This document shows, in pieces, positions 1 to 64,000 of a stretch of 64,000 bases of DNA (within the stretch, counting starts at the first letter, position 1; each line of letters opens with the position of its first letter). Both the position numbers and the translations under genes were made by a program. Source of the stretch: Gemmatimonadota bacterium (lineage in GTDB: Bacteria; JBHIER01; G020348925). The stretch is from positions 1,834,030 through 1,898,029 of the forward strand of contig CP070758.1 in assembly GCA_020348925.1 (NCBI GenBank), read 5' to 3'. The notes under the pieces are model-generated. The model saw nothing but the letters and a program-made list of their open reading frames with translations. It was not told the origin of the DNA and ran no database searches.

Positions 1-74
1 GGGATATCGCTGATATCCTTCAGATAATCCTCCAGCACTCTTCTGTCTTTACACACAGGAATGAAATCGGACAT
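1..74 (-). CDS. 5' part of a probable sigma-70 family (RpoD/RpoS-type) sigma factor, running off the window edge
   Basis: Not in the ORF track. The minus strand reads GGGAGG RBS, then ATG at 74: MSDFIPVCKDRRVLEDYLKDISDIP. This resembles sigma-70 region 1.2 (L-x-x-Y-L-x-(E/D)-I-x-x-I-P). Only 24 codons are visible. Confidence 0.5.
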   Translation of the reverse strand, partial: MSDFIPVCKDRRVLEDYLKDISDI

Positions 75-316
75 TGAGACCCTCCCAGTATTGTTCACCG
101 TACCTAAAAATCCGCTCGCAATCGTCAGACGTTATATAATAAAGAAAAATGTGCTCATGTCAAGATTAATGTTGTGTACCGCGGTGAAAAATTGGCAAAA
201 AGACCGACACTCAAAAAGTATTGAACAGTTCTTATGGTTTCCTTATATTCACACTGATGAAAAAAAGTGTTCAGGGAGAAGAGGTCCAATTGTGACCGCA
301 ATGTTATATTTACAAA

Positions 317-1222
317 ATGGATACGATAGAATCTTTTCATGGAGATCCTAAAATAATACTGGATCCTCAGCGCCACACCGATGGAGTTCGTGCCTTCATG
401 GACTATTTTGGCCTGCCACACAAGGAGCCGGGATTACGGTTCTTGGAGGAGATCCTTGTCCAATTTTCTAAAATCCCCTATGAAAACATCAGCAAAATAA
501 TAAAACTGAACAATCTCTGGGACGCTGAAACGAAAATACGATTTCCCGAGGAAATTATCGATGACCACATCTCGTATCGTCTCGGCGGAACGTGTTTTTC
601 TCTCACTTTTTTTCTCCAGACGATTCTTACCTTGAACGGCCTTTGTTGTTATCCTGTCATGGCGGACATGAGGGCCGGACGAAACATACACTGTTGCGTC
701 GTCGCAATGTTAGGGAACAGCAAGTATCTCATCGATCCTGGATACTTGCTTCACAAGCCGATGGAGATTCATTCTGAGAAACCCAGGTTCTACAGGACAG
801 AGTTTCACGGCATCGAACTCCGATTCGATTCTGATACGCAGTATTATAATCTTTTCACTTTTGACGAAAAAGAGACGAAATGGAGGTACCGTTTTCAGGA
901 CATGCCGACTCCTCCGGAGGAATTTTTGAAGCATTGGTATGCCTCCTTCTGGAAACCGACACTTCATGGCATCCTTTTGACCAAGGTCACTCAGGAAGGA
1001 CTCATTTACGTCCATAAAACCTTCATGCGGGAGACCACTTTTCAGGGAAAGCGGAACATAAATATAAAAAAGAACTACCACGCCGTCATCAATGATGTTT
1101 TCGGTATTGACCCTCGGGTTCTCGAACAGGGACAGGCTGCCCTTGAGGAGAATTTGACCAAGGAGCGAGCAATAGGCCTGTTTCCGAAAAAAGTCGGTGG
1201 ATTGAGAAACGAAACACAATAA
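317..1222 (+). CDS. Arylamine N-acetyltransferase (NAT) family protein
   Basis: IPYENI, RLGGTCFSL (catalytic Cys, cf. RGGxCxE), NIHCCV (His) and YLIDPG (Asp) give the NAT Cys-His-Asp triad. Confidence 0.8.
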   Translation: MDTIESFHGDPKIILDPQRHTDGVRAFMDYFGLPHKEPGLRFLEEILVQFSKIPYENISKIIKLNNLWDAETKIRFPEEIIDDHISYRLGGTCFSLTFFLQTILTLNGLCCYPVMADMRAGRNIHCCVVAMLGNSKYLIDPGYLLHKPMEIHSEKPRFYRTEFHGIELRFDSDTQYYNLFTFDEKETKWRYRFQDMPTPPEEFLKHWYASFWKPTLHGILLTKVTQEGLIYVHKTFMRETTFQGKRNINIKKNYHAVINDVFGIDPRVLEQGQAALEENLTKERAIGLFPKKVGGLRNETQ

Positions 1223-1304
1223 CATTTTATGCCACAGTTCATACGGCCGATTCCTCAAGCGGCATACCGCCGTTCTCGAACCCCTGTCAACGCCGAAAAA
1301 AAGC

Positions 1305-1333
1305 TTGACATGGGATGAGTCGTTGTGTATTCT
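1305..1333 (+). promoter_or_regulatory. Putative sigma-70 promoter for the DUF4416 gene
   Basis: TTGACA (1305-1310), 17 nt spacer, TATTCT (1328-1333). Confidence 0.55.
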
Positions 1334-1501
1334 ATGTCAAAACGGGATCTGTTTTGTGACGAAGGTGGCGCTGGGATGGTCTCAAAATGGATCCCGTCTT
1401 TCATTGGCTGAATTTTACCGAACGGCGCTTCGTCTCTTCGGAAACTCCAGTCCGGAAACGAACAATTTGGGATTTTGAAATTTGGATCTTGATTTTCAAA
1501 C

Positions 1502-2044
1502 ATGAAGCCCATCCTACCAGATCCGGTCAAGCTTTTCTTCGGTATTCTCTACAGCGATGACGAGAGGCTGAGGAGAGCGAAAGAACTCCTGCGGGAGAAA
1601 TACGGTCGGATCGACTACGAAAGCGAACCCTTTGAGTTCATCATAACGGATTACTACGCACCGGAGATGGGCTCCACCATCTCTCGTCTTTTCCTTTCCC
1701 ATGAACTCCTAATTCAGCCGGACGAGATTGCTCGAATCAAGCTCGAGTCGAACGAGATCGAGGATCTCCTCGCCCTTGCCGGAAAACGGAAGGTAAACCT
1801 CGATCCGGGATATATTGACACCTGCAAGGCGATTCTCGCTTCAGCCAAATATAATGGCCCGAAGGTTTACCTCGGTCACGGTATCTATGCCGACCTGACG
1901 CTCTATTACGAAAAGGGCACTTTTTACCCTTACCCGTGGAGTTTCCCCGACTTCAAGACCAGCCAGTACAATCATTCGTTTCTGCGTATTCGGGAACTGT
2001 ACAAAGTTCAGTTAAAAAAAGAGAGACGGGGGGGCAAGACATAG
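1502..2044 (+). CDS. DUF4416 family protein
   Basis: TDYYAPEMG, RKVNLDPGY, VYLGHGIYADLTLYY and YPWSFPDF motifs. Confidence 0.8.
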   Translation: MKPILPDPVKLFFGILYSDDERLRRAKELLREKYGRIDYESEPFEFIITDYYAPEMGSTISRLFLSHELLIQPDEIARIKLESNEIEDLLALAGKRKVNLDPGYIDTCKAILASAKYNGPKVYLGHGIYADLTLYYEKGTFYPYPWSFPDFKTSQYNHSFLRIRELYKVQLKKERRGGKT

Positions 2045-2126
2045 TCGGTAGAGTGGGCGCCCTATTCTCCTCTCGATGATTCAAAATCGGTTTTCCCGGG
2101 CTTTTCAACGGCACAAGAGATACACC

Positions 2127-2155
2127 TTGACAAGGCATTAAAAACTTCGTAATAT
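2127..2155 (+). promoter_or_regulatory. Putative sigma-70 promoter at the start of the NRPS cluster
   Basis: TTGACA (2127-2132), 17 nt spacer, TAATAT (2150-2155), about 250 nt before the first cluster gene. Confidence 0.55.
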
Positions 2156-2405
2156 AACGCTTGCATCTGCGAACACGTCTCAGGACTTCTCTGGTGATCT
2201 CGAAATATTTGGTGAGAATTTCTGATACGGTTCCATAATTTCAGCGTTGTTGCGGACGGTTCCTGTTCCCCTTAGGGAAACAGGAGTGGAGGTACCGATC
2301 CGAATTATCGTTAGGCGGACTGATAACCGACCCGGGTGATGTCTTATGACTGGCGAGTATGAAATAAAAAACGGTTCTCGTGACGAATCAAAGAATGGTT
2401 GCAGG

Positions 2406-4235
2406 ATGTCGAACGTCTTCAATCTGGTGAACGTCCGTGCTGATCAAAATCCCGAAGCCGTTGCCATTTCCGCCCCTGGACGCGGCCCGCTGACTTACGG
2501 TGGTCTGCGTAACCTCCTCGACCGTGTCGTCCGAAGGCTCAATGAAATGGGGGTGGGACGCAACGACCGGGTCGCTATTGTACTTCCCAATGGTCCTGAG
2601 ATGGCGACAGCCTTTCTGGCAGTATCCGCCGGGGCAACCAGTGCACCACTCAACCCAGTGTATGGTCCTGAAGAGTTCGACTTTTATCTGTCTGATCTCC
2701 AGGCCAAGGCACTCGTTATTCAAAGCGGGATGGATTCTCCGGCGAGAGGGGTGGCCGAAGAGCGCGGCATTGCTCTCATTGAGCTTTCGCCCGAGAAGGC
2801 GGCCGAGGCAGGTCTCTTCACCTTAGGGGGAGACCCAGCGATCCCTTCGGATCACGGTGGATGGGCACAGCCCGGGGATGTGGCTTTGATCCTGCACACC
2901 TCCGGGACAACGTCTCGACCGAAAATCGTTCCGCTCACAGGAGCCAATATCTGTACGTCCGCTCACAACACTCGATCCGCACTTGATCTGGCCGAGAGTG
3001 ATCGCTGTCTGAACGTCATGCCACTGTTTCATATTCACGGTCTCATCGGTGCGACGCTCTCGTCCCTGGCGGCAGGTGCAGAAATTGTATGTACACCGGG
3101 CTTTGATGCACTCAGGTTCTTTGAGTGGATGGAGGCCTTCCGACCGACCTGGTACACAGCAGTGCCCACCATGCATCAGGCCATCCTTGAGCAAGTCAAA
3201 AAAACCCAGGAAATTATCGAGCGCAGCCCGCTTCGATTTATTCGTTCCTGCTCCGCCTCTCTGCCGCCTCAGGTCATGATGGAGCTTGAACAGAAGTTCA
3301 ATGTGCCCGTCATTGAATCCTACGGCATGACCGAAGCATCGCATCAGATGGCCAGCAACCCCCTACCGCCGGGAAGGCGAAAACCCGGCTCGGTGGGTGT
3401 CGCGGCGGGCCCGGAGGTGGCCGTCTTCGACGAGGCCGGCCACTCGCTGCCCCAGGGCGAGACAGGTGAGGTTGTCATTCGCGGGCCGAACGTAACAGCG
3501 GGGTACGAGAACAATCCGGAGGCGAATAAAGCCGGGTTCACCAACGGTTGGTTTCGAACAGGCGATCAGGGCTATTTTGATACCGATGGCTACCTCTTCC
3601 TGACGGGCCGCATCAAGGAGATTATTAATCGGGGCGGCGAGAAAGTAGCCCCGAGGGAGGTTGATGAAGCCCTCCTGGCTCACCCAGCTGTGACCCAGGC
3701 CGTCACCTTCCCGGTTCCCCATTCCACACTCGGTGAGGATGTGGCCGTGGCTCTTGTGCTGCGAAAGAACACTTCGGCCACGGAGAAGGAGATGCGGCAG
3801 TTCGCTCTGACCCGTCTCGCCCATTTTAAAGTACCCAGCCAAATTGTTTTTGTGGATGAAATACCCAAAGGTCCGACGGGAAAGCTGCAGAGGATCGGCC
3901 TGGCTGAAAAGTTGGCTTCGAAACTCAGAGCAGAATATGTCGCACCCAGGGATCAAGCCGAAAAAACCCTGGCGAACATCTGGGCGGAGGTCCTCGGTCC
4001 CGAGCGAATCGGAGTGAATGATAACTTTTTCAGACTGGGTGGCAACTCCCTGCTGGCTGCACAGGTCGTTTCCCGGGTGCGCAAGGTGTTCCAGGTGGAG
4101 TTATCAGTGGAGACAGTCTTCAAGGATCCAACGTTGGGGGGGCAAGCCTCGCTTATTGCGGATTTGATCATGAAGGAGATAGAAGAGATGAGTGAAGAGG
4201 ATGCGCGGCGGCTCACCGAGGAATCGTCTGACTGA
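2406..4235 (+). CDS. Acyl-CoA synthetase (oxalate-CoA ligase/Pcs60-AAE3-like) fused to a C-terminal carrier domain; probable starter-loading didomain
   Basis: HTSGTTSRPKIVPL, PLFHIHGL, ESYGMTEASHQMASNPLP, WFRTGD, PKGPTGKLQR; carrier NFFRLGGNSLL. Start may be 2346 or 2406. Confidence 0.88.
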   Translation: MSNVFNLVNVRADQNPEAVAISAPGRGPLTYGGLRNLLDRVVRRLNEMGVGRNDRVAIVLPNGPEMATAFLAVSAGATSAPLNPVYGPEEFDFYLSDLQAKALVIQSGMDSPARGVAEERGIALIELSPEKAAEAGLFTLGGDPAIPSDHGGWAQPGDVALILHTSGTTSRPKIVPLTGANICTSAHNTRSALDLAESDRCLNVMPLFHIHGLIGATLSSLAAGAEIVCTPGFDALRFFEWMEAFRPTWYTAVPTMHQAILEQVKKTQEIIERSPLRFIRSCSASLPPQVMMELEQKFNVPVIESYGMTEASHQMASNPLPPGRRKPGSVGVAAGPEVAVFDEAGHSLPQGETGEVVIRGPNVTAGYENNPEANKAGFTNGWFRTGDQGYFDTDGYLFLTGRIKEIINRGGEKVAPREVDEALLAHPAVTQAVTFPVPHSTLGEDVAVALVLRKNTSATEKEMRQFALTRLAHFKVPSQIVFVDEIPKGPTGKLQRIGLAEKLASKLRAEYVAPRDQAEKTLANIWAEVLGPERIGVNDNFFRLGGNSLLAAQVVSRVRKVFQVELSVETVFKDPTLGGQASLIADLIMKEIEEMSEEDARRLTEESSD

Positions 4236-4280
4236 TGGTAGGAGATTGATGCTCGAGAGCATCACAAAGTGGAAGAAGAG

Positions 4281-7200
4281 ATGAAAAGGGATCGACCAAG
4301 AGACTCCTCGCTGTCGGAGCATCGAAAAAACCGAGTCAGTAACCTCTCCCAGGCCAAACAGACCCTGCTCGAAAGACGACTCAAGGGTGAGACGGTGGAC
4401 ACTTCCGAATCCCGGTCCATTCAACGGCGTCCGGATCGGCAGACGTTCCCTCTCTCCTTCGCTCAGGAGCGTTTCTGGTTTCTGGACCAGTTGGAGCCCG
4501 GCAGCCCGGCCTATAACCGCCCTTTCGCTCTTCGTCTTACCGGTCCCCTCAATGTTGCAATGTTGACCCAGATTCTCAACGAGATTCTGAGACGACATGA
4601 GGTTTTGCGTGCCACCTATACAGCGGTTGAGGGGAGGCCGGTTCAAACCATTGCTCCGGCCGAACCCGTGAACGTGCCGGTGATCGATATCAGCGGTCTC
4701 CCTGCCGGTGAGCGGGAGTCTCGGGCGAAGGCACTGGCCGCTGAAGAGGCGCAAAGATCTCTTGATCTGGCCCGTGGAACTATTCTGCGGGCGACGCTGC
4801 TCCGTTTGGGGGAAGAGGAGCACGTGTTGCTGTTGGTGATCCACCACATCGGTTTTGATGCCTGGTCGGCTCACGTGCTTACGCGGGAGGTCGCAACCCT
4901 CTACGAGGCATTTGCCTCGGGGAGGGCATCACCACTTTCTGAATTGCCCATTCAGTACGCCGATTATGCCGACTGGCAGAGGCAGTGGATGCAGGGCGAC
5001 ATCTTAGAGAAACAACTTGCCTATTGGCAGCAGAGGCTCGCCGATGCCCCACCTTCATTGGACCTGCTCACGGATTACCCTCGACCTTCGACTCAGACTT
5101 ACAGGGGTGCACGCCTACTCCTGGCGTTGCCCTCTTTCTTGGTAGACTCACTCAAGGCTCTTGGCCTAAGGGAGGATGTCACCCTATTCATGACATTACT
5201 GGCAGCTTTTAAAGTCCTCCTGCACCGGTACACGGGTCAGGAGGACATTGTTCTGGGAACTCCTATTGCCGGTCGCACCCATGTGGAGACGGAGCAATTG
5301 ATCGGGTTCTTCATCAATACGCTGGTCCTTCGGTCCGATCTCTCGGGCAATCCCAGTTATCGAGAACTCCTGGGTCGAGTCCGCGAGATGGCATTAGGAG
5401 CGTATGCCCACCAGGACCTGCCCTTCGAGAAGCTGGTGGAGGAGTTGCAGCCGGAGCGGAATCTGAGGAGCACGCCATTTTTTCAGGTGATGTTCAATTT
5501 GGAGAATATCCCTGAGAGGGCGATCGAGGTACAAGAATTACGCATTGAAGAATTTGAGTTTGACTCTGGGATACAGCCTTTTGAAATAACTCTGGAGATT
5601 GTTGAAAAAGAGGGACATCTCTCCTGTTCATTCGGTTACAGGACCGATCTTTTTGATGCGTCCACCGTAAAACGGATGTCGGTCCATTATCGGACCCTGC
5701 TGGAGGGAATCATCGCTGATCCGAATCAACGTATCGGAATGTTGCCGCTGTTGTCAGCCGCTGAGCGGCATCAATTGCTGGTGGAGTGGAACGACACAGA
5801 GACGGACTATGCCCGGGAGGCCTGCATCCATCACTTGTTTGAGGCCCAGGTGGAGCGGACACCAGAGGCAGTTGCGGTTGTGTTTGAGGAGCAGCAAATG
5901 ACGTACGGCGAGCTCAACGCCCGGGCCAATCAGCTGGCTCATTATCTCATTAAGAGAGGCGTCGGCCCGGAGGTTGTAGTAGGCATCTGTGCGGAGCGCT
6001 CACTGGAGATGGTCGTAGGGCTGTGGGGTGTTCTCAAGGCAGGAGGAGCATATGTTCCCTTGGATCCCACCTATCCAAAGGAGCGGTTGGCCTTCATGCT
6101 GGAGGACAGCCGACCCCAGGTGGTGGTGTCCCAACAGCGGCTGCCTGAGCGTCTTCCTCAGAACAACATCCATACGCTGTGCCTGGATTCGGAGTGGGAA
6201 ACCATTGATCGAGAGAATAGGAACAATCCCAGGTGCGATGTCAAGGCCCATCATCTCGCCTACATCATCTACACCTCAGGATCAACCGGAAAGCCCAAAG
6301 GAGTCATGATCGAGCACCGGTCACTGGTCAACCACACCCAAGCCGCAGGCGGGGAATACGATCTCAATCCGGATGACCGCGTTCTGCAGTTTGCCTCAAT
6401 AAGTTTCGATTTCAGTGCGGATGAGATCTATCCGTGTCTCACCCGTGGGGCAACCCTGGTGCTGCGGACGAATGCAATGATCCATTCTATCAAAAATTTC
6501 CTTCAAAAATGCCAGGCGTGGGCCATAACCGTCTTGGACTTGCCCACAGCATACTGGCATGAATTGACCTCCGTCTGTTCTTCTGAAGAACTGAGGCTGC
6601 CATCCTCCGTTCGCCTGGTGATAACCGGGGGAGAGCGAGCCCTTCCAGAGAGGGTGAACCAATGGTTGCTCACCGCAGGCGGAAATGTACGCTTCCTGAA
6701 CGGCTACGGTCCGACGGAAACAACCGTTCATGCTTCTTTGTGGGAACTGCCCAGGGCTACCAAGAGAGAAGCGGAATGGACAGAGGTACCAATTGGGCGG
6801 CCCAAGAGTAATATTCAAATATACCTCCTTGATCCATATCTGCAGCCGGTTCCCATCGGCGTAACAGGGGAATTTTTCATCGGCGGCGTTGGTCTGGCCC
6901 GCGGGTATCTCAACAGACCGCGTCTGACTGAGGAGAAGTTCGTCCCGAATCCTTTCAGCCCTAAGCAGGGCTCGCGTCTTTACAGAACAGGGGACTTGGG
7001 CCGTTATCTGCCTGACGGCAACATCGAGTTTCTGGGCCGCACGGATCACCAGGTGAAGATCCGGGGATTCCGCATCGAACTCGGTGAAATCGAGTCGGTA
7101 CTGAGAAAACATCCGCTGGTGCGGGAGGTCGTCGTTTTGGCTGCCGAGCATGAACATGGTGACAGACGCCTGGTCGCTTATATAGTGCCGACTCAGGGTG

Positions 7201-7700
7201 CGACTCTCCCGGTCAGTGAGCTGCGGGATTTTGTGCATAAGAAGCTGCCCGAGTATATGATGCCTTCGATGTTTGTGACTCTGGACACTTTGCCTCTGAC
7301 GCCCAACGACAAAGTCGATCGGGGGGGGTTACCGAAACCTAATTGGACCAAACGCGATTCGGATGTCCCTTTTGAAAAACCTCGTACTAATGTTGAAGCA
7401 GCTGTGGCGGAGATCTGGAGCAAGATTCTGGGGGTCGAGCAGGTGAGTGTCCATGACAACTTTTTCAATCTGGGGGGTCATTCTCTGTTGGCAACACGCG
7501 TTGTCTCAAGGATAGTCGATGTCCTCCAGGTGGAATTACCCCTGCGATCCCTCTTTGAATCGCCCACAGTGGCTCAGCTTGGAGCCGTCATAGACAAGGT
7601 GAAGGGTACGAGTATCAAGCCCGCAACACCACCCATCGTGCCTGTCTCAAGAAAAAGATACAGAATGAGACGATCCCCTTCGGGGGAGCTGTTGAAATGA
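4281..7700 (+). CDS. NRPS module C-A-T
   Basis: LSFAQERFWFL, HHIGFDAWS, YTSGSTGKPKG, NGYGPTE, YRTGD, GGHSLL. By-eye pocket code is about DFDDIGGVHK (acidic, suggesting a basic amino acid). Confidence 0.95.
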   Translation: MKRDRPRDSSLSEHRKNRVSNLSQAKQTLLERRLKGETVDTSESRSIQRRPDRQTFPLSFAQERFWFLDQLEPGSPAYNRPFALRLTGPLNVAMLTQILNEILRRHEVLRATYTAVEGRPVQTIAPAEPVNVPVIDISGLPAGERESRAKALAAEEAQRSLDLARGTILRATLLRLGEEEHVLLLVIHHIGFDAWSAHVLTREVATLYEAFASGRASPLSELPIQYADYADWQRQWMQGDILEKQLAYWQQRLADAPPSLDLLTDYPRPSTQTYRGARLLLALPSFLVDSLKALGLREDVTLFMTLLAAFKVLLHRYTGQEDIVLGTPIAGRTHVETEQLIGFFINTLVLRSDLSGNPSYRELLGRVREMALGAYAHQDLPFEKLVEELQPERNLRSTPFFQVMFNLENIPERAIEVQELRIEEFEFDSGIQPFEITLEIVEKEGHLSCSFGYRTDLFDASTVKRMSVHYRTLLEGIIADPNQRIGMLPLLSAAERHQLLVEWNDTETDYAREACIHHLFEAQVERTPEAVAVVFEEQQMTYGELNARANQLAHYLIKRGVGPEVVVGICAERSLEMVVGLWGVLKAGGAYVPLDPTYPKERLAFMLEDSRPQVVVSQQRLPERLPQNNIHTLCLDSEWETIDRENRNNPRCDVKAHHLAYIIYTSGSTGKPKGVMIEHRSLVNHTQAAGGEYDLNPDDRVLQFASISFDFSADEIYPCLTRGATLVLRTNAMIHSIKNFLQKCQAWAITVLDLPTAYWHELTSVCSSEELRLPSSVRLVITGGERALPERVNQWLLTAGGNVRFLNGYGPTETTVHASLWELPRATKREAEWTEVPIGRPKSNIQIYLLDPYLQPVPIGVTGEFFIGGVGLARGYLNRPRLTEEKFVPNPFSPKQGSRLYRTGDLGRYLPDGNIEFLGRTDHQVKIRGFRIELGEIESVLRKHPLVREVVVLAAEHEHGDRRLVAYIVPTQGATLPVSELRDFVHKKLPEYMMPSMFVTLDTLPLTPNDKVDRGGLPKPNWTKRDSDVPFEKPRTNVEAAVAEIWSKILGVEQVSVHDNFFNLGGHSLLATRVVSRIVDVLQVELPLRSLFESPTVAQLGAVIDKVKGTSIKPATPPIVPVSRKRYRMRRSPSGELLK

Positions 7701-10700
7701 GCGGTGATCAACGAGCCGTCGGGAAGGTTCAATTTACACCCATAATGACTCCTGTTTCAAACAAGGAAGCTCACGAATATTCGGAGGAGGTGTTCGTCTT
7801 TCCCACCTCCTTCGCCCAGCAGCGGCTGTGGTTCCTTGACCGGTTGGAGCCCCAGAGTCCTGCCTATAATATCCCGATTGCCCTTCGTCTGAAGGGTCGG
7901 CTCAATGTGAGGGCACTGGAGCGCAGTTTCAATGAGATCGTGAGACGTCATGAAGTGCTGCGGACGACCTTTGCCGAGATGGACGGTCAACCCGTCCAAG
8001 TTATAGCTCCAAGCTTGCGTTGGAGACTGAAGCTGGTTGACGTGCAAGAGTTGCCCGAAGCAGACCGGGAGATCGAAACCCGCCGTCTGGCTGCCGAGGA
8101 GGCTCAAAGGCCCTTCGATTTGGCTCAAGGACCCCTCTTGAGGACGACCCTGGTACGGCTGAAAGAAAAAGAGCACGTTCTGCTCTTGACCGTGCACCAC
8201 ATCGTCTCGGACGGTTGGTCCACGGGGATCCTCTTCCGAGAGATTTCGGTCTTCTATGAATCTTTTTCCGCAGGGAAAACTTCGCCGCTCTCTGAGTTGC
8301 CTATCCAATACGCCGACTTCGCCGTGTGGCAGCGGGAATGGCTGCAGGGGGAGACTTTGGAGGCACAGCTCTCCTATTGGAGAGAGCAACTTGCCGGCGC
8401 ACCTCCATCGCTGGAGTTCCCCACTGATCGCCCCCGGCCTCTCATGCAGACGTATCGAGGTACACGCCAATTTCTGGTGCTGTCCGAGAAACTGACGGAG
8501 ACGATCAAGGCGCTGAGCCAGCGGGCGGAGGTTACCCCTTTCATGACGCTACTGGCGGCGTTTTCAGTTCTGCTCAAGCGCTATACCGGCCAGGACGACA
8601 TTGTCGTGGGTACCCCCATCGCGGGTCGGAACCGGCCTGAGATCGAGGGATTGATCGGATTCTTTGTGAACACCCTGGTGATGCGAACCGACCTTTCGGG
8701 AAACCCCGGTTTTCTGGAGGTGCTTGGTCGGGTCCGAGAGGTATGTTTGGGGGCATACGCCCACCAGGATGTGCCTTTCGAGAAGCTGGTTGAGGAACTT
8801 CGGCCAGAGCGAAATCTCACTCAGTCGCCCATGTTTCAGGTGATGTTCGTCCTCCAGAATGCGACGGATTCCGCACTGGAACTCAAGGACGTGACATTGA
8901 ATTCACTGGAAGTGGACACCGGGACAGCCAAATTTGATCTGGCCCTCTCGGTCATCGATGGTGCGGAGGGACTGAATGGAATATTGTATTACAACACCGA
9001 CCTATTCGATGCTCCCACTATCAACCGGATCCTGAAACATTATGAGAACTTGTTGGAAGGTATTGTTGCCGATCCCGAGCAGACGGTCTCGACATTGCCC
9101 CTCTTGACGGAAACCGAGCGGAACCGGATTCTGGTGGAGTGGAATGATACGGTTACTGACTATCCTTCCACATCCTGCATCCATCAACTGTTTGAGGCTC
9201 AGGTCGAGCGAACACCCGAGGCCATTGCGGTACAATGTGAGAAGAAGCAGTTGACGTATCGTGAGCTGAACGCGCGGGCCAATCAACTGGCCCACTACCT
9301 CCAGACACATGGGGTCGCTCCCGAAGTATTGGTAGGCATCTGCCTCGAGCCTTCGTTGGACATGGTGGTGGGGATGCTGGGTATTCTCAAGGCAGGGGGA
9401 GCCTATGTGCCCTTGGACCCGGCCTATCCAAAGGAGCGCTTAACCTTCATGCTATCGGACTCTGGAGCGTCCATACTCTTGACCCACAAAACACTTTCAG
9501 ATAACCTGCCAGAACACCATGCCAGGTCCATTTTCCTCGATTCCGACTTGATTCGTATATCTCAAGAAGAGATGGGCAATCCCGTCTGCGGGGCGACAGC
9601 CTGGAACCTGGCCTATCTCATCTATACTTCGGGTACGACAGGCCTACCCAAAGGGGTGTTGATCGAGCACAGGGGTTTGTGCAATCTTGTCGAATCCGTT
9701 AAACATTACATAGGGCTCAAGCCGGGAAGACGTGTCCTCCTGAGCTACTCCTTCGGCTTTGATGCATCAGCGAACCCCATATTTACGACCCTCTGTTCTG
9801 GGGCGACCATCTATCTGGCCCCCGCGAATTTCCTCCTGCGCGGAACCGGTATATTTCAAACCATGCGCCATCAGGCCATTACGGACGCATTCTTTCCACC
9901 GTCCTTTTTGGCCGCCCTCCCCTTTGAACCTCTGCCTCTCCTACAGACGCTCACCGTCGGCGCCGAAGCCTGTCCTGCCGTGGTCATATCCCGGTGGGCT
10001 CCAGGTCGGCGATTCTTCAATGCTTACGGACCGACGGAAGCAACGATCCGTGCCACCGTGGCTGAATGCACGGGAGACGATTGGAGGCCAACCATCGGTC
10101 GCCCAATCGCCAACACGCAGGTCTACATCCTGGATCGCCATCTCCAACCAGTGCCCATCGGGGTGCCCGGTGAGCTGCATATTGGGGGAGTGGGCTTGGC
10201 CCGGGGGTATCAGAACCAGCCGGAGCTGACGGCTGAAAAGTTCATCCCGAATCCCTTCGGCGACGAGCCAGGAGCACGCCTCTACAAAACCGGTGATCTG
10301 GCGCGCTCTATGCCGGACGGCACCATTGATTTCCTGGGGCGCTTCGACCATCAAGTGAAAATCCGCGGGTCCCGCATAGAGTTAGGGGAAATTGAGACGA
10401 CGCTGGGCCAGCATCCAGCGGTGCGGGAGGTGGTTGTCACAGTTCAGGCGCATGAGTCCGGTGACAATCGCCTGGTAGCATATGTGGTTGCAGATCAGCA
10501 CACGGCTCCCACAGTACGTGAATTACGGAGTTTTCTGCAGGAGAAGTTGCCCGAATATATGGTGCCCTCAACATTTGTGATGCTGGCTGGATTACCCCTG
10601 ACACCCCACGGTAAAGTGGACCGCCAGGCGCTTCCAGCACCTGATCGGATTACATCCGACCTGGAGAGAACATTCATTCGTGCTCGGGATGCGCTGGAAT

Positions 10701-11707
10701 CCCAGCTCACAAAGATCTGGGAGAAGGTTCTGGAGATTCAGCCCATCGGAGTTAGAGACAATTTCTTTGAACTGGGTGGGCACTCTCTGCTCGCAGTTCG
10801 CCTATTCTCGGAGATCAAGAAGGTCTTGGGAGTAAACTTCCCCCTATCCACCCTGTTTCAGGATTCAACTGTTGAAGATCTGGCCCATGTTATTCGCCAG
10901 GAGGCGTGCTCAGAGCCCTGGTCCTGTCTGGTACCGGTTCAGCCCGGCGGGACCAAGGTTCCATTCTTCTGTGCTGCACCGGCGGCCGGGGAGGCAATCG
11001 GCTTCGCCAACTTAGCCAGGTGTTTGGGATCTGAACAACCCTTCTACGGCCTGGAGCTTCCCACACCGGTTGGAGCACTTTCTGACCCACGAATTGAGGA
11101 TATGGCTGCTGAATGTATCCGGGAAATAAAAACGCTCCAGCCCGAAGGCCCCTATCTGTTGGGGGGAGCATGCATGGGAGGCCTGGTCGCTTTCGAGATG
11201 GCCTGCCAGCTTCACCAGCAAGGGAATGAAATCGCCGTGCTGGTTCTGTTGGATTCGAGCCAACCGGCTCCTCTGATAACGCTGCGGGATTATATCTCCC
11301 TTTTATTATTCCACCATTTGCCGCGTGGACATATGGCCTACTGTCTGATGAACGATTTGAGGGAGAAAGGAAGAAAATTGAAGCGGAAGTTCCTCTTGAG
11401 CCGTGAGGGTCGACGTTTCAAAAGTGTCTGGAAAGCTCATGAAAGAGCCCGGAGAACCTACGTGCCACGCCCTTATCCGGGGCGGATCACGCTCTTTGAG
11501 AGCCGGGAGTTCCATATTCGTTTTCCCGATTACGTGAATCGGTGGTCGGCCCTGGCTGAGGGAGGATTGGATCGCCACATCATACCCTGTGGCCATCGCG
11601 AAACCCTGAGAGAACCCCATGTCCGCATCGTCGCCGAGGAACTGAAAGCGCGCCTCAATGGAAAACTAATGAACGATGAAGGACATGGTAGCGCGATTAC
11701 CACATAA
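7697..11707 (+). CDS. NRPS module C-A-T-TE (Cys-type TE)
   Basis: HHIVSDGWS, YTSGTTGLPKG, NAYGPTE, GGHSLL; TE GPYLLGGACMGG...PCGH. ATGA overlap with the previous gene. Confidence 0.95.
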   Translation: MSGDQRAVGKVQFTPIMTPVSNKEAHEYSEEVFVFPTSFAQQRLWFLDRLEPQSPAYNIPIALRLKGRLNVRALERSFNEIVRRHEVLRTTFAEMDGQPVQVIAPSLRWRLKLVDVQELPEADREIETRRLAAEEAQRPFDLAQGPLLRTTLVRLKEKEHVLLLTVHHIVSDGWSTGILFREISVFYESFSAGKTSPLSELPIQYADFAVWQREWLQGETLEAQLSYWREQLAGAPPSLEFPTDRPRPLMQTYRGTRQFLVLSEKLTETIKALSQRAEVTPFMTLLAAFSVLLKRYTGQDDIVVGTPIAGRNRPEIEGLIGFFVNTLVMRTDLSGNPGFLEVLGRVREVCLGAYAHQDVPFEKLVEELRPERNLTQSPMFQVMFVLQNATDSALELKDVTLNSLEVDTGTAKFDLALSVIDGAEGLNGILYYNTDLFDAPTINRILKHYENLLEGIVADPEQTVSTLPLLTETERNRILVEWNDTVTDYPSTSCIHQLFEAQVERTPEAIAVQCEKKQLTYRELNARANQLAHYLQTHGVAPEVLVGICLEPSLDMVVGMLGILKAGGAYVPLDPAYPKERLTFMLSDSGASILLTHKTLSDNLPEHHARSIFLDSDLIRISQEEMGNPVCGATAWNLAYLIYTSGTTGLPKGVLIEHRGLCNLVESVKHYIGLKPGRRVLLSYSFGFDASANPIFTTLCSGATIYLAPANFLLRGTGIFQTMRHQAITDAFFPPSFLAALPFEPLPLLQTLTVGAEACPAVVISRWAPGRRFFNAYGPTEATIRATVAECTGDDWRPTIGRPIANTQVYILDRHLQPVPIGVPGELHIGGVGLARGYQNQPELTAEKFIPNPFGDEPGARLYKTGDLARSMPDGTIDFLGRFDHQVKIRGSRIELGEIETTLGQHPAVREVVVTVQAHESGDNRLVAYVVADQHTAPTVRELRSFLQEKLPEYMVPSTFVMLAGLPLTPHGKVDRQALPAPDRITSDLERTFIRARDALESQLTKIWEKVLEIQPIGVRDNFFELGGHSLLAVRLFSEIKKVLGVNFPLSTLFQDSTVEDLAHVIRQEACSEPWSCLVPVQPGGTKVPFFCAAPAAGEAIGFANLARCLGSEQPFYGLELPTPVGALSDPRIEDMAAECIREIKTLQPEGPYLLGGACMGGLVAFEMACQLHQQGNEIAVLVLLDSSQPAPLITLRDYISLLLFHHLPRGHMAYCLMNDLREKGRKLKRKFLLSREGRRFKSVWKAHERARRTYVPRPYPGRITLFESREFHIRFPDYVNRWSALAEGGLDRHIIPCGHRETLREPHVRIVAEELKARLNGKLMNDEGHGSAITT

Positions 11708-12153
11708 TATACCTGATCAGCACTGTTTGCGGATGGTTGGTGGCAGATGATGGGCAAAGCCTTTCGCGGCGGAACTGAACTTCTCTGGTCGGTTTCCGAA
11801 CGTTGTCCAGTGAGCCGGAGGTTGTGCAGAACTCGTACCAGACATGCCCAAGAGGATATCCCTTTTGGTTTTCTCTATAAGAAAAGAGAGAAAAATGACA
11901 GAGAATTATTGTCTGTCGTTTAAAGAATGATTTTATTATGGATATTGGTTTTAGAATAGTCTTGATCTGACTTTGACATACTCTCGATTTCGATGAAGAG
12001 CACCATGAAGCTCGAATCCAGATTTATGATGAATATGAACGATCGAGCGGCGCTGAGACCGATATCGATATCAATGGCGACACGTGCAATGCTCGCATTC
12101 AGTTTCACGCGATACATCCAGTGGTCCGAAATTCAGAAAAGAAAGGTGAGGTG

Positions 12154-12879
12154 ATGTATATCAATCAGGGTGTTTGCACTCAATGCACATTATGTGTTCC
12201 GTATTGTCCCATGAGAGCCATTGCCAGCGATGAAACAACAGGACACGTTGAGATCGACCAGGAAGAATGCGTGGAATGCGAGAGCTGCTTGAGGGCGGAT
12301 GTCTGCTCCAAGGGTGCATTGACCATGCCAGTGCTTGGTTGGCCCAGGATTCTGCGAAATCGGTTCTCAAACCCTTTGACAACTCATCCGGACACCGGAA
12401 TTCCGGGAAGAGGCACCGAAGAAATGAAAACCAATGAAGTTACCGGCAGGTTCACCCGGGATCGAGTGGGAATATCCGTAGAGTTAGGCCGCCCTGGAAC
12501 CGGAACACGATTCTATGACGTTGAAAAAGTCGCCATGGCCGTTGCCCGGCTTGGTGTTCGGTTTGATCCCCATAATCCTGTGACGTGCCTGATGGAGGAT
12601 ACGACCACAGGTAAGATGAGGGAAGACGTTCGGGGTGAAAAAGTTCTATCGGCCATCATAGGATTCGATCTGCCCCGAGAGAAGATTGTACCGGTGTTGG
12701 ACAAACTGAAGGAAGTGACATTCGATATTGACACCGTCTTCAGCCTGGATCTGGTCTGCAGGATGGAGGAAGACGAGAGCAATGCAACCATTACGTTGTC
12801 AAAGGAGAGGGGCTTCATTCCGTCGATAAACGGGAAAGTGAACGTGGGTCTGGGGAAACCTCGAGCGAGGGAGGATTGA
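12154..12879 (+). CDS. 4Fe-4S dicluster domain protein with an uncharacterised C-terminal domain
   Basis: CTQCTLCVPYCP and CVECESCLRADVC ferredoxin motifs; GRGTEEMKTNEVTGRF and ELGRPG; AGGTGAGG RBS before ATG 12154. Confidence 0.82.
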   Translation: MYINQGVCTQCTLCVPYCPMRAIASDETTGHVEIDQEECVECESCLRADVCSKGALTMPVLGWPRILRNRFSNPLTTHPDTGIPGRGTEEMKTNEVTGRFTRDRVGISVELGRPGTGTRFYDVEKVAMAVARLGVRFDPHNPVTCLMEDTTTGKMREDVRGEKVLSAIIGFDLPREKIVPVLDKLKEVTFDIDTVFSLDLVCRMEEDESNATITLSKERGFIPSINGKVNVGLGKPRARED

Positions 12880-12880
12880 A

Positions 12881-13564
12881 ATGACACACACCCTGCACCG
12901 TTTGGGAAACCCTCAGAGTTTGAGAAAGGATTTTATTGTCCTTGCCATTGCCTCGCAGATCGCTGGCCCCGTGGGGAGTGCCTACAAGTTCAGGGAATTT
13001 GCAGACATAGTATTAAAATACAATCCGTTGAATTTCGGAGACATGATATCCGGAAACATGTTTCAGATGGACTTAGATACGATCCACGCTGGTTACTGCG
13101 ACAATTCTATCGTTCATGCCGTCTTTACCGACGAACATATTGTGGCAAACGTATTGAAGGAATTGAAAGACGCCGATCTGGGACTCTCCATCGTCGTATC
13201 CGGTTTATTGGAACAGACGGCAACATGCTGCAGCACTGCAGGTTTGAAACCACACACTGTTCAATACTCGCTGGGGATCTTGGGGCGAACCGATCTCTTG
13301 CCACAGCCCTGGGTTTTGGAGATGAGTACGATGTGCGGCCACGGCATGGTAGCCTTCTCGCTCATTATAGAACTGGCAGATCGGGTAAAAGATCAGCGGA
13401 TTACGGCAGAAGAGGCGGCGCAAGGATTGGCAAGACAATGTCATTGCGGAGTCTTTAATCCTGACCGAGCAACCGGGATTCTGAAAAGGATAGTGACGAA
13501 AAAAAGCGGGAAAACCCAAGCTTCGAAGGCGTTCGAGAATGAACATGATGAAGCTCTTCGATGA
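12881..13564 (+). CDS. Conserved hypothetical Cys-rich protein, probable partner of the 4Fe-4S protein
   Basis: 227 aa ORF starting 1 nt after the previous stop; MTHTLHR start, STMCGHGMV and CHCGVFNP potential metal ligands. Confidence 0.75.
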   Translation: MTHTLHRLGNPQSLRKDFIVLAIASQIAGPVGSAYKFREFADIVLKYNPLNFGDMISGNMFQMDLDTIHAGYCDNSIVHAVFTDEHIVANVLKELKDADLGLSIVVSGLLEQTATCCSTAGLKPHTVQYSLGILGRTDLLPQPWVLEMSTMCGHGMVAFSLIIELADRVKDQRITAEEAAQGLARQCHCGVFNPDRATGILKRIVTKKSGKTQASKAFENEHDEALR

Positions 13565-15585
13565 GGATCCTGTCACATGGTGAAAGGCGAATGAATCGTA
13601 TGATCAATCATAAAACCGATACTCCCTCGTCACAAAAATCTGTTGGGAGCGGCCGCATCCGACCGACAAATCCTTTCATTCAATTTAAGAAAGAAGAAGT
13701 CGAGCAATCGATTCCTACCCGATTTGAGCAACAGGTGCGACAATACCCCGATCGGATGGCCATTAAGAGCAGGGACCACACGTTCACTTACGAGTCGCTC
13801 AACCAAGCAGCCAATCGAGTGGCGTGGGCAATTTGCGATCGTCACTCCCATGGCCATGATCCGATCGCTCTGTTGCTCGAACACGATGCACCAGCTCTCA
13901 TTGCAATGTTGGGTGTGCTGAAGGCCGGCAGGATATACGTGCCATTGGATCCGGGGTACCCTCCTGAACGACTCAGCTATATACTGGAGAATTGTCAGGT
14001 AGGACTCATCGTGACCAACAGCAAAAATCTCTCCCTGGCGAAAAAACTGACTCAAGATGCACTTACACTGCTCAATATTGATGATTTCAGTACCAGTCTC
14101 TCCACTGAGAACCTTGACCTCAAAATCTCACCGGACTCAGTCACCCACATCCTTTATACATCAGGCTCAACAGGAAAACCGAAAGGGGTTCCTCAGCTTC
14201 ATCGCAATGTTCTTCACGAAATTATGAACTATACAAACGCTGCTCATCTTTCCACGGAAGACCGAATGCTTCTTGTCTCCAGCTTCAGTTTTGGTGACTC
14301 AGTGAGGACTATTTACGGTGCTCTGCTCAATGGCGCTTCCCTCTTTCCACTGAACATCAAAGAGGAAGGATTCGTCTCTCTTTCCGACTGGATGATTGAG
14401 CAAGAGATCACTATTTACCGCTCGGTCCCGACAGTATTCCGGCATTTCGCCCGTACCCTGAGTAGAAAGATGGACTTCCCCGTAATTCGTTTGATCTACT
14501 TGGCGGGTGAACCCGTGTACAGAAGAGACGTGATGCTCTATCGAGATCATTTCTCGTCAGACTGTATTCTTGTCAATGGGCTGGGGAGCATCGAATCCCT
14601 CACATACCGATGGTATTTTCTCGACAAGAACGTCCACATCACGGGTACCAACGTGCCGGTTGGCTTTGCCATTGACGACATGGAGGTCCAATTGCTCGGA
14701 GACAACGGAAAGGAGGTTGGCGTCAACGAAATCGGTGAGATTGCAGTCAAGAGTCGCTATCTTTCCCCTGGTTACGGGCAAAACCCTGATCTCACGCGGC
14801 AGAAATTCCGGCCGGATCCAAAGGGGGGAGACGAACCCATTTATCTCACCGGAGATCTCGGTCTCTTGCTGCCCGACGAATGCCTCGTTCACATGGGTCG
14901 AAAGGACTTTCAGGTTAAGATCAGGGGCTACAGGGTGGAGACTGCTGAGATCGAGATGTTGTTGATGGAGTTAGACACTGTCAAAGAAACGGTTGTTGTG
15001 GCCCGGACGGATGCGTCTGGAGATAAATATCTGTCAGCGTATGTTGTTCCCATCGGAGACCCGGGGCCTGCAGTCGGCGAACTTCGGTCTTTTCTGGAGG
15101 GTCAGCTCCCCGAATACATGATGCCCTCGACCTTCGTCCTGTTGGATGCCATACCGCTGACTCCGAATGGTAAGGTCGATCGTCAGGCTCTGCCCGCGCC
15201 AGACGGCACGAGACCGTTATCGGATAATGCTTTCGCAGCTCCTGGCACGCCGCTTGAAGAAAGGATTGCAGATATCTGGGTCAAGGTTCTGGGATTAGAC
15301 CAAGTCGGAGTTCAGGACAACTTCTTCGAGCTGGGGGGGCACTCGCTGTCAGCAATACAAGCTGTGTCCAGGATGAGCGAAGCGTTCCAAGTGGCGTTGT
15401 CCCTCAGCAGCTTCTTCGAGACACCAACGATTGCTCAACTATCCAGGAAAATTGAGAGCATCAGGAGCGAAGGTGCTGGACCTCGGCCGCCTGCACTATC
15501 GCGGGTCCGCCGAGATTCGCACCATGCGAAGCTGTCCTCACAGGGAGTACCTGTGTCTATTGAGGATACACAGAATGAGGAATAA
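13561..15585 (+). CDS. Stand-alone A-T didomain with a non-canonical A domain
   Basis: YTSGSTGKPKG, YLTGD, GRKDFQVKIRGYRVE, PNGKVDR, GGHSLS. A4 is FSFGDSV and A5 is NGLGSIE (both atypical). Confidence 0.92.
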   Translation: MRILSHGERRMNRMINHKTDTPSSQKSVGSGRIRPTNPFIQFKKEEVEQSIPTRFEQQVRQYPDRMAIKSRDHTFTYESLNQAANRVAWAICDRHSHGHDPIALLLEHDAPALIAMLGVLKAGRIYVPLDPGYPPERLSYILENCQVGLIVTNSKNLSLAKKLTQDALTLLNIDDFSTSLSTENLDLKISPDSVTHILYTSGSTGKPKGVPQLHRNVLHEIMNYTNAAHLSTEDRMLLVSSFSFGDSVRTIYGALLNGASLFPLNIKEEGFVSLSDWMIEQEITIYRSVPTVFRHFARTLSRKMDFPVIRLIYLAGEPVYRRDVMLYRDHFSSDCILVNGLGSIESLTYRWYFLDKNVHITGTNVPVGFAIDDMEVQLLGDNGKEVGVNEIGEIAVKSRYLSPGYGQNPDLTRQKFRPDPKGGDEPIYLTGDLGLLLPDECLVHMGRKDFQVKIRGYRVETAEIEMLLMELDTVKETVVVARTDASGDKYLSAYVVPIGDPGPAVGELRSFLEGQLPEYMMPSTFVLLDAIPLTPNGKVDRQALPAPDGTRPLSDNAFAAPGTPLEERIADIWVKVLGLDQVGVQDNFFELGGHSLSAIQAVSRMSEAFQVALSLSSFFETPTIAQLSRKIESIRSEGAGPRPPALSRVRRDSHHAKLSSQGVPVSIEDTQNEE

Positions 15586-18500
15586 AGACAACTCAATGGG
15601 AAAACAAGTTTTTGTCTTTCCAACATCCTTTGCCCAGCAGCGTCTGTGGTTTCTCAATCAGTTGGATCCCGAAAATCCTGTCTATAATATACCGAGAGCT
15701 TTTCGGGTGACAGGTCCACTCGACGTTGAGGCCCTGGAGCACGGTCTCAACGAGATTATCAGACGTCACGAGATCTTACGGACGACGTTTTCTCATGTTG
15801 ACGGTGAACCGGTGCAGATTATTGCCGAAGCCATGCCCCTGAAGGTGTCGGTGATAGATATGGGTGACATTGAAACCATACCGGAAAGGAAGACCAAGCA
15901 GTTGATCATCGATGAGATACAGCGACCCTTCAACTTGTCACAGGGTCCACTCTTACGGGCGAACCTGCTCCGTCTGGCAGAGGAGGAACACATCCTGCTT
16001 CTTACGATACACCACATCGTGGCTGATGGCTGGTCGATGGGAATTCTTTATCAGGAGCTTTCTACACTCTATAAAGCCTTTGTTTCAAAGAGTCCGTTTT
16101 CCATGCCCGAGCTTCCGATTCAGTATGTCGACTTTGCCGTTTGGCAACGAGAATGGTTACAGGGAGAGATTTTGGAGACACAGCTTGCCTATTGGAGAGC
16201 ACAACTCAAAAGTGCGCCTCCCGTGTTGGAATTTCCGACCGACCACCCACGATCTCCAACGTCGACCTTCAGAGGCGCGAGGCAGTCCCTGGTACTGTCA
16301 AAAACGTTGGGAGAAGCACTCGATGCATTGAGCCAACGGGAAGGAGTCACCTTGTTTATGACACTGTTGGCAGCATTTACAGTTCTCCTCCATCGTTACA
16401 CAGGGCAGGACATCATTGTGGTGGGCACTCCTATTGCAGGTCGGAATCGACCCGAAATCGAAGGGCTGATTGGATTTTTTGTCAACACGCTGGTGATGAG
16501 CACCGACCTTTCAGGAAATCCCAGTTTTCGGGAAGTGCTTGTCCGGGTACGCGAGGTATGCCTGGGAGCTTACGACCATCAGGATCTCCCCTTCGAGACG
16601 CTGGTCGAGGAGTTGCGGCCGGAGCGAAACCTCAATCAATCACCGTTGTTTCAAATGATGTTCGCCCTCCAAAATGCTCCTGAATCCGATCTGATCCTCT
16701 CTGACGTAACAGTCCACTCTTTGGAAGTAAGCAACGGAAGAGCAAAATTTGACCTGGCGCTATCCATGGTGAAGGGGGCAGAAGGATTGACGGGAACAGT
16801 AGAGTACAGTACCGACCTGTTCGAGGCAGCCACCATAAAGCGGTTCCTGACGCATTATCAGAACGTGCTGGAAGCCATCGCGTCCGATCCCGAACAGTTG
16901 ATCTCAACGGTACCGCTCTTGACCCAAAAAGAACGCCATCAGATGCTGGTGGAGTGGAATGATGCGAAAGTGGACTATCCTCAGAATACGTGCATTCATC
17001 AATTGTTTGAAGAGTATGCCCTGCGGACACCTGAAGAAGTAGCCGTTGTTTTTGAGGGTCAGCAGATGACATATGAAGAACTCAACACACGATCAAACCG
17101 GCTGGCCCACTGTCTCATCAAGAACGGTGTGGGTCCCGAGACACTGGTTGGCATCTGTGTGGATCGATCCCTGGAGATGATGGTCGGACTTCTGGGTATC
17201 CTCAAAGCTGGAGGAGCGTACGTCCCCCTCAACCCTGACGATCCGGAGGAACGTCGAGCATTTATGTTGAAAAACGCCCGGGTTAGAGTGGTTCTAACGT
17301 TGGAGAGGCTGGTTCCTGAATTGCCGGAGTCGATGGCATCCGTTATTTGCCTGGATACGGAATGGTCGGCTCTGTCTCAGTACGGCGAAAAAAACCCGTC
17401 CAGTGGTGTTCAGGCTTCCAATCTGGCTTATGTGATGTACACTTCAGGTTCAACCGGCAAACCCAAAGGTGTGATGATTACTCACCGCAATGTGGTGGGA
17501 TTCCTATACTCGTACAAGCAGGTCACCTTAGATGGTGAGACGCGCGTCGGGACCTCAGTCGCTCCCTTCAGCTTCGACACGTCTGTGGAGGAATTCTTTT
17601 CGACGCTCTGTTTTGGCGGGACACTCCACCTTATTCGACCCGAACGCAGTGTCGATGGTGAGTACTTCGCACATTACCTGATTGATCACGGCATTACTAC
17701 CACTTACATTGTCCCCGCTCTCCTCCCTGAGATCGCATCCCACCTGGAGAGGATGAAAGACCGAATGAAGCTGGAGTGTGTGATAACTGGACTTCAACCC
17801 AAGACGGAAGAGGTCTTGCAGCATTTTCGAAACCTATCCGAAAATTTACGAATACTCAATGCCTACGGACCGACAGAGACCACGTATGGTGCGACCGCCT
17901 TCAACTTCAGACAAGCAACCTCGCCGGATAGGGATGTCCCGATTGGGGTCCCGTTCCCCAACTACCAAACCTACATTGTGGATTCAAATCTGAAACCGGT
18001 CCCCATAGGAGCACGGGGGGAGATCTTGATCGGCGGAATTGGCCTGGCCCGAGGGTATCTCCATCAGCCCGAGCTAACCGATGAGAAGTTCATACCCAAT
18101 CCGTTCAGTGACGAACCGGACGCGCGCCTGTACAGAACAGGGGATGTGGGCCGTTATCTGCCGGACGGTACTATCGAGTTCCTGGGACGCACGGATCATC
18201 AAGTGAAAATTCGGGGGTTTCGCATTGAACTTGGTGAGGTCGAGGTGCTGCTTGGACAGCATCCTGCTGTCCAGGAGACCGTGGTCTTGGCTCGAGAGGA
18301 TACACCCGGCGACAAGCGCCTCGTGGCATATCTGGTTATAAATCAGGAGTCCGCTCCTTCCACCAGTGAGCTCCGTCGTTTCTTGGGGAGAAAACTACCC
18401 GAGCACATGGTGCCGTCCGCTTTCGTGGTGTTGGACGCGCTCCCACTGACATCCAGTGGGAAAGTAGATCGTCAGGCACTGCCACCGCCCGACCAAGACC

Positions 18501-19552
18501 GACCCGAGCTGGAGGGTGCGTTCAAGGCCCCCCAAGATACCCTCGAACTCCACCTCACCAAGATTTGGGAAAAGGTTCTGGGCGTTCAGCCCATTGGTGT
18601 CAGGGACAATTTCTTTGAATTGGGCGGACATTCTCTGCTTGCGGTGCGCCTGTTCGAGCAGATCAAGAAGGTCTTGGGGAAAAGTCTGCCCCTGTCCACG
18701 TTATTCAAGGGTTCAACCGTTGAAGAATTGGCCCACGTTATTCGTCAGGAGGAGTGGTCGGACCCCTGGTCCTGTCTGGTGCCGATTCAACCCAGTGGTA
18801 CCAAGATTCCTCTTCTCTGTGTTGCACCGGCGGCCGGAGAGGTGATCAGTTTTGCCGGAATCTCTCGTTGTTTGGGACATGAGCAGCCCTTTTACGGGCT
18901 GCGTCTCCCCAGGGAGGATGGAGCATCCTTTTCTCTGCGAGTTGAGGATATGGCTGCTCAGTGCATTCGAGAGATAGAGACACTCCAGCCCGAAGGCCCC
19001 TATCTGCTGGGAGGGGCATGCATGGGAGGCTTGGTCGCTTTCGAAATGGCCTGCCAACTTCACGAGCAGGGGAAGGAAGTAGCCGTGTTGTTTCTGTTGG
19101 ATTCGAGTCAACCTCCGCCGTTGATATCACTTCGGAATTACATTCCGCAGTTGCTCTTCCACCACCTTCCGCGCGGACAATTGACGTACTGTCTCCTCAG
19201 GGACTTGAGGGAGAAGGGAAGGAAATTGAAACGGAAATTCCCCTTAAACCGTGAGGGTCGAAATTTGAGTAGCGTCTGGAAAGCTCACGAAAAAGCCCGA
19301 AGAGCCTACGTGCCTCGCGTATATCCGGGTCGCATCACCCTGTTTCAGAGCCGTGAGTTTCACATTCGTTTTCCCGATTGCGAGAATCGGTGGTCGGCTC
19401 TGGCTGAGGGAGGATTGGATTGCCACATCTTACCCTGTGGTCATGGTGAAAGCCTAAGAGAACCCCATGTCCGGATCTTGGCCGAGGAACTGAAAGCGCA
19501 CCTCACCGAGGTACAAGCGCGAAAGGGAACAGGGAGAACTAAACGGATTTGA
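15575..19552 (+). CDS. NRPS module C-A-T-TE (Cys-type TE)
   Basis: VFVFPTSFAQQRLWFL, HHIVADGWS, YTSGSTGKPKG, NAYGPTE, GGHSLL; TE GGACMGG. Start is 15575 (GAGGA RBS) or 15596, rather than the ORF-track 15431. Confidence 0.95.
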   Translation: MRNKDNSMGKQVFVFPTSFAQQRLWFLNQLDPENPVYNIPRAFRVTGPLDVEALEHGLNEIIRRHEILRTTFSHVDGEPVQIIAEAMPLKVSVIDMGDIETIPERKTKQLIIDEIQRPFNLSQGPLLRANLLRLAEEEHILLLTIHHIVADGWSMGILYQELSTLYKAFVSKSPFSMPELPIQYVDFAVWQREWLQGEILETQLAYWRAQLKSAPPVLEFPTDHPRSPTSTFRGARQSLVLSKTLGEALDALSQREGVTLFMTLLAAFTVLLHRYTGQDIIVVGTPIAGRNRPEIEGLIGFFVNTLVMSTDLSGNPSFREVLVRVREVCLGAYDHQDLPFETLVEELRPERNLNQSPLFQMMFALQNAPESDLILSDVTVHSLEVSNGRAKFDLALSMVKGAEGLTGTVEYSTDLFEAATIKRFLTHYQNVLEAIASDPEQLISTVPLLTQKERHQMLVEWNDAKVDYPQNTCIHQLFEEYALRTPEEVAVVFEGQQMTYEELNTRSNRLAHCLIKNGVGPETLVGICVDRSLEMMVGLLGILKAGGAYVPLNPDDPEERRAFMLKNARVRVVLTLERLVPELPESMASVICLDTEWSALSQYGEKNPSSGVQASNLAYVMYTSGSTGKPKGVMITHRNVVGFLYSYKQVTLDGETRVGTSVAPFSFDTSVEEFFSTLCFGGTLHLIRPERSVDGEYFAHYLIDHGITTTYIVPALLPEIASHLERMKDRMKLECVITGLQPKTEEVLQHFRNLSENLRILNAYGPTETTYGATAFNFRQATSPDRDVPIGVPFPNYQTYIVDSNLKPVPIGARGEILIGGIGLARGYLHQPELTDEKFIPNPFSDEPDARLYRTGDVGRYLPDGTIEFLGRTDHQVKIRGFRIELGEVEVLLGQHPAVQETVVLAREDTPGDKRLVAYLVINQESAPSTSELRRFLGRKLPEHMVPSAFVVLDALPLTSSGKVDRQALPPPDQDRPELEGAFKAPQDTLELHLTKIWEKVLGVQPIGVRDNFFELGGHSLLAVRLFEQIKKVLGKSLPLSTLFKGSTVEELAHVIRQEEWSDPWSCLVPIQPSGTKIPLLCVAPAAGEVISFAGISRCLGHEQPFYGLRLPREDGASFSLRVEDMAAQCIREIETLQPEGPYLLGGACMGGLVAFEMACQLHEQGKEVAVLFLLDSSQPPPLISLRNYIPQLLFHHLPRGQLTYCLLRDLREKGRKLKRKFPLNREGRNLSSVWKAHEKARRAYVPRVYPGRITLFQSREFHIRFPDCENRWSALAEGGLDCHILPCGHGESLREPHVRILAEELKAHLTEVQARKGTGRTKRI

Positions 19553-19964
19553 GTCAACCAAGGATTCCAGCAGGCGCGGGGAGTCGTTGATTGAAGATGG
19601 TCTTGTTTCATTCTGAAAAATGAACGTTCTATAAGTGCGCAGCCGAACCATTTCCAACCTCGTATGATAGTCTTGTGATTGTTGGAAACTTTTGCAATAT
19701 CGTGGCAATAATCGTGCTCTGAGTTTTTGAGATCACTTTATTATTGCTCCTTGCACTTTTCATAAGGAGATATATATATTATCAAATCTTTGATCAAGAA
19801 GCTGTGGTGAAGTGTTCTCGCGTCAGGAGTGTAATCCTGTGCAATTTTCGGACAAGGTCAAAACGACTAAGAACTTATCAATAGCATATAGCTTTCAGCA
19901 TTTTACTCAGTTTCATGCCTTTGGGCCTCTATTGAATTCTGAGATTGAGAGGAGGAATCTATCC

Positions 19965-22187
19965 ATGAGATCACTCTTGTTTTTTAGTCTACTCCTGTTC
20001 GCCGCTGCATCTTATGTTTTCTCACAAGAAATGCAATCACAAAACCAAGACTCCTTACAGGCATCAGAAGAGGTGAAAGTCGAGTTCGAACCCATTGTTG
20101 TCACTGCCACACGTTCTGAACGTCCAATTCTTAGGGTTCCGTATGCGATTGACGTTATTGGGGAGGAAGAAATACAACGAGCCGAGACCGGTCTTTCCCT
20201 CGATGAAGCAGTGCGTGCTGTACCGGGTATTGTTGTGAATAGCCGACACAACCGGGATCGAGGTGACCGGATTATTATACGGGGGATAGGCAGCCGTGCC
20301 CAGTATGGTGTGCGCGGTATCAAAGTCATTCTCGATGGAATACCACTCACCTTGCCCGATGGTCAATCGCTGTTACATAATCTCGATCTCGGTTCGGTGG
20401 GCAAAATTGAGATTCTCCGCGGTCCCAGCTCGTCCCTGTATGGCAATGCAGCCGGTGGACTCATCGACATTCAGACTCAGTCCGCACCATCTACACCATA
20501 TCTGTTTCAACCTCGATTTGTCGTCGGCAGTGATGGCCTTCTGAAATGGCAGGGCAAACTCTCAGGTACTGTTGGAAGACATGACTATCTCATCAATGCA
20601 AACAAGTTGACGCTTGATGGATACCGTGAACATTCCTCTGCCAGTTCTTATTCCGTCAATGCAGTGGGCCGTCACAGGATCTCGGATCAAGTCAGAATGA
20701 CGACTGTACTGAACTACATCTATGCACCATATCTATTAAATCCCGGATCCGTATCAAAGACGGATGCCATCAATGTTCCATCCAAAACGAGTTTTTTTAA
20801 CAAACAAAGGGCCTACGGACGCAGCAATGAACGACAAGGTCAGGGCGGAATATCCATGATATATGATGATGGCCATGCCAACCAATTTGCCGTAAGTATC
20901 TATGCCTCATCGTATTCCTACATCGTTGCCATTCCTATAGAAATCATCGACCTTGATTGGATTTCCGGTGGTATGCGCACTGTCTTCAGCAAACGGTTTC
21001 AAATTGGAAACACAAACCTTCTCTGGACGATCGGGACTGACATCGAGGCGTACGATGGAAGGAGAGTGGAGTTCGAGAATCAGGGGATACCAAGCGATCA
21101 AGTTGGAGTGGCGGAAGGAAGCGAAATTTACGATTTGTTGAAATACGGCCAACGCCTTTCGGATCAGGATGAAAGGGTGTTTGGTGTAGGCTCCTTCACT
21201 CAGTGTGAGATTTCACTCCATCCTCAATGGGACCTCATCCTTGGAGGACGATACGACTATTACAAATTCAAGGCAAGCGATCACTTTATGGAGGATGGTG
21301 TGAACCATTCCGGAACGAGAAACATGGACAGGTTCAGTCCCAGGGTTGGGATCATCTACCAGCCATACGAACTCGTCAAGGTATATGGAAACTATTCCAC
21401 TGCTTTTCAGACTCCCACGACCACCGAATTGGGCAATCAAGTGACAGGGGTAGGCGGATTCAATCCCGATCTGAAACCGGAGAGTATGCGAAGCTTTGAG
21501 ATAGGAATACAAGGCATGCAACCCTTTGGTCAAAAGAAATTTCCGGGAAGACGATTCGAGTACGACCTCTCTTTTTACATGCTCAATATTGAGGACATGT
21601 TGATCCCATTTCAAATACAAGGGACATCGGAAGAGTTTTATCGTAATGCCGGGAAAACACAAAATAAAGGTGCGGAGATACAATTGAACTGGTCTCCGAT
21701 CAACGGACTGCGAACGTCCCTCGCCTACACGTTCATGGACTTCGTGTTTAAGGATTATACGATCGAGACCTCAGTGGATGATACCACCGTTCAGCTCTTT
21801 CAGTTGAAAGGGAAGGAAGTCCCGGGAGTTCCACCGCAGCAAATTTTCGCTGGCATTGCCTATCGGCTTCCGGTTGGAGCGTACTCGGAAATCAAGCTCA
21901 ATTGGGTGGATCGATACTTTGCCAATGATTATAACGGACCTCCTCCAGACAACACCAAATCCTCAACTAATTTTTTCAATGATACCTACTTCGTTGTTGA
22001 TCTCCGTTTAGGAATCCAACAAACATTCACCAAAATTGGAATCGAAATCTTTTCCGGGATCAATAACCTCTTTGATGAACGCTACAACAGTTCGGTCGTT
22101 CCCAACGCCTTTGGCGATCTGTTTTTCGAGCCCGCGCCCGGGCGGAGCTGGTACTCCGGAATTCACATCTCATTTTCTGGAGGATAA
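19965..22187 (+). CDS. TonB-dependent outer-membrane receptor
   Basis: GGAGG RBS, signal peptide, TonB-box-like EPIVVTATR, plug motifs IRGIG and IEILRGPSSSLYGNAAGGLI, NPDLKPE, GINNLFD, C-terminal APGRSWYSG. Confidence 0.93.
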   Translation: MRSLLFFSLLLFAAASYVFSQEMQSQNQDSLQASEEVKVEFEPIVVTATRSERPILRVPYAIDVIGEEEIQRAETGLSLDEAVRAVPGIVVNSRHNRDRGDRIIIRGIGSRAQYGVRGIKVILDGIPLTLPDGQSLLHNLDLGSVGKIEILRGPSSSLYGNAAGGLIDIQTQSAPSTPYLFQPRFVVGSDGLLKWQGKLSGTVGRHDYLINANKLTLDGYREHSSASSYSVNAVGRHRISDQVRMTTVLNYIYAPYLLNPGSVSKTDAINVPSKTSFFNKQRAYGRSNERQGQGGISMIYDDGHANQFAVSIYASSYSYIVAIPIEIIDLDWISGGMRTVFSKRFQIGNTNLLWTIGTDIEAYDGRRVEFENQGIPSDQVGVAEGSEIYDLLKYGQRLSDQDERVFGVGSFTQCEISLHPQWDLILGGRYDYYKFKASDHFMEDGVNHSGTRNMDRFSPRVGIIYQPYELVKVYGNYSTAFQTPTTTELGNQVTGVGGFNPDLKPESMRSFEIGIQGMQPFGQKKFPGRRFEYDLSFYMLNIEDMLIPFQIQGTSEEFYRNAGKTQNKGAEIQLNWSPINGLRTSLAYTFMDFVFKDYTIETSVDDTTVQLFQLKGKEVPGVPPQQIFAGIAYRLPVGAYSEIKLNWVDRYFANDYNGPPPDNTKSSTNFFNDTYFVVDLRLGIQQTFTKIGIEIFSGINNLFDERYNSSVVPNAFGDLFFEPAPGRSWYSGIHISFSGG

Positions 22188-22266
22188 TTTAATTTTTTGT
22201 TCACTGACGGAAAGACTGTCGAATCACTTGAAGTACAATCCGCTTATTACGAAAAGGAACTCATGA

Positions 22267-23295
22267 ATGATCCTACTTTTATGCAGGGATCGGGTATCGA
22301 TCTTCTCCATTTTTATGTTACTACTGCCAGTCGTTCTCTCTTATGGAGGTGAGCGACAACCATCAGAGCCTGTACCGTTAAAGGTTGTGACCATGCCGTA
22401 TCTCGGATACGCACCCTTCTTCATCGCCGATGCGGAGGGGTATTTCGCGGAGCAGGGACTTGATGTCCAGTTCATCAGGATGAATAGAACAGCAACCCTT
22501 ATTCCGGCTCTTATTCAAGGCGACATCGATGTCCTTTCCGGGACCATTTGGCCGAGCCATTTCAACGCCATTGCTCGTGGTGCCAGAATACGGTTCGTTG
22601 CCAACAGAAGCTATGTTGATACCTCAGGCTGTATCTATTCGGCGGTCGTCGCCAGGCGGGATTTGATTGAACATGGGGATCTGCAAAATCCGGCCCAACT
22701 GCGAAACCTGCGGATCAGCGTACCTCCATCGTCCCACATGGGGTATTTCATCGAGAAGCTCCTCAGTCGGGCAAACATGACGCTCCATGATGTGGAAATC
22801 GTGGACCATCTTCCTGCGGTAGAACTTGAAGCTTTTCGAAAGAACACCATAGACTTGGCTTTTATGACAGAGCCTTGGCTGACTCGAATAGTGAATACCG
22901 GCCATGGCGTCATCTGGTTGCCGGATAGAAAAGTTGTTCCCGGTTTTCAGTGGGGATTCATTCTCTATGGCCCCTCCCTTTTGGATAAGAATCCGGATGC
23001 GGGGAGACGTTTTCTGGTCGCGTATTTCAAGGCGGTCCGACAGTACAATCGAGGAAAAACAGAACGTAATGTGGATATCCTGAGTCAATATACCGAATTG
23101 GATCGAGATCTCTTGGAAAAAGCGTGTTGGCCGTCTTTACGCGAGGATGGATACATAAACTTTGAACACCTCATTGACTTCCAGGACTGGGCAGTGAGAA
23201 AAGGGTTGCTTGACAGAAAGCTCGCGGAGGATGAGTTTTGGGATCACGCCTTCGTTGACTACGCAACCAAAATGCTACATATACAGAAGCAATAA
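22267..23295 (+). CDS. ABC transporter substrate-binding protein, SsuA/TauA/NMT1-THI5-like
   Basis: Signal peptide, YAPFFIADAEGYFAEQGLDVQF, DLAFMTEPW. Confidence 0.85.
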   Translation: MILLLCRDRVSIFSIFMLLLPVVLSYGGERQPSEPVPLKVVTMPYLGYAPFFIADAEGYFAEQGLDVQFIRMNRTATLIPALIQGDIDVLSGTIWPSHFNAIARGARIRFVANRSYVDTSGCIYSAVVARRDLIEHGDLQNPAQLRNLRISVPPSSHMGYFIEKLLSRANMTLHDVEIVDHLPAVELEAFRKNTIDLAFMTEPWLTRIVNTGHGVIWLPDRKVVPGFQWGFILYGPSLLDKNPDAGRRFLVAYFKAVRQYNRGKTERNVDILSQYTELDRDLLEKACWPSLREDGYINFEHLIDFQDWAVRKGLLDRKLAEDEFWDHAFVDYATKMLHIQKQ

Positions 23296-23309
23296 ACCTG
23301 AAGACGCTT

Positions 23310-24086
23310 ATGTTATTAATGTGTCGCAGTTTGGGCAAGATATATCGAACTCGCAATGGTGTTACCACTGCTCTCAAAGACGTGAGTCTCAGTGTCGGTG
23401 AACAGGAATTCGTTTGCATTGTCGGACCCAGTGGATGTGGGAAAACAACGCTTCTCAAACTCATTGCTGGATTATTAGAACCGACTTCAGGAAGAATCAT
23501 CTTCGGGGCGGGGGAAAAAAACGGGAGACTTCGGAGTGCGATGGTGTTTCAGGAACATGGCCTTTTCCCCTGGATGACCGTGTTGGGCAATGTCGCCTTC
23601 GGACTGGAGATGCAGGGTATCTCGCAGCATGAATGTCGAGATCGAGCGCACGATTTCATCGAAAAGGTAGGTCTGGGATTTTTCACGCACAGTTATCCGC
23701 ATGAACTATCCGTCGGAATGTGCCAGCGAGTCGGCATCGCCAGGGCTTTTGTGGCTGATTCTCAAATATTACTTATGGACGAGCCCGTTGGCTCCCTCGA
23801 CACCCAAACACGGCTCGTGCTTCAAGAGGAGCTGTTGAGGATCTGGGTGGAACACCGGAAATCAATCATCTACGTGACACATGATATCGAGGAAGCGATT
23901 TGGTTGGGGGATCAGGTACTGGTGATGACCGGACGGCCAGGTCAAATCCGAGAGGAGATCCAGATCCCTCTTAGACGCCCTCGAAACCCATTAAACAGTA
24001 ATCGACAGGAAATCTCGGAGATCAAATGGCATATCTGGAAGATACTCGAAGAGGAAGTACGAAAGAGCCTCTGCATACCGACTTGA
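23310..24086 (+). CDS. ABC transporter ATP-binding protein, SsuB/TauB-like
   Basis: Walker A GPSGCGKT, VFQEHGLFPWMTV, signature variant YPHELSVGM, Walker B LLMDEP, VTHDIEEA. Confidence 0.92.
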   Translation: MLLMCRSLGKIYRTRNGVTTALKDVSLSVGEQEFVCIVGPSGCGKTTLLKLIAGLLEPTSGRIIFGAGEKNGRLRSAMVFQEHGLFPWMTVLGNVAFGLEMQGISQHECRDRAHDFIEKVGLGFFTHSYPHELSVGMCQRVGIARAFVADSQILLMDEPVGSLDTQTRLVLQEELLRIWVEHRKSIIYVTHDIEEAIWLGDQVLVMTGRPGQIREEIQIPLRRPRNPLNSNRQEISEIKWHIWKILEEEVRKSLCIPT

Positions 24087-24853
24087 AAGAGAGATTACTC
24101 CTTGGGTGGTGGCTGCCAACTATGACGGTCGTTGTAATATTGATTGTATGGGAATGGTTGGTCCGCTCGGGCGAACTTTCAGCTCTTTTTTTCCCGGCAC
24201 CTTCAATGATCGTCCAAGCTTTTGTCCGTTTGCTTACCAGCGGCAAGTTGATTACCGAGGTTCGCATCACTTTAATGCGAGCCCTGTTGGGATTGGTACT
24301 CGGCGGTATAAGTGGCATGGTCTTAGGTTTGCTCATGGGCTGGTCTCAGAAGTTGCGCATTCTCGTCGATCCCTTCATTGCAGCTGCTCACCCAATCCCC
24401 AAAATTGCTATTTTGCCGTTGATTCTGATCATCTTTGGCATCGGTGAAACGTCCAAAGTGATCGTAATCGCTGTGGCTGCATTCTTTCCCATGTTAATCA
24501 ACACAATGGCCGGTGTGCGGAACATTCATCCCATCCATTTTGATGTGGCAAAAAACTATGGTGCCTCTTTGAGAAAAACTTTTTCTCGCGTCATCGTGCC
24601 GGGCAGTTTACCGCTTGTGCTAACAGGACTACGCTTGGCCTTTAATGCCGTGTTGTTGCTCACGATTGCCGTCGAATTAGTCGTTGCTCAGAAGGGATTA
24701 GGAAGAATGATCTGGTTTGCCTGGGAGACCATGCGAACCGAAGAACTTTACGTCGGTCTGATTGTCACAGCAGCATTAGGGATCGGTTTTAACTTCGTAT
24801 TACACTCTATAGCAAAACGTCTCATCCCCTGGCGGAGAACTCAAATTGAATAA
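24083..24853 (+). CDS. ABC transporter permease, SsuC/TauC-like
   Basis: FFPAPS, PIPKIAILPL, IFGIGE, FFPMLINT, multiple TM segments. TTG start overlaps the ATPase stop. Confidence 0.9.
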   Translation: MKERLLLGWWLPTMTVVVILIVWEWLVRSGELSALFFPAPSMIVQAFVRLLTSGKLITEVRITLMRALLGLVLGGISGMVLGLLMGWSQKLRILVDPFIAAAHPIPKIAILPLILIIFGIGETSKVIVIAVAAFFPMLINTMAGVRNIHPIHFDVAKNYGASLRKTFSRVIVPGSLPLVLTGLRLAFNAVLLLTIAVELVVAQKGLGRMIWFAWETMRTEELYVGLIVTAALGIGFNFVLHSIAKRLIPWRRTQIE

Positions 24854-27467
24854 CGTACCAAAGCGCATTACTCCAACAAATTCTTTTATTCCATTTCGCG
24901 ATGAAGAGGTCGAACAGTCGGTTCCCGAACGTTTCGCGCAAATCGTGAGACGGTATCCTGATCGCGTTGCAGTCGGATCAGGCAGTCAATCTTTCACGTA
25001 TCGTGACCTGGATAAGGCATCCGATCAAGTAGCGCAAGCTGTTTTCGGTATGGGTGGGACCGGAGCAGAACCTGTAGCCCTGTTGCTCGATCACGGCCCA
25101 ATGCCAATTATTGCAATGTTGGGGATCTTAAAAGCGGGCAAATGTTACGTGGCATTGGATGCCACAAGCACTCGTTCAAGATTGGAGTACATCCTGAATG
25201 AGACCCAGACACGTACGATTGTCACGAACCAGAGACGGTATTCTCTTGCAGCCGAGCTGTCGCCCCACGGATGTCAATTGCTCAATATTGATGATCTCGA
25301 ACCATACAATTCGAGTCAAAAGCTCGACATTTCTATTTCACCGGATGCGTTGGCGGCTATTTACTACACCTCAGGTTCGACGGGACAGCCCAAGGGTGTT
25401 ATCAATGCGCATCGCAACATGCTTCATTCCGCCAAGTTAAAAACCAATGATTGCCACATTTGTTCGGATGATCGGGTGGCCCTTCTTTTCTCTTACAGCG
25501 TCGCTTGGTCCAAAGCGCTTATCTTTGCTCCACTCTTCAGTGGAGGAGCCATCCTCCCCTTCGACATCGGGTCAGAGGGGTTGAAACGTCTCTCCCGCTG
25601 GCTCATTCGCGAAGAAGTCACAATTTTTACAACGGTTACAACACTCTTTCGGAATTTCATTGAGACCTTGACCGGGGATGAAAAATTTTCGAAACTCCGT
25701 TTGGTCTCAATAGGCGGTGAAACGGTTCACAGACAAGATGCGGAATTATACAGGAAGCATTTTTCTCAAAATTGCCTGCTGCACATTGGCATGGGAATAA
25801 CGGAAGCTTGCAGCCCCATGACTTCCATCTTTCTCGATAAATCCACCGAGATCAACGGGGACGTCGTTCCGATAGGGTATCCTCTTGAGAATACCGAAAT
25901 ACTCCTGTTCGATGAGGACGGGGAAGAGGTCGAACACGATCATATTGGTGAAATTGCAGTTAAGAGTCGGTATCTTACCCCTGGCTATTGGCGAAAGCCG
26001 GAGTTGACGGCCCAATCCTTTCAATCCTGTCCTGGGGAAGAACCTGTCCGTATTTATCGGACAGGTGACCAGGGCCGCATGGCATCCGACGGTTGTCTCT
26101 ACCATCTGGGCCGGAAAGACTTTCAGGTGAAAGTGAGAGGGCATAGGGTCGAGACTGCCGAGGTCGAGAGAGCTCTGCTCAACATAGGGATCATCTCTCA
26201 GGCGGCAGTAGTGACACATCCTGATGCCCAAAGCGAAAACCGACTCGTAGCTTACATTGTATGTAACCAGACACCCAAACCGACGGTTACTCAGTTGCGG
26301 TTGCTATTAAACGAAACTCTCCCTGCATACATGATGCCGTCGAATTTTGTATTCGTGGACGTGCTGCCGATGACAATAAGTGGGAAAGTAGATTTTCAGG
26401 AACTATCAATCCCGGATGTATCACGGCCTGAACTCGACTCCCCTTTCGTTCCGCCGCGTTCGTCGATCGAGAGACGCCTCATCGAGATATGGAGTGAAAT
26501 CCTGAACGTCTCACCCATTGGTGTTTGCGACGACTTCTTCGACCTCGGCGGACATTCCATATCTGCGATGCGTCTCTTCACGCTCATTGAGAAGAGATTC
26601 GGCAAAAAACTTCCCGTATCGATTTTATTCGAAGCCCCAACGATAGAGATGTTAAGTGCTGTTCTCGACAAAGAACATGAGTCCGGGCGCTGGTCCTCTC
26701 TCGTGCCTATTCAAAGGGGGGGATCGAAACCGCCGTTTTTTTGTGTCCACAACCTCAGTGGGGATGTCCTATCATATGGTGAACTGGCGCGGAACCTTGG
26801 TCCGGATCAACCCTTTTACGGATTACGAGCGCAGGGCTTGGATGGAAAACAGAAACCGTACACCAAGATTGAAGCGATGGCTTCTCATTACATCAGGGAG
26901 ATGCGTGCCGTTCAGCCGGAAGGACCGTACCTCCTTGGGGGTATGTGCTTTGGGGGCGTGGTGGCCTTCGAGATGGCTCAGCAGCTTCACGCTCTGGGCC
27001 AGGAGGTTGGACAGTTGTTTCTTCTGGATACATCCTGTCCCCCCTTCAATTTAAAACAACGTCTCAATTTCATATTTGAACGTTACACCCGGATTTTCAG
27101 AGAAGGTATCCTTGACGCGTTGAGTCGCTCATCGCCTACTTCGTGCACCTCCAAACAGCACGGGTTCCTAAAGCGCCATCGCTCAATCTCTGACATATTT
27201 CAGATACTTCGGGTCGATCGGGCGAACAACCGGGCTCTACGAAAATACAGACCTCAATGTTATTCCGGCCGTCTTGTCCATTTCCTGGTAAGTCAACCGT
27301 TAGTGTCTGTTTCACCGGATTCACGAAAGAAATGGGAGACATATGCGAGAGGAGGTCTCGAAGTCCACACCATTCCCGGGGATCACCACACTGTCCTCAG
27401 AGAGCCACACGTTCACTTACTCGCCAAAAAGTTGAAAGAATACCTTAACACAGAACCATCCGGATAA
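24846..27467 (+). CDS. NRPS-like A-T-TE protein with a non-canonical A domain and Cys-type TE
   Basis: YTSGSTGQPKG, YRTGD, GGHSIS; TE GGMCFGG...PGDH. A4 is YSVAWS and A5 is GMGITE (both atypical). Confidence 0.92.
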   Translation: MNNVPKRITPTNSFIPFRDEEVEQSVPERFAQIVRRYPDRVAVGSGSQSFTYRDLDKASDQVAQAVFGMGGTGAEPVALLLDHGPMPIIAMLGILKAGKCYVALDATSTRSRLEYILNETQTRTIVTNQRRYSLAAELSPHGCQLLNIDDLEPYNSSQKLDISISPDALAAIYYTSGSTGQPKGVINAHRNMLHSAKLKTNDCHICSDDRVALLFSYSVAWSKALIFAPLFSGGAILPFDIGSEGLKRLSRWLIREEVTIFTTVTTLFRNFIETLTGDEKFSKLRLVSIGGETVHRQDAELYRKHFSQNCLLHIGMGITEACSPMTSIFLDKSTEINGDVVPIGYPLENTEILLFDEDGEEVEHDHIGEIAVKSRYLTPGYWRKPELTAQSFQSCPGEEPVRIYRTGDQGRMASDGCLYHLGRKDFQVKVRGHRVETAEVERALLNIGIISQAAVVTHPDAQSENRLVAYIVCNQTPKPTVTQLRLLLNETLPAYMMPSNFVFVDVLPMTISGKVDFQELSIPDVSRPELDSPFVPPRSSIERRLIEIWSEILNVSPIGVCDDFFDLGGHSISAMRLFTLIEKRFGKKLPVSILFEAPTIEMLSAVLDKEHESGRWSSLVPIQRGGSKPPFFCVHNLSGDVLSYGELARNLGPDQPFYGLRAQGLDGKQKPYTKIEAMASHYIREMRAVQPEGPYLLGGMCFGGVVAFEMAQQLHALGQEVGQLFLLDTSCPPFNLKQRLNFIFERYTRIFREGILDALSRSSPTSCTSKQHGFLKRHRSISDIFQILRVDRANNRALRKYRPQCYSGRLVHFLVSQPLVSVSPDSRKKWETYARGGLEVHTIPGDHHTVLREPHVHLLAKKLKEYLNTEPSG

Positions 27468-27619
27468 TTGGGCGGTGCGATTATGGGTGTGAGCGAAATA
27501 GTCCTCACAAAGGAGTACATTCTGTGATTGTGTAACGCACGTCATTTCAATATATTCTATAAACAATCGAAGATACAGGTACACACCAACGTTACCATCG
27601 ATTAGGTAAGGAGATTATT

Positions 27620-28207
27620 ATGTCCGGAGAGGAAAAGGAAGACACCACGATCTATGAGGTGGTTGTGAATCACGAAGAACAATACTCCATCTGGCCGCAA
27701 TATAAAGGCGATCCGCCAAAAGGTTGGAAAAAAGTTGGAAAAAACGGACTGAAAGAGGACTGCTTGGCCTATGTCAAGGAAGTATGGACCGACATGCGGC
27801 CACTGAGCCTGAGAAAACAAATGGAGGAGGCCGCCCGGAAGCCCGGGGACCGGAAAACTTCGAAGAAAGAAGAGCCTGGCGGAGAAACTCTGGTACAACG
27901 TCTGTCCAAAGGGGATCATCCTGTGGAAGCGAGCTTGCGACCGGAAAAGACCGTGCACGCTTTCAAAGAGAGTATCGACCGTGGCTACGTGCATATCAAG
28001 TTTACGGGTACCAGAGGAGGCACAGAGCTGGGCTTCAGGCTTGATGCGGAGGCTACCGATTTGGGCCAGGCCGATTTCGACACACACACAGGAAGCGTCC
28101 ACCTTGTTGGCAGCTTGACCCTCGATTATGTCAAAGTACGGTGCGTCGCCGATGTCGACCTGAGCACCCTGGCCGGGAAAGGACATCTCGAAATTGAAGA
28201 GTCCTGA
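27620..28207 (+). CDS. MbtH-like protein with a ~110 aa C-terminal extra domain
   Basis: [33 protein letters not shown] (MbtH signature); GGGAG RBS. Confidence 0.92.
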
Positions 28208-28373
28208 ACCTTCGCATTCTGTCCCATGAGACAATCAAAACAAATGAAGGGACATCAGAGGACACGAAAAAAAGACAGGAAGGGACTCTCACTGATTCAT
28301 TGCTCTAATAGTCTCCACTGCAACATCCCAGTCCGGCATACGCGACTTCTTATTTCATCGGTAAAAAATACAC

Positions 28374-31300
28374 ATGGAAAACCTTGAAGATTCATATCCT
28401 CTCTCACCCATGCAACAGGGCATGCTCTTTCATAGCCTGTGTGCTCCCCATTCGGGGGTGTATGTTCAGCAATTGGTCTGCGCCTTCCGCGAGGATCTGC
28501 ATGTTTCGGCATTCAAGCAAGCGTGGGGGCGAATCGTGGAGCGGCATGCTATCCTGAGAACGAGTTTTCTTGTGGAGGACCTCAAGGCTCCCCTGCAGAG
28601 GGTCCATCGAAACGTCCCCCTTCCCATCAAAGAGCAAGACTGGCGCGGTATTTCCGGAACAGATCAGGAGAACCGACTGGAAGCCTATCTTCGGCAGGAT
28701 CGAGAGCGCGGCTTTGTGATCACCGAGGCGCCACTCCTGCGCCTGGCCCTTTTCCGATTGGCGGAGGAGAACTACCGGTTTCTCTGGACCTCTCACCACG
28801 CGTTGTTGGACGGTCGCGCTCGTCTCATAATTCTGAAGGAGCTGTTCGCCCTTTATGACGCATTCTGTCAGGATCAGGACCTGTCACTTGAGCCCACCCC
28901 TCTCTATCGGCACTACATTGATTGGCTCGGGAAGCAAGATTTTGCCAAGGCGGAGCGCTTCTGGCGGGACCGGCTCCGCGCCTTCACCGCCCCCACACCT
29001 TTGCCGAGAGACCGCTCTACTCAGGTGCCCACCAGCGATGAGGAGGACTACGGAAAACAGGAAATCCGGATTTCGGGAACGCTGCTGTCCGCCCTGCAGT
29101 CCCTGGCTCAATCGCACCAACTGACGCTCAACACCTCGGTTCAGGGGGCCTGGGCAATACTCCTGAGCCGCTATAGCGGTGAACAGGACGTGGTCTTCGG
29201 AGCCACACGAGCATGTCGGCGCTCGGCACTGGATGGGGCTGAGTCCATGGTGGGCCTTTTCATCAATACGCTCCCGGTAAGGATCCGGGTGACTCCCGGA
29301 GAGCCTCTGTTGTCATGGTTGAAGACGTTGCGTCAACAGTGGATCACCCTGCGGGACTACGAGCATACCCCCCTGTTAAAAGTACAGGAATGGAGCGAGA
29401 TACCTCCTGGGGAACCTCTATTTGAGAGCTTCCTGGTTTTTGAGAACTATCGATTGAATTCCCTCCTGCGATCGCATGGGGGAAGCTGGGCCAACCGGGA
29501 GTTTCGGCTCATGGAGAGAACGAACTACCCCCTGGCGGTGGGCGCGAGCGTCGATCAGGAGCTCTTCCTGAAGATTATCTATGACCGACGGCGCTTCGAC
29601 GAGACGGACATAATCCGGATGCTGGGACATATGAAAACCATACTTGAAGGTATGGTGGCTCATCCCCACCAGCCCCTCTCGGAATTGCCGCTCATGGGGG
29701 AGGCCGAACGACATCAGGTGCTCATTGAGTGGAATGACAGGGAGGCAGCGTATCCTCAAGACAGGTGTATCCATCAACTGTTTGAAGAATGGGCAGACCG
29801 CACACCTGACGAGATAGCCGTTGTTTTTGAAGGTCAATACATATCATATGGGGAACTCAACACCCAGGCAAACCGACTGGCCCGTTGTCTCAGACAACAC
29901 GGTGTCGGTCCTGAGACACCAGTCGGCATCTGCATGAATCGCTCATTGGATATGATTGTGGGTATCATGGCAATTCTTAAGGCCGGTGGGGCTTACGTCC
30001 CTTTGGATCCCACGTACCCGAAAGAGCGTCTGACGTTTATGTTGACAGATTCTCAGGCACTGATGGTATTGACCGAGAGAACATTGAAACAGGTATTCCC
30101 GGACCTGCACATACCGGTGCTCTATTTTGACGCCGCCACGATTCAGGAGGTCTATACGAATCCAGAGAGTGCGGTGTCGAGCGAAAACCTGGCCTATGTC
30201 ATGTATACATCAGGATCCACAGGCACACCAAAGGGGGTGATGATCTCCCATCACAATATCGTGGGTTTCCTGTACGGATACAAGCAGGTCACGTTAGATG
30301 GACCGAGACGTGTCGGCACATCAGTGGCTCCGTTCAGCTTCGACACTTCCGTGGAGGAAATTTTCTCCAATCTCTGTTTCGGCGGCACCCTTCACATCAT
30401 TCGACCGGAAAACAGCACGAATGTTGAATATTTCGCCAGGTACCTGGTTGACCACCGGATCACCACCAGCTATATCCTTCCGGATTTTCTTTCCGGGGTT
30501 GCCCATCATCTCAAGAACCTGCGGGACCGGATGAATCTCAAATGTATCACAACCGGCCTTGTGCCCAAGAAAGAGCGTGTCCTCCAAAGCATGCGCGATG
30601 TGTCCGACCTCATTCGAGTCTTGAACACCTATGGTCCCACAGAAGTGACGTACGGCGCCACGGCCTTTGAGTTCCTGTCCGCCACCGATCCTGACCACGA
30701 TGTCCCCATCGGTGTTCCATTTCCCAACTATGAAGTCTACCTGCTGGATTCCAATGGGCAACCGATTCCTGTTGGCCTGACAGGGCAACTCCTTATTGGT
30801 GGGGTCGGCCTTGCCCGGGGGTACCATAACCGCCCGGGACTGACGGCCGAAATGTTTATTCCCGATCCTTTCAGTGATGAGCCCGGCACTCGTCTCTACC
30901 GGACCGGAGATGTGGGCCGGTATCTGCCCGATGGAAACATAGAATTTCTGGGCCGCAGGGATGACCAGGTCAAGATCCGGGGATTCCGCATCGAAACAGG
31001 TGAGGTAAAGTCGGTACTTGGACAACATCCGGCAGTTGAGAAAGCCATTGTTGTGGCCAGAGAGGATCAACCCGGCGACAAGCGGTTGGTGGCCTATGTG
31101 GTTCCGAAGCGAGGGATGAATCCTACAATCAGCACAATCCGCGGTTTCCTGAAAGAAAAGATTCCACATTACATGGTGCCTTCGATTTTCATGTTTTTAG
31201 ACTCCCTGCCGCTGACGCCAAGTGGTAAACTGGACCGTCGCAGATTGCCGGCACCGGATCAAAGCCGACCGGAGCTGGGTGAGGCCTATGTGCCCCCGCG

Positions 31301-31637
31301 CACGCCCATCGAGAAGGCTGTGGCCGGGATCTGGGCTGACGTGCTTGGACTGGAGCACATCGGCGTTTATGATGATTTCTTCGAGCTGGGAGGACACTCC
31401 CTGCTGGCCATCCAGGTCGTCTCTCGACTTGGAAAAGCCTTCCAGATTCATCTCCCTTTGCGCCGTCTCTTTGAGGCTCCAACTGTGGAAAAGCTGTCAG
31501 GCTTTATCATGACCCTTGAACGCAAGTCCGGTCAAACAGAGAGGATTGCTCGCATACTGAGCAAGGTCGAGGCCATGTCCGCCGAGGATGTGAGAAGGAT
31601 GCTCCGAGAAAAGAGAAGGAAAATAGAGAACCCATGA
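28374..31637 (+). CDS. NRPS module C-A-T; C domain of DCL/starter-like type
   Basis: YPLSPMQQGMLFHSL, SHHALLDGRA, YTSGSTGTPKG, NTYGPTE, GGHSLL. Confidence 0.95.
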   Translation: MENLEDSYPLSPMQQGMLFHSLCAPHSGVYVQQLVCAFREDLHVSAFKQAWGRIVERHAILRTSFLVEDLKAPLQRVHRNVPLPIKEQDWRGISGTDQENRLEAYLRQDRERGFVITEAPLLRLALFRLAEENYRFLWTSHHALLDGRARLIILKELFALYDAFCQDQDLSLEPTPLYRHYIDWLGKQDFAKAERFWRDRLRAFTAPTPLPRDRSTQVPTSDEEDYGKQEIRISGTLLSALQSLAQSHQLTLNTSVQGAWAILLSRYSGEQDVVFGATRACRRSALDGAESMVGLFINTLPVRIRVTPGEPLLSWLKTLRQQWITLRDYEHTPLLKVQEWSEIPPGEPLFESFLVFENYRLNSLLRSHGGSWANREFRLMERTNYPLAVGASVDQELFLKIIYDRRRFDETDIIRMLGHMKTILEGMVAHPHQPLSELPLMGEAERHQVLIEWNDREAAYPQDRCIHQLFEEWADRTPDEIAVVFEGQYISYGELNTQANRLARCLRQHGVGPETPVGICMNRSLDMIVGIMAILKAGGAYVPLDPTYPKERLTFMLTDSQALMVLTERTLKQVFPDLHIPVLYFDAATIQEVYTNPESAVSSENLAYVMYTSGSTGTPKGVMISHHNIVGFLYGYKQVTLDGPRRVGTSVAPFSFDTSVEEIFSNLCFGGTLHIIRPENSTNVEYFARYLVDHRITTSYILPDFLSGVAHHLKNLRDRMNLKCITTGLVPKKERVLQSMRDVSDLIRVLNTYGPTEVTYGATAFEFLSATDPDHDVPIGVPFPNYEVYLLDSNGQPIPVGLTGQLLIGGVGLARGYHNRPGLTAEMFIPDPFSDEPGTRLYRTGDVGRYLPDGNIEFLGRRDDQVKIRGFRIETGEVKSVLGQHPAVEKAIVVAREDQPGDKRLVAYVVPKRGMNPTISTIRGFLKEKIPHYMVPSIFMFLDSLPLTPSGKLDRRRLPAPDQSRPELGEAYVPPRTPIEKAVAGIWADVLGLEHIGVYDDFFELGGHSLLAIQVVSRLGKAFQIHLPLRRLFEAPTVEKLSGFIMTLERKSGQTERIARILSKVEAMSAEDVRRMLREKRRKIENP

Positions 31638-34600
31638 TGTTTGACAAAGACGCCTCTGAGGAAACTGAAAAGCTCGAGCTCCTTGCCTTTCTCCTAAAAG
31701 AGGAGGGCATTGAATCCCCTCAGGAGCACCCTCTTATCCGGCGAGGAGATCGGGATCGGTTGCCCCTTTCCTTTGCCCAGCAGCGGCTGTGGTTTCTCGA
31801 CCAATGGGTGCCCGGCAGTTCCTTTTACAATATTCCGGCCGCCGTTCATCTCACCGGCCCCCTCGATGTGACCGCGCTGGAGCAGAGCCTCAATGAGATT
31901 GTGCGACGCCACGAAGTTCTGCGGACGACCTTTTCCCTGGTGGAGGGAAAACCGGTTCAGGTCATCGCGAAATCTATGCCTTTGCAAGTATCGATGATAG
32001 ACTTGAGGGAAATCCCAGAGGAATCACGAGAGACAGAGATCGAGCACGCAATTACCGAAGAGATACAGCGGCCCTTTGACCTGTCTCAGGGTCCACTCTT
32101 ACGAGCACGTCTGCTTCGCCTGGCTGAGAAGGAGCACATTCTGTCCCTGACGATGCACCACATCGTTTCCGATGCCTGGTCCATGGGGATATTCTATCGG
32201 GAGCTTTCCACACTGTACCGAGCTTTTACCACCGGGATGCCGTCAACGCTGCCTGAGCTTCCCATCCAGTACGCTGACTTTGCGCTTTGGCAGCGGGAAT
32301 GGCTGCAGGGGGAGAATTTGGAGGCACAGCTCTCCTATTGGAGAGAGCGGCTTGCCGTCGCACCTCCATCGCTGGAGTTACCCACAGATCGCCCCCGCCC
32401 TCCCGCGCAGACGTATCGGGGGGCACGCCAATCTCTGGTGCTGTCCAAAACATTGACGGAGGCGATCAAGGTGCTGAGCCAGCGGGAAGGGGTCACTCTG
32501 TTCATGACGTTACTGGCGGCGTTCAAAATTCTGCTCCATCGCTACACCGGGCAGGACGACATCGTCTTAGGCGGCCCCATCGCGGGTCGGAGCCGGCCAG
32601 AAATCGAAGGACTGATTGGATTCTTTGTCAACACACTCGTAATGCACACAAACATTTCGGGAAATCCCAGTTTTCGGGAGGTACTTGGTCGGGTATGCGA
32701 GGTATGTTTGGGGGCTTACGATCACCAGGATCTCCCTTTCGAGAAACTGGTCGAGGAATTGCGCCCGGAGCGAAATCTCAATCAGTCGCCATTGTTCCAG
32801 GTGATGTTCGCGTATCAGAATACTCCGAGGCAGGGCCTCGAGCTTTCAGGACTGACCGTGAATCCGTTGGAAGTCGATAGCGGAACGGCTAAGTTTGATG
32901 TAGCGCTATCCGTCGTGGAAGAACGGGAAGGACTGAAGGGGACATTCGAGTTCAATACCGATCTGTTCAACAGGGATACTATCGCCCGGATGCTGGGGCA
33001 TTTTCAAACCCTGCTGGAGGGCATCGTGACCAATCCCGAGGAACACATCTCGACATTGCCCCTGTTGACGGAAGCCCAGCAGCGTCAGGTGCTGGTAGAG
33101 TGGAACGAGACTTCGGCGGATTTCCCCAACGACAAATGCATCAATGAGTTGTTCGAAACCCAGGTGGAGCAAATCCCTGAAGTCGTGGCAATCGTTTTTG
33201 AGAACCAAAGGTTAACCTATCAACAGTTAAACCGAGAGTCCAATCGACTGGCGCACTACTTGCAAAAGTTAGGTGTTGGTCCAGATGTATTCGTAGGCAT
33301 CTGTGTGGAGCGCTCGTTGGAGATGGTTGTAGGAATCCTGGGTATCCTCAAGGCCGGTGGAGCGTATGTGCCCTTAGATCCGGCGTATCCAAAAGAACGG
33401 GTGTCCTTTATGCTGAAGGATACCCAGGCGCCGATCCTGCTGACCCGGGAGAATCTGGTCGAGGAACTCCCCGATCATGAAGCACACGTCATCTGTCTGG
33501 ATAGGGACCGGGAAACGATCGGGCGAGAGAGCGAGGAGAATCCGGGCAGCAGGGCCACAGCCGACAGCCTGGCCTATGCTATTTATACCTCGGGCTCAAC
33601 GGGTATTCCCAAGGGGGTGCTTGTGGAGCACAGGGGATTATGCAACGTCGTTGAAGCATTTATTCAAATTCACACTTTGCATCAGGGCAACCGTCTTCTC
33701 CACACCGTTTCTTTCAATTTTGATGCTGCGACGTTGCACATGTTTATGGCTTTTTGTTCGGGCGCGACTCTGTGTTTGACCGCAGGTAATTTACTTTTAT
33801 CTGGTCCCAGTCTCATTCAGACATTGTGCGAACAGGCTATTACACTTCTACCGATCCCGGCATCCGTTTTATCTGCTCTTCCCTTCAAGAAGCTTCCCTC
33901 GTTGCGAACGATCTCTGTTGGGGCGGAAGTCTGTCCACCTGAGGTGGTAGCGCGGTGGGCTCCTGGCCGGCGATTTCTCAATGTTTACGGACCGACTGAA
34001 GCGACCATCGTTGCTACCACGGCTGTATGCACCGGTGGGGACCGCAGACCACCAATCGGTCGCCCCATCGCCAACACGCAGGTCTATATTCTGGACCGCC
34101 ATCTCCAAGCAGTGCCTATCGGAGTAGCCGGTGAACTGCACATCGGTGGTGTAGGTCTTGCCGGAGGTTATCTCAATCAGCCGGACGTAACCGGGGAGAA
34201 ATTCATTCCCAATCCCTTTCGTGATGAGGCGGGTGCACGCCTTTATAAGACCGGGGACCTGGGCCGCTACCTGCCGGATGGCAATATTGAGTTTCTCGGT
34301 CGTATGGACCACCAGGTGAAGATTCGCGGTTTCCGCATCGAACTTGGAGAGATCGAGGCGGTGCTGGGACAACACCCCGCTGTTCGAGGGGTCGTTGTTC
34401 TGGCCAGAGAGGATGCGCCTGGCGACAAACGCTTAGTGGCTTATATCGTTGCTGACCAAGAGCATCGTCCCACAATCAGGGAACTGCGTGACTTCTTGAA
34501 ACAGAAGTTTCCTGACTACATGGCGCCCTCGGTCTTTGTGACGCTGGATTCCTTACCACTGACACCCAATGACAAAGTAGATCGTCGGGCACTGCCCGTG

Positions 34601-34951
34601 CCCGATCAGAAGCGCCCCGAGTTGGAGAAAGCTTTTGTTGCTCCCAGGACACCCCTGGAAAAGACAGTGGCTGGGATCTGGTCCGACATACTGGGATTGG
34701 AGAAAATTGGCGTCCACGATAATTTCTTCGAGCTGGGTGGACACTCCCTGCTGGCCACCCAGCTCGTTTCTCGCGTGCGCGATGTCTGTCAGGTCGAGCT
34801 GCCGCTACGGAGCATCTTTGAGGCGACGACCATAGCCGATCAGGCCCTGGTGGTTGAGAAACTTCTTATTACGTATGTTCGTGGATTATCCGATGAGGAA
34901 GTTATCGAACGCCTGGGTCAGCACCCATATTCGATGAATGAGAAACGATGA
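31634..34951 (+). CDS. NRPS module C-A-T
   Basis: LSFAQQRLWFL, HHIVSDAWS, YTSGSTGIPKG, NVYGPTE, GGHSLL. Confidence 0.95.
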   Translation: MMFDKDASEETEKLELLAFLLKEEGIESPQEHPLIRRGDRDRLPLSFAQQRLWFLDQWVPGSSFYNIPAAVHLTGPLDVTALEQSLNEIVRRHEVLRTTFSLVEGKPVQVIAKSMPLQVSMIDLREIPEESRETEIEHAITEEIQRPFDLSQGPLLRARLLRLAEKEHILSLTMHHIVSDAWSMGIFYRELSTLYRAFTTGMPSTLPELPIQYADFALWQREWLQGENLEAQLSYWRERLAVAPPSLELPTDRPRPPAQTYRGARQSLVLSKTLTEAIKVLSQREGVTLFMTLLAAFKILLHRYTGQDDIVLGGPIAGRSRPEIEGLIGFFVNTLVMHTNISGNPSFREVLGRVCEVCLGAYDHQDLPFEKLVEELRPERNLNQSPLFQVMFAYQNTPRQGLELSGLTVNPLEVDSGTAKFDVALSVVEEREGLKGTFEFNTDLFNRDTIARMLGHFQTLLEGIVTNPEEHISTLPLLTEAQQRQVLVEWNETSADFPNDKCINELFETQVEQIPEVVAIVFENQRLTYQQLNRESNRLAHYLQKLGVGPDVFVGICVERSLEMVVGILGILKAGGAYVPLDPAYPKERVSFMLKDTQAPILLTRENLVEELPDHEAHVICLDRDRETIGRESEENPGSRATADSLAYAIYTSGSTGIPKGVLVEHRGLCNVVEAFIQIHTLHQGNRLLHTVSFNFDAATLHMFMAFCSGATLCLTAGNLLLSGPSLIQTLCEQAITLLPIPASVLSALPFKKLPSLRTISVGAEVCPPEVVARWAPGRRFLNVYGPTEATIVATTAVCTGGDRRPPIGRPIANTQVYILDRHLQAVPIGVAGELHIGGVGLAGGYLNQPDVTGEKFIPNPFRDEAGARLYKTGDLGRYLPDGNIEFLGRMDHQVKIRGFRIELGEIEAVLGQHPAVRGVVVLAREDAPGDKRLVAYIVADQEHRPTIRELRDFLKQKFPDYMAPSVFVTLDSLPLTPNDKVDRRALPVPDQKRPELEKAFVAPRTPLEKTVAGIWSDILGLEKIGVHDNFFELGGHSLLATQLVSRVRDVCQVELPLRSIFEATTIADQALVVEKLLITYVRGLSDEEVIERLGQHPYSMNEKR

Positions 34952-37900
34952 AGAACATAGATAATCATATTGAAGGACAGCGCCTCGAGCTGTCACCGGC
35001 AAAGCGAGTTTTTCTCGAAAGGCTCATGCGGGGTGAAGGGAGGAGAGAAGACCCATCGAGCCTCATACCCAAACGGACGGAGCAGAGCCCCGCCCCCCTC
35101 TCCTTTGCTCAGCAGCGGCTGTGGTTCCTGGATCAACTGGAGCCTCATAATCCCGCGTATACTGTCCCTATTGCCATGCGTCTGAAAGGCCGGCTGAATG
35201 TGGCAGCCCTGGAGCAAAGTCTCAATGAAATTGTGAGGCGCCACGAAGTCTTGCGGACGACCTTCTCCATGGTGGCTGGACAACCGGTTCAGGTTATCGC
35301 AGCAAGTCTAAATCTACATGTAACGGTGGTGGACGTCAGGGAGTTTCCTGAAGCTGCACGAGAAACAGAAGCTGGAAAGATAATCGCTGAAGAGGTGCAG
35401 CGACGGTTCGATCTATCCCAGGATCCACTCGTACGAGTTCATCTGCTGCGTCTGGAAGAGGAGGTGCACATCCTGCTGATCATAATGCACCACATCGTCT
35501 CTGATGAGTGGTCGATGAGGATATTCTTTCAGGAGCTTTCTATACTCTATAAGGCTTTGGTTAGAGGGGAGCCGTGGTCACTTCCGGAGCTTCCGATTCA
35601 ATATGCTGACTTTGCGGTTTGGCAGCGGAAGTGGTTGCGGGGGGATTTCTTGGACACACAGCGTTCCTATTGGAGGGAGCACGTTGCTGGTATGCCGCGG
35701 GTGTTGGAGCTCCCCACCGATCGTCCACGACCAGTAGTACAGACGTATCGTGGTGGACATCACTCACTGGTGCTGTCCAGAAATGCGACGCATTTGCTGA
35801 AGAGATTGAGCCAGCAAGAAGGGGCCACGCTGTTCATGACGTTGCTCTCTGTCTTCAAGACATTGCTCTTCCACTACACGGGTCAGGAAGATATCTTTGT
35901 GGGAACTCCTGTAGCCAATCGCAGCCGGACCGAGATCGAGGGATTGATCGGATTTTTCACCAACACATTGGTCTTGCGTACCGATCTTTCCGGCAATCCC
36001 ACCTTTCGAGAATTGATGAGACGTGCACGCGAAGTATGTTTGGGAGCCTACACGCATCAGGATGTGCCTTTTGAGAAACTGGTGGAGGAGTTGAAGCCCG
36101 AACGGAATCTCAATTATTCTCCTCTGTTTCAGGTGATGTTTGTTTTCCAGGATGAGACTGCTTTTGTTCCGGAACTCCCGGGCGTGCGTGTCAGTATGAT
36201 GCAGGTTGACAGCGGGACGTCGAAGTTCGATCTGACGTTGTTCATGCAGGAGGAGGAGGGTGGGCTTCGGGCCACGGTGGAGTATTCTTCGGATCTGTTT
36301 GATGCAGCGACAATCCGAAGGATGTTGAGACATCTGGAGGTGTTGGTGGAGGGGATTGTGACTGATCCTGATCGGCGTCTTACAGAGTTGCCGTTGTTGA
36401 CGGAGGTTGAGCGGCATCGGTTGCTGGTGGAATGGAACAAGACCCAATCGGATTACCCGGCAGATGTATGCGTTCATCAGCTCTTTGAGGTACAGGCAGA
36501 GCAGAGGCCTGATGGGATTGCCGTGGTCTTTGAAGATCAGCACCTCACCTACCGGGAACTCAATGCACGGGCCAACCAACTGGCTCACTACCTCAAAGAG
36601 CGCGGCGTGGGACCCGACGTTCCAGTAGGCATTTTCGCGGGGCGTTCGTTGGACATAGTCATAGGTTTATTAGGTATCCTCAAGGCCGGTGGGGTGTATG
36701 TTCCCCTGGACCCATGCTATCCCAAAGATCGTCTGGCCTTTCAGTTACAGGATACTTGTGTACCGCATCTGTTGACTCAAAAGCGGCTGATGCCAGAGCT
36801 TCCCGAACATAATGTGAATGTAATCTGTTTGGACTCGCACTGGGACATCATTGCTCAAGAGGGTATAGATAATACTGTCAGCGGGGCCCAGCCCGAGAAT
36901 TTGATTTACATACTCTATACCTCAGGATCGACAGGACGACCCAAGGGTGTTGCCATCCCCCATGGTTCCATAGTCAACCTGATAACGTGGCAACTCCATC
37001 AGACTGACCTGCCCCAAGGTGCCAAGACGCTGCAGTACAATTCATTCAGCTTTGACGCCTGTTTCATGGATATCTTTATGAGTTGGTGCTCAGGCGACAC
37101 ATTGTTCATCGTGCCGGAACCCGTACGGCAGGACATCACTGGATTGGCGCGATTCATTGCAGATCATGGCATCGAACGACTCAATCTCCCCTTTATCGTA
37201 CTTGAGCATTTGGCTACCATGTGGGATGCTGGGGAGAAGCCGCCACAGTGCATGAGGGAGATCATCAGCACGGCTGAACAATTGCACGTAAGTCAGCCTC
37301 TCAGGAGACTATTCGCTCAATTACCCCATTGTCTCCTGTTCAATCACTACGGTCCCTCCGAGACTCACGTCGTCACCGCCTTCGCACTGACGGGACCACC
37401 GGGTAACTGGCCAGAATTTCCTGCCATAGGACGGCCCATAGCCAACACACGTACCTATATCTTGGATATAAGTTTTTGCCCTGTCCCGGTGGGGCTGCCC
37501 GGTGACCTGTACATTGGGGGTGTCAGCTTGGCTCGCGGCTATCTGGATCGGCCGGAATTGACGGCGGAGCGTTTTGTTCCGAATCCCTTCGGTGACGAGT
37601 CGGAGGCACGGATATATAAGACCGGAGACGTGGCCCGTTACTCACCGGATGGAAATATCGAGTACCTGGGCCGCATGGATCACCAGGTGAAACTCCGCGG
37701 TTTCCGCATCGAGTTGGGGGAGATCGAGGCCGTTTTGAACCAGCACTCTGGGGTGAAGGAGGCCGTGGTACTGGCCAGGGAGGGATGGGCTCAGGAGAAG
37801 CGCTTGGTCGCCTATGTTGTCCCGAATCAGACGGGAGCGCTTCTCAGCAGCGAACTGCGCGGTTTCCTGAAACAGAAGCTTCCGGAGTACATGGTGCCCT

Positions 37901-39522
37901 CGGTTTTTGTGACGCTGGAAGCCCTGCCGTTGACGTCGAGCGGCAAGGTGGACCGCGGGGCGCTTCCTGTACCTGGTCAGAGACGACCTGAGCTGGAAGT
38001 GACCTTTGCCCCTCCCAGGACGTCTGTTGAAGAAATGCTGAGGGGGATCTGGACCGAGGTCCTCGGTCTTGAGCAGGTCGGTATCCGCGACAACTTCTTT
38101 GAGCTGGGAGGACATTCTCTGCTGGCTGTGAAACTGGTGTCGAGGATGTCGCTGGCGCTGAATCGCGAAATATCGGTCAGGTTTCTCTTTCAACACCCCA
38201 CCATTGCCGACTGCAGCGAAGCGATAGAGAATCTTCACCAGGCTGGTGAATCCCCGCAGGCTCAGGAGTATAGTGGTGTCTCCTCCCTCCCTCACGGTGG
38301 ACCCTCTGAACTCTCCCTGTCACCCTTCCTGCAGATCGAGCACCGCCCACTCTTACCATTGTTTACAGAGGGGAAGATTCCTCCTGTTGATGCGGCGGCT
38401 CTGGGATATTTTCCCGACAGTCTTCTGAGGCGCACTGATGTGACCCGCGATGAAATAATTGATAGGTGGTGTGACGGCCACCCGTCCTTGAAAGTTCACA
38501 TCGAGACCTCTTTAGGCCGAATTGCCCTCATACTGCTGCCTCGATTTCATTCCGAGCTGTACAAAGATGAGGACGACCTCGTGCGGGTCATTCTCGAAGC
38601 GCTGGAACTGGCTGTTCGGACTGGGGCAAGCACTGTCTCTCTTTCAGGACTGATCCCTTCGGCCACGGACTACGGTCGCTCCATCGAGGCAGCACGCTCC
38701 AAGCGGGTGGATGTGCCGATGATTACCACCGGACACGCTACAACCGCCGCCACAGTCGTGTTGGCTGTAAAAAAGATTTTACATGAAGGCGGGCGGGACC
38801 TGGCCCGGGAGCGGGTTGGGTTCCTGGGTTTGGGATCCATCGGGCAGGCGACCCTTCGTCTGATGCTGAACTGTCTGCCCCATCCACTGGAGATCACACT
38901 GTGTGATGTCTACAGCAAGCTCGATTTCCTGGAAAGAATCCGGCGGGAGCTCATCGATGATTTGGGATTTCAAGGTCCCGTCCGGCTCAGTCAATCACGG
39001 CTGGACGTACCACCGGAGTTTGATGAGGCCAGCCTGATCGTCGGGGCCACCAATGTACCCGACATTCTGGATATCCGGCGCGTCAATCCCGGAACAATGA
39101 TGGTTGATGATTCCGGACCTCATTGTTTCGTTGTCAGGAATGCTATCAGACGTCTTCAGGAGCAGGAAGATATTCTCTTTACCGAAGGCGGAGTGCTCCG
39201 ATCGCCGCATCCCATCCGTCAGCTCAGATACGTACCGCGTTCGGAGGAAAAAATGATGGATCCTGCCCAGAGGGAAGCCCTTATGAATTTCAATCCCTTT
39301 CACATAACGGGTTGTGTTCTCTCCGGCCTCCTTTCCTCACGCTTTGAGGACCTCCCGCCGACGGTGGGACTCGTCGACGATCAATCATGCAATGCGCACT
39401 ACGATCGGCTCAGTCGATTAGGATTTCAAGGCGCCGACCTAACTTGTGAGAGCTACGTGCTTCCCGAAAAATCGATTCACAGCTTCCGGAACCGTTTCGG
39501 GGGAGTGGACCAGGATGAGTGA
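34948..39522 (+). CDS. NRPS module C-A-T plus a C-terminal NAD(P)-binding domain resembling acyl-ACP reductase
   Basis: HHIVSDEWS, NHYGPSETHVVT (Pro-family A5), GGHSLL; then ITTGHATT, GFLGLGSIG, VDDSGPH, TEGG, TGCVLSGLL. Confidence 0.92.
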   Translation: MKNIDNHIEGQRLELSPAKRVFLERLMRGEGRREDPSSLIPKRTEQSPAPLSFAQQRLWFLDQLEPHNPAYTVPIAMRLKGRLNVAALEQSLNEIVRRHEVLRTTFSMVAGQPVQVIAASLNLHVTVVDVREFPEAARETEAGKIIAEEVQRRFDLSQDPLVRVHLLRLEEEVHILLIIMHHIVSDEWSMRIFFQELSILYKALVRGEPWSLPELPIQYADFAVWQRKWLRGDFLDTQRSYWREHVAGMPRVLELPTDRPRPVVQTYRGGHHSLVLSRNATHLLKRLSQQEGATLFMTLLSVFKTLLFHYTGQEDIFVGTPVANRSRTEIEGLIGFFTNTLVLRTDLSGNPTFRELMRRAREVCLGAYTHQDVPFEKLVEELKPERNLNYSPLFQVMFVFQDETAFVPELPGVRVSMMQVDSGTSKFDLTLFMQEEEGGLRATVEYSSDLFDAATIRRMLRHLEVLVEGIVTDPDRRLTELPLLTEVERHRLLVEWNKTQSDYPADVCVHQLFEVQAEQRPDGIAVVFEDQHLTYRELNARANQLAHYLKERGVGPDVPVGIFAGRSLDIVIGLLGILKAGGVYVPLDPCYPKDRLAFQLQDTCVPHLLTQKRLMPELPEHNVNVICLDSHWDIIAQEGIDNTVSGAQPENLIYILYTSGSTGRPKGVAIPHGSIVNLITWQLHQTDLPQGAKTLQYNSFSFDACFMDIFMSWCSGDTLFIVPEPVRQDITGLARFIADHGIERLNLPFIVLEHLATMWDAGEKPPQCMREIISTAEQLHVSQPLRRLFAQLPHCLLFNHYGPSETHVVTAFALTGPPGNWPEFPAIGRPIANTRTYILDISFCPVPVGLPGDLYIGGVSLARGYLDRPELTAERFVPNPFGDESEARIYKTGDVARYSPDGNIEYLGRMDHQVKLRGFRIELGEIEAVLNQHSGVKEAVVLAREGWAQEKRLVAYVVPNQTGALLSSELRGFLKQKLPEYMVPSVFVTLEALPLTSSGKVDRGALPVPGQRRPELEVTFAPPRTSVEEMLRGIWTEVLGLEQVGIRDNFFELGGHSLLAVKLVSRMSLALNREISVRFLFQHPTIADCSEAIENLHQAGESPQAQEYSGVSSLPHGGPSELSLSPFLQIEHRPLLPLFTEGKIPPVDAAALGYFPDSLLRRTDVTRDEIIDRWCDGHPSLKVHIETSLGRIALILLPRFHSELYKDEDDLVRVILEALELAVRTGASTVSLSGLIPSATDYGRSIEAARSKRVDVPMITTGHATTAATVVLAVKKILHEGGRDLARERVGFLGLGSIGQATLRLMLNCLPHPLEITLCDVYSKLDFLERIRRELIDDLGFQGPVRLSQSRLDVPPEFDEASLIVGATNVPDILDIRRVNPGTMMVDDSGPHCFVVRNAIRRLQEQEDILFTEGGVLRSPHPIRQLRYVPRSEEKMMDPAQREALMNFNPFHITGCVLSGLLSSRFEDLPPTVGLVDDQSCNAHYDRLSRLGFQGADLTCESYVLPEKSIHSFRNRFGGVDQDE

Positions 39523-42500
39523 ACGATCACCCCTCTACCCCACGTCCTGTGCTCAGCAGCAACTGTGGTTTCAGGCCCAGTTGGATCCGGAGAGTCACGT
39601 TTCTAATATTGCCTCCGCGGTGCGCTTGCATGGTTCCCTCCGTGTACCGGCGTTGGAGCGGAGTCTCGATGAGATTGCTCGACGCCACAAAGCCTTGCGG
39701 ACGACTTTCCTGACCAGAGCGGGACAACTCAAACAGGTTGTGGCACAATCCTCAATACCGCGGTTACCGGTACACGACCTGACGGTGTTCCCTGAGAGTG
39801 AGCGGGAGGATGAAGCCAGACGACTGCTCACAGAGAAAGCGCGTCGCCCTTTTGATCTGGCCACAGGTCCACTTTTTTTGGCAGGCATACTCCGGCTGGG
39901 GGTGGATGATCATATCCTTTTTACAGTAATGCACCGAATCATCGCGGATAATTGGTCCTTGGGTATATTTTTTCAGGAATTCTTTATTCTTTACGAGGCT
40001 TACTCCACCGGAAAATCCTCGCCCCTTCCGGAGCTCACTACGCAGTATCACAAGTTTGCTCAGTGGCAATGTAAGTGGATGAAGAGCAAATCAGCCGAGG
40101 AACAGCTCTCATATTGGAAACAGCGACTCGCTCATGTTCCGTTCACGGTGAATCTCCCTACCGACGGCTCACGTCACGGCTCGCGACGAATCCACCAGGG
40201 TGCAACGCAGTCACTGATGCTGCCTGAATCACTGTCTCACTCCCTCAGAGCCCTGAGCCATCAGGAGGAGGTTACCTTACCCACTATTTTACTGGCCGCC
40301 TGGCACGTGCTGCTGTATCGCTACACGAATCAGGGTGAGATTGTCGTCGGATTTACCACTGAAGGCCGCAGGCGCTCGGGGATGGAGGAACCGATTGGAT
40401 TATGTAGCAATATCCTGGCCCTGCGAATGCCGCCAGTGCGAGACAATCCTGCTTTCAGGGAGCTGCTGAAGCGGATGCGCGGAGTGATCCTGGAAGCGTA
40501 TGCCAACCAGGATGTACCCTTTGAGAATGTGATGGAGGAACTGCAATCGCAAGGGGACTTGGACCGCACGCCTCAGTTTCAGGTCGCCTTCCAATTCGAT
40601 CATCGCCCTGATGTGGCTTCAAAGCCGCACGGCTTGGACGTGAAAGACTTCGAGTTTGAAAAAGGAATTTCAAGGCATGATGTAACCCTGAAGATTGTAG
40701 AGAAGGTGGAAGAACTCTCCTGCTCTTTCGAGTACAACACCGACCTGTTTGAGGCGACGACCATCGCCCGGATGGGATGGCATTTCAAGAGATTGTTGGA
40801 AGGCATTGTAGATCAGCCGGATGAGGTCATCTCGGATTTGCCGCTGTTGACGGAAGGCGAATGGCATCAACTCCTTGTGGAGTGGAATACGGTTCGAGTC
40901 GAGAACTTTAAGGAGGAATTTTATCATCGGAGTTTTGAGTTTCAAGCCGAACGATTGTCAGACGCGGTGGCGGTCGTGTTTGAGGGTGAGCACTTGACAT
41001 ATCAGGAGTTGAATGTGCGAGCAAACCAATTGGCGCACTATTTACAAGCTCTGGGTGTAGGACCTGACGTACTTGTAGGGATGTGTATGGAGCGTTCTCC
41101 GGAGTTGGTCGTTGGAGTGCTCGCAACTCTCAAGGCAGGCGGGGCTTGCGTGCCTCTGGATCCGACATTTCCAGAGGACTGGTTTGCTTTTGTCTTGGAA
41201 GACACGGATGTTCAGGTCGTATTAACGCAAGACCGTTTGCTCAAGAAGCTTGCCGGGCACACAGGTCATGTGATCTGTTTGGATTCGGCCCAGGAGAACT
41301 GGGATCGAGAAAGCACAGAAAATCCGGTTCGTGATATAACGAGCGAAAATTTATCATTTGTGTACTACACCTCCGGCTCAACAGGTATTCCCAAAGCCGT
41401 GATGCAGCCGTACCGCAAAGTTGACACAACCGAGTCACTTGTTTCATTTACAGAAGAGGATCGACATCTGTTCAAAGCATCCATCGGCTTTACTCCCTTC
41501 GGTGCTGAGATTCTCACGCCTTTGATGACGGGTGGAAAAATGATTATTGCTGAGCCGGGACGGAGTCAGGACAGCACCTATCTCGTTCCATTGATTACCA
41601 AGCATACGGTGACGTATATCAGTGTTGTGCCTGCGATGCTACGAATGCTTCTGGAGCAGGATGAAATTGAAACATGTCGTAGCCTGAAACATGTCCTTTC
41701 CTTCGGTGAACCATTGCCCCATGACCTCCGAGAGCGCTTTTTCACTCGGACGGCTGCGAACCTGTACGTCTTATACGGCACCACCGAAGCACCCAGCGCG
41801 ACCTTCAAGATGTGCCAGCGCGGGGATGATGCATCGAGTAGTGGCGGTTTCTCCATAGGTCGGCGCCTGTCCGGAAACCGGATCCATATTATGTCTCTCA
41901 TGGGCGGGATGCAACCGGTTCCCATTGGCGTGCCGGGAGAGCTCTGTTGCAGCGGTTTTAACCTGGCTCGAGGGTATCTCAACCGTCCAGACTTGACTGC
42001 GGAGAGGTTCGTTCCAGATCCCGTCGGTGATGAGCCGGGAGCGCGCCTATATAAAACCGGAGACTTGGCTCGCTACCTGCCTGATGGGAACATCGAGTTC
42101 CTCGGCCGTATCGATCACCAGGTGAAACTCCGCGGCCTCCGTATCGAGCTTGCAGAGATCGAGGCAATACTGAGGCAGCACGTGACTGTCTTCGAGGTCG
42201 CCGTCGTGATGAGGGAAGACGAACCCGGGAATAACCGACTTGCAGCCTACGTGGTTCCCAATCAAGGGTCTACAATTTCCATCAGCGAACTCCGAAGTTT
42301 CCTAAGGGTGAAGCTTCCCGAGTACATGGTGCCTTCCGCTTTTGTTGAGCTGGATGCACTGTCCCTGACACGCAACGGGAAAATTGATCGTCAGGCTCTG
42401 CCAGCACCCGACAGGGTCAGACCCGAACAGGGAAGAGCTTTCATTGCACCTCGGGATGCGCTGGAAAATCACCTGGTAAAGATATGGGAAAAGCTTCTGG

Positions 42501-43516
42501 GCATCAAACCCATCGGTGTCAGGGACAGCTTCTTCGATCTGGGCGGACATTCACTTCTCGCAGTGCGCTTGTTCGCACAGATCGAAAAGATGCTTGATAA
42601 AAAACTTTCCCTGGCAAATCTCCTCGAGGCACCGACGGTTGAGCAGCTCGCTGGCCTTCTTCGCCAGGAAGGCGAGCCAGCACACTGGTCTTCATTAGTG
42701 GCCATTCAATCCGAAGGCACCAAACTGCCCTTCTTCTGGGTACCTCCGGCCGCGGCTGATGTCATCAGCTTGGCAGATCTCGCCAGGCATCTGGGACCGG
42801 ATCGACCCTTCTATGGACTCCAACCTCTGGGATTGGAGGGGAATCAATCTCCCCATGCCCACGTTGAGGAGATGGCCGCCCATTATATAAAAGAAATACG
42901 CAACATTCAGTCTGAAGGTCCTTATCTTTTGGGAGGAATCTGTTTCGGAGGCATTGTGGCGTTCGAGATGGCTTGCCGGCTTCATGAGCAAAATGACTCT
43001 GTGGCTTTCCTTGCTCTCTTGGATTCCAGTCAGCCACCCCCCCTGATATCGCTGCGGGATTATGTTCCCCGTTTACTCCTCCACCATTTACCGAGGGGAC
43101 AATTGACCTACTGTCTCAAGAAAGACCTGAGAGAGAAGGGAACAAAGTGGAAATGGAAGCTGTCCCGGAGTCATGGAGGCCGCCGTTTCTACAGGGTGTG
43201 GAATGTTCATGAAACGGCACGGAGAGCATACGTACCCCGTCCTTATCCGGGTCGGATCACCCTCTTTGAGAGCCGCGAATTTCGCATTCGTTTTCCCGAT
43301 TACGAGGCCCGGTGGTCCGCGCTGACCGAGGAGGGTTTGGATTGTCACACCATAGCGTGCGATCATGGCGATTTCCTGCATGAACCCTATGTCCGGATCG
43401 TCGCCGAGAAATTGAAAAACTGCCTCGAGGGTGTACCCTCTCAGAACGATGCTGGGAGAAATAAAAAGACTGCGTTGTCAAGAGCCCCCATTATAAACAG
43501 GGAGTTGTTAGGTTGA
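39515..43516 (+). CDS. NRPS module C*-A*-T-TE with a degenerate C motif, non-canonical A domain and Cys-type TE
   Basis: MHRIIADNWS (no second His), YTSGSTGIPKA, GFTPFGAE, LYGTTE, GGHSLL; TE GGICFGG. Start at ATG 39515 after GGGAG. Confidence 0.92.
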   Translation: MSERSPLYPTSCAQQQLWFQAQLDPESHVSNIASAVRLHGSLRVPALERSLDEIARRHKALRTTFLTRAGQLKQVVAQSSIPRLPVHDLTVFPESEREDEARRLLTEKARRPFDLATGPLFLAGILRLGVDDHILFTVMHRIIADNWSLGIFFQEFFILYEAYSTGKSSPLPELTTQYHKFAQWQCKWMKSKSAEEQLSYWKQRLAHVPFTVNLPTDGSRHGSRRIHQGATQSLMLPESLSHSLRALSHQEEVTLPTILLAAWHVLLYRYTNQGEIVVGFTTEGRRRSGMEEPIGLCSNILALRMPPVRDNPAFRELLKRMRGVILEAYANQDVPFENVMEELQSQGDLDRTPQFQVAFQFDHRPDVASKPHGLDVKDFEFEKGISRHDVTLKIVEKVEELSCSFEYNTDLFEATTIARMGWHFKRLLEGIVDQPDEVISDLPLLTEGEWHQLLVEWNTVRVENFKEEFYHRSFEFQAERLSDAVAVVFEGEHLTYQELNVRANQLAHYLQALGVGPDVLVGMCMERSPELVVGVLATLKAGGACVPLDPTFPEDWFAFVLEDTDVQVVLTQDRLLKKLAGHTGHVICLDSAQENWDRESTENPVRDITSENLSFVYYTSGSTGIPKAVMQPYRKVDTTESLVSFTEEDRHLFKASIGFTPFGAEILTPLMTGGKMIIAEPGRSQDSTYLVPLITKHTVTYISVVPAMLRMLLEQDEIETCRSLKHVLSFGEPLPHDLRERFFTRTAANLYVLYGTTEAPSATFKMCQRGDDASSSGGFSIGRRLSGNRIHIMSLMGGMQPVPIGVPGELCCSGFNLARGYLNRPDLTAERFVPDPVGDEPGARLYKTGDLARYLPDGNIEFLGRIDHQVKLRGLRIELAEIEAILRQHVTVFEVAVVMREDEPGNNRLAAYVVPNQGSTISISELRSFLRVKLPEYMVPSAFVELDALSLTRNGKIDRQALPAPDRVRPEQGRAFIAPRDALENHLVKIWEKLLGIKPIGVRDSFFDLGGHSLLAVRLFAQIEKMLDKKLSLANLLEAPTVEQLAGLLRQEGEPAHWSSLVAIQSEGTKLPFFWVPPAAADVISLADLARHLGPDRPFYGLQPLGLEGNQSPHAHVEEMAAHYIKEIRNIQSEGPYLLGGICFGGIVAFEMACRLHEQNDSVAFLALLDSSQPPPLISLRDYVPRLLLHHLPRGQLTYCLKKDLREKGTKWKWKLSRSHGGRRFYRVWNVHETARRAYVPRPYPGRITLFESREFRIRFPDYEARWSALTEEGLDCHTIACDHGDFLHEPYVRIVAEKLKNCLEGVPSQNDAGRNKKTALSRAPIINRELLG

Positions 43517-45030
43517 AGAGAGATTCCGTTCGGCCCGAGAGTCGAGGTTCAGCGTTCACGCAACAGAACTATTCCCCTGGGGGTGCGATGATTGGGGGAA
43601 CGCTGGTACTCACGGGATCCCGGATGGTCTTTTTTGTGTGTGGTTACATTGTCCACGTTTTCCTGGCGAGATATTTACAGCCACAGTTGTTTGGCGTCTG
43701 GGGAGTCATTCTCGGAATCCTGACCGTCTATCAGATGATCGTAATGTCAGGACCTTCGAAGGCCATTTCAAAATTTACAGCGGAAAGAGCAGATCAAGCT
43801 CGATCGATTCAAAATCAGGGGTTGAAGATCCAGATCATTTTATCCGGCATACTGTGCGTATTCATGGGCATCGCAGCACACTGGATTGCGCGGCTACTCA
43901 AAGATTTGACACTGACTCCATATATTCGCGCCACAGTCTTTTTCTTTCCTGTCTATGCCTTGTATGCGGTCTATCTGGGTACGCTCAATGGGCTGCGTGC
44001 CTTTGATCGACAAGCACTGGTCATGACAGCTTACTCCTTGCTGCGAATGATAGGAATCGTGGCTCTCGTTCTGTTGGGCTACCGGGTGTACGGGGTACTG
44101 GGTGGCAGTTGGCTGGCCATGTTCGTAGCAATCTTCATCGCTCGTCGTTTCTGCACGTGTCCGGTAGCAGATCATACCTTTGAAGGGCAGCGAATTATTC
44201 GGTTCGCTCTTCCCGTGAGCTTCTTCGCCCTGGCCTTGGCCGCTTTTTCAAATCTCGACATTTTCCTTCTCAAAGCTCTCCTGGGAAGTAATGAGGATGT
44301 GGGGTTCTACACGGCCGCCGTCGTTCTTGTCAAAGTACCGTATCTGTTGCTCTTCGGGCTCAATACGACGCTGTTTCCGGTGGTGGCGCAATCCTTGTGG
44401 GACCCTACGTACTCCAAAGCGAAATTCTATATCAGCCGCTCACTGCGCTATGCTCTCCTCATCGTAACACCCACTGCGTTTGTAACAGCGGCCACTTCGA
44501 GAGAATTGATCCTCCTTATATACACATCACAATACATCTCCGCCTCGGAACCGCTCCGGATCCTCATTTTCGGGTATGTTTTTGCTTCGATCTTTATGAT
44601 CGCGTCAACAGTAATTATGGCCGTGGGGAAACCGAGGATCGCCATGGGTATCGTGTTCCTGATGGTTGGTTTGGACTTTGTACTCAATTATGCATTGATC
44701 CCCCAGTTCGGATTGACCGGTGCCGCGCTGGCGACATCTGCGGCCGCATTCATCGGCGTTTTCGGAGGACTGGCGTATATCTTTCGAAGATTCGGTCAAC
44801 TCTTGAATCCCATATCACTTGTAAAAATCACCGGTGTCTCAATTGGACTCTGTGTGCCTTGTGTTTTTTTCGATATGAGGGGCATGTGGTTATTGATATA
44901 TTACGCGGTTGCGATCGTTCTCTATATTGGTTTCCTGGCTCTTCTCAAGGAGCTCGGAGAAGAGGAATGGTCGATTTTCAAACGCGCCTTTGTTCCACAG
45001 ACAGTCCGGAAGCGCCACAACGGATCATGA
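43513..45030 (+). CDS. Polysaccharide flippase (Wzx-like, MOP/MATE superfamily)
   Basis: About 12-14 TM segments; LARYLQPQLFGVW, NLDIFLLKALLG, VGFYTAA, LIPQFGLTGAALATS. Start may be 43588. Confidence 0.88.
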   Translation: MKRDSVRPESRGSAFTQQNYSPGGAMIGGTLVLTGSRMVFFVCGYIVHVFLARYLQPQLFGVWGVILGILTVYQMIVMSGPSKAISKFTAERADQARSIQNQGLKIQIILSGILCVFMGIAAHWIARLLKDLTLTPYIRATVFFFPVYALYAVYLGTLNGLRAFDRQALVMTAYSLLRMIGIVALVLLGYRVYGVLGGSWLAMFVAIFIARRFCTCPVADHTFEGQRIIRFALPVSFFALALAAFSNLDIFLLKALLGSNEDVGFYTAAVVLVKVPYLLLFGLNTTLFPVVAQSLWDPTYSKAKFYISRSLRYALLIVTPTAFVTAATSRELILLIYTSQYISASEPLRILIFGYVFASIFMIASTVIMAVGKPRIAMGIVFLMVGLDFVLNYALIPQFGLTGAALATSAAAFIGVFGGLAYIFRRFGQLLNPISLVKITGVSIGLCVPCVFFDMRGMWLLIYYAVAIVLYIGFLALLKELGEEEWSIFKRAFVPQTVRKRHNGS

Positions 45031-45036
45031 TGACCT

Positions 45037-46227
45037 ATGCAAAAAACGACGAATGAGAATAACCGAGCATTGGACACATCTGAAATTGACTCTCTCATCA
45101 TAGTCACCAGCTCTTATGTCTATGTGCCTGAGGATGTTCTTATCAACTCAGGTGTGTTTGTCCGGGACTTTGCGCGGGCGCTTACGGAGCGTGGTGTACG
45201 AGTGACCGTTGTGACGCAGCACAGGAGCGCAGCCGTGCTGGTGGATCCAGGCATTGAGGTGATCGCATATCCATGGTCCGGAATGGATCGACAGCCGGTG
45301 GAATTGAGTTTCCACAGGTTGTCGGATTACGGTCACATCTGGTCACTGCTGCATGGCGGGATCAATGCGCTGCGCGGAATCTCGGTTTCGGATCAGAAGG
45401 TGCGCTGTCTGTGCATGTGGGCTGTGCCAGCCGGGTATATGGCCATGAAGGCCCTCCGTGGAACGGGCGTTCCGTACGACGTGTGGTGCCTGGGATCGGA
45501 CATTTGGCATTACGGAGGCAAGCGGTTTTCGCGGTGGCTCATAAAAAAAATCTTGCGAAACGCCCAGCATCTTTTTGCGGATGGCTATGTTTTACGAGAT
45601 GATGTGCAGAGCCTTTCTCGGCGAAACTGCACATTTTTAGCCAGCTCTCGAATGTTATCGGGAGAGACGGAGATTGTACCCCGTCTCGTACCAGGCAAAC
45701 CCAATCTGCTTTTCATCGGTCGATGGCATCCGAACAAAGGTGTCGATCTCCTTCCGGAGACGATGCGCTTCTTGAAAAATATGGGAGTGGACGCCCATCT
45801 TCATCTCTTCGGTGGCGGAACGCTTCAAGAAGAGTTGAAGACATTGATCTCAAAACATGGAGTGGAGAACGATATCACCCTCCATGGGTATGCGGATTCC
45901 GGCGTGGCTGTCGCCTATCTCAAAGCCTGTGATGTCTTAATTATTCCCTCACGTATCGAGAGTATCCCTATTATATTTTCTGACGCGGTCAAATGCAGAA
46001 TTCCGGTGGTCGCGACTGACGTCGGTGATTTGGGAATGTTGATTCGGGAGCATCAAATCGGTGAAGTCGTTCGGCCGAATTCGCCATTGATGCTGGCCGA
46101 GGGTGTTCAACTCGTGTTGAAGAAAGATCGATCCTTTTTTTCTCAGCAAGCCCTGAGAGTAGCGCGGCGTTTCGATGTGAGGGCTGCTGCGATGACATAT
46201 CTTCAAATTATAAAAACAGGAGCATAA
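45037..46227 (+). CDS. Glycosyltransferase, GT4/GT-B family
   Basis: LLFIGRWHPNKGVDLL, DVLIIPSRIESIPIIFSDA (E-x7-D), PVVATDVG. Confidence 0.9.
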   Translation: MQKTTNENNRALDTSEIDSLIIVTSSYVYVPEDVLINSGVFVRDFARALTERGVRVTVVTQHRSAAVLVDPGIEVIAYPWSGMDRQPVELSFHRLSDYGHIWSLLHGGINALRGISVSDQKVRCLCMWAVPAGYMAMKALRGTGVPYDVWCLGSDIWHYGGKRFSRWLIKKILRNAQHLFADGYVLRDDVQSLSRRNCTFLASSRMLSGETEIVPRLVPGKPNLLFIGRWHPNKGVDLLPETMRFLKNMGVDAHLHLFGGGTLQEELKTLISKHGVENDITLHGYADSGVAVAYLKACDVLIIPSRIESIPIIFSDAVKCRIPVVATDVGDLGMLIREHQIGEVVRPNSPLMLAEGVQLVLKKDRSFFSQQALRVARRFDVRAAAMTYLQIIKTGA

Positions 46228-46328
46228 CCATCCGAAAAACTGTCTCCCGGATGGTTACACTGATCAACGCGGAGAGAGACGGAACGTCAAAAGAGTGGAA
46301 AAATAGCCAGAACAAGGAAGTACTGTGT

Positions 46329-47477
46329 ATGGAAAAATACATCATTTTTGGTAGTCCTCACATTGAGGAGCAAGACATTCGAGAAGTTGTTGACTCGCTG
46401 CATTCGGGGTGGCTCTCCACCGGACCGAAAGTAGCGAAGTTCGAGAAAATGTTTGCGGACTATATCGGTGCGTCCCATGCCTGCGCTTTGGGTTCATGCA
46501 CCGCCGGTCTGCATCTGGCCCTGCTCGTCGTGGGAGTGAAGCCTGGAGATGAAATCATAACATCCCCGATGACCTTTGCTGCGACGGCCAATGTCATCGA
46601 ACACCTCGGTGCACAGCCTGTATTTATTGATATCGAGCGGGATTCTATGAACATTGATGTGAGTCAGATATCATCAAAGGTCACCAAAAGAACGAAGGCC
46701 ATTCTCCCCGTTCACTTTGCCGGAAGGCCGTGCGACATGGAAGCCGTAATCGAATTGGCGAAGAAGCATGATCTGCACGTGATCGAAGATGCTGCCCATT
46801 GTACAGAGGGAGAGTACCGAGGGCGAAAAATAGGGACAATCGGGGATCTGACCGCATTCAGTTTTTATGCTACGAAGAGCCTGAGCACCGGTGAGGGTGG
46901 CATGGTGACGACCCACAATGAACACTGGGCCGAAAAGATTAAAGTCTTAAGCTCCCATGGTCTGAGCAGAGATGCCTGGAAACGGTATTCTTCTGAAGGG
47001 AATTCGCATTACCAGGTCGTCGTACCGGGATATCCGTATAACATGATGGACCTTCAGGCGGCCATTGGAATACACCAACTGCTGCGACTCTCGAAATCTC
47101 TGCAGCGGCGTGATGAAATCTGGCGGATGTACGATGAAGCATTCGAGGATCTTCCGGTTGAAACGCCTGCCTCGGCTGAAACCGGGACAGTCCACGCCAG
47201 ACATCTCTATACGGTGCTGGTCGATTCCGAAAATGCCGGCAGATCGCGCGACGGCGTGCGTCGAATATTATACGAGCAAAAAGTCGGCAGCGGGGTCCAT
47301 TTCATATCACTGCACATGCATCCGTACTACGCCAACAAATACGGATATGCTCCCGAGGATTTCCCGAATGCGATGTACGTTTCGGAGCGCACAATGTCAC
47401 TGCCCTTGTCGTCGAAGCTGAGCGATGACGACGTTGCCCGGGTCATCGTGGCGGTCAAGAAGGCTCTGAGAAAATGA
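46329..47477 (+). CDS. DegT/DnrJ/EryC1/StrS family PLP-dependent (sugar) aminotransferase
   Basis: SGWLSTGPKV, SCTAGLHLAL, TFAATAN, VIEDAAH, SFYATKSLSTGEGG (PLP Lys). Confidence 0.93.
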   Translation: MEKYIIFGSPHIEEQDIREVVDSLHSGWLSTGPKVAKFEKMFADYIGASHACALGSCTAGLHLALLVVGVKPGDEIITSPMTFAATANVIEHLGAQPVFIDIERDSMNIDVSQISSKVTKRTKAILPVHFAGRPCDMEAVIELAKKHDLHVIEDAAHCTEGEYRGRKIGTIGDLTAFSFYATKSLSTGEGGMVTTHNEHWAEKIKVLSSHGLSRDAWKRYSSEGNSHYQVVVPGYPYNMMDLQAAIGIHQLLRLSKSLQRRDEIWRMYDEAFEDLPVETPASAETGTVHARHLYTVLVDSENAGRSRDGVRRILYEQKVGSGVHFISLHMHPYYANKYGYAPEDFPNAMYVSERTMSLPLSSKLSDDDVARVIVAVKKALRK

Positions 47478-48250
47478 TGAGTAACACAGAAGGCACCACG
47501 ACACCATCGCTAGTTACGTCGAACTCCGCTCCTGAGAGGCTCACAATAAATTCCAGCCAAGTGCATGTATGGTGTGCCGATCTGAATATACATTCAGATC
47601 GATTGCACAAGTATTATCACACACTTTCTGCCGACGAACGGGATCGAAGCGCGCGGTTCAAATTTCAAAAAGATCGTGACGGTTATATTGCCGCGCACGG
47701 TATACTTCGAGCCGTTTTAAGTCGATACGTGAATACAAAACCGTGTCAACTTCGTTTTTATGCGAACAATTTTGGCAAACCGTCACTGGACACATCGACC
47801 GGACCAGGGATGCCCCGTTTCAATATGGCGCACTCGAGTGGATTGGCCCTCTTCTGCATCTCCCGGGATCGTGAAGTAGGCATTGACCTCGAAACTATTC
47901 GTCCCCTTGATGAGATAAAGGAGATTGCCGCACAATCGTTCTCCCCGAAGGAGGTCGAGACGCTTCTGGCGCTCCCCGATAAGGAACAGGTTGAAGCCTT
48001 TTATACATGCTGGACCCGAAAGGAGGCGTATGTCAAGGCCAGAGGGATGGGATTGTCTCTGCCTCTCGATCGGTTTGACGTCTCTCTTTCGCCGGACGAA
48101 CCGGCCAGACTGTTGGCGTCCAGAGAAGATCCGCAGGAAACATTTCGATGGACCCTGATGGGATTCAACCCTCGTCCAAACTTTGTGGCAGCCCTTGCTG
48201 TAGCGGGCCATGGCTGGCAAGTGAAATTCTGGCACTGGTCTGATGAGTAG
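47474..48250 (+). CDS. Sfp-type 4'-phosphopantetheinyl transferase
   Basis: FGKP, FNMAHS, VGIDLE, WTRKEAYVKARG. Confidence 0.93.
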   Translation: MMSNTEGTTTPSLVTSNSAPERLTINSSQVHVWCADLNIHSDRLHKYYHTLSADERDRSARFKFQKDRDGYIAAHGILRAVLSRYVNTKPCQLRFYANNFGKPSLDTSTGPGMPRFNMAHSSGLALFCISRDREVGIDLETIRPLDEIKEIAAQSFSPKEVETLLALPDKEQVEAFYTCWTRKEAYVKARGMGLSLPLDRFDVSLSPDEPARLLASREDPQETFRWTLMGFNPRPNFVAALAVAGHGWQVKFWHWSDE

Positions 48251-48311
48251 AAGAGGTATGATGCATATCCTTTAGGTGAGGATGTGTAAGAATTCGGATC
48301 GAAGAAAATCC

Positions 48312-48340
48312 TTGACATCACCTCAAGAAGTCGCTATTCT
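48312..48340 (+). promoter_or_regulatory. Putative sigma-70 promoter
   Basis: TTGACA (48312-48317), 17 nt spacer, TATTCT (48335-48340). Confidence 0.5.
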
Positions 48341-49007
48341 TCGACTGTTGTAAACACATGAGAACCCGGATTGAAACTGAAGACATTCCTTTATTGAAAA
48401 ATGTCACGAACCCATCTTTCTCGAAGGAGAGACCGTTTTGCCTTGTGTAAGGAATAATAATCCTTACCTTACAAAATTCCGCAATGTCTCGTGTGAAAAA
48501 TAGCATAATCTTACAGACTGGTGAAAATCCCCGATCGCAAAGGATATATATTCTGCGTGGGAGATGGGAAAGGACACGAGTCCCAGCCAAAAGGTCACAG
48601 CCTATCACAATCCGAAGAGATGATCGCAGGGTTAAGAGTGGAAGCGTATTGAAGAGTAAGACATGATAAATATCCCGATGTAACTTTCTCCCCGCATACG
48701 GTACTCCGCGATCAAGACGGAAAGTAAAGAGAGTTGGGAACTATGAAGGGTTTTGATTTTTGGATTCCTCCCCTCAAGTGGGGAAATGACATTGTGGAAT
48801 TGAGAGGTCATTGTGTCAACACAATTCTTGATCAACGCATTCGGAATTTCTGAGTATAGTGAGACTATTTATTTCTTTGAAATCATGCAGTTCGGTTAAA
48901 GTGGGAGGCAAAAACGAAGTTTCGCAACCGGTCTCCCAGAACTCGGATTTGGAATTGAGGTGAAATCGGAACACACTGTAACACTTTAAAAACAGGAGGA
49001 GTGGAAC

Positions 49008-51170
49008 ATGGTACGCACAATCCTTTTTTCTGCTTTGGTGTGTATGATCCTGGCTGGGCTCGCTTCAGCACAGATCCCGCAAACCATGAGCTATCAGGGT
49101 ATGCTCAAAGATGATGCCGGCAATCCTGTGGCGGATGGTACAGAGACCATGACTTTCAAGCTCTACGATGCGGAGGAGGAAGGCACAGCCCTCTGGCAAG
49201 AAATCCGGGAGGTCGAGATAACGGATGGTCTCTTTCATGTGATTCTTGGTGAAGAAAATCCCTTGAGCCTGCCCTTTGACAAGCCCTATTGGCTGGGCAT
49301 AACAGTCGGAACGGAAGAGGAACTCGCGCCCCGTTACGCTCTGACTTCATCCCCCTATAGTTTAAATGCAGTGTCGACCATTGTCGAACCGGAGGCTGGC
49401 CAGAGTCTCGCTATTCGTAATGAAGAGGGTGAGCAGACACATATTCTGAGCCAGGATGGAAATGTGGTTCACAAGGGAAGAGGAACATTCGAAGGGGGAC
49501 TGGAGGTGATAATGGGAGACACCACAGAAATATCCCCCTCAGTCAAGCCTGAACGTAAAGAAAAAATTGACTCAGATACTGCAATAACTGTTCTCATTAA
49601 TGAAGGGGCGGGGGTATATGCTTCGAATAATGATCCTACTCTTCCTGCAATATTTGGTTATAATATTTCAGAAACAGGAACTGCAGTTGGCATTAAAGGT
49701 TTGACATCCCGCGGGACAGGTGTTTTGGGTTCTTCTGATTACGGTACCGGTGTAAAGGCTGAAGGCGACATTGGCTTACTCGCCCGTGGCACTGGATATG
49801 CTGCTCGTTTTGATGGTGATGTGTCTCTAGACTACTCAGGCAAATTGAGAATAGATAACGTAACGAATGATCCGCAGGCGGAAAAGATCCTCGTCTGGTC
49901 AGATGATAAGTTTGTGAGGTACCGAGCTCTGCCCTCAGATACTGGGGATGGCCACGAGTGCGGCTGGGATTTTGACGAGGAAAGTGGTATTATATCCACC
50001 GATCATGAGGTCATTTTAAAAAATGAACAGGGAGAGGTCACCGCCCATTTCAATACCGATGTCGATGAACACCTCATTAGAGGACGTTTGGAAGTAGATG
50101 ATTGGCTCATCATCGAAAATGATGAAAGTAAAGGTGGCATCACCATGGACCCAGAGGAATTTATACTTTTCGATTCGGAGGGAGTGGGTGCGTATGTTTT
50201 TAACGAAGATTCATCCGACCACTTCAAGCCCGCGTACTATTACGAGGACGTCATTTTAAAGGGACAGGACGGCAAAGGCATCAAACTGGTCAATGACAAT
50301 GATGAAACCATCGCCGGATTCGGCAGAAAGGACCTGGATACAGGACAAATACTTGCAGTCTATGGTACAGCGGAAACGGAAAACGATCTGGCGGGAAGAT
50401 TTGACGGTGATGTGAAAGTGAACGGTGAAATCTACGCCAGCAGTTTGCATATTGTCACCGAGCAGGGTGATACACTTACGGATTTCAATAGAGATGGAAC
50501 GTCAACCCACAGAGGTCTGGAGAAGTTTGAGGAAGGTCTTATAGTGCCTATTAAGGAAGCTGACAAAGCGATTGTGCTCTATCCTGACTTAGGTATTGCG
50601 ATTATGGGCTTCCCTGGTGGGGAGTTTTACTTCCATGCCGATCCCGAGGGAAATGCCATAGTCAAGGAACATCTGTTTGTCAAGAATTGTACGGTGTCCG
50701 ACGTTCTCCAAGTTCAGGGTACCCTCAGCAAACCTGCCGGTTCATTCAAAATCGACCATCCGTTGGATCCTGAAGGTAAGTTTCTGTATCATTCATTTGT
50801 AGAGAGTCCGGACATGATGAACATATACAATGGCAATGTGGTTCTCGATGAAGCCGGTCAAGCCTGGGTGGAGCTGCCGCAATGGTTTGATGCCCTAAAC
50901 AGGGATTTCCGCTACCAGCTTGCTCCTATTGGAGCACCAGGACCAAACCTCTATATCTCAGAAGAAATTCATAATAACCGCTTCAAAATTGCAGGTGGAA
51001 GCCCAGGGATGAAAGTCTCATGGCAGGTGACGGGAATTCGTCAGGATGCCTACGCAGAAGCCAACCGTATTCAGGTCGAAGAGGACAAACCCCCGGAGCA
51101 GAGAGGCACCTACCTCCACCCGGAGTGTTTTGGCAAGTCCGAGTCGTATCGTCTGAGTTCTCAAAAATGA
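49008..51170 (+). CDS. Secreted acidic beta-rich protein with internal repeats and a conserved C-terminal 'FKIDHPLDP' domain (fibre/adhesin-like)
   Basis: GGAGGAG RBS, signal peptide, AQIPQTMSYQGML N-domain; C-terminal GSFKIDHPLDP...LYHSFVESPDMMNIYNG...YQL...VSWQVTG. Confidence 0.78.
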   Translation: MVRTILFSALVCMILAGLASAQIPQTMSYQGMLKDDAGNPVADGTETMTFKLYDAEEEGTALWQEIREVEITDGLFHVILGEENPLSLPFDKPYWLGITVGTEEELAPRYALTSSPYSLNAVSTIVEPEAGQSLAIRNEEGEQTHILSQDGNVVHKGRGTFEGGLEVIMGDTTEISPSVKPERKEKIDSDTAITVLINEGAGVYASNNDPTLPAIFGYNISETGTAVGIKGLTSRGTGVLGSSDYGTGVKAEGDIGLLARGTGYAARFDGDVSLDYSGKLRIDNVTNDPQAEKILVWSDDKFVRYRALPSDTGDGHECGWDFDEESGIISTDHEVILKNEQGEVTAHFNTDVDEHLIRGRLEVDDWLIIENDESKGGITMDPEEFILFDSEGVGAYVFNEDSSDHFKPAYYYEDVILKGQDGKGIKLVNDNDETIAGFGRKDLDTGQILAVYGTAETENDLAGRFDGDVKVNGEIYASSLHIVTEQGDTLTDFNRDGTSTHRGLEKFEEGLIVPIKEADKAIVLYPDLGIAIMGFPGGEFYFHADPEGNAIVKEHLFVKNCTVSDVLQVQGTLSKPAGSFKIDHPLDPEGKFLYHSFVESPDMMNIYNGNVVLDEAGQAWVELPQWFDALNRDFRYQLAPIGAPGPNLYISEEIHNNRFKIAGGSPGMKVSWQVTGIRQDAYAEANRIQVEEDKPPEQRGTYLHPECFGKSESYRLSSQK

Positions 51171-51564
51171 ACACGCCCAGCTCGGCGCTTGGGGTGAGGA
51201 ATTTCAGTAATCCTGGGAACATTCATGTTTCAAAGCTGAAGTTTCAAGATGTCGGTTATTTTTGATATTGAACAGTTTGGTGGGCAGAAGGTGCTCGAAA
51301 CCAAGTTTTGCTGCGCGAAAATGTAAAATAGTAATCATAATTTCCAGAATGGATTCAATATTTCTGGGGAAATTCCTCCTTTTTTCCATTCAAGCTTCCG
51401 AGTTTCTCCCTACTTTTCAAATATACGGCTTGATCAATCTTGAGTGCCGACGTCTTCAAATATGGTTTTGATCAAGTTCTCGATGACCTGTCGAATCTAT
51501 TTTTGAGAGTCATTTCATATTTTCCTACTAATCATCCTCAAATCCAAGAGTCATAAAATATTTT

Positions 51565-51578
51565 TTGACTTAAGTCAA
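51565..51578. promoter_or_regulatory. Perfect palindrome, possible Crp/Fnr-family operator
   Basis: TTGACTTAAGTCAA; same pattern as the site upstream of hcp. Confidence 0.4.
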
Positions 51579-52104
51579 TGAATTATACTTCCAGTCTCTG
51601 CATTTTTGAATATGTTTTATTGGGAAGTACACAAAAAGATTTTTGACTAGAAATGTTGGATAGAAGTAACGATAATCTTTTCATAGTCTTCACCTAAGAA
51701 AGGAGGTGATTGTAGGAGTTTCGGATTTTTTATGTATATGGCCGAAAGAGGGATGATATTCCTTGATCTGTTATGTCGCTTTTTATGGAGCACAGACGTC
51801 AATGGTCTTCAACTGGACTATGATAAGTTTAAGACGAGGCTTTAAAGGCTTGTGAACAGGTGCGTCAAATGCAGAAAGACAATGAATAACCACCTCCATC
51901 AAAGTATTCCAAACTAAGCTGAATCTTTGAAGCTTAAAAGAGATGAACTACTTTTGTGTTTAGGTAAAAAGGAAAAGATGAGTTTTCCTGGCAATTGCAT
52001 TGAGAGCGATAACTGGCAATAAGCAGAACGAACTGCCAATCGCTTCTCGTGCGTTAGGTTCATTAGTTAAATTCACCTTAATCCTTCTTCAAAGGAGTAA
52101 GAAA

Positions 52105-52410
52105 ATGCGCATGCTTTTACACGTTAGAATTCCTCACGAACCGTTCAACACTGCCGTCAAGGAAGGTACTGTGGGACAAAAGATGCAACGTATTTTAAAC
52201 GACACGAAACCAGAAGCAGTTTACTTCACTGAACACGAGGGTCACCGTGGAGCGATCATGATTATCAACCTCGATGATCCATCGCAGGTTCCAGTTTTTG
52301 CGGAACCCTGGTTTCTTCAGTTCAACGCTGATGTTGAATTTCGCATTGCCATGACACCGGAGGATTTAGGGCAAGCCGGACTTGAGGAACTTGGAAAAAA
52401 GTGGTCCTAA
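52105..52410 (+). CDS. Conserved small hypothetical protein (101 aa)
   Basis: AAGGAG RBS; KPEAVYFTE, AEPWFLQFNADVEF...MTPEDL motifs of a widespread small family. Confidence 0.75.
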   Translation: MRMLLHVRIPHEPFNTAVKEGTVGQKMQRILNDTKPEAVYFTEHEGHRGAIMIINLDDPSQVPVFAEPWFLQFNADVEFRIAMTPEDLGQAGLEELGKKWS

Positions 52411-52546
52411 AGTTGGAAACCTATTCCAGTGGCCCTGTTCCGTCGCAAATAATGAACAGGACGATTGATGATGGTTGGAGGATAGACGATTATCCCCAGC
52501 AGTTTTCTCAATTCCATTTTTAACTCGAAGAAAAGGAGTGATACAA

Positions 52547-53053
52547 ATGAAACGGCAATTAAAAACTTCACTCAACAGTCTATTTCTTTTAGCCTGTGTG
52601 ATACTTCTCACTGGTGTCTATGTTTACGGAGAAGAGTATGAAATTCTAAAAGGAATGGATTCTGCCCGAGCGATATTTGACATGAGGTCAGGGGATCCCA
52701 AAAGTGCTGCCGTGCTACTTGGTATGATACAGCAGACGTTTCAAGATGAGAACTTGAGAACAGCAGCAGAGAAACCTGAATTCGTAGTCGTCTTTATCGG
52801 TCCGTCGGTCAAGCTTATCTCAACCAATACAGAAGGCTTTTCTTCTGATGATAAAGAGAAAATAAGAGTAATTGCAAATACCATATCAGAAATGTCAAAA
52901 GCTGGTATCAGATTAGAAATATGCCTCGCAGCAGCTCACCTGTTTGGTGTGGATCCCGCAACAGTATTGCCAGAAATCAAACAGGTTCGCAATGGTTGGG
53001 TAACCTTAATTGGACACCAGGCGAAAGGTTACGCTTTAGTCCCTGTTTATTAA
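52547..53053 (+). CDS. Exported DsrE/DsrF-like protein
   Basis: AAGGAG RBS, signal peptide, VVVFIGPSVKL, GIRLEICLAA, HQAKGYALVP. Confidence 0.78.
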   Translation: MKRQLKTSLNSLFLLACVILLTGVYVYGEEYEILKGMDSARAIFDMRSGDPKSAAVLLGMIQQTFQDENLRTAAEKPEFVVVFIGPSVKLISTNTEGFSSDDKEKIRVIANTISEMSKAGIRLEICLAAAHLFGVDPATVLPEIKQVRNGWVTLIGHQAKGYALVPVY

Positions 53054-53095
53054 TCCTCAGTATGCGACTCTATTCAGTGAAGTCGGTGGAAACAG

Positions 53096-53128
53096 AAAAG
53101 CCCGGGTTGATCATTCCCGGGTTTTTTT
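53096..53128 (+). terminator. Rho-independent terminator
   Basis: AAAAGCCCGGG-ttgatcatt-CCCGGG followed by a T7 tract, 43 nt after the DsrE stop. Confidence 0.8.
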
Positions 53129-53625
53129 GTTTGATTTCTGTGACGCTCTGAAAGTAATGTTATCAAGATAACACTCATTTTTCAGCCCACCACAGATAGT
53201 ATATGTTTCTGTCAAAAGTGATAGAATTCAACCATAAATAGCCACTCCCATCAAAATTCAATATGGAGGATTATAAAGAAAATCTCCCTGTTATTCAATT
53301 GTAATATTTCAAAATACAAATTCGCTTCTCATTGGATTAACAAACACTCTCTTCCCTTTATTAGCTTTTCCCATTGCCTGCTAAAAAGAAACTGTATAAA
53401 TTAAGATAATTTACTTTATTTCTTGATCTATTAAAGGAATTTATTTACATTCAAATGTAATATTGAAACTGAGTATTATACGAAGATTAATCGTCATCCA
53501 CAAGTTTAATATTTGTGATAACTAACTAATATTGTGAACGTTGTAACAGTTCTGTCAATGCAACTATCCATACAACATCCGTGTAATGTAATATACAACC
53601 TTGTTTTCCAAAACGGAAGAAAGCT

Positions 53626-54642
53626 ATGAGAATTACCATTGTCTTGTGTTTCTTTATTTTATTTTTACAGCTGAATTACTGCAAAGCGCAGGAGAACGAC
53701 ACAGCTCAGATCCAGAATAATGCGAGCGCTGCAAAAAAGGCTTTCGATCAGATTCTGTCGTTGTATACAGAATACGACATAGTTCACATTGGGGAACGGC
53801 ACTGGAATCTGACCGACTACAATTTCCGTGTCGCATTGATCGGATATCCTAGATTCGCTGAGGTTGTCAATGATATTGTCATTGAAAGCGGAAATTATTT
53901 GTATCAGAAAATGCTTGACGAATATATCTTGGAGTTACGTGATGTTCTTGATGAGGAGCTGTGCAAGGTCTGGCGTAACACGGTTGTGACGAGTGGTGTG
54001 TGGGATGCACCGATCTACAAAGAGTTTGTTCTAGCTGTGAGAAAAGTGAATGAGAAACTTCCCCGCAAGAAACGTCTTCGCCTCATAGCGGCTGAACCTC
54101 CCATAGATTGGTCCAAGGTGAATACGTGGGAGGAGATGGCTCCTTTTTTTGGTGCTCGCAGTATACATACCCCTGAGATCATCAAATCAGAGGTGTTGAA
54201 TAAGGGAAGGAAAGCGCTTATTATTTATGGAGGTGCGCATTTTTATCCATCCAGCAATGATTTCGCCGGGTGCGGGAGACTTCGCACCTATCTCGAAAAT
54301 ATTATACAGGATAAGGTGTTCTCTATTCTTCCATTAAGCGGTGAAGATATATTTTCCATAAATTTTCACAGACAGATCGGTGTGGATCAATTTCCTTTCT
54401 TCCTCCGCGTTGATGAATCAAAACTGGCTTCCTTTCCAGGGAAGTTGTTTTTCGTAGAGGCGTACGGAACGTTGAGTGAATTCACGGATGGTGTCCTCTA
54501 TTTTGGCCCATATCCTGACAAATATGCTGAATACGATTCGGTGGCAACCAATGATTCAACTTACCAGGAGGAACTCGAACGTCGAAAAAGCATTATGGAA
54601 AATGTCACCCCAAATTGCGTAGAGCCGAAAACGTCTCATTAA
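53626..54642 (+). CDS. Secreted hypothetical protein, EreA/ChaN/TIKI-superfamily-like
   Basis: Signal peptide; VHIGERHW, IVIESG and IIYGGAHF match the GExH / E / GxxH pattern. Confidence 0.65.
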   Translation: MRITIVLCFFILFLQLNYCKAQENDTAQIQNNASAAKKAFDQILSLYTEYDIVHIGERHWNLTDYNFRVALIGYPRFAEVVNDIVIESGNYLYQKMLDEYILELRDVLDEELCKVWRNTVVTSGVWDAPIYKEFVLAVRKVNEKLPRKKRLRLIAAEPPIDWSKVNTWEEMAPFFGARSIHTPEIIKSEVLNKGRKALIIYGGAHFYPSSNDFAGCGRLRTYLENIIQDKVFSILPLSGEDIFSINFHRQIGVDQFPFFLRVDESKLASFPGKLFFVEAYGTLSEFTDGVLYFGPYPDKYAEYDSVATNDSTYQEELERRKSIMENVTPNCVEPKTSH

Positions 54643-55157
54643 GGGTGGGGGACGTGACGGTTGATGAAGAACAAAATACAGGCTTTTATGCGGTCATATT
54701 GGATAACTCTGATGCATCCAGCGTAGTAAACTACTACCGGATTGAGATGAACAATTGTATTACAATGAAGCGGATAAAGCGAATGAAATGATTTGTGAGA
54801 TTCTTGAAAGCATCATTCAATTCTGAATGATATTAGAAAGTACTATTTCTCTTTGAAAATACAGTGTATGGAAATCCCGAAAAATTGCCGCTGGAGGTGG
54901 TTGGAATCGTTGCACTCCGGGCTATGAGACTTCATAGGAACTCAGCAATCTTTCTTCTTTCCCAATGAGAATATCCCACTACCGGATCGACCCCTGCTCC
55001 TACCCTTTCCCAGGACGGATATGAATCTTTCTACAATCTATAAGTCTCTGAAATTATTGTACAAAACTATAAAGATACGTCCCCTTACGAGGAAATACAT
55101 TTGAAGATGATTCATCGAAATAGAAAGGGAGAGATCTTCCTGTGTACAGAAAATCTC

Positions 55158-55186
55158 TTGACTTTGTACGACGAATATCTTAAACT
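55158..55186 (+). promoter_or_regulatory. Putative sigma-70 promoter for the sensor/STAS operon
   Basis: TTGACT, 17 nt spacer, TAAACT. Confidence 0.45.
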
Positions 55187-55497
55187 TTCAGACTCTTTTC
55201 GAGAGAGAGGAGGAATTTTTCAACGAGAAGGATACGTCGAGCTGAACGTACCCTGCGTTCGAATTGTACTGCATCGGGGGTGATGGATGTTCAAAGCATC
55301 CTGCAAATGAAACGTTATGTTCTCTTGAAGGGGTACGTGTTCGTGAGAAGAAAGACTAAAGTCAGCCAGACAATTGATAATACTCAGCAGAGTCCTTCTT
55401 TTGGGATGGAGAATATTGAAATTTCGAAGACAATGAATTGGAGATTTTTTCGATGATAAAAGTGTATGGGGGGATGTTGAATTTCCTGAAATTCGAA

Positions 55498-58400
55498 ATG
55501 TGCAAAAAGAAACCGTTGATTCTCAGACATCTATATATATGCCTTTCTCTTTTGACATTGTTCTCACTGGGCTTCTCACACAGAACTTTCGCCCTGAGGC
55601 AGGATATCTCCTTCCAAGTGATCTCACTGGAGCAAGGGCTCTCACAGAGTATCGTAGAGAGTATCGTTCAGGACAAGAGAGGGTTTATGTGGTTCGGCAC
55701 TGAAGACGGGCTGAACATCTACGATGGATACAGATTTCTTGTACTGCGCAACGTTCCGGGGGATCTCAATAGTCTGAGCTACAATCACATCACGGCAATC
55801 TACGAGGACAAATTAGGACAGCTGTGGATTGGCACATTCAACGGCGGACTGAACACCTATAATATAGAAAAGGATCAATTCACTCGCTATCAACATGACC
55901 CCAGCGATTCCCACAGTCTAAGCAACAACGTTATCAGGGCAATTTACCAGGACAGAGCTGGGACACTCTGGATCGGTACTGATGATGGATTGAACATGTT
56001 GGTCATACATTCCGGTGCAGAAGATACGGCGGAACAGAACCGAAGCTTTGTGTGCTACAAACACGATCCCCAGGACCCGAACAGTCTCAGCAACAGTGTC
56101 GTAAGATCCGTATATCAGGAGAAAGACGGAGCGCTCTGGATCGGTACTGACGGCGGATTGAACAAGCTCGTTCAAACACCCTCGGGTGCCGTCAAATTTA
56201 TACGGTTTCAATATAACCCCCTTGATCCCGGCAGCATCAGCAACAATATTATCAGAGTAATATATCAGGATGAAGACGGAACGCTCTGGATAGGAACCGA
56301 TGGGGGCTTGAACAAACGTATTGAAACCTCACCGGATGCGGTCAAGTTTCTACGGTATCAGAACGACCCCCGCGATCCTCGTAGCCTGAGTCACAATCAA
56401 GTCTATACAATTTTTGAAGACCGTTTTAAAACACTCTGGATTGGTACAAACGGGGGTGGCTTGTGTCAATTCGATCGTGAGGAGGGTATCTTCACTCCAT
56501 ACGTAAATGATCCGAGGGATCCGAATAGTCTCAGCTATAACGAGATTCGAAGTATTTACGAGGACAGATCGGGTAACCTGTGGATAGGGACGTATGGTGT
56601 CGGAATCAGTAAGCTTGATAGAAGTCGAAAAAAATTCGTCCATTACAGGCCAGTTCCGAGGAACCCGAATAGCGTAAGTGCGGAAATCATCTGGTGCATT
56701 CACGAGGACAAAGAGGGTATACTCTGGATCGGAACCCATGGTGGTGGACTGAACAGGTTCGATCGACAAAAGAATGAGTATACCCATTATCTCTCTGATC
56801 CCAACGATCACAATAGCCTGAGCAGTAATATTGTGCGCCTCATTCTCGAGGACGACACAGGCGCGCTATGGATCGGAACCCATGGTGGGGGTATTACCAA
56901 AATGAACAAAACCACTGGAAAATGTATTCGATATCTCCATGATCCGAATGATCCCTTCAGTTTGAGTCATAATGACATCAGGGGGATGTTATTCGATCGC
57001 ACCGGAACTTTATGGGTAGGCACCAGAGGAGGAGGTCTGAATAAATTAGAAATAGAGAAGAATACGAACACGCCTCTCAAATGTATTCATTATCGTCATG
57101 ATCCCGATAATCCGAAGAGCATTAGCAGTGATTTCATAAGGACAATCTATGAGGATAAAGAGGGCGTACTTTGGATTGGGACTCTTGGAGGAGGATTGAA
57201 CAGGTTTGAAAAAGAAACAGAGACGTTTACTCATTTCAAGTCAGATCCCGGCGATTCATTCAGCCTGAGTAACGATTATGTTTTTGCCATTCACGAGGAT
57301 CCCGCAGGTATGTTCTGGCTGGGAACCTGGGGTGGCGGCCTGAACAGATTTGACCGAAAAAAGAAAGTGTTTCATCACTACACTCAAGAGGATGGACTTC
57401 CAAGCCTTGGGGTGTATGGAATACTGGAAGATCATCATGGAAACCTGTGGTTAAGTACGAATAACGGATTATCCCGGTTTCATCCGAAGACCGAAACCTT
57501 CAGGAATTTTAACGTCAGGGACGGGCTCCAGAGCAATGAATTCAATGGGGGCTCCTACTTTATGAGCCACAGCGGTGAGATGTTTTTCGGCGGCATAAAT
57601 GGATTGAATGCCTTCTTTCCGGATGAAATAGTGGACAATACGTACATACCTCCGATTGCGGTAACTTCATTTCGAAAATTTAACCGAGAAGTGGATTTTG
57701 ATACACCGCTGTCGGAAATAGACGAGATGAAACTTTCTCACAGAGATTATGTTTTTTCCTTTGAATTCGCTGCACTGGATTACACGGCACCTGAGAAAAA
57801 CATGTATGCCTATAAGATGGAAGGTTTGGATAAAGACTGGATTTATACTGATGCAGAGAGACGCTTTGCCACCTTCACTACACTCTCACCGGGTACATAC
57901 ACATTCAGAGTCAAGGGCTCAAATAACGACGGTGTATGGAATGAAGAGGGCGCTTCAATACGAATTATCATCACACCCCCTTGGTGGAAGACGTTGTGGG
58001 CATATATTGGATACGTCATGCTCTGTGCAGTTGGGATCTTATATGCGAGGGCACTTTCGAATAAAAGGGCACGGATAAAAGCCGACAACGAGCGCAAGAC
58101 GAAAGAACTTGAGGAGGCTCGACAACTCCAGCTTTCAATGCTGCCGGAATCCGTTCCGAATCTCTCCAATGTTGAGATGGCTGTGTACATGAGGACAGCG
58201 ACCGAAGTTGGCGGTGATTATTATGATTTTCATGTGGCCAAAGATGGAGCTTTAACCGTAACTATCGGAGATGCCACTGGGCACGGCATGACAGCGGGAA
58301 ACATGGTTGTTTCGATGAAGAGCCTCTTCAATGCGCTCACTGAGGAAACGAACATACCTGCCTTCTTCAGCAGAAGTAACGAGATTTTAGAGAGAATGCA

Positions 58401-58824
58401 CATGAAGCAGCTCTATATGTGTATGGCTATGCTCCGCATCAACAAAGAGACCATGATTGCTTCTACAGCGGGCATACCTCCAATTTTGATTTATAGACAG
58501 GCGACGGGTGCTGTTGAAGAAATAAATACCGGTGGAGTGCCTCTTGGTTGGATCGTTGATTATTCGTACCAACAGATCGAGACATCCCTTTCCGCTGGAG
58601 ACACGATACTCCTCATGACAGACGGTTTTGCCGAGCTATTCAATGAAGAAGACGAGCTCTTGGGCCATTCCCAAGCGAAAGAGATTTTTAAGCGGGTTGC
58701 TCAATATTCATCGGATAAAGTGATCTCGAAGTTGGTCGAAGCTGGCGAGAAATGGCGCGGGGGGAGAGTCCAACAGGATGACATTACCTTTGTAGTTCTT
58801 AAGGTGAGAAATGGCAGGAATTGA
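55498..58824 (+). CDS. Membrane sensor: periplasmic two-component-regulator beta-propeller repeats, Y_Y_Y domain, TM helix and SpoIIE/PP2C phosphatase
   Basis: Many 'SLSxNxIRxIYEDxxGxLWIGTxGGGLN' repeats, LSPGTYTFRVKGSN, PPWWKTLWAY, EVGGDYYD, GDATGHG, TDG, QQDDITFVVL. Start is uncertain (55438-55498). Confidence 0.92.
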   Translation: MCKKKPLILRHLYICLSLLTLFSLGFSHRTFALRQDISFQVISLEQGLSQSIVESIVQDKRGFMWFGTEDGLNIYDGYRFLVLRNVPGDLNSLSYNHITAIYEDKLGQLWIGTFNGGLNTYNIEKDQFTRYQHDPSDSHSLSNNVIRAIYQDRAGTLWIGTDDGLNMLVIHSGAEDTAEQNRSFVCYKHDPQDPNSLSNSVVRSVYQEKDGALWIGTDGGLNKLVQTPSGAVKFIRFQYNPLDPGSISNNIIRVIYQDEDGTLWIGTDGGLNKRIETSPDAVKFLRYQNDPRDPRSLSHNQVYTIFEDRFKTLWIGTNGGGLCQFDREEGIFTPYVNDPRDPNSLSYNEIRSIYEDRSGNLWIGTYGVGISKLDRSRKKFVHYRPVPRNPNSVSAEIIWCIHEDKEGILWIGTHGGGLNRFDRQKNEYTHYLSDPNDHNSLSSNIVRLILEDDTGALWIGTHGGGITKMNKTTGKCIRYLHDPNDPFSLSHNDIRGMLFDRTGTLWVGTRGGGLNKLEIEKNTNTPLKCIHYRHDPDNPKSISSDFIRTIYEDKEGVLWIGTLGGGLNRFEKETETFTHFKSDPGDSFSLSNDYVFAIHEDPAGMFWLGTWGGGLNRFDRKKKVFHHYTQEDGLPSLGVYGILEDHHGNLWLSTNNGLSRFHPKTETFRNFNVRDGLQSNEFNGGSYFMSHSGEMFFGGINGLNAFFPDEIVDNTYIPPIAVTSFRKFNREVDFDTPLSEIDEMKLSHRDYVFSFEFAALDYTAPEKNMYAYKMEGLDKDWIYTDAERRFATFTTLSPGTYTFRVKGSNNDGVWNEEGASIRIIITPPWWKTLWAYIGYVMLCAVGILYARALSNKRARIKADNERKTKELEEARQLQLSMLPESVPNLSNVEMAVYMRTATEVGGDYYDFHVAKDGALTVTIGDATGHGMTAGNMVVSMKSLFNALTEETNIPAFFSRSNEILERMHMKQLYMCMAMLRINKETMIASTAGIPPILIYRQATGAVEEINTGGVPLGWIVDYSYQQIETSLSAGDTILLMTDGFAELFNEEDELLGHSQAKEIFKRVAQYSSDKVISKLVEAGEKWRGGRVQQDDITFVVLKVRNGRN

Positions 58825-58856
58825 GAACAACCTGGGAAGCTTTCCAAGGAGGCGGA

Positions 58857-59201
58857 ATGAAATTTGAAGAAGAAACCTTCGGCGATGTTCAGATCCTTCA
58901 CCTCCAGGGTAAAATAATGGGTGGGCCGGAGACGCAAGTGCTACGCCATCGTCTCGAAGAGTTGGTTGCTTTCGACACACGGTTCTTAGTGATAGACTTT
59001 CAAAATGTGAAGTGGATTAACAGCACAGGTATTGGTGCAATCATCCATTGTCTCTCTATCCTTCGCAGTCGCGGCGGGGATATTCGTTTCGCCAATCTCC
59101 ATGGTGAAACGCTGCTTTACATTCAAGTCATGAACCTGGGAAAAATAATAAGAACCTTCAATAGCATCGACGAAGCAGTGGCAAGTTTTTCAAAGGATTG
59201 A
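58857..59201 (+). CDS. STAS-domain anti-sigma factor antagonist
   Basis: AAGGAGG RBS; VIDFQNVKWINSTGIGAII with the conserved phospho-Ser. Confidence 0.88.
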   Translation: MKFEEETFGDVQILHLQGKIMGGPETQVLRHRLEELVAFDTRFLVIDFQNVKWINSTGIGAIIHCLSILRSRGGDIRFANLHGETLLYIQVMNLGKIIRTFNSIDEAVASFSKD

Positions 59202-59462
59202 CACCGGTAGAGTATAGTGCATTTCTAAAAGAAGGGGAGAATCCTGATTGATTCATAAACAATTATGGTGCACTGCTTACAGAGAGACATATATCACGCT
59301 TACGTCTTTGAACGGATCTGAAACATTTCGGGTATATAATTTTAACACACCGTATTTCTTGTTTCTCTGTGTCTCAGGGCTTCTGTGGCGAATGATCCAA
59401 TTTTATCTCCTTTCTAAACAAACTTACAATTTTCCCCAGGCTCAAGTACAAATTCGGCCCTT

Positions 59463-59478
59463 TTTGACTTAGGTCAAA
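59463..59478. promoter_or_regulatory. Putative Crp/Fnr-family (HcpR/Dnr-like) binding site upstream of hcp
   Basis: TTTGAC-TTAG-GTCAAA palindrome. A TACATT -10-like hexamer at 59499-59504 puts the site centre near -41. Confidence 0.55.
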
Positions 59479-59691
59479 GAATCGTATTGTCGTATTTTTA
59501 CATTTTCGAATCAGCACTGAGATAGCCGGCTCATAGAGAGAAACCATTTTGTTCTTGGGTACGCGCCAGGGGTGAGATAAATTTAAAAACATGAGGAGGT
59601 GAGCGACTGATACGAATTATTCGATCGCAAGGAGTGATATCCAACACATCCGTAAGAGGTGAAAACTTACAATTAAAGACGGAGGAATACA

Positions 59692-61317
59692 ATGCCTATG
59701 TTTTGTTTTCAATGCCAGGAGACCTTGGCCAATGAGGGTTGTACGGCAAACGGAATCTGCGGCAAAAAAGAAGATACGGCAAACCTTCAGGATCTTTTGA
59801 TCTATGTCATAAAAGGGATTTCTGTTGTTCTTGAAGAGACAGGAAAAGTTGACAAAGAAGCAAGTCGTTACATCATAAAGGCTCTTTTCACAACAGTGAC
59901 GAATGTGAATTTTGATAATGAGAGGATTGTTGAGCTCATAAAACAGGGATTATCGATTCGAGAAGAACTTAAACAAAAATACAACGTCGATGGTGATTTG
60001 CACGATTCCGCCCAGTGGTTTCCCGTAAACGAAGGTGACTTCATTTCAAAGGCTTTAAGCACAGGGATTCTTGCCACAGAAGATGAAGATGTGCGTTCTC
60101 TTCGCGAATTGCTCGTCTATGCTTTGAAGGGTATTGCTGCTTATGCCGATCATGCCGCTGTTTTGGGGTACGAAGACGAGGCTCTCTATCGGAATATGGT
60201 TGGATTGTTGGCGTCCACGACCAAAGATCACAGCCTCGATGAGATGGTTGCAAACGTGTTGAAAGCCGGTGAACTGGCCGTCACAACCATGGCACTTCTG
60301 GACAAGGCCAATACCGAAACGTACGGTCATCCTGAACTCACGAAAGTACAAACCGGGGTTGGCCGTAATCCCGGTATTCTGATCTCAGGTCATGATCTGA
60401 AAGATATGGACGAGCTTCTGAAACAGACCGAGGGGACCGGTGTTGATGTGTACACCCACGGAGAGATGTTGCCGGCGAACTATTATCCTGTTTTTAAGAA
60501 ATACGATCACTTTATCGGGAACTACGGAAACTCATGGTGGCAGCAGAAGGAGGAATTTGAAGCATTCAACGGTCCGATACTGATGACGACCAACTGTCTG
60601 GTTCCGCCGAAAGAGACGTACAAAGAGAGGGTATTCACAACCGGGAATGCCGGGTTCCCCGGTTTACGCCACATACCGGATCGGGAAAACGGAGGAACGA
60701 AAGATTTCTCTGAAGTCGTCGAACTCGCGAAAAAATGTGAACCGCCGGTTGAAATTGAAAAGGGGACCATCGTGGGCGGTTTTGCTCACAATCAAGTGCT
60801 TGCCTTGGCGGATAAGGTCGTCGAGGCCGTCAAATCCGGTGCAATAAAAAGGTTTGTCGTCATGGCCGGTTGTGACGGGCGCCAAAAATCGAGAAGCTAT
60901 TTTACAGCAGTGGCTGAAAATCTCCCTCAGGATACGGTCATTTTGACGGCTGGTTGTGCGAAATTCCGGTACAACAAACTGAATCTCGGTGATATCGGTG
61001 GAATACCAAGGGTTCTGGATGCCGGACAGTGCAACGATTCTTACTCGCTGGCGGTAGTCGCGCTGAAGCTGAAAGAAGTGTTTGAGCTGGAGGATATCAA
61101 TGAGCTGCCCATCTCCTTCGATATCGGCTGGTATGAACAAAAAGCTGTGGCTGTCTTGCTTGCTTTGCTTCATCTTGGAGTGAAGGGGATTCGATTGGGA
61201 CCGACCCTGCCGGCATTTCTCTCCCCAAACGTGGTGAAAGTTTTGGTCGAGAACTTTGACATAAAACCCGTTGGCGATGTCAAAGGTGATGTGGAAGCGA
61301 TGATGCTGGGCATGTAA
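59692..61317 (+). CDS. hcp: Hybrid cluster protein (hydroxylamine/NO reductase)
   Basis: MFCFQCQET...[50 protein letters not shown]. Confidence 0.97.
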
Positions 61318-61630
61318 ACGATTCAATCCGAAATCGGTTCTTGTTGATTCTCTAATTAAGCAGACTATTGAAGCTGACCGCGTAACCCACATTCGCATGC
61401 TCGGTCGGCTTTTCTATTCGAACGATAACTCTCGATCGACCGGTATATAGATGCTGTTCGAAAAATCAGAATTGGGATGCATGCCCCGGTATACGGCACA
61501 GTACTTCTTCGATAGACACTGATCGATATTCACTTTGTATTTGGACATGCAATGAAATGCTCATTCGGACAAATTTCCTTTTCCTACCGCACAGGACACA
61601 TGACTTGTGCAATCAAGAAGTTTTCTCCTC

Positions 61631-62113
61631 TCACGTATGCGACTCAAAGAGATTGGAAACCATTTGGGAAACTTCCTCAAGAAATTTTCTCTCTTCCTCA
61701 GTGAACGGTGAAATCGTGTGGGAATCGATGTCGAGCTCACCGACAACCTTCCCGTCCCTGAAAAACGGAACAACAATCTCCGCTTGCACTTTTGAACTGC
61801 ACGACAGATAGTTCGCTTCTCCCGAGGTATCCTGAACGACGAAGGTCTCTCCCCTCTCCGCCGCCTGACCGCAGATGCCTCTGCCGAATGGTATTCTCTC
61901 GTGTTCGGTCGGTTCTCCGACATATGGACCGAGAACAAGCTCCTTCTCGCTCTTTGGATCAACAAGGTAAAACCCGACCCAATCGTAATGGGATACGCGC
62001 TCCTCGAGCAACGTACAAATCGCCAAGAGGTTATCTTCCCTGCCGGAAGAACTATCGGTAATGTCTCTAACTTTTTCGAGGAGAGGATCATACAATTCTT
62101 TGGCATCGTTCAT
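61631..62113 (-). CDS. GAF-domain protein (free methionine-R-sulfoxide reductase-like)
   Basis: YDWVGFYL, LVLGPYVG, IPFGRGICG, NYLSCS, EIVVP, ELDIDS. Confidence 0.85.
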   Translation of the reverse strand: MNDAKELYDPLLEKVRDITDSSSGREDNLLAICTLLEERVSHYDWVGFYLVDPKSEKELVLGPYVGEPTEHERIPFGRGICGQAAERGETFVVQDTSGEANYLSCSSKVQAEIVVPFFRDGKVVGELDIDSHTISPFTEEERKFLEEVSQMVSNLFESHT

Positions 62114-62299
62114 TTCGTCGCTTCCTTTCGGAATGCTCAACTTTATACTCTCAATAAAGTTCTTTGTCTTGTCTGCCTACTCTGTCGTGTCCTTCGGTGA
62201 TTGCAACGCGGAGCCCTTCCCGGGCATGGTCGCAAGGCTCGCAAAGACAGGGAAAGGCAATCCCTGCAGAGATCAGTGAAGTACAGTCGCCATTGTGAA

Positions 62300-62650
62300 C
62301 TATTGTGTTTGCTTCAATTCATCCCACGCTTCGAAGGCTCGTCTGAGATGGGGAATTGTTATAGAGCCACCGACGACGAGCCCGATCTCAAGCGCTTCCT
62401 CAAACTCGCCATCATTCACACCCTCACCATAACACCGCATAATATGATACTTGATACACTCGTCACATCTCAACACAAGCGAGGCAACGAGTCCCAATAA
62501 CTCCTTTGTCTTTGCAGAAAGCGCTCCGTCATGGTAGACCTGGGAATCGAGGCTATAGAACCTTTTGATCGGAGCTCCTGCGTATTTCATGACAATGTCA
62601 TCTGATTTTTGCCGTTCTTTTTTATACTTTTCAACTGTGCTGTTACTCAT
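62300..62650 (-). CDS. Carboxymuconolactone decarboxylase/AhpD-like protein
   Basis: ALSAKTKELLGLVAS...RCDECIKYH (CxxC-x3-H), VVGGS. Confidence 0.88.
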   Translation of the reverse strand: MSNSTVEKYKKERQKSDDIVMKYAGAPIKRFYSLDSQVYHDGALSAKTKELLGLVASLVLRCDECIKYHIMRCYGEGVNDGEFEEALEIGLVVGGSITIPHLRRAFEAWDELKQTQ

Positions 62651-62670
62651 AAGTCTATCTCCTTAAGTAT

Positions 62671-62806
62671 GGTTTCAAAGGATTCAAGAACTCCAGGGTT
62701 CAAGGTTTCAAGTGATGAGAGACTCAGCGATTTATCCTAACACGCTTCAGGTGTCTGTTTCAGTTCAATTTTACCTGAATCCTCGGTTCCTTGACCCCTT
62801 GAATCC
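62671..62806. repeat. Two inverted arrays of degenerate 8-bp repeats
   Basis: Left: ggtttcaa-a-ggattcaa-gaactcca-gggttcaa-ggtttcaa (62671-62711). Right (62774-62806), reverse complement: ggattcaa-ggggtcaa-ggaaccga-ggattcag. Confidence 0.65.
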
Positions 62807-63330
62807 TAAAATCGTGATCCCGTAAATATCGCTTGTGCCAATAACCCTGCAATAGGCGGGAAGAAGAAGGAACAGGCGAATCGAATGAGCGTAAATTTCC
62901 AACCCAGTATTCCAAACTCCATCGGCAATCGGCTCACCGCCCACAGTGACCATCCTGTCAGAAACGCAACCATAGTCCCCACACTGGCTCCGGCACGCAG
63001 AAAACCGGCGACGACGGGCAAGCTAACATACGGGCCTCCGGGGGTCAAGCCTCCGGCAACAGTCCCGATGAGTATCCCTCGCAAACCGGACTCAACGCCC
63101 ACCCATTTCGATATGAGATCTCGAGGTAAGAGGACCTGTACCATGCCAGCAACAATGAAAGCGAAAAACAATAAGGGTAAGATTTCAATCAGCATTTTCC
63201 AGGTTGATTTCATACCGACAATGTGTTGTCCTTCTCCTTTCGAGTATCCTATAAATAGCAGGGCAATGGCAAGGATCCCCATTATGATCGTTGGAATTAC
63301 CATAGTTGAACCTCTTTTCTTTTTCGCCAT
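62806..63330 (-). CDS. Half-size permease (DUF318/ArsP-like)
   Basis: Hydrophobic 174 aa; ISKWVG, GGLTPGGPYVSLP, LRAGAS, RLPMEFGILG. Confidence 0.75.
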   Translation of the reverse strand: MAKKKRGSTMVIPTIIMGILAIALLFIGYSKGEGQHIVGMKSTWKMLIEILPLLFFAFIVAGMVQVLLPRDLISKWVGVESGLRGILIGTVAGGLTPGGPYVSLPVVAGFLRAGASVGTMVAFLTGWSLWAVSRLPMEFGILGWKFTLIRFACSFFFPPIAGLLAQAIFTGSRF

Positions 63331-63377
63331 TATATTTCTCCACCTCTATACTCTTTGGACGCAATACGCATCACGGA

Positions 63378-63965
63378 CTATTTTATGAAATATCTCATAA
63401 TCGGTCGGGTCTCTGAACGACGCGCTACTTCTTTGAATCCCGCCTTGCGAAATGCTGAGGCCAAGCCCGTGTATGCAAAAACGTCGGCTGTTTTCTCCTG
63501 CCTGGGCTCAACCGGATATCCCTCCACAATCTTCGCCCCCTGCTCTTTGGCATACTGTACTGCGGCTTCGAGAATCTTCACGGTGACGCCGCTACGTCTG
63601 AATGGTTTGGCAACGAAGAAACAGACGATCGACCATACGGGTTTATCGTCAACCCGTTTTAAAATCCGTGACCTCTCAAGAACTGAAAACTCTTCCCTCG
63701 GAGCAACTGAGCACCATGCGATAGGCTGACCATCCTTGTAAGCCAACAAGCCAGGAATTTCACCGGCTTTGATAATCTTTCTCATGGCTCTCTTATTGCC
63801 ATCCCCCTTTTGATCCTCGAAGTCGGATCTCTTCAAACGCCACCACATGCACCAGCACCCCCCACACGCCCCACGTTCTCCAAACAACGCTTCGAAATCT
63901 TTCCACTGTTCAGGGGTCACTGGATGGTACCTTAAATCTGAAATAGCAGATGATTTGAAAGCCAT
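63378..63965 (-). CDS. GNAT family N-acetyltransferase
   Basis: ACGGCWCMWWR, AWCSVAPR, WSIVCFFVAKPFRRSG, VEGYP, AFRKAGF. Confidence 0.88.
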   Translation of the reverse strand: MAFKSSAISDLRYHPVTPEQWKDFEALFGERGACGGCWCMWWRLKRSDFEDQKGDGNKRAMRKIIKAGEIPGLLAYKDGQPIAWCSVAPREEFSVLERSRILKRVDDKPVWSIVCFFVAKPFRRSGVTVKILEAAVQYAKEQGAKIVEGYPVEPRQEKTADVFAYTGLASAFRKAGFKEVARRSETRPIMRYFIK

Positions 63966-64000
63966 ATTTTTTCTCCCTCTCGTTGGAACGATATTATACG

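Follow-up and report, generated by a model that had tools for sequence, protein, structure and literature searches.

This locus raises the question of whether ten single-module synthetases and five release domains, encoded together in a 46-kb cluster of a sediment bacterium, form one nonribosomal peptide synthetase (NRPS) line or several, and whether they serve one pathway. The window (the whole stretch of DNA that was analysed, 64,000 nucleotides) was scanned with Pfam over 28 + strand ORFs of at least 150 residues (family threshold, E 1e-5). The ten synthetases (N1–N10; 2346–43516) are all co-oriented on the + strand, with one PP-binding domain each and at most one module per protein. The features are listed below, with domains given as condensation (C; C* where degenerate), adenylation (A), carrier (T), thioesterase (TE) and terminal amidation domain (TAD), and with line numbers referring to the five lines proposed here.

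2127–2155, +: putative sigma-70-like promoter 5′ of N1 (TTGACA-17 nt-TAATAT), a consensus match only
2406–4235, +: N1, A-T, oxalate-CoA-ligase-like, putative loader of line 1 (Pfam AMP-binding and PP-binding)
4269–7700, +: N2, C-A-T, its C domain LCL-like (Pfam, alignment)
7697–11707, +: N3, C-A-T-TE, Cys nucleophile in GACMGG, putative end of line 1 (Pfam, alignment)
12154–12879, +: 2x[4Fe-4S] ferredoxin-domain protein (Pfam Fer4), with an uncharacterised C-terminal part of 180 residues
12881–13564, +: 227-residue protein of a widespread family without a name; its end overlaps the N4 start
13561–15585, +: N4, A-T, putative loader of line 2 (Pfam)
about 15575–19552, +: N5, C-A-T-TE, Cys nucleophile in GACMGG, putative end of line 2 (Pfam, alignment)
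19812–22187, +: TonB-dependent outer-membrane receptor (Pfam Plug and TonB_dep_Rec_b-barrel)
22267–24853, +: ABC importer, comprising an NMT1/SsuA-type binding protein, ATPase and permease (Pfam, NCBIfam)
24846–27467, +: N6, stand-alone A-T-TE, Cys nucleophile in GMCFGG; its start overlaps the permease gene end
27620–28207, +: MbtH-like protein, extended by 140 residues at its C terminus (Pfam MbtH, E 3.2e-19)
28374–31637, +: N7, C-A-T, putative first module of line 4 (Pfam)
31634–34951, +: N8, C-A-T (Pfam)
34948–39522, +: N9, C-A-T-TAD, putative end of line 4 (TAD at ~38305–39519, 400 residues)
about 39515–43516, +: N10, C*-A-T-TE, Cys nucleophile in GICFGG (Pfam, alignment)
43513–45030, +: MOP-superfamily (Polysacc_synt/Wzx-type) transporter; its start overlaps the N10 end
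45037–46227, +: GT4 glycosyltransferase (Pfam, NCBIfam)
46251–47477, +: DegT/DnrJ/EryC1-type (sugar) aminotransferase (Pfam, NCBIfam)
47474–48250, +: Sfp/HetI-type phosphopantetheinyl transferase (PPTase; Pfam, NCBIfam)

The synthetases are of the modular (type I) kind, with C, A and T core motifs and a PPTase at hand; the Ser motif is intact in all ten carriers and HHxxxD is kept in six of the seven C domains. The layout is not the collinear one with a single terminal release domain, as five single-module proteins each end in a release domain (four TEs and one TAD), giving lines of 1, 1, 2, 3 and 3 carrier proteins. An E domain is absent, because only one Condensation stretch occurs per C-bearing protein. 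At E 1e-5, Pfam detected neither PKS nor methyltransferase families in the scanned ORFs, and neither regulator families (profile scans) nor Rfam families were detected in the cluster. Intergenic gaps do not exceed ~450 bp anywhere in the cluster. These scans bear out an earlier note on this DNA, which had described ten carrier proteins with none multi-module, no E, PKS or methyltransferase domains, no recognisable regulator, and flippase/GT4/DegT and TonB/ABC genes in one co-oriented run (the last confirmed with Pfam and NCBIfam).

The first A domain proves to be oxalate-CoA-ligase-like and not a fatty-acyl ligase. The best PDB match of N1 is the Arabidopsis oxalate-CoA ligase 5ie0 (E 1.2e-137, residues 11–501 against 13–508). 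The oxalate pocket of eight residues includes Ser289 and His319, conserved exclusively among oxalyl-CoA synthetases (PMC8905533), and N1 shares six of the eight, both oxalate-specific ones included (equivalents of Ser289, His319, His216, Cys288, Met314 and Lys500), with Val215 changed to Ile and Ala313 to Gly. On the strength of this match and the two specific residues, a role as fatty-acyl ligase or loader was rejected. The plant and yeast oxalate-CoA ligases (AAE3, LsOCS; 5ie0, 6qjz) have the full-length alignment and the specific Ser and His in common with N1, but they make oxalyl-CoA for catabolism, whereas N1 differs at the two pocket residues, is fused to a PP-binding domain rather than free-standing, and would feed an NRPS C domain. 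The ligase–carrier fusion occurs in 119 of the 120 best N1 relatives listed (N1's own entry counted), and the C-terminal tail of N1 is docking-type. To judge from the pocket, the starter of line 1 seems to be oxalate, and the products of the cluster are therefore probably small peptides with a cap, of an as yet undescribed kind, in which the oxalyl-amide group could act as a metal binder.

The A-domain pocket residues were read from an alignment with GrsA numbering. Asp235, the residue that binds the alpha-amino group (A-domain code position 1), is missing from three A domains, where the position is Gly (N4), Ala (N6) or Thr (N10); code positions 1–2 of N4 are Gly-Asp. In N2 both the third and the fourth code position are Asp, from which a cationic substrate is predicted. 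The pockets of N5 and N7 start D-T-E-Y, and a Glu in the third code position characterises one of the ways in which diamino acids are bound (PMC12042044); the N5 substrate is probably a diamino acid. Six 10-letter A-domain codes had no match in the literature. Among the C domains, N10 has HRIIADN where HHxxxDG is expected (HR instead of HH), and that of N7, which starts at residue 5, falls in the DCL/starter clade and is nearest to McyB C1 (E 3.8e-132) and the first C domain of PvdL.

All four TEs (N3, N5, N6 and N10) have a Cys nucleophile within GxCxGG, with A-C-M, M-C-F or I-C-F at the Cys and its flanking residues. In the alignment to AB3403 of Acinetobacter baumannii (4zxh), Cys falls on Cys and Asp on Asp at the classical position; AB3403 is the sole other structurally characterised NRPS with a Cys nucleophile and Asp in the usual position (PMC11298585). 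AB3403 is likewise a single-module C-A-T-TE protein, its product uncharacterised in the literature found, but the cluster has four such TEs in one locus and TE identity is low (58.6 bits for a TE-only query against 4zxh). ObiF and SulM (beta-lactone and beta-lactam formation) share the GxCxG nucleophile motif, though their triad Asp sits in the second position and SulM also has Gln-Cys-Asn; given their classical Asp position and lack of a Gln-Cys-Asn motif, the cluster TEs were rejected as beta-lactone or lactam formers of this type. In the FR900359 (frs) pathway (PMC7794379), the TE of the monomodular FrsA (C-A-T-TE) is described as transferring a side chain onto the product of another line. 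The frs pathway resembles the cluster in its multiple lines and multiple TEs and in having a one-module C-A-T-TE protein, whose product in frs is attached to that of another line, but has two NRPS lines, one of them long and multimodular, against single-module proteins and five release domains here. With this as a precedent, the cluster TEs may catalyse acyl transfer rather than hydrolysis. The best TE match is 42–43% identical and the searches found no close relative of the cluster, in keeping with the earlier statement that this is not a characterised pathway.

The earlier count of four TEs and one further terminus holds, but the 'reductase-like' identity given to the latter, a fair reading of the sequence, is ruled out by the match to the CarI TAD (PDB 9e4s/9e4x; E 8e-141, gap-free over 394 residues). 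The TAD signature consists of an invariant Thr-Thr-Gly, an Asp-Asp-Ser-Gly-Pro loop and the catalytic Cys2238 (Rankin et al., bioRxiv 10.1101/2024.10.28.620694), and N9 keeps all three elements (TTG, DDSGP and the Cys2238 equivalent), with the Cys 65 residues past the loop Pro as in CarI. The domain directly follows the T domain in a C-A-T module, the same domain type and post-carrier position as in CarI, VatR and HcaD (carmabin, vatiamide and hectoramide), but its host is a non-cyanobacterial sediment bacterium and it is followed by another TE-bearing synthetase in the same operon. By sequence, the N9 terminus is a terminal amidation domain with predicted amide release, a chemistry biochemically unproven even for CarI.

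The genes for N10, the MOP transporter, GT4, DegT and PPTase overlap or sit ≤24 nt apart, and this translational coupling or near-coupling agrees with the earlier suggestion that an amino sugar or a surface glycan serves as scaffold for the assembly. Loci elsewhere also favour it: the order C*-A-T-TE, flippase, GT4 recurs at L126, and at L126/L128, L004 (Scytonema) and L047 (Nostoc) one-module synthetases with a same-family TE lie inside Wzx/Wzy/Wzc loci. These loci are not orthologous to the cluster (N10 is 41% identical to the L126 protein, no MOP match at E 1e-5, GT4 E 2e-11), and they have Wzy, Wzc and extra GTs, whereas no Wzy, Wzc/chain-length regulator, initiating phosphoglycosyl transferase or sugar-nucleotide gene was found in the window (28 ORFs, Pfam), which counts against the suggestion. 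A Wzx/Wzy-dependent surface-glycan locus was rejected, since the 28 scanned ORFs include, of its components and related genes, just the flippase-type transporter, a single GT4 and a single DegT protein (best NCBIfam matches ArnB and PseC, both under cut-offs). To our knowledge, the association of A-T-TE proteins with polysaccharide loci has not been described; the Dlt D-alanylation system offers a functional analogy. A DegT or close MOP homologue occurs at none of 160 loci with related TEs, so that this TE family is not regularly accompanied by the glycan genes. Joining to a glycan or amino sugar is nevertheless plausible, because flippase, GT4 and DegT are coupled to N10 and A-T-TE proteins occur in polysaccharide loci elsewhere. 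The TonB receptor (top NCBIfam match PqqU, far under cut-off) points rather to a diffusible product than to a surface glycan. It is a feature of siderophore clusters, though the importer has an NMT1/SsuA-type rather than a siderophore-type binding protein; no hydroxylase, DHB pathway or Cy domain, the sources of classic iron-binding groups, was found in the cluster (Pfam, NCBIfam), nor a Fur box with an E. coli-type pattern.

The gene junctions are genuine, because start and stop codons overlap, docking tails are present and contigs from two runs are gap-free. Within lines the overlaps are 4–11 nt and ATGA-type (the N3 ATG overlaps the N2 stop codon), N5 probably starts at ATG 15575 or 15596, later than the longest ORF, and the N10 start is likewise probably downstream of the longest-ORF start. 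Proteins that do not end a line have docking-type tails at the C terminus, matched by N-terminal extensions on the proteins downstream (N1–N2, N7–N8, N8–N9, and either N2 or N4 with either N3 or N5), and at 30–50 residues these exceed the length of a fused T–C linker. Independently assembled contigs of runs X1 and X2 span four junctions, N7/N8, N8/N9, N9/N10 and N10/MOP, where the alignments have 0 gaps and list no indel; the runs are from one study, possibly including the source sample. Assembly or frameshift artefacts of multimodular genes, which the earlier note had named as its own refutation and to which the source genome, a metagenome-derived scaffold with 20,500 N, lends some colour, were not seen at these four junctions and are extremely unlikely. 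A single longer peptide made by one non-linear line, whose internal Cys-TEs would shuttle or idle while one domain releases, is very unlikely, and we know of no precedent for such shuttling. Transfer from thioester to thioester at a Cys nucleophile is energy-neutral (ObiF discussion, PMC6668435) and N10, with its dead C domain, comes directly after the TAD protein, but N3, N5 and N10 lack a C-terminal docking tail past the TE, N4, N6 and N7 begin without a partner-type head, and characterised TADs occupy terminal modules. The terminal release domains, docking tails, overlaps and junction-spanning contigs instead make five separate short lines highly probable, as the earlier note had proposed in place of one long line, and its 'acyl-amino-acid or peptide units' are consistent with the line lengths.

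Our overall reading is a non-collinear NRPS locus in which five separate thiotemplate lines, with one release domain apiece, operate as one pathway (probability of about 0.45); that the lines are joined into one product is put forward tentatively. Two or three independent neighbouring clusters, each hydrolysing its own product with nothing joined, are a somewhat less probable alternative. The split would be an oxalyl-dipeptide cluster (N1–N3), an acyl-amino-acid or metallophore cluster (the Fer4 and 227-residue genes, N4, N5, TonB, ABC and N6) and a glycosylated peptide-amide cluster (MbtH, N7–N10, MOP, GT4, DegT and PPTase). The gap lengths (~410 bp 3′ of N3, 260 bp 3′ of N5 and ~150–170 bp around the MbtH gene) fit such boundaries, and with gaps of 150–450 bp after N3, N5, N6 and the MbtH gene there may be separate transcription units; a terminator-like hairpin lies 3′ of N3 (11848–11868), GC dips to 0.48–0.51 across 12–28 kb compared to 0.54–0.56 in the flanking synthetase genes, and in the TE family the terminal protein often has a single module (one carrier domain in 113 of 164 TE-bearing ORFs). 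The ten synthetases, however, have a single PPTase and a single MbtH gene between them, every gene points the same way, and all seven Condensation matches of the 5.04-Mb genome are inside the cluster. Close paralogues also cross the supposed boundaries (T domains of N3 and N5 84% and their TE domains 74% identical; A domains of N5 and N7 65% identical), lines 1 and 2 use the same tail-and-head docking type, and two release domains ≤10 kb apart are rare (4 of 160 loci with related TEs).

For the one-pathway reading, A-domain substrates and the membership of the lines are inferred from these features. In line 1 (N1–N3), N1 would load oxalate or a similarly small dicarboxylate onto its own carrier, the N2 and N3 modules would extend it, and the Cys-TE would free an N-oxalyl dipeptide. 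In line 2 (N4, N5), N4 would supply a non-alpha-amino acid, because its pocket is without the alpha-amino-binding Asp; a single amino acid, probably of the diamino type, would be condensed with it before the Cys-TE releases the product. Lines 3 (N6) and 5 (N10, counted here because its C domain is degenerate) would be single A-T-TE units, each activating one non-amino carboxylic acid, and are most likely acyl-transfer ('decorating') enzymes rather than peptide makers. In line 4 (N7–N9), the starter/DCL-type C domain would begin a tripeptide, possibly N-acylated, which the TAD would release as a C-terminal amide. Acyl groups bound to the Cys-TEs may pass to amines, either predicted diamino-acid side chains or an amino sugar made by DegT and GT4, and the product may exit via the MOP transporter and re-enter via the TonB-dependent receptor, like a metal-binding compound.

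The cluster is an orphan, with known domain types in a new arrangement. An unlikely, more specific version is a convergent 'branching' NRPS that makes a multi-armed glycosylated oxalamide metallophore, with Cys-TEs as ligases that would attach short peptides with oxalyl or other acid caps to the amines of side chains or to an amino sugar made by DegT, Wzx-type export and TonB reuptake. If true, the oxalyl-amide would be a chelator with no known example among siderophores, and the oxalate-ligase and carrier loader a widespread, unrecognised NRPS starter type.

The GC content of the cluster deviates mildly from that of the genome (0.526 compared to 0.497; 26 of 999 windows equal or higher). The MbtH-like protein has a weak CBF_beta match besides MbtH (Pfam), and the Atlas entry for the Fer4 protein covers residue 12 onward. 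The 227-residue protein matches no Pfam or NCBIfam family, and its AF2 model (mean pLDDT, 72.8) resembles no PDB fold at E ≤ 0.001; the protein has 1149 relatives, some of them Fer4-fused.

The plus strand carries all sizeable real genes between 2.3 and 48.3 kb of the window, which stems from a 5.04-Mb single scaffold assembled from sediment metagenomes. Ten of these genes encode NRPS proteins (N1–N10; 2406–43516), each with one PP-binding (carrier, T) domain according to Pfam and never with two modules in one protein.

Cluster proteins and their Pfam domain make-up
N1, + strand, A-T
N2, + strand, C-A-T
N3, + strand, C-A-T-TE
N4, + strand, A-T
N5, + strand, C-A-T-TE
N6, + strand, A-T-TE
N7, + strand, C-A-T
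N8, + strand, C-A-T
N9, + strand, C-A-T-X (X, the last 400 residues)
N10, + strand, C-A-T-TE
Between or after the N genes, ferredoxin-domain protein; 227-residue protein of no known family
Between or after the N genes, TonB-dependent receptor; NMT1/SsuA-type ABC importer; MbtH-like protein
Between or after the N genes, MOP/Wzx-type transporter; GT4 glycosyltransferase; DegT aminotransferase; Sfp/HetI-type PPTase

Epimerization (E), PKS, methyltransferase and regulator families had no Pfam match among the cluster proteins, no Rfam family matched in the window and a tRNA search found none. All Condensation matches of the whole genome (7/7) fall within the cluster. This and the domain inventory bear out the earlier description of a cluster built only from single-module NRPS proteins, with five release domains and both glycan-export and uptake genes. 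The cluster is real, orphan and unusual in organization, and belongs to a known kind, the NRPS; for its combination of an oxalate-ligase-type loader, four AB3403-type Cys-thioesterases, a terminal amidation domain (TAD) and two single-acid A-T-TE units, we could not find a joint description. Composition deviates mildly (GC 0.526 compared to 0.497 for the genome, with 26/999 same-size windows as high or higher; tetranucleotide distance ranked 7th of 109) and does not prove recent transfer. Between 10500 and 29000, neither promoter-like sites (16, 16.0 expected) nor terminator-like sites (15, 18.6 expected) were in excess. The 5.04-Mb ‘single contig’ contains 20,500 N, which may be scaffold gaps. 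Contigs of the two best public sequencing runs differ from the window at ~0.2–0.3% of positions and thus sample a population of closely related strains.

The separation of the modules into ten genes could in principle reflect an assembly artefact. Genes overlap by a few bases at N2/N3, N7/N8 and N8/N9, at N9/N10 and N4/N5 given the chosen starts (ATG 39515 and ATG 15575, respectively), and further at N10/MOP (the Wzx-type transporter gene, 43513–45030) and permease/N6. Independently assembled contigs from two runs, X1 (27774–32346, 34294–42108 and 42079–44500) and X2 (33155–36284, 38688–40277 and 41912–43630), aligned with 0 gaps and span N7/N8, N8/N9, N9/N10 and N10/MOP with no insertion or deletion; both runs belong to the same study and possibly include the source sample. 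Two runs from a second study (X3, X4) contributed pieces of 151–691 nt only, none spanning a junction. Non-terminal proteins continue for 26–45 residues past the carrier domain and their partners begin 8–56 residues ahead of the C domain, lengths that would be more than a fused T-C linker needs. An artefact is unlikely.

The ends of the proteins suggest how they are ordered. Similar acidic helical tails close N1, N7 and N8, while N2, N8 and N9 have N-terminal extensions of one matching, recurring type. Pro/Arg-rich C-terminal tails occur on N2 and N4, and N3 and N5 start just ahead of an identical ‘VFVFPTSFAQ’ entry to the C domain; N6 and N10 are without partner elements. We take the tails and heads of N1–N5 and N7–N9 to be docking elements, the types of which give the orders N1 to N2 to N3, N4 to N5, and N7 to N8 to N9. 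The result is five short lines with 3, 2, 1, 3 and 1 carrier proteins (lines 1–5; N1–N3, N4–N5, N6, N7–N9 and N10), each with its own release domain, a reading to which we assign a probability of roughly 0.85. The docking types shared by lines 1 and 2 would leave room for cross-talk between them.

No Pfam family covers the C-terminal 400 residues of N9, which match PDB 9e4s/9e4x over 394 gap-free residues (E 8e-141). These entries are the ‘putative terminal amidation domain’ of carmabin CarI (Rankin et al., bioRxiv 10.1101/2024.10.28.620694), for which that preprint gives a three-part signature: an invariant Thr-Thr-Gly, a loop with the sequence Asp-Asp-Ser-Gly-Pro and, 65 residues past this loop, the catalytic Cys; in the alignment N9 has all three elements. 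The preprint places TADs in terminal modules of pathways with primary-amide-ended products and presents their chemistry as a proposal (10.1101/2024.10.28.620694). Because N9 ends in a TAD, it ends a line and N10 cannot continue it. A search returned 477 proteins with TAD matches at E ≤ 0.001 among 8000 scored (nearest, 61% identical), many of them one-module C-A-T-TAD proteins. Among 40 other genomes there were two weak matches only (29–30% identity; E 5.6e-9 and 9.3e-6), and the one same-family genome (87% complete) had no TAD and no C domain.

All four TEs (N3, N5, N6 and N10; mutually 42–74% identical) have a GxCxGG nucleophile elbow, and their Cys and following Asp align with those of AB3403 (4zxh), described in PMC11298585 as the only other structurally characterized NRPS with a Cys nucleophile and the classical Asp. 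The Asp is moved in both ObiF (β-lactone) and SulM (β-lactam), and SulM also has a Gln-Cys-Asn motif; the cluster TEs have neither feature and are therefore AB3403-like. A profile of the four TEs confirmed at least 570 relatives among 600 candidate stretches in species-representative genomes and at least 555 of 600 in metagenomes (best identity among the matches listed, 42% and 43%, respectively). Genome contigs scanned with N10 alone gave 54 matching stretches, of which 0 were confirmed. At the depth of these TE-profile scans of species-representative genomes and metagenomes, from which 160 loci were kept, there was no cluster closely related to this one. The TE nucleophile in the 160 loci was predominantly Ser (Ser, 138; Cys, 23; unclear, 3), one TE-bearing ORF occurred within 10 kb on each side in 156 loci and two in 4, and a single locus (L005) had a TAD, fused behind a TE. 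By these counts, four Cys-TEs and a TAD in one locus are unusual. The L005 ORF (1272 aa, Verrucomicrobiae MAG) reads A-T-TE-TAD, with the TE and TAD in tandem.

The predicted substrates differ between the lines. The adenylation part of N1 matched plant oxalate-CoA ligase structures (5ie0, 463 bits; 6qjz, 440 bits), compared to ~220 bits for the best matches that were neither oxalate ligases nor NRPS (4-coumarate-CoA ligase, malonyl-CoA synthetase). Within the eight-residue oxalate pocket of AtAAE3 described in PMC8905533, N1 keeps His216, Cys288, Ser289, Met314, His319 and Lys500 by alignment and changes Val215 to Ile and Ala313 to Gly. By sequence, N1 is thus best described as a carrier-fused enzyme of the oxalate-ligase-like type, and the simplest reading would be that line 1 is primed with oxalyl or with another dicarboxylate of comparably small size. 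The best NCBIfam match of N1, under cut-off, was the ‘FadD7 family’ model; an assignment as a fatty-acyl-AMP ligase on this match was dropped, as oxalate-CoA ligase structures match far better. The best 120 matches to N1 comprise its own entry (100%) and 119 relatives (61–85% identical) from many phyla, none specifically named, with PP-binding in 119 of the 120, a thioesterase also in 18, a hexapeptide transferase in 4 and a C domain in 1; the fusion is thus widespread and common in environmental bacteria. Three of the 160 loci (L020, L111 and L146) have an N1-type loader (61–66% identical) that adjoins C-A-T-TE/T-TE genes or is TE-fused, and these loaders keep the oxalate-specific Ser and His. 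The three are MAG and metagenome contigs, L020 from a Blastocatellia MAG. Judged from titles and abstract openings, no description of an oxalyl-loading NRPS was found in the literature; if N1 truly loads oxalate, it defines a non-ribosomal peptide starter unit for which no description was found.

The C domains of N2, N3, N5, N8 and N9 are mutually 53–70% identical and all have HHxxxD. That of N7, which begins at residue 5, is 26–31% identical to the other cluster C domains and closest to McyB C1, the first C domain of PvdL, TycB C1 and the SrfA-C C domain, a group that presumably accepts D-configured or fatty-acyl donors. With no E domain in the genome, N7 more likely takes an acyl donor. The N10 C domain has the motif HRIIADN and is probably inactive because the second His is Arg. 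A-domain codes were read from an alignment by GrsA positions, the first four offsets of which agree with the SulA3 numbering in PMC12042044. Because the Asp of α-amino-acid-activating A domains is replaced by Gly in N4, Ala in N6 and Thr in N10, these three should activate acids without an α-amino group. The codes of N5 and N7 begin D-T-E-Y and that of N2 D-F-D-D. According to PMC12042044, one mode of diamino-acid binding is marked by Glu at code position 3, whereas other modes use acidic residues at positions 4, 8 and 9; a cationic or diamino acid substrate for N2, N5 and N7 would therefore be a reasonable inference and no more. A literature search with six cluster A-domain codes found no match.

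From these assignments, the predicted products are an N-oxalyl dipeptide for line 1, one amino acid linked to a non-amino acid for line 2, and a tripeptide amide, perhaps with an N-acyl group, for line 4. N6 and N10 would act as A-T-TE units that each load one acid and pass it on, a hand-over proposed by likeness to the monomodular FrsA of the FR900359 pathway, which loads and passes on a side chain (PMC7794379). The lines could instead release separate products, which fits the intergenic gaps of 150–450 bp and the lower GC in the middle part of the cluster. However, a joint pathway is favored by the presence of only one PPTase and one MbtH gene, the co-orientation of all genes, T-TE and A domains that are close paralogues between lines, and docking types common to different lines. 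Weighing both sides, joining of the lines into one product is a tentative proposal, held at somewhat less than even odds.

The earlier note had suggested that acyl or peptide units are assembled on an amino sugar or surface glycan. The MOP gene starts before N10 ends, and the GT4, DegT and PPTase genes follow overlapping or within 24 nt, so that these four are very probably co-transcribed with N7–N10. Pfam found no Wzy, Wzc, initiating transferase or sugar-nucleotide genes in the window, which therefore does not encode a complete surface-glycan pathway; peptide glycosylation, or the acylation of a single amino sugar, would be a better fit. Companions of this kind were rare in the 160 TE loci (DegT, 0; close MOP homologue, 0; weak GT4 match, 5; TonB receptor, 1), which had a PPTase in 45 cases. 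Some of these loci are true polysaccharide loci that hold one-module synthetases. One of them (L126, 4713–20454) has, in order, a Wzc-like kinase, a C*-A-T-TE protein (C*, here half a C domain), a flippase, a GT4, Wzy, an A-T-TE protein, a GT4, a WecG-type GT and a GH10. Of the 160 loci, 8, 6 and 4 had homologues of its Wzc, flippase and Wzy, respectively, including those in Scytonema (L004) and a Nostoc lichen cyanobiont (L047). L128, L004 and L047 are, like L126, Wzx/Wzy/Wzc loci with one-module A-T-TE and half-C-A-T-TE synthetases. The L126 A-T-TE looks glycine-specific by its pocket residues, and loci of this type suggest polysaccharide aminoacylation of NRPS type. Their genes, however, are not orthologous to those of the window (N10 is 41% identical to the L126 protein). 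These loci show that A-T-TE enzymes of the cluster's TE family are used beside glycan machinery in some cases, and by analogy they keep the suggested attachment to an amino sugar or surface glycan alive.

The presence of a TonB receptor and an importer suggests that the product is taken back up, as a metallophore would be. Against this counts the binding protein of the ABC importer, which is of the sulfonate/NMT1 type; classical chelator genes were not found among the cluster proteins (Pfam, NCBIfam), and the E. coli Fur-box consensus had 0 matches at ≤3 mismatches. Alternatively, given the overlap of N6 with the permease gene, the importer might supply a precursor.

The locus unites release chemistries of three kinds that are poorly understood, those of the four AB3403-type Cys-thioesterases, of the TAD and of an A-T-TE whose C domain is probably dead, and offers a compact system for testing their function. 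Together with the polysaccharide-locus examples it raises the testable idea that sugars or glycans are decorated by one-module A-T-TE enzymes. As an orphan cluster of an uncultured sediment bacterium, it has the value of a lead and not yet that of a chemistry finding.

Several further genes in and around the cluster were observed. An arylamine N-acetyltransferase-family gene (317–1222; Pfam Acetyltransf_2, E 8.6e-9) lies on the same strand 1.1 kb upstream of N1 and might be a cluster member. Relatives in this family are amide synthases in some pathways (see a 2026 preprint on manumycins). The ferredoxin-domain gene and the gene for the 227-residue protein form a pair inside the cluster (12154–13564) that is absent from all 160 related TE loci and is not NRPS-locus-specific. 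The 227-residue family has 1149 relatives (50–84% identical among the matches listed), the majority of them in anaerobic Bacillota and metagenomes. No Pfam domain is assigned to any, and a few occur as fusions with Fer4 domains. An AF2 model of this protein (mean pLDDT, 72.8) had no Foldseek match in the PDB at E ≤ 0.001, with ferredoxin-like small domains only, all above that value, and an Atlas search with the Fer4 protein returned unnamed Fer4 clusters only. The MbtH-like protein (27620–28207) has a 140-residue C-terminal extension, for which Pfam gives only a weak CBF_beta match (E 1.7e-6); a strong match (E 2e-48) lies at 18260–18607 of the Stigonema locus L026. Just downstream of the cluster, where GC is 0.40–0.43, two ORFs of 720 and 338 residues (49008–51170 and 53626–54642) have no Pfam or NCBIfam match. 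The 1128-residue protein at 55438–58824 combines Reg_prop β-propeller repeats, Y_Y_Y and a SpoIIE-type phosphatase domain and is a sensor phosphatase, rather than having the usual kinase output.

Follow-up and report, generated by a model that had tools for sequence, protein, structure and literature searches.

Four Cys-type thioesterases with predicted amide-forming release in a non-ribosomal peptide cluster of a Gemmatimonadota bacterium

Thioesterases (TEs) with a cysteine nucleophile, quoted as "~2% of known TEs" (PMC13288461), are sought as biocatalysts (PMC13288461; PMC11792885), since a thioester acyl-enzyme lets weak nucleophiles beat water. The macrocyclizing members, BulbE-TE (bulbiferamide), MacB-TE (macolacin), and PMB-TE (polymyxin), are reported to group with Ser-type TEs in phylogeny (PMC13288461), and replacing Cys with Ser converts cyclization to hydrolysis in MacB-TE and BulbE-TE (PMC13288461; PMC11792885; PMC11536411). 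A thioester linkage is described as strongly activating the acyl-enzyme toward aminolysis without activating it toward hydrolysis (PMC11536411). In ObiF1 (obafluorin β-lactone) and SulM (sulfazecin β-lactam), the triad Asp has moved to position II, on another strand as in RifR, and these TEs are reported to group with type II TEs (PMC6668435; PMC11298585). AB3403 of A. baumannii (ABBFA_003403/A1S_0115 orthologue; PDB 4zxh and 4zxi) is named as the only other structurally characterized TE with a nucleophilic Cys, its Asp lying at position I (PMC11298585).

Here we analyze four Cys-type TEs encoded in a window of 64,000 nucleotides (contig CP070758.1, positions 1,834,030 to 1,898,029) from a Gemmatimonadota bacterium. 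We put at roughly 0.55 the probability that they are intact, working type I TEs that release short chains, acyl or peptidyl, onto a nitrogen nucleophile, with both activity and kind of release predicted from the comparisons below. The host phylum is very small, with two species genomes in the genome set searched.

A cluster of five short lines

The TE-bearing cluster is the only NRPS cluster of this bacterium and consists of five short assembly lines, separate from one another but arrayed like an operon; all features below lie on the + strand and are numbered within the window. At the 5′ edge is a homologue of the arylamine N-acetyltransferase family (317..1222; PF00797, 36 bits against a cut-off of 22.8), possibly encoding an amide-forming transferase. 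Line 1 begins with modules assigned by Pfam as A-T (2346-4235) and C-A-T (4269-7700), together spanning 2346..7700, and ends with a third protein, a C-A-T-TE termination module (7697..11707) that carries TE1. In the A-domain alignment, the A domain of 2346-4235 is fatty-acyl/acyl-CoA ligase-like and lacks Asp235. Asp235 is also missing from the loading A-T of line 2 (13561..15585), whose A domain is 47% identical to that of the A-T-TE protein of line 3. The C-A-T-TE termination module of line 2 (15575..19552, by Pfam; TE2) lies in a reading frame open from 15431; the likely start is the ATG at 15575, giving the 1325-amino-acid form on record as P0005; in the tree, P0005 and TE2 are identical.

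Lines 2 and 3 are separated by genes for a TonB-dependent receptor, an NMT1/SsuA-type binding protein, an ABC ATPase, and a permease (19812..24853). Line 3 is a single A-T-TE module (24846..27467; TE3) in which the A domain lacks the α-amino-binding Asp, and it is followed by an MbtH-like protein with an extension of ~140 amino acids (27620..28207; PF03621, 68.5 bits). Line 4 (28374..39522) reads C-A-T, C-A-T, C-A-T-TAD by Pfam. With the C domain of 7697-11707 as the sole query, its first C domain is 27% identical, whereas the other five C domains are 46–68% identical. Last comes a stand-alone C-A-T-TE (39515..43516; TE4), open from 39446, with an ATG at 39515 that overlaps the upstream stop; its C domain has HRxxxDN in place of HHxxxDG, and its A domain lacks the α-amino-binding Asp. 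In a hand-anchored alignment, two of the terminal A-domain codes read DANFTGAIRK and DTEYIGAYGK, and the other two lack Asp235. The 3′ end of the cluster encodes a Wzx/MATE-like flippase, a GT4 glycosyltransferase, a DegT-family aminotransferase, and an Sfp-type PPTase (43513..48250), for which the best NCBIfam model is HetI (209.6 bits, under the cut-off of 370). The GGxS site is intact in every carrier domain of the cluster.

The C terminus of the last C-A-T protein of line 4 (34948-39522) is, by homology, motifs, and position, a terminal amidation domain (TAD; 38248..39522), with a predicted activity that would also use Cys. It matches the CarI TAD (PDB 9e4s/9e4x) over 394 residues (473 bits, E 8e-141). 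Like the TADs of CarI, VatR, and HcaD, it follows a PP-binding carrier domain and contains a TTG motif (38725-38733) and an invariant Cys (39313-39315), which are 196 residues apart, equal to the spacing from Thr2042 to Cys2238 (bioRxiv 10.1101/2024.10.28.620694). No in vitro reconstitution of TAD activity is known, that preprint included. Since a TAD is present, 34948-39522 is a terminal module, which brings the release domains of the cluster from four to five. Unlike in the CarI, VatR, and HcaD systems, one more C-A-T-TE gene comes after the TAD protein here, its start overlapping the TAD stop.

Four type I thioesterase domains with a Cys-Asp-His triad

A motif scan found GxCxG at all four nucleophile elbows: GACMG in TE1 (~10913-11704; Cys TGC, 11171-11173), GACMG in TE2 (~18761-19549; TGC, 19019-19021), GMCFG in TE3 (~26688-27464; TGC, 26946-26948), and GICFG in TE4 (~42683-43513; TGT, 42941-42943). 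An earlier note on this DNA had claimed Cys for Ser in all four, and the claim is exact at these codons, which fall inside PF00975 domains scoring 82.3, 80.7, 95.0, and 81.1 bits for TE1 to TE4 (cut-off 26.4). Each domain is C-terminal to a PP-binding domain, and PF00975 has no match elsewhere in the genome (5,038,017 bases, 5.04 Mb). GxSxG is absent from all four TE domains; elsewhere in the same proteins, such strings occur only in C or A domains.

The downstream His listed in the same note for each TE (PCGH, PCGH, PGDH, and ACDH; codons 11594-11596, 19442-19444, 27384-27386, and 43364-43366) aligns as one invariant column, H228, in a four-way alignment, in which Cys87 and Asp114 are also invariant. 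In every TE the Asp lies at +27 from the Cys, within LLDS or LLDT (11252-11254, 19100-19102, 27027-27029, and 43022-43024), and of 45 aligned relatives at least 90% retain this position I residue. When the alignment was checked for a position II residue, no conserved residue was found ~30 positions before the His, where the four TEs have E, Q, a hydrophobic residue, and E.

An AF2 model of TE1 (pLDDT 92.2, pTM 0.90) places the Cys at the turn from strand 81-86 to helix 88-102, with strand 219-224 preceding the His. The Asp follows directly on strand 107-113, so that the triad Asp, which the note had proposed to locate by AlphaFold, takes the canonical place, position I. The top Foldseek matches in the PDB (E 8e-18 to 1e-14) are type I TEs: the Sky TE (7crn), the Pks13 TE, AB3403 (4zxh, rank 6), Vlm2, EntF, and NocB. 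Family matches, alignment, and model thus show four domains of the type I TE family and predicted fold, with a Cys-Asp-His triad in the canonical layout. TE-like relatives that lack a nucleophile do exist (10 of 183 and 11 of 124 stretches in the samples described below), which counts for reading the window TEs as inactive relics. However, Cys, Asp, and His are kept in all four TEs, the four TE-bearing reading frames are open, and the fold is predicted with confidence, making it extremely improbable that these TEs are relics.

Kinship and ancestry of the Cys state

Among PDB sequences, the TE family profile matches AB3403 best (236.4 bits, E 5e-69). Its nucleophile motif reads GWCFG, its Asp occupies the canonical place after β6 as in the window TEs, and it is a C-A-T-TE protein, as are three of the four window proteins. 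Identity to TE1 is only ~25% by structural alignment, and AB3403 is a stand-alone protein whose operon is described as lipopeptide-like and also encodes an acyl-CoA synthetase, a dehydrogenase, and an ACP (PMC5376624). The +27 spacing, compared through published residue numbers and descriptions, is common to the window TEs, MacB-TE (Cys89/Asp116; PMC13288461), and BulbE-TE (Cys961/Asp988, at the end of β6; PMC11536411), and the nearest solved folds reported for BulbE-TE, the Pks13 and NocB TEs (PMC11792885), are likewise among the Foldseek matches of TE1.

The earlier note had argued from ObiF1 and SulM that Cys points to non-hydrolytic release. The general idea agrees with those two enzymes and with PMB-TE, MacB-TE, and BulbE-TE, but ObiF1 and SulM are the wrong comparators. 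ObiF1 has Gly where the window TEs have the canonical Asp, and SulM is described with a Gln-Cys-Asn motif and an arginine-rich pocket (PMC11298585), whereas the window TEs read A-C-M, A-C-M, M-C-F, and I-C-F. A threshold of E ≤ 0.01 gave 36 PDB sequences, neither protein among them; the family profile scores them at 50.7 (ObiF1) and 55.0 bits (SulM), in both cases largely from the carrier domain. RifR is matched only at E 0.0078, and the best PDB matches are type I TEs. On Asp position, motif, profile scores, and kin, we rejected the ObiF1/SulM class for the window TEs; these comparisons place them instead with AB3403 and, judged by published residue numbers and descriptions, with PMB-TE, MacB-TE, and BulbE-TE in a canonical-Asp class of Cys-type TEs. 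Closure of a four-membered ring, a β-lactone or β-lactam as in ObiF1 and SulM, is therefore very unlikely, even though the Cys nucleophile and short chains are shared and ObiF1 is itself described as C-A-T-TE (PMC6668435); two of the four terminal A domains also lack the α-amino-binding Asp.

How telling is a cysteine in this family? In three overlapping samples of TE stretches, the nucleophile was Cys in 97, Ser in 76, and Gly, Ala, Asp, Asn, or Gln in 10 (n = 183); Cys in 46, Ser in 67, and Gly, Ala, or Thr in 11 (n = 124); and Cys in 14 and Ser in 71 (n = 85). The note's caveat that GxCxG occurs in other uncharacterized NRPSs is right and, on these counts, understated: in AB3403-like TE space Cys is far from rare, at 16–53% against the ~2% quoted. 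Ser-type relatives share nearly the same motif, with GxSxG in all five of the genome loci. A single base change turns a Cys codon (TGY) into a Ser codon (TCY), and in the smallest sample TCC or TCT encodes 41 of the 71 Ser residues. Over 186 rows, parsimony gave 23–25 changes between Cys and Ser, at least seven of them forced by well-supported branches alone; nevertheless, the Cys state is clustered on the tree, with none of 500 label shuffles needing as few changes.

Within the tree, TE1 and TE2 pair at support 99, TE4 joins them at 82, and the three lie in an eight-row all-Cys clade (support 99), nested by FastTree in a 43-row clade of 39 Cys, 1 Ser, and 3 other residues. The trees show TE1, TE2, and TE4 as in-cluster duplicates with an inherited Cys state. 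TE3 falls among other Cys-type TEs in the unconstrained tree, although a tree forcing all four TEs together is not rejected (AU p = 0.305). Four Cys in four TEs would be unlikely by chance if these were independent draws from relatives that are 16–53% Cys, but at least three of them are mutual duplicates, so the draws were not independent. The note had held duplication alone to be insufficient; TE3 does have Cys as well, but with three duplicates, TE3 placed amid Cys-type TEs, and the AU result, the point is not established.

With Cys and Ser exchanged so often between closely related TEs, the presence of Cys could be near-neutral in this family, which counts against amine release and for plain hydrolysis, with the TEs freeing their chains as acids. 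The repeated alternation, the frequency of Ser among relatives, and the single-base difference all favor such a reading, as does the report that thioesters and oxoesters hydrolyze at similar rates (PMC11536411). On the other hand, Cys is needed for the non-hydrolytic outcome in each tested Cys-type TE described in PMC13288461, PMC11792885, PMC11536411, and PMC6668435, and its clustering on the tree, with TE1, TE2, and TE4 inside a clade that is 39/43 Cys, speaks against neutrality. We regard hydrolysis as a serious alternative that is nonetheless unlikely.

Predicted release and comparison with known systems

For the preferred reading, release to an amine, each TE would first pick up the chain attached to its own carrier domain, the Cys being acylated by transthioesterification, and the acyl-S-enzyme would, by analogy, be resolved by a nitrogen or other weak nucleophile rather than by water. 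Since the chains have one to three units and the α-amino-binding Asp is missing from half of the four terminal A domains, closure of a large ring by a distal residue is less likely; the nucleophile may rather be an amine on the side chain of the last residue, another chain (oligomerization), or a separate amine acceptor. Several observations weigh against amine release. Neither the window TEs nor AB3403 has an assigned activity, product, or acceptor, and no amine-supplying partner is conserved beside related Cys-TEs in the neighborhoods of related loci. In addition, a Ser mutant of BulbE-TE is reported to have still accepted a primary amine (PMC11792885), so with a good amine, Cys is not strictly required for aminolysis.

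A bolder form of amine release, which we consider doubtful, is that all five release domains (the four Cys-TEs and the TAD) work through a Cys thioester and that the five lines are branches of one convergent assembly, the TEs discharging by intermolecular aminolysis onto a shared amine scaffold or onto side-chain amines of another line. An amino sugar made by the DegT/GT4/Wzx genes (43513-47477) is one example of such a scaffold, a candidate taken from the gene neighborhood; a search of 85 related loci gave no homologue of DegT or Wzx. If convergent assembly is true, TE-driven, carrier-independent ligation would organize a branched non-ribosomal product.

The five lines could also be joined into one product if the Cys-TEs were acyl shuttles, handing chains to other carrier domains or to the C domain of another line. 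Such logic is known from the stand-alone Cys transferases SyrC and CmaE. The array of separate short lines would suit hand-over, and both line 4 and the last C-A-T-TE start with a C domain and therefore need a donor; transfer from thioester to thioester is energy-neutral, as stated for ObiF (PMC6668435). However, the window TEs are fused C-terminal type I domains whose nearest solved relatives are releasing TEs, and their sequences give no sign of a second carrier-binding site. We think hand-over improbable.

Should release by intermolecular aminolysis or small-ring lactamization prove true, the known scope of Cys-type TEs would be wider and would include compact ligases. For genome mining, GxCxG alone does not predict β-lactone or β-lactam chemistry, and the position of the Asp needs checking too. 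ObiF1 and SulM, with which the window TEs share a Cys nucleophile and short chains, are described as releasing without hydrolysis, and release of the same kind may apply to the window TEs. The characterized canonical-Asp members, BulbE-TE, MacB-TE, and PMB-TE, are described as closing rings of at least 15 atoms on hexa- to decapeptides, whereas the four Cys-TEs studied here sit beside a TAD on lines of one to three modules, a difference that counts against extending amine release to them. By triad layout and kinship with AB3403, the window TEs are further members of a known minority Cys class that favors amide-forming release over hydrolysis, and the same release is predicted for them.

Four thioesterases with a cysteine nucleophile

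Four proteins encoded in the window end in a thioesterase (TE) domain that matches Pfam PF00975 and lies directly after a carrier domain: three C-A-T-TE proteins at 7697-11707 (TE1), 15431/15575-19552 (TE2) and 39446/39515-43516 (TE4), and an A-T-TE protein at 24846-27467 (TE3). These are the only PF00975 matches in the 5,038,017-base single-contig genome. As the earlier note had claimed, the nucleophile elbow is G-x-C-x-G in all four, with Cys codons at 11171, 19019, 26946 and 42941 and A-C-M, M-C-F or I-C-F at its center. The domains align readily, with TE2, TE3 and TE4 being 74%, 43% and 60% identical to TE1, respectively. The canonical Cys-Asp-His triad is intact: Cys87, Asp114 and His228 (alignment columns) are invariant among the four, the Cys-to-Asp spacing is 27 residues in each and the Cys-to-His spacing is 141 or 146 residues. 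The same note had proposed locating the triad Asp in AlphaFold models. In the AlphaFold2 model of TE1 (pLDDT 92.2, pTM 0.90), where triad context was judged by secondary structure from strand and helix positions, Cys87 lies between strand 81-86 and helix 88-102 and Asp114 directly follows strand 107-113.

The cluster is the only nonribosomal peptide synthetase (NRPS) cluster in the genome, as all seven C-domain and all ten carrier-domain tblastn matches fall in the window and only three weak A-domain-like matches (25-27% identity) lie elsewhere. The TE was found in none of 40 other genomes searched, and the second of the two species genomes that represent the phylum in the searched set, which is 87% complete, contains no PF00975 match. 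Cluster GC content is 0.524 compared to 0.497 for the genome, which ranks within the highest 2.9% of 48-kb windows. As a sign of horizontal transfer this is not decisive, since the upstream flanks are also raised, at 0.51-0.52. Downstream of the phosphopantetheinyl transferase (PPTase) gene, GC content falls to 0.447 over 16 kb.

Short assembly lines and a terminal amidation domain

All genes of the cluster are on the + strand. Line 1 consists of a fatty-acyl/acyl-CoA-ligase-like A-T protein followed by C-A-T and C-A-T-TE1, line 2 of A-T and C-A-T-TE2, and line 3 of A-T-TE3. What had been supposed to be a single fourth line is really two, since a terminal amidation domain (TAD; 38248-39522) ends protein 34948-39522 before C-A-T-TE4 begins. 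With the TAD in this position, line 4 (28374-39522; C-A-T / C-A-T / C-A-T-TAD) is complete and the C-A-T-TE4 module at 39515-43516, the ATG of which overlaps the stop codon of the TAD gene, stands alone. A TAD gene followed by a C-A-T-TE gene with start/stop overlap seems to be an unusual arrangement. The TAD region has no Pfam match; in protein 34948-39522, the ~424 residues beyond the carrier domain align with the CarI TAD (PDB 9e4s/9e4x) at 473 bits, and the TTG motif (38725-38733) and invariant Cys (39313-39315) keep the published 196-residue spacing. For TADs, attack of ammonia on an acyl-S-Cys intermediate is put forward as a proposal, not a demonstrated step (bioRxiv 10.1101/2024.10.28.620694). 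If TADs do work in this way, release through a cysteine thioester would be shared by all five terminal domains of the cluster.

The stand-alone module is atypical in two further domains. At about residue 140 of its C domain, the motif is MHRIIADNWS, or HRxxxDN compared to the usual HHxxxDG, such that the second His is Arg and the Gly is Asn. Both His are conserved in the remaining six C domains, three of which differ from the consensus at the final Gly alone (Ala, Ala and Glu). In a hand-anchored alignment, the Asp that binds the alpha-amino group (Asp235) is missing from four of the ten A domains: those of 2346-4235, which resembles a fatty-acyl/acyl-CoA ligase, 13561-15585 and 24846-27467, which are 47% identical to each other, and 39515-43516. 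The A-domain code positions are taken to be those of GrsA numbering, and the codes are provisional and yielded no substrate assignment. From these residues, the four modules probably load acids other than alpha-amino acids and, given both its C and A domains, the 39515-43516 module may depart from the usual route of peptide-bond formation.

The cluster opens with an arylamine N-acetyltransferase (NAT) family homologue (317-1222; PF00797, 36 bits). This Cys-His-Asp family includes amide synthases (on the manumycin NATs, see bioRxiv 10.64898/2026.04.15.718676), and the homologue could be a further transacylase of the pathway. Two proteins encoded at 12121-13564 precede the line 2 loader: one ferredoxin-like, with two 4Fe-4S motifs, and one of 227 aa that matches no family. 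A homologue of the latter (42% identical; L015:1-243) is encoded at one metagenome locus directly upstream of a Cys-type A-T-TE gene, which is followed by a PPTase gene. An MbtH-like protein (27620-28207) has its MbtH-like domain at residues 2-54 and an extension of ~140 aa with an odd, weak match to eukaryotic CBF_beta (28.2 bits against a cut-off of 25). Other accessory genes encode a DUF4416 protein, a TonB-dependent receptor and NMT1/SsuA-type ABC importer, a Wzx/MATE-like flippase, a GT4 glycosyltransferase, a DegT-family aminotransferase and an Sfp-type PPTase, for which the best NCBIfam model is HetI, below its cut-off. Downstream of the cluster, ORFs 49008-51170 (720 aa) and 53626-54642 (338 aa) have no Pfam match at E <= 1e-5.

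Cys and Ser among related thioesterases

Three samples of relatives, which overlap in sequence space and hence are not independent, all contain both Cys and Ser at the nucleophile position. The best 150 representative clusters of 35,260 matches to TE1, which include the window's own TE2 protein (P0005), contain 183 TE stretches, with Cys in 97, Ser in 76 and other residues in 10. Among 117 foreign proteins of 734-2338 aa, the nucleophile is Cys in 46, Ser in 67 and Gly, Ala or Thr in 11 of 124 stretches, and the Cys share declines from 14/25 stretches in the first 20 ranks to 5/18 in the last 20. The third sample, 80 metagenome loci found by peptide patterns that flank the nucleophile and leave the nucleophile itself free, yielded 85 stretches (14 Cys, 71 Ser), with Cys in five of the six best-scoring loci. 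At species-genome loci, the residue is Ser in 5/5, within motifs nearly identical to those of the window. Nearly all Ser codons (70 of 71) are TCN, and 41 (TCC or TCT) are one base from TGC or TGT.

On a FastTree phylogeny of 186 TE stretches, the Cys/Ser label undergoes 23-25 changes, at least 7 of which are forced by well-supported branches, yet none of 500 label shuffles needed as few. The state is thus heritable but labile. This frequent switching favors the main rival to the non-hydrolytic release that we consider below, in which the TEs are plain hydrolases and Cys is a near-neutral state.

The cysteines of the window TEs are inherited. In the FastTree phylogeny, TE1, TE2 and TE4 fall within a clade of eight distinct sequences, all Cys (support 99), which is nested in a larger clade (43 rows, support 96) where the residue is Cys in 39, Ser in 1 and another in 3. 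As an IQ-TREE phylogeny of 69 rows joins TE1 to TE2 with support 99 and adds TE4 at 82, these three arose by duplication within the cluster. TE3 groups with two foreign Cys-TEs in the same phylogeny (support 94). It had been argued that the divergent TE3 shows more than duplication. This is not established, because a tree constrained to hold all four in a single clade is only 14.8 log-likelihood units worse and passes the AU test (p = 0.305). With or without the constraint, descent from shared Cys-type ancestors suffices to account for Cys in four of four.

Two or three tandem TE domains are common among relatives (P0014, P0019, P0023, P0046, P0068, P0102, P0156 and P0158). Several of these combine a Cys-TE with a presumably non-catalytic TE-like domain in which the nucleophile position is Gly, Ala or Asp. 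The Asp position is Asn, Gly or Glu in some Cys-TEs of relatives. In metagenome loci intact at the 5' end, a small sample of non-independent kin, a median of 918 aa precedes the nucleophile in Cys-TEs (n = 8) versus 1208 aa in Ser-TEs (n = 36; Mann-Whitney p = 0.027). The idea that Cys-TEs sit on shorter proteins was set aside, since the representative set also includes proteins of 3,396-4,515 aa that terminate in a Cys-TE.

Release chemistry and the known Cys-type thioesterases

Several Cys-type TEs with canonical Asp have been characterized since 2017 (PMC13288461, PMC11536411, PMC11792885). MacB-TE (macolacin; Cys89/Asp116/His218) forms a macrolactam, with the side-chain amine of Dab as nucleophile; its hydrolysis product is reported as undetectable, and the C89S mutant gives hydrolysis only (PMC13288461). 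BulbE-TE (bulbiferamide; Cys961/Asp988/His1097) has an indole nitrogen as its acyl acceptor, and mutation of the Cys to Ser results in hydrolysis (PMC11536411, PMC11792885). By analogy, each window TE would take its chain onto Cys87 by transthioesterification, after which the chain would be released to a nitrogen or otherwise weak nucleophile instead of water. With chains this short, closure of a large macrolactam is unlikely. Candidate releases are lactamization onto the side chain of the last residue, oligomerizing release of the EntF/Vlm2 type and transfer to a separate amine.

One suggested acceptor, an amino-sugar, is based only on the DegT, GT4 and Wzx genes that lie between the last TE and the PPTase. 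When 12 window proteins were compared by tblastn with 85 related-TE loci, only MbtH and PPTase homologues recurred, and DegT, Wzx, NAT and TonB-receptor homologues were found at none. A Pfam scan of 37 ORFs placed glycosyltransferases near the TE in two of seven Cys-type loci (L050 and L084), an association that we discount, as two of seven is too few and glycosyltransferases are too common.

How do these TEs compare with those of known structure? A single-sequence PDB search at E <= 0.01 gave 36 distinct sequences, which are type I TEs with two exceptions low in the ranking, RifR and the free-standing surfactin thioesterase (2k2q). Third-best is AB3403 of A. baumannii, with GWCFG in its alignment; ObiF1 and SulM are absent. 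Leading Foldseek matches are Sky TE (7crn), Pks13 TE, AB3403 (rank 6), Vlm2, EntF and NocB, and neither ObiF1 nor SulM is among the matches listed, down to rank 50. Pks13 TE and NocB TE are also the nearest solved folds reported for BulbE-TE (PMC11536411, PMC11792885). In a PDB search with a family profile built from 45 members, AB3403 (236.4 bits, E 5e-69) scores far above the runner-up, 7crn (167.6 bits). The same profile gives SulM 55.0 bits (positions 2-119) and ObiF1 50.7 bits (positions 3-182), over stretches that both take in the carrier domain.

The earlier note had chosen ObiF1 and SulM as comparators. In both, the triad Asp lies on a different strand from the canonical one (position II, as in RifR) and the domains cluster with type II TEs (PMC6668435, PMC11298585). 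With Asp at position I, the Gln-Cys-Asn motif of SulM absent from all four, and ObiF1 and SulM scoring weakly against the family profile, the window TEs do not fit that comparison. The comparison with ObiF1, SulM, MacB-TE and BulbE-TE draws on PDB searches and on published residue numbers.

What is unusual is the setting, with four Cys-TEs on very short lines together with a TAD in the genome's only NRPS cluster. Although no surprise in kind, the cluster is a sensible choice for product discovery and for enzymology of its TEs. Cys-type TEs are described as "~2% of known TEs" that cluster with Ser-type cyclases (PMC13288461), polymyxin PMB-TE is a further example cited in the MacB-TE and BulbE-TE papers, and the Asp of BulbE-TE ends beta6, "unlike ObiF-TE and SulM-TE" (PMC11536411, PMC11792885). 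AB3403, described as the only structurally characterized TE with a nucleophilic Cys besides ObiF1 and SulM, keeps its Asp after beta6 (PMC6668435, PMC11298585), and its operon has been tied to acinetin 505, which is small, resembles a lipopeptide and contains non-standard linkages (PMC5376624). The window TEs are of the same kind as AB3403, with a Cys nucleophile and Asp after beta6, and are new members of a known minority class of TEs that is distinct from the ObiF1/SulM kind.

Follow-up and report, generated by a model that had tools for sequence, protein, structure and literature searches.

By sequence comparison and predicted structure, residues 1125-1518 of the NRPS protein orfD are a member of the published terminal amidation domain (TAD) family, and the gene that follows, orfE, encodes an unusual module that appears tightly coupled to it. 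Our preferred reading, to which we give slightly less than an even chance, is that the orfD domain is an NAD(H)-binding relative of acyl-ACP reductase (AAR) which offloads the chain as a non-carboxylate, together with orfE. The domain itself has already been described, by Rankin et al., as AAR-like and NAD(H)-binding with an invariant Cys (bioRxiv 10.1101/2024.10.28.620694), and its genomic context with the orfE partner may be what is new. All coordinates are those of the window, i.e. the whole stretch of 64,000 nucleotides that was analysed, in which orfD is arranged as follows.

34948..39522, + strand: orfD, an NRPS module C-A-PCP-TAD of 1524 aa (ORF list, translation, Pfam)
38038..38223, + strand: PCP of orfD, aa 1031-1092 (Pfam PP-binding, E 1.7e-14; GGHSL located)
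38116-38118, + strand: codon of the phosphopantetheine Ser1057 of this PCP (GGHSL located)
38320..39501, + strand: TAD-family domain of orfD, aa 1125-1518, AAR-like, two-lobed, predicted NAD(H) domain (phmmer against the PDB, model, Foldseek)

Pfam assigned the front of orfD to Condensation (47-493), AMP-binding (513-866), AMP-binding_C (925-1000) and PP-binding (1031-1092), and gave nothing significant for the last 432 aa, where the best match, 2-Hacid_dh_C (E 0.064-0.18), was under its cut-off. The PCP directly precedes the TAD, and the TAD ends 6 aa before the stop codon. A preliminary description of this DNA had noticed a tail of about 400 aa behind the T domain, beginning at 38300, in good agreement with the 432 aa found here and with a domain start at 38320 by homology to CarI. 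All seven motifs that it quoted were found in the orfD translation and in the order it gave: GASTVSLSGLIPS at aa 1226, ITTGHATTAATV at aa 1259, VGFLGLGSIG at aa 1290, MMVDDSGPH at aa 1384, FTEGGVL at aa 1411, ITGCVLSGLL at aa 1453 and LSRLGFQ at aa 1488.

When the orfD tail was compared with the PDB by phmmer, the CarI TAD chains 9e4s_A (E 8.6e-141) and 9e4x_A (E 1.6e-140) were matched over 394 residues, and the alignment was gapless (query residues 33-426 against chain residues 21-414). TAD crystal structures have been in the PDB since 2025-02-26. The AlphaFold2 model of the tail (pLDDT 87.3, pTM 0.88) is predicted to combine a macrodomain-like N-lobe with a Rossmann C-lobe, as in the CarI TAD, and in Foldseek it matched the CarI TAD entries 9e4s, 9e4u, 9e4x, 9e50 and 9e56 with TMq of 0.85-0.89 and TMt of 0.91-0.97. 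The runner-up was AAR (6jzq, 6jzu, 6jzy and 6jzz; E 6e-16 to 7e-15, TMq 0.55-0.58, TMt 0.68-0.72), and a third tier comprised 2-hydroxyacid and amino-acid dehydrogenases (E ~1e-7, TM < 0.5); an SDR-type R domain was absent among the Foldseek matches listed for the model. The preliminary description had also remarked that the R-domain motifs TGATGFLG and YxxxK are missing, and indeed NAD_binding_4 (PF07993) gave no match at E up to 10, so that a structure search of the last ~400 aa for AAR against NAD_binding_4, which it had suggested, puts the AAR fold directly behind the TAD crystal structures and leaves NAD_binding_4 unmatched. Its proposal of a distinct AAR-like, Cys-dependent domain thus holds as to the AAR likeness, as opposed to an SDR-type R domain or a TE, and fails as to novelty, because the TAD family has been published.

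The domain goes well beyond what chance would give: HMMER matched 924 representative proteins at E <= 1e-3, of which 499 reach E <= 1e-30. Like orfD, 242 of 248 proteins with full TAD domains end at most 30 aa past the TAD. More than 100 aa follow in two of the 248, a TE both times, and a C domain fused behind the TAD was found in none of them. A canonical SDR R domain is fused behind the TAD in one database protein (P0183) and in one locus (L081).

Every active-site residue of CarI is present in the orfD tail (TTG, GLGSIG, Asp1320, DDSGP and Cys1456), and the CarI numbering of the paper runs a constant 782 ahead of that of orfD for each of the five motif groups, which no indel separates.

38725..38733, + strand: Thr1260-Thr1261-Gly1262, equal to CarI Thr2042-Thr-Gly2044 in the gapless alignment (Thr1261 kept in 245/248, Gly1262 in 247/248)
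38827..38844, + strand: GLGSIG, aa 1294-1299, the GxGxxG dinucleotide-binding loop, equal to CarI 2076-2081 (Gly kept in 246, 246 and 247 of 248)
38905..38907, + strand: Asp1320, equal to CarI Asp2102 (246/248), with a role in selecting NAD(H) over NADP(H)/CoA according to bioRxiv 10.1101/2024.10.28.620694
39106..39120, + strand: Asp1387-Asp-Ser-Gly-Pro1391 loop beside the nicotinamide, equal to CarI 2169-2173 (Asp1387 in 243, Asp1388 in 240, Ser1389 in 239 and Pro1391 in 244 of 248)
39313..39315, + strand: Cys1456 (TGT), equal to CarI Cys2238 and AAR Cys294, presumed acyl-enzyme nucleophile (248/248; CarI cross-linking and dephospho-CoA disulfide)

The equivalence of Cys1456 to AAR Cys294 follows from the paper, which equates CarI Cys2238 with AAR Cys294. 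The catalytic Cys codon had been put at about 39313 in the preliminary description, which is exactly where TGT of Cys1456 lies, and the residue is kept in all 248 TAD family members. NAD(H) binding by the orfD TAD is predicted only from these conserved residues.

In all three TAD pathways with known products the product ends in a primary amide (carmabin, vatiamide E/F and hectoramide B), and the TAD of CarI binds NAD(H) and not NADP(H) (bioRxiv 10.1101/2024.10.28.620694). The phosphopantetheine of the PCP cross-links to CarI Cys2238, and dephospho-CoA forms a disulfide with the same Cys; supplying the CarI and VatR TADs in vitro with NAD(H), metals, ammonia or each of the 20 amino acids brought about no release, and the structural study reported no gene that consistently co-occurs with the TAD (bioRxiv 10.1101/2024.10.28.620694). 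Since turnover has never been demonstrated for any TAD, ‘amidation’ is itself a hypothesis. Compared with the TADs of CarI, VatR and HcaD, that of orfD has 54-56% identity in Foldseek alignments (57% by tblastn to the Moorena producens 3L locus), the same predicted fold and the same place, C-terminal in an NRPS polypeptide and after a PCP; the TTG, GxGxxG, NAD-selecting Asp, DDSGP loop and Cys are identical to those of CarI. It differs from cyanobacterial TADs in its non-cyanobacterial host and in the translationally coupled ORF that comes next.

39515..43516, + strand: orfE, C*-A*-PCP-TE, 1333 aa (junction sequence, translation, Pfam on the longer GTG form)
39536..40876, + strand: C* domain (in a clade with other post-TAD C domains, SH-aLRT 98)
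40934..41980, + strand: A* domain (in the exclusive post-TAD A clade; other core motifs present)
42473..42655, + strand: PCP, with the Ser1013 codon at 42551-42553 (HMM, Pfam)
42728..43408, + strand: TE with GGICFGG, in which Cys1143 (42941-42943) takes the usual TE Ser position (HMM, Pfam)

The two ORFs overlap by 8 nt, the ATG of orfE falling within the last codons of orfD (ATGAGTGA), and a GGAG precedes this ATG. The active-site motif of the C* domain is MHRIIADN rather than HHxxxDG (His140-Arg141...Asp145 at 39932-39949), i.e. the canonical second His is missing, and the Pfam Condensation match is nonetheless intact (E 5e-95). In the A* domain, Thr660 (41492-41494) occupies the position of the A4 ‘FD’ Asp, which we take to be Asp235 in GrsA numbering, so the residue expected of an alpha-amino-acid-activating domain is absent. 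The pocket residues of A* match no substrate code known to us, and they vary between A* subclades, which points to no single conserved substrate; as a control, the same pocket columns read DASTVAAVC on the A domain of CarI. A predicted complex of the TAD (tail residues 30-432) with the C* domain scored 0.01 against a mark of 0.32, a result that counts neither way. An argument from docking tails was dropped, because orfE and the C-A-PCP-TE ORF behind the A-PCP loader at 13561-15585 have equally short N-terminal extensions before the C domain, which makes this feature non-discriminating.

To place this arrangement among other TAD loci, genome contigs were searched with a 6-row alignment, a 19-row alignment being too divergent for a pattern scan. 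The post-TAD A domain was defined as the first A domain of an ORF starting < 400 nt after the TAD ORF, and trees were built from 178 A domains of TAD loci and from a 61-row IQ-TREE subset. Of the post-TAD A domains, 17/18 form one exclusive clade (SH-like 99 with the 178 A domains, SH-aLRT 100 in the subset), exclusive being meant for loci that were all found via their TAD and whose retrieval from genomes covered 80/127 confirmed TAD matches. This A* clade comprises 17 TAD loci, the window included, and L091, scored outside the tree, is the 18th locus of the partner type. The A4 ‘FD’ Asp is present in none of the 17 clade members (10 Thr, 6 Ala and 1 Gly), compared with 154/161 other A domains. 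Overall, an A* domain follows the TAD in 18 of 100 informative loci and is absent from the other 82; its hosts are Nitrospirota, Verrucomicrobiota, Acidobacteriota, Actinomycetota, the phylum of the window and metagenome contigs.

Nine post-TAD ORFs have a C-like start, and in eight of them the second His or the entire N-lobe is missing: the motif reads HR in the window, L029 and L038, HS in L041 and L095 and HA in L098, and the domain is truncated in L034 and L093. These loci are not all independent, as the C* domains of L041 and L095 are identical and L029 and L038 are closely related. A canonical HH is kept in the post-TAD C domain of L039, and in 39/41 of the other C domains of the comparison. 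In the C-domain tree, four out of five post-TAD domains group together as one clade (SH-aLRT 98). The post-TAD ORF has no C-like domain at all in 11/18 partner-type loci, and only a truncated one in 2 more. The motif of C* (HRIIADN in the window, HRIISDD in L029 and L038) resembles HRxxxDD of the X domain, a C-like, non-condensing domain of glycopeptide NRPSs; C* differs in standing at the N-terminus of a module and in grouping inside ordinary LCL-like C domains in the tree.

In cyanobacteria the partner was found in 0/24 informative loci, including all three pathways with known products. A search with this A* query found no Asp-less A* relative in five cyanobacterial TAD genomes; the best matches keep the A4 Asp, mostly as FSFD, with the exception of L143, which has Glu at A4 (LAFE) and is not A*-like. 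Because cyanobacterial TADs with amide products do without the partner, it is dispensable for amide formation in general. A protein search with the A* region, which returned 119 proteins, mostly multi-module NRPSs, revealed neither a distinct A*-type domain nor a fusion with a TAD. Among 401 sampled Acidobacteriota genomes a TAD was present in the centre genome only, and one other genome of the window's phylum gave no TAD match.

The mechanism that we favour is extrapolated from CarI and AAR. The orfD PCP would use its phosphopantetheine arm to bring the peptidyl thioester along the NAD(H) tunnel to Cys1456, which would take over the chain as a thioester, and the chain would depart with an end other than a carboxylate. 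Judged by the analogous carmabin, vatiamide and hectoramide, a primary amide is the most probable terminus. The part played by NAD(H) may be redox-neutral, with reduction of the thioester to an aldehyde, addition of nitrogen and re-oxidation. From our own comparative data we infer that the TAD works with the translationally coupled orfE: the 8-nt overlap, the GGAG upstream, the exclusive A* clade and the loss of the second His in C* all argue for this coupling. With Thr in place of the amino-binding Asp, A* would load an acid other than an alpha-amino acid onto the PCP of orfE, and this carrier-bound co-substrate might either ferry nitrogen or receive the Cys-bound chain. Against the coupling, A*-PCP could in six Nitrospirota loci be taken for the loader of a further line, though only four of them (L054, L061, L064 and L069) do have NRPS ORFs next.

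More generally, in part of the family the TAD may supply one half of an offloading unit built from two proteins. Its Cys1456/NAD(H) domain would act on or with a co-substrate, not an amino acid, that the dedicated downstream A*-PCP tethers, and the C domain of orfE would be kept only as a scaffold. We hold this proposal tentatively and believe it to be somewhat more probably wrong than right. In one version, a carrier-bound 2-oxo acid would be reductively aminated, give its nitrogen to the Cys-bound peptide and be regenerated by re-oxidation; such a tethered ammonia shuttle would account for NAD(H) without net redox. In a second version, the carrier-bound acid would take up the Cys-bound chain, through a bond not made by any C domain. 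The logic resembles that of MtaG in myxothiazol biosynthesis, a glycine-dependent oxidative amidation in which the amide arises via an extra carrier-bound block that is later discarded (bioRxiv 10.1101/2024.10.28.620694). The parts differ: MtaG relies on a Gly-specific A domain, an ordinary C domain and a monooxygenase, and orfD and orfE on an NAD(H) domain, a C* without the second His and an A* without the Asp.

The alternatives draw on the cluster around orfD and orfE.

24846-27467, + strand: A-PCP-TE protein, loader-like (Pfam; A domain without the A4 Asp)
27620-28207, + strand: MbtH-like ORF (Pfam)
28374-31637, + strand: orfB, C-A-PCP (ORF list, Pfam)
31634-34951, + strand: orfC, C-A-PCP (ORF list, Pfam)

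The modules upstream of orfD, orfB and orfC, are joined by 4-nt overlaps, and the protein at 24846-27467 is called loader-like because its A domain lacks the A4 Asp. HMMs found no NRPS cluster in the genome other than this one. With regard to the other genes of the window, a match to the MbtH-like ORF, in L071 and L074, was the only one in partner-type loci. Horizontal transfer of the cluster was considered and set aside as too weakly indicated, for its GC of 0.526 (genome 0.495) is equalled or exceeded by 2.6% of 46-kb windows.

It is possible, but in our judgement unlikely, that the TAD terminates the orfB-orfD line unaided, leaving a C-terminal primary amide, which is what has been proposed for CarI, VatR and HcaD, and that orfE is an unrelated A-PCP-TE enzyme with a vestigial C domain, serving a different product. 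The 82/100 informative loci without a partner (24/24 in cyanobacteria) and the known-amide pathways that lack it are in keeping with this, and the A-PCP-TE protein at 24846-27467 means that such units occur independently here. Chance adjacency, however, predicts neither the 8-nt overlap of orfD and orfE, nor the exclusive clade of 17/18 post-TAD A domains across several phyla and metagenome contigs, nor the loss of the catalytic His shared by the post-TAD C domains.

Alternatively, the TAD could be an in-line tailoring domain, with the chain modified on the PCP of orfD and then condensed to orfE, so that orfB to orfE would be a four-module line ending at the TE of orfE. orfB to orfE are indeed translationally coupled, the three loader-like proteins and three C-A-PCP-TE modules of the genome would fit three lines, and the TE of orfE shares 63-64% identity with those of the two remaining terminal modules. 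NRPS ORFs also go on past the TAD and the C*-A*-PCP pair in L029. Against such condensation, the C domain of orfE has Arg for the second His of HHxxxDG (the role of this His being given in a review), most partner-type loci have no complete C-like domain in the post-TAD ORF, C domains are never fused behind the TAD in the 248 full TAD domains, and an A* domain without the alpha-amino-binding Asp makes an ordinary amine acceptor unlikely. We therefore regard this reading as improbable.

The comparison with other reductive domains bears on the model of the preliminary description, in which an AAR-type, Cys-dependent reduction releases a free peptide aldehyde as the end product. AAR (PDB 6jzq, 6jzu, 6jzy; NCBIfam TIGR04058), the closest fold outside the TAD family, has in common with the TAD two lobes, a nucleotide tunnel and a Cys that starts the equivalent helix, and its ping-pong acyl-Cys mechanism serves as the template for the first step. 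Its identity to the orfD TAD in the structural alignment is just 18%; moreover, AAR is free-standing, uses NADPH, forms no dimer, passes its aldehyde to ADO and has a Gly at the position of the TAD Asp near the nicotinamide (bioRxiv 10.1101/2024.10.28.620694), whereas the TAD binds NAD(H) and shares its polypeptide with a PCP. The best NCBIfam match of the tail is the N-terminal reductase of PigE from the prodigiosin MAP pathway (E 1.8e-8, tail residues 104-327; 33 bits against a cut-off of 850). According to PMC8341465, this domain is AAR-like, belongs to a natural-product pathway and has a conserved Cys296, and its reduction of a thioester to an aldehyde is experimentally supported; unlike the TAD, PigE is fused to a class III aminotransferase and its aldehyde is then transaminated. 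The SDR-type R domain likewise follows the last PCP and works with a nicotinamide cofactor, but it belongs to another fold family, absent among the Foldseek matches listed, gave no sequence match and has no catalytic Cys.

A free aldehyde would fit the Cys equivalent to AAR Cys294, the weak matches to PigE and AAR (for AAR, E 0.084, residues 120-218), the transient aldehyde that the TAD authors include as one possible intermediate in their discussion scheme (bioRxiv 10.1101/2024.10.28.620694) and a DegT-type aminotransferase in the cluster (46251-47477). We nevertheless consider it improbable, because the three known TAD pathways yield amides and not aldehydes, alcohols or amines, the conserved Asp beside nicotinamide N1 has been argued to favour NAD+ over NADH (bioRxiv 10.1101/2024.10.28.620694), P0183 and L081 carry an R domain behind the TAD that would be redundant if the TAD were a reductive release domain, the AAR family model is far missed (12.2 against 449.7 bits), and the DegT gene, whose neighbours are a GT4 glycosyltransferase and a flippase-like gene, lacks a counterpart in the other partner-type loci.

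The genome that holds the window is complete and its phylum sparsely sampled; in the window a TAD is tightly coupled to an unusual partner module. If this coupling is real, orfE and the PCP-TAD of orfD would form a defined two-protein system in which to seek the missing substrate or nitrogen source, and clusters of the partner type should not be annotated as simple makers of C-terminal amides. If the two-protein unit is true, the orfE partner would be a ‘missing component’ of the kind to which the failed TAD reconstitutions pointed. Exchanges of TE for TAD, a proposed engineering route, depend on knowing what a TAD requires.

The NRPS ORF orfD (34948-39522, + strand; 1524 aa by ORF calling and translation) is a single module that ends in a domain of the TAD (putative terminal amidation domain) family with the complete set of active-site residues. 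Its upstream part was assigned by Pfam as follows.

Pfam domains of orfD (+ strand)
aa 47-493, Condensation
aa 513-866, AMP-binding
aa 925-1000, AMP-binding_C
aa 1031-1092, PP-binding

The last 432 residues had no significant Pfam match, and neither NAD_binding_4 nor a thioesterase matched this tail at E values up to 10. Among all PDB chains, a sequence search with the tail matched two sequences, 9e4s/9e4u (E 8.6e-141) and 9e4x/9e50/9e56 (E 1.6e-140), from entries titled 'Amino acid adenylation domain protein', and tail residues 33-426 align to both without gaps. In Foldseek the matched entries are titled 'TAD from Carmabin Biosynthetic Pathway' (release 2025-02-26), and the numbering offset between orfD and CarI is constant (782) at all key elements.

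Active-site elements of orfD and their CarI equivalents
TTG, orfD 1260-1262, CarI 2042-2044
GxGxxG, orfD 1294-1299, CarI 2076-2081
NAD-selecting Asp, orfD 1320, CarI 2102
DDSGP, orfD 1387-1391, CarI 2169-2173
Cys, orfD 1456, CarI 2238

Conservation was determined over 248 full-length TADs, i.e. the window and 247 of the 258 database proteins listed, excluding domains that cover less than HMM positions 40-395. Cys1456 is kept in 248/248; a preliminary description of this DNA had named lack of conservation among homologues as contrary evidence. Asp1320 is kept in 246, the three P-loop Gly residues in 246, 246 and 247, Thr1261 in 245, Gly1262 in 247 and Asp1387 in 243 of the 248 domains. We assign the tail to the TAD family as a full member.

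Modelled with AlphaFold2 on a 19-row alignment (pLDDT 87.3, pTM 0.88), the tail gave the following ranking against the PDB.

Foldseek matches of the modelled orfD tail
Ranks 1-10, ten CarI TAD chains, TMq 0.85-0.89, TMt 0.91-0.97, 54-56% identity
Next, acyl-ACP reductase (AAR) 6jzq, 6jzy, 6jzu and 6jzz, E 6e-16 to 7e-15, TMq 0.55-0.58, TMt 0.68-0.72, 18% identity
Set apart from these, 2-hydroxyacid and amino-acid dehydrogenases, E near 1e-7, TM under 0.5

The preliminary description had read the tail as an AAR-like, Cys-dependent domain rather than an SDR R domain, and this was right, given the AAR rank in Foldseek, the lack of a NAD_binding_4 match and the invariant Cys; its seven motifs are all found in the order claimed, and its Cys codon is TGT at 39313-39315. 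A best match to a non-AAR fold, which it had named as contrary evidence, was not obtained, because TAD ranks first, AAR next and the dehydrogenases far behind. It had also called the domain distinct, but the same AAR-like, Cys-bearing family is already in print (bioRxiv 10.1101/2024.10.28.620694); the orfD tail is a new member in an unusual host.

In that preprint (Rankin, Khare, Gerwick, Sherman, Gerwick and Smith), whose main text is the basis of our comparison, the putative TAD is the roughly 400-aa terminal domain of CarI, VatR and HcaD, which binds NAD(H), whereas neither NADP(H) nor CoA is bound. The invariant Cys2238 of CarI adjoins the nicotinamide and could be cross-linked to the PCP phosphopantetheine thiol, and the nearest structure is cyanobacterial AAR, in which the catalytic Cys294 occupies the equivalent place in space. 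The authors' search gave 757 unique sequences homologous to TAD from across the bacterial phyla, mostly C-terminal in NRPS proteins, and their main text reports no consistently co-occurring ORF within ten genes. Post-TAD modules and TE or R fusions are not mentioned in the main text; the partner described below may have been shown before, in the preprint's figures, its supplement (S9 depicts neighbourhoods) or the journal version. Searched in full text, the term 'terminal amidation domain' gave that preprint alone, to which literature on the terminal amides of carmabin, vatiamide and hectoramide adds the hectoramide paper and reviews.

The window carries at 2346-48250 the sole NRPS cluster found in the 5.04-Mb genome, as scanned with uncurated HMMs derived from the domains of the window itself. 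The TE, C, A, PCP and R HMMs used here, all uncurated, may miss divergent domains.

NRPS cluster of the window (domain annotation; start or range)
2346, A-PCP; 4269, C-A-PCP; 7697, C-A-PCP-TE
12121, ferredoxin-like ORF; 12881, ORF without assignment
13561, A-PCP; 15431, C-A-PCP-TE
19812-24853, TonB-dependent receptor and ABC importer
24846, A-PCP-TE
27620, MbtH-like ORF
28374, orfB, C-A-PCP; 31634, orfC, C-A-PCP
34948, +, orfD, C-A-PCP-TAD
39515, +, orfE, C-A-PCP-TE
43513-48250, flippase/MATE-like gene, GT4, DegT aminotransferase, PPTase

From orfB onwards each ORF runs into the next, up to orfE, by 4, 4 and 8 nt in turn. The ATG of orfE (39515) lies within the last codons of orfD and has GGAG upstream, so the gene order continues past the TAD. 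The line's first C domain, in orfB (28374-31637), begins YPLSPMQQGMLFH, shares 26-31% identity with the window's six other C domains and groups in trees with the first-standing C domains of two TAD loci (L003, L034); it may be starter-type or DCL-type. The MbtH-like ORF (27620-28207, 195 aa) has a ~140-aa extension beyond its MbtH domain with a weak CBF_beta match, and an MbtH-like stretch also lies between TAD and A domain in L071 and L074.

All four TEs of the cluster read GGxCxGG in place of the usual GxSxG, from which all would be predicted to use a Cys nucleophile.

TE motifs of the cluster
10964-11650 (approximate), GGACMGG
18809-19495 (approximate), GGACMGG
26733-27416 (approximate), GGMCFGG
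42728-43408 (orfE), GGICFGG

The region 2346-27467 holds very short lines of 3, 2 and 1 modules next to the TonB-dependent receptor (19812-22187) and ABC importer (22267-24853), a layout that looks siderophore-like. Its three loader-like A domains (2346-4235, 13561-15585, 24846-27467; pocket strings HGGTRCSHQ, GDRRYAGT- and AWATSGGSP) all lack the A4 Asp, so that the predicted starter of these lines would not be an alpha-amino acid; one of the three proteins has its own TE. Between two lines lie a 4Fe-4S ferredoxin-like ORF (12121-12879) and an ORF of 227 aa (12881-13564) with neither Pfam nor NCBIfam match, which overlaps the next loader by 4 nt. An A, R-like gene pair is located about 30 kb before the window (genome 1801838-1804782). 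Only two genomes of this phylum are in the species set searched, and the other (87% complete) gave no TAD match.

What follows a TAD was compared at the best 80 of 127 confirmed matches in species-representative genomes and 48 metagenome-contig loci, all annotated with the window-derived HMMs. Arrangements were tallied for 79 long TADs, from the genome loci (best 80 of 127) and the window.

Arrangement after the TAD (79 domains)
54, no NRPS domain within the next 7 kb
6, directly an ORF opening with a C-like domain, including the window
4, an ORF opening with an A domain
6, all Nitrospirota, PCP-TE-TAD and then A-PCP
2, TE fused behind the TAD
1, separate TE
1, second TAD gene
1, TAD continuing into a fused SDR R domain
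4, downstream sequence too short to score

Tandem TAD genes occur in L041 (1-2856) and L095 (1-2492), as a PCP-TAD protein, a free-standing TAD and then C-A-PCP of the orfE type, and one cluster (L029) has two proteins ending in TAD.

The A domain following the TAD is of a separate kind. The A4 Asp (235 in GrsA numbering) binds the A-domain substrate's alpha-amino group. Post-TAD A domains were defined as the first A domain of an ORF starting less than 400 nt past the TAD ORF. Among 178 A domains with complete HMM coverage analysed by FastTree, 17 of 18 of these post-TAD ones form an exclusive clade (A*; SH-like 99), recovered by IQ-TREE on a 61-row subset (SH-aLRT 100), which contains orfE, six Nitrospirota, two Verrucomicrobiota, one actinomycetote (L029), two Acidobacteriota (L034, L041) and four metagenome loci, and L036. 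Their A4 'FD' Asp column reads Thr in 10, Ala in 6, Gly in 1 and Asp in none, against Asp in 154/161 other A domains; as a column control, the CarI A domain reads DASTVAAVC, which we take to be a Tyr code. L091, whose split A match kept it outside the tree, has GFT at the A4 place and scores better with the A* clade HMM. Including it, an A*-type partner occurs in 18 of 100 informative loci (from the best 80 of 127 genome and the 48 metagenome loci), all picked through their TAD, so that A* was sampled at TAD loci alone; none of 24 informative cyanobacterial loci has one. The constant part is A*-PCP, preceded by a His-less C domain, a truncated one or nothing, and followed by TE, C or nothing, with no further NRPS ORF in 11/17 loci. 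orfE retains the remaining A core motifs, as well as the Ser of its PCP and an intact TE.

Of the post-TAD ORFs that open with a C-like domain, 8 of 9 are missing either the second His or the N-lobe altogether, against HH at the active site in 39/41 other C domains of a 46-row alignment (all window and post-TAD C domains, all others of those loci and 28 random).

Post-TAD C motifs
orfE, HRIIADN
L029 and L038, HRIISDD
L041, HSIISDD
L095 (metagenome), HSIISDD, C domain identical to that of L041
L098 (metagenome), HATVSDD
L039, HHIISDG, canonical, sole exception

In L093 (metagenome) and L034 the C-terminal part alone remains. The canonical motif and one 'then C' count rest on L039, whose genome is flagged as unpublished with depositors' consent required. 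Four of the five post-TAD C domains in the tree group together, apart from same-locus C domains (IQ-TREE, 46 rows, SH-aLRT 98), which a 114-row FastTree repeated for three of four. According to a review (PMC11546977), HRxxxDD occupies this position in the X domain of glycopeptide synthetases, which is non-condensing, and the catalytic role of the second His is debated.

Based on CarI and AAR, the peptide on the orfD PCP would be passed to Cys1456 beside NAD(H), and the chain would leave orfD ending in a group other than an acid, which is most probably a primary amide. We further suggest that in this branch the TAD would work with a dedicated A*-PCP carrying an acid of a kind other than alpha-amino acids. 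This account, combining family, amide-type release and partner, is tentative, and we give it slightly less than even weight. Several points speak against coupling of TAD and A*-PCP: no partner accompanies the characterised cyanobacterial TADs, the loci were all sampled through their TAD, those that are related do not count as independent, A* pockets differ among subclades, and in Nitrospirota the A*-PCP might instead be taken for the next line's loader. That the TAD acts alone, with orfE unrelated, is unlikely in our estimate. An ordinary four-module line, with the TAD as an in-line tailoring domain before orfE, is improbable. Release of a free aldehyde, as preliminarily described, is hardly probable and not supported: PigE, the best NCBIfam match of the tail (E 1.8e-8, far below cut-off; AAR, E 0.084), is an aldehyde-forming relative with experimental evidence for thioester reduction by its N-terminal AAR-like domain ahead of transamination (PMC8341465), but the three TAD pathways with known product all yield primary amides (bioRxiv 10.1101/2024.10.28.620694; PMC10949194), the preprint's authors saw no release on supplying NAD(H), metals, ammonia or any of the amino acids, and they regard thioester reduction as no more than a conceivable opening step in a redox-neutral path to the amide.

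For the family as a whole, the protein ends within 30 aa past the TAD in 242/248 full domains; the only extensions above 100 aa are two TE fusions, and no C domain is fused behind any of the 248. PCP-TAD-TE is found in database proteins P0148 and P0177 and TAD-R in P0183 (Pfam). Fusions with other release domains (PCP-TE-TAD, PCP-TAD-TE, TAD-R) are seen in L053, L054, L060, L061, L064 and L069 (Nitrospirota) and in L032, L075 and L081. These TE and R fusions make it difficult to regard the TAD as a release domain that suffices by itself in every case.

Follow-up and report, generated by a model that had tools for sequence, protein, structure and literature searches.

The 64,000-nucleotide stretch of Gemmatimonadota DNA analyzed here (the window) contains an NRPS operon in which three sugar-related genes, encoding a flippase, a GT4-family glycosyltransferase and a DegT-family aminotransferase, are located between the last NRPS gene and a PPTase gene. 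The organism is a sediment bacterium, and this NRPS cluster is its only one. The question raised by this arrangement is whether the three genes (the cassette) serve the NRPS product or are an independent glycan module that is merely co-transcribed with the NRPS genes. The relevant features are as follows.

34948..39522, + strand: NRPS gene, C-A-T with a C-terminal TAD-like ('AAR-like') domain (Pfam Condensation, AMP-binding and PP-binding)
38224..39522, + strand: TAD-like domain, putative terminal amidation domain homolog (PDB and NCBIfam matches)
39515..43516, + strand: last NRPS gene, C-A-T-TE, with Cys in the TE nucleophile motif GICFG (Pfam domains)
43513..45030, + strand: PST/Wzx-like flippase of the MOP superfamily, start at TTG 43513 or ATG 43588 (PF01943, PF13440)
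45037..46227, + strand: GT4-family glycosyltransferase (PF00534, PF13579)
46221..46261, + strand: inverted repeat spanning the GT4 stop and the DegT start codon, with a 10-bp perfect stem and a 13-nt loop
46251..47477, + strand: DegT/DnrJ/EryC1-family PLP aminotransferase, ArnB/PseC-like (PF01041)
47474..48250, + strand: Sfp/HetI-type 4'-phosphopantetheinyl transferase (PF01648, PF22624)

The gene order on the + strand is thus NRPS (C-A-T-TE), PST/Wzx-type flippase, GT4, DegT and Sfp-type PPTase. The last NRPS ORF opens at GTG 39446, and an in-frame ATG at 39515 that overlaps the upstream stop (39520-39522) is the likelier start. The stop codon of this gene (TGA) occupies positions 43514-43516, and the flippase frame can open with a TTG at 43513-43515. 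The sequence-only reading had let the flippase start there, and the TTGA overlap is indeed present; however, the 25 residues that follow the TTG are not conserved, and the in-frame ATG at 43588 falls, in the alignment, on a Met common to P0122 and P0123, the two relatives whose N-termini are present. Because of this shared Met and a database gene call of 480 aa, which is consistent with ATG 43588, the flippase may begin 71 nt 3' of the NRPS stop, without overlap. With either start it is on the same strand as the NRPS gene, at a gap too small to suggest a separate unit. Reading the other junctions in the sequence confirmed that GT4 (ATG 45037) starts 6 nt past the flippase stop (TGA, 45028-45030) and that the PPTase ATG (47474) overlaps the DegT stop (47475-47477) in an ATGA, both as claimed earlier. 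The GT4 stop (TAA, 46225-46227) and the DegT ATG (46251) are separated by 23 nt, and hence the spacings along this single strand from NRPS to PPTase are -4 or +71, 6, 23 and -4 nt.

Scans of positions 39000-49500 gave no excess of promoters (8 sites, shuffle mean 8.9) or terminators (8 sites, shuffle mean 10.2). The inverted repeat between GT4 and DegT was flagged by the terminator scan as terminator-like on the minus strand. The RNA of 46216-46266 folds at -15.4 kcal/mol (z -3.04), and in an 81-nt context the minimum-energy fold takes a different pairing (z -2.44). Run X1, which may be the sample that yielded the genome, was assembled separately from short reads; one of its contigs (7052 nt) covers 42079-49130 with 17 differences, and the NRPS/flippase junction (43490-43640) is bridged without differences by a 151-nt contig from run X4, which belongs to another study.

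The PPTase scores above the cut-offs of PF01648 (ACPS domain; 68.9 bits, cut-off 25) and PF22624 (N-terminal AASDHPPT-type domain; 27.8, cut-off 27) and under that of the HetI equivalog NF042922 (209.6, cut-off 370); tblastn detected no paralog in the genome at E < 1e-6. All ten NRPS-type tblastn matches above 130 bits in the 5.04-Mb genome are inside the window. Since the window holds every NRPS gene and the PPTase lacks a paralog, the earlier view that the sugar genes are part of the NRPS cluster holds: the three are placed between the last NRPS gene and the only detectable Sfp-type PPTase gene of the genome. In our best reading, based on these junctions, flippase, GT4, DegT and PPTase would form the tail of the NRPS operon, as one apparent transcription unit. 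That the last gene of this unit is needed by the NRPSs argues against the alternative in which the cassette is an independent envelope glycolipid or glycan module and the peptide is unglycosylated, an alternative that we regard as rather unlikely, though deserving attention below.

What the assembly line releases, and how, bears on two further alternatives. In the 1524-residue NRPS encoded at 34948..39522, the PP-binding domain (residues 1031-1092) is followed by the TAD-like domain, which comprises the last 432 residues. This domain matches NF053554, the PigE N-terminal part, at E 1.8e-8, and PDB chains 9e4s and 9e4x at E about 1e-140 (9e4s 8.6e-141). We take these two entries to be structures of the terminal amidation domain (TAD) family, the text of the TAD preprint giving no PDB codes. 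A search with the domain found 443 of 8000 candidate proteins at E <= 0.001, and those listed were mostly NRPSs ending in it. This close match and the C-terminal position after the carrier domain of an NRPS protein make the 'AAR-like' domain a homolog of the putative TAD. The TADs of CarI, VatR and HcaD are likewise AAR-like domains of ~400 residues after a carrier domain at an NRPS C-terminus (bioRxiv 10.1101/2024.10.28.620694). In contrast to that reference family, whose function is itself unproven, a C-A-T-TE NRPS gene comes next here, joined by a stop/start overlap, and therefore the TAD-like domain may not be pathway-terminal.

It had been suggested that DegT might aminate a peptide aldehyde freed by the AAR-like domain, much as PigE does within one protein. 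The N-terminal part of PigE is AAR-like and reduces a thioester ahead of its own transaminase (PMC8341465), and an aldehyde route is one among several schemes considered possible for TADs in the preprint (bioRxiv 10.1101/2024.10.28.620694). However, the resemblance of our domain to PigE/TamH is weak, and in those proteins a class III transaminase is fused to the reductase part (PMC8341465), whereas here the aminotransferase is of the DegT family and encoded three genes away. Moreover, the relatives of DegT at 48-58% identity are found in sugar loci. Our domain is also far closer to the two presumed TAD structures than to PigE. TAD pathways yield amides, not aldehydes (Rankin et al., bioRxiv 10.1101/2024.10.28.620694). 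Because none of five TAD loci fetched from elsewhere contains a DegT relative, nor one of GT4, flippase or PPTase, within about 10 kb, aldehyde amination is disfavoured, and we consider it very improbable indeed.

In a second alternative, close to the sequence-only proposal, Cys-type TEs or the TAD-like domain would release short NRPS peptides onto the amine of a DegT-made amino sugar in a GT4-built lipid, and the PST flippase would expose the peptide-decorated glycolipid or glycan at the surface. All four TE domains in the window have Cys in the nucleophile motif (GACMG, GACMG, GMCFG and GICFG), and the operon holds both an amino-sugar-making gene and a flippase gene. The best solved match of the last TE, 4zxh, likewise has Cys at the aligned position, which would count against this proposal; we know of no sugar involvement for the 4zxh operon. 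For TADs, substrate passage via a Cys thioester attacked by a nitrogen nucleophile has been proposed, with the nitrogen source unknown; on the other hand, the same study found no consistently co-occurring, nitrogen-supplying partner within ten genes (bioRxiv 10.1101/2024.10.28.620694). From lincosamides, NRPS-like parts are known that join amino acid and amino sugar through an amide bond (PMC4351081). Against such a route, the window contains neither an initiating transferase nor a lipid-loading domain. The first C domain of the assembly line (best match McyB, 1e-127) resembles the elongation type rather than a lipid-loading starter, and hence there is no indication of a lipid anchor. We judge this amide-forming alternative to be distinctly unlikely.

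The transporter belongs by profile scores to the polysaccharide PST/Wzx-like branch (PF01943, 71.7 bits, cut-off 28.2; PF13440, 69.6, cut-off 23), in agreement with the earlier Wzx-type assignment. A crude Kyte-Doolittle scan, which is not a proper topology prediction, gave about 13 separate hydrophobic segments, and 12-14 are expected for PST proteins. Scores for the named equivalogs SpoVB (61.5, cut-off 372.3), MurJ (26.9, cut-off 235.55), O-glycosylation Wzx (32.2, cut-off 720) and HfsF (15.6, cut-off 700) all fall short. The protein is not a canonical MATE pump: it matches PF01554 (46.1 bits) over residues 236-393, one half only, and scores 41.1 against TIGR00797 (cut-off 147.4). It is predicted to move a lipid-linked glycan, and its relatives adjoin glycosyltransferases. 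Its distant homologs, 31% identical in genome G023 and 25% in the genome studied here, are in loci with GT2 and GT-C enzymes, which favours the independent glycan module.

The glycosyltransferase scores above the cut-offs of PF00534 (C-terminal Glycos_transf_1 domain; 96.1 bits, cut-off 26.4) and PF13579 (N-terminal GT4-type domain; 35.2, cut-off 29.7). No specific enzyme can be named for it because all NCBIfam equivalog matches are far under their cut-offs. The crude hydropathy scan found no hydrophobic segment in it. GT4 is not known as a usual family in natural-product tailoring.

DegT matches PF01041 over positions 2-359 of the 360 in the profile (431 bits), and its best solved match, over the full length, is ArnB (PDB 1mdo, E 8.5e-87). 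Its motif FSFYATK aligns with FSFHAIK of ArnB, and the lysine (K209), presumably the PLP-binding one, is kept. The scores are under the cut-offs of both the ArnB equivalog NF008658 (379.5, cut-off 631) and the PseC-type TIGR03588 (368.1, cut-off 423.5). A 58% identical relative (locus L015) is found among GT2 genes, a GT4 gene and a dehydratase fragment, and a 53% identical one (L072) has a nucleotidyltransferase and a 4,6-dehydratase in line with it. The contexts of its relatives are glycan loci, and by these DegT is probably a sugar aminotransferase, which fits the NDP-amino-sugar role assigned to it earlier. As stated earlier, an initiating transferase, Wzy and an NDP-sugar dehydratase are missing: the 39 window ORFs scanned with Pfam gave no hit to such families, and no keto-sugar-making enzyme is co-located with DegT in the window. 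Within about 270 kb there is one dehydratase-family match, which is weak (34 bits) and lies some 32 kb upstream. The strong dehydratase candidates are remote, for example one at 3138937-3139938 with 48% identity to that of L072; a nucleotidyltransferase 56% identical to the L072 one is encoded at 1059009-1059701. At about 3.25 Mb the genome already holds another DegT-GT2-GT4 locus, equipped with membrane parts of its own, a further point against the cassette being an independent module.

GT4 has relatives at identities between 80% and 50%. Metagenomes yielded 79 loci with relatives of GT4; many are short, and 19 are well flanked (at least 4 kb on each side). Flippase relatives 70-80% identical and GT4 relatives 66-80% identical exist on contigs. 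A DegT at least 43% identical (43-53%) is present together with the GT4 relative in 31/79 loci and in 16/19 well-flanked ones, and in two loci (L019 and L036) a 39% identical flippase relative lies directly 5' of a GT4 relative (50-51%, the two closest), in the same order as in our operon. This pair stands alone among unrelated neighbours. Both the solitary pair and the presence of the GT4-DegT pair in ordinary glycan loci favour an independent module. Flippase, GT4 and DegT were all together in none of the 79 loci. Co-occurrence with NRPS genes, which the sequence-only reading had put forward as its check, has so far not materialized: no NRPS, PPTase, MbtH or TAD match was found in any of the 79 GT4-relative loci, the 19 well-flanked ones included, or in the four DegT-relative loci, and the five TAD loci did not combine cassette genes with NRPS genes either. 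In the 19 well-flanked loci, the partners are methyltransferases (15/19 and 13/19), GT2 (14/19) and a nucleotidyltransferase plus dehydratase (7/19); these usual partners of the GT4/DegT subfamily are absent from the window. In the only genome of the same family (G001, 87% complete), neither the last NRPS nor the PPTase found a match. Its GT4 (35%) and DegT (39%) matches are close together on one contig (C155), and no closer cassette match is present, which argues against an independent module. The GC content of the cassette (50-52%) is nearer to the genome average (49.5%) than that of the NRPS genes (53-57%), as would suit such a module, and in tetranucleotide use 43% of random 4-kb genome pieces fit the NRPS block no worse than the cassette. 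Joint arrival of cassette and NRPS genes is thus not indicated by composition.

As in Wzx/Wzy-dependent O-antigen and exopolysaccharide loci, in which relatives of each are found, PST flippase, GT4 and DegT are adjacent; unlike in those loci, they lie within an NRPS operon, and the window contains no initiating phosphoglycosyl transferase, Wzy, chain-length regulator, dehydratase or second glycosyltransferase. The Arn pathway (4-amino-arabinose modification of lipid A), whose ArnB is the best solved DegT match, follows the same concept, an amino sugar being attached to a lipid carrier and flipped to the far side of the membrane, but the window has GT4 and a PST flippase instead of ArnA, ArnC (GT2), ArnT (GT-C) and ArnE/F types. 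In the clusters for mycobacterial glycopeptidolipids, cyanobacterial hassallidins and desmamides, and glycopeptide antibiotics, NRPS genes are grouped with glycosyltransferases, sugar-modifying enzymes and a transporter. Such glycosylated-peptide clusters are known to use other glycosyltransferase and transporter families than those in the window. The desmamides are glycosylated non-ribosomal peptides (PMC9315949). Full-text literature searches turned up no NRPS cluster described as containing a PST-type flippase, nor was an amino-sugar-tailored peptide combined with a polysaccharide-type flippase described in the literature searched; in a Collimonas paper that mentions all of these features, the flippase sits in a separate LPS locus.

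Taken as a cassette for amino-sugar glycosylation and translocation of the NRPS product, a reading to which we give about an even chance, the three genes would act as follows. DegT would convert an NDP-keto-sugar, made by enzymes encoded elsewhere in the genome, into an NDP-amino-sugar; the soluble GT4 would pass the amino sugar to an acceptor at the inner membrane face, most likely the NRPS product or its membrane-bound form; and the PST-type flippase would carry the glycoconjugate across the inner membrane. The end product would be a peptide that bears an amino sugar and reaches the envelope or the medium, with the carrier domains of all NRPSs activated by the PPTase. The position of the genes, the kinship of DegT, the recurrence of the GT4-DegT and flippase-GT4 pairs and the precursor genes elsewhere in the genome support this scheme; the lack of relatives with an NRPS link, the neutral composition, the missing partners, the unusual GT4 and the lack of a lipid-anchor sign are against it. 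We infer the chemical link between sugar and peptide from operon position; the sugar and the acceptor named above are putative.

If the cassette is independent, it would be an oddly placed but otherwise ordinary glycan module. If release onto an amine were true, it would mean a ribosome-independent, Wzx-dependent envelope peptide-glycolipid in a rarely sampled diderm lineage and would supply the TAD family with a nitrogen nucleophile. Each of the three cassette genes is an ordinary part, and their setting inside the sole NRPS cluster hints at a sugar-bearing peptide. If the cassette does serve the NRPS product, the outcome would be a peptide natural product that carries an amino sugar as its tailoring and is transported by a polysaccharide-type flippase, and a single testable cluster of an uncultured lineage would unite Cys-type thioesterases with a TAD-like domain, both of them poorly understood as release chemistries.

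The 64,000-nt window lies within a closed 5.04-Mb genome, and the metagenome runs with DNA matching it come from sediment and mangrove only; the 10 runs listed include no RNA run. Four NRPS gene sets are present on its + strand, and three genes for a flippase, a GT4 glycosyltransferase and a DegT-family aminotransferase, here called the cassette, are located between the last NRPS gene and an Sfp-type PPTase gene.

Features of the NRPS cluster (window positions; X, TAD-like domain)
2346-11707, +, NRPS set 1 (A-T / C-A-T / C-A-T-TE)
13561-19552, +, NRPS set 2 (A-T / C-A-T-TE)
19812-24853, TonB-dependent receptor and ABC importer, between NRPS sets
24846-27467, +, NRPS set 3 (A-T-TE)
28374-43516, +, NRPS set 4 (C-A-T / C-A-T / C-A-T-X / C-A-T-TE), preceded by an MbtH-like gene
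to 45030, +, Polysacc_synt-type membrane protein (flippase), behind the last NRPS
45037-46227, +, GT4
46251-47477, +, DegT-family aminotransferase
47474-48250, +, Sfp-type PPTase

The genes at 19812-24853 encode a TonB-dependent receptor, an NMT1-type binding protein, an ABC ATPase and a permease, which suggests that at least one NRPS product is taken up again in a siderophore- or metallophore-like manner. Between two NRPS sets (12121-13564) lie the gene for a 252-aa protein carrying a 4Fe-4S dicluster motif and, in addition, a 227-aa ORF without family match. The MbtH-like ORF (27620-28207) is, at 195 aa, far longer than the 53-position MbtH profile, which matches residues 2-54; residues 113-194 give a weak CBF_beta-like match. 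All four TE domains in the window have a Cys at the position expected for the nucleophile Ser, in the motifs GACMG, GACMG, GMCFG and GICFG of the genes at 7697-11707, 15431-19552, 24846-27467 and 39515-43516, respectively, and the best solved TE match, 4zxh (AB3403), likewise has a Cys at the aligned position. A lipid-loading starter C domain was ruled out, the best match being an elongation C domain of McyB. The PPTase gene is followed by a gap of 758 nt and then by unrelated genes of lower GC, the first of which (49008-51170) is a 720-aa ORF without Pfam match whose N-terminal part weakly resembles the Bdellovibrio mosaic adhesive trimer model (E 1.2e-5, under the cut-off). Scanning with Rfam and for tRNAs gave no matches in the window.

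The junctions described in the sequence-only reading were confirmed: TTGA at 43513-43516, 6 nt between the flippase gene and GT4, 23 nt before DegT and ATGA at 47474-47477. However, the flippase gene may begin 71 nt behind the NRPS stop and not overlap it, because the stretch of 25 residues encoded downstream of the TTG is unconserved, an in-frame ATG at 43588 aligns with a Met common to the two relatives having their N-termini present, and the public gene call for the flippase itself is 480 aa. The last NRPS gene probably starts at the ATG at 39515, overlapping the stop of the preceding gene. The gene order is not an artefact of one assembler, since 42079-49130 is spanned by a 7052-nt contig in a short-read assembly made separately (metagenome run X1), and a 151-nt contig from another study (run X4) bridges 43490-43640; X1 may be the source sample. 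A scan for promoters and terminators showed no excess of sites over shuffled sequence. The GT4/DegT junction (46221-46261) contains a perfect 10-bp inverted repeat with a 13-nt loop, in which the stop codon of GT4 falls in one arm and the start codon of DegT in the opposite arm. Within a 51-nt context it folds at -15.4 kcal/mol (z -3.0), and this structure could couple or gate the translation of DegT.

When the window proteins were compared with the whole genome by tblastn, the strong NRPS matches were all inside the window, and for the PPTase, the MbtH-like gene and the X domain no further copies were detected in the genome. By position, the cassette is inside the NRPS cluster. Composition and tetranucleotide comparison of the cassette gave no signal in either direction. 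In the only other genome of the same family (87% complete, 670 contigs), the last NRPS and the PPTase were both without match, and the GT4 and DegT matches, near each other on one contig, reached only 35% and 39%; the island was not found in this one incomplete genome.

Judged by its profile scores, the membrane protein is a member of the polysaccharide-transport (PST) branch. It scored 72 bits with PF01943 and 70 bits with PF13440, and the MatE profile gave 46 bits over one half only; with a MATE subfamily model it scored 41, against a cut-off of 147. A crude scan found about 13 hydrophobic segments. Its relatives are rare (35 proteins at E <= 0.001 among 8000 candidates): the three closest (P0122-P0124), on contigs of 1-4 kb, are 70-80% identical and the next 32%. 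A 31% relative in another genome (G023) and a 25% paralog in the source genome both lie amid GT2 and GT-C type enzymes. A search of the species genomes for close relatives gave 30 pattern matches, none of which was confirmed, and the ESM Atlas entries for the flippase and GT4 carry generic family names only.

The best match of the DegT protein was to ArnB structures (E 8.5e-87, full length) and the lysine motif is retained; its scores were under the cut-offs of the ArnB and PseC equivalogs. Its best relative in the species genomes (L015, 58%) has GT2s, a GT4, a dehydratase fragment and a methyltransferase as neighbours. In the source genome, full-length DegT genes number only two. Besides the window's DegT there is a more distant one, found together with a GT4 at about 3.25 Mb, in a second sugar locus (G000:C1:3252766-3264091) where they are 37% and 32% identical, respectively, to those of the window; its other genes encode a GFO/IDH/MocA oxidoreductase, a GT2, an LPG_synthase_TM protein, a YfhO-like protein, an RmlD-like reductase, a UbiA prenyltransferase and a DUF362 protein.

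The sequence-only reading had considered that DegT might aminate an aldehyde released by the AAR-like domain. This domain, the last 432 residues of the third NRPS of set 4, weakly matches the N-terminal AAR-like part of PigE (E 1.8e-8), and matches the solved chains 9e4s and 9e4x with E of about 1e-140. We assume these chains to be structures from the work on putative terminal amidation domains (TADs), although its text as consulted carries no PDB codes; papers listed as containing such codes (10 of 43) are unrelated. By sequence, the domain fits the TAD family described by Rankin et al. (bioRxiv 10.1101/2024.10.28.620694). There, the TAD has a structure like acyl-ACP reductase and an invariant cysteine, its nitrogen source is given as unknown, and no partner co-occurs consistently within ten genes. 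Among 401 genomes taken from around the source genome, 3 had the domain (the source genome itself counted); a sample of 251 genomes from another phylum gave 11. A relative of DegT, GT4, the flippase or the PPTase within about 10 kb was present at none of the five TAD loci examined. Because of the TAD-family match and these five DegT-free loci, aldehyde amination by DegT is disfavoured, and we regard it as very improbable. Behind the NRPS ending in this domain (38224-39522) comes another C-A-T-TE gene, whose start overlaps the stop of that NRPS; the domain may therefore not be pathway-terminal here, unlike in most described cases. At one TAD locus (L112, 10728-12413), an NAD synthase gene directly follows the TAD-ending NRPS, with FecCD-type iron-siderophore ABC genes downstream; NAD synthase beside some TAD clusters is remarked on in the same preprint (bioRxiv 10.1101/2024.10.28.620694).

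The closest GT4 relatives (P0157-P0162) are 66-80% identical; of these, P0157, P0159, P0160 and P0161 are on contigs of 5-12 kb. An alignment of relatives of GT4 was used to scan metagenome contigs, and the resulting 79 loci, none with a GT4 above 51% identity, were analysed by tblastn and with a flippase profile; 19 were well-flanked, having 4 kb or more on either side. An association of the cassette genes with NRPSs did not recur at these loci: no NRPS, PPTase, MbtH or X-domain match was found at any of the 79 loci, including the 19. A DegT relative of at least 43% identity was present at 31 of the 79 (16 of the 19), and in one case (L068) DegT (51%) immediately precedes GT4 (42%). A PST flippase was present at four loci (two well-flanked), and flippase, GT4 and DegT all together at none of the 79 or the 19. 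In the two closest loci (L019, 8499-11143; L036, 6849-9493; GT4 50-51%), a 39% flippase relative lies directly upstream of GT4, as in the window, without DegT and amid unrelated genes (AraC regulator, Ser/Thr kinase, MscS-FHA); the pair gives the impression of a self-contained unit of two genes. A flippase-GT4 fusion, raised by a long ORF over both genes, was ruled out by tblastn matches in different frames. Searching a plasmid collection with GT4 gave 10 records, all below 60% identity and with query cover of at most 50%.

Partners at the well-flanked loci were methyltransferases (15/19 and 13/19), GT2 (14/19), a nucleotidyltransferase with a 4,6-dehydratase (7/19) and an LPG_synthase_TM protein (6/19), none of which is within the window. 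Relatives of the dehydratase (48%) and nucleotidyltransferase (56%) are encoded in the source genome, far from the window. In a recurrent sediment-metagenome module (L026, L044, L068, L072 and others of L019-L097), GT4 lies between class-I methyltransferases with GT2 and DegT nearby; we know of no name for it.

Hence GT4-DegT and flippase-GT4 are recurring pairs of ordinary glycan biology, shown by the data as the family assignments are, and the union of all three genes and their place in an NRPS operon were seen only in the window. The recurrence of the pairs away from NRPS genes is compatible with an independent glycolipid or glycan module sharing only the transcript; with the cassette inside the NRPS cluster, we consider this rather unlikely. 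The reading that we favour, at about even odds, is that the cassette glycosylates and translocates the NRPS product. DegT would aminate an NDP-keto-sugar whose makers are encoded elsewhere in the genome, GT4 would attach the amino sugar to an acceptor on the inner side of the membrane, the PST protein would translocate the product, and the acceptor would be the NRPS product. We infer the acceptor, the identity of the sugar and any peptide link from operon position. The earlier proposal of a peptide amide-linked to the amino sugar appears improbable.

NRPS clusters with glycosyltransferases and sugar aminotransferases are well known. A PST-type flippase inside an NRPS cluster was not found described in the full-text literature searched; the one paper in which all of these terms occurred, on Collimonas, places the flippase apart, in an LPS locus. 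The parts of the cassette themselves are ordinary.
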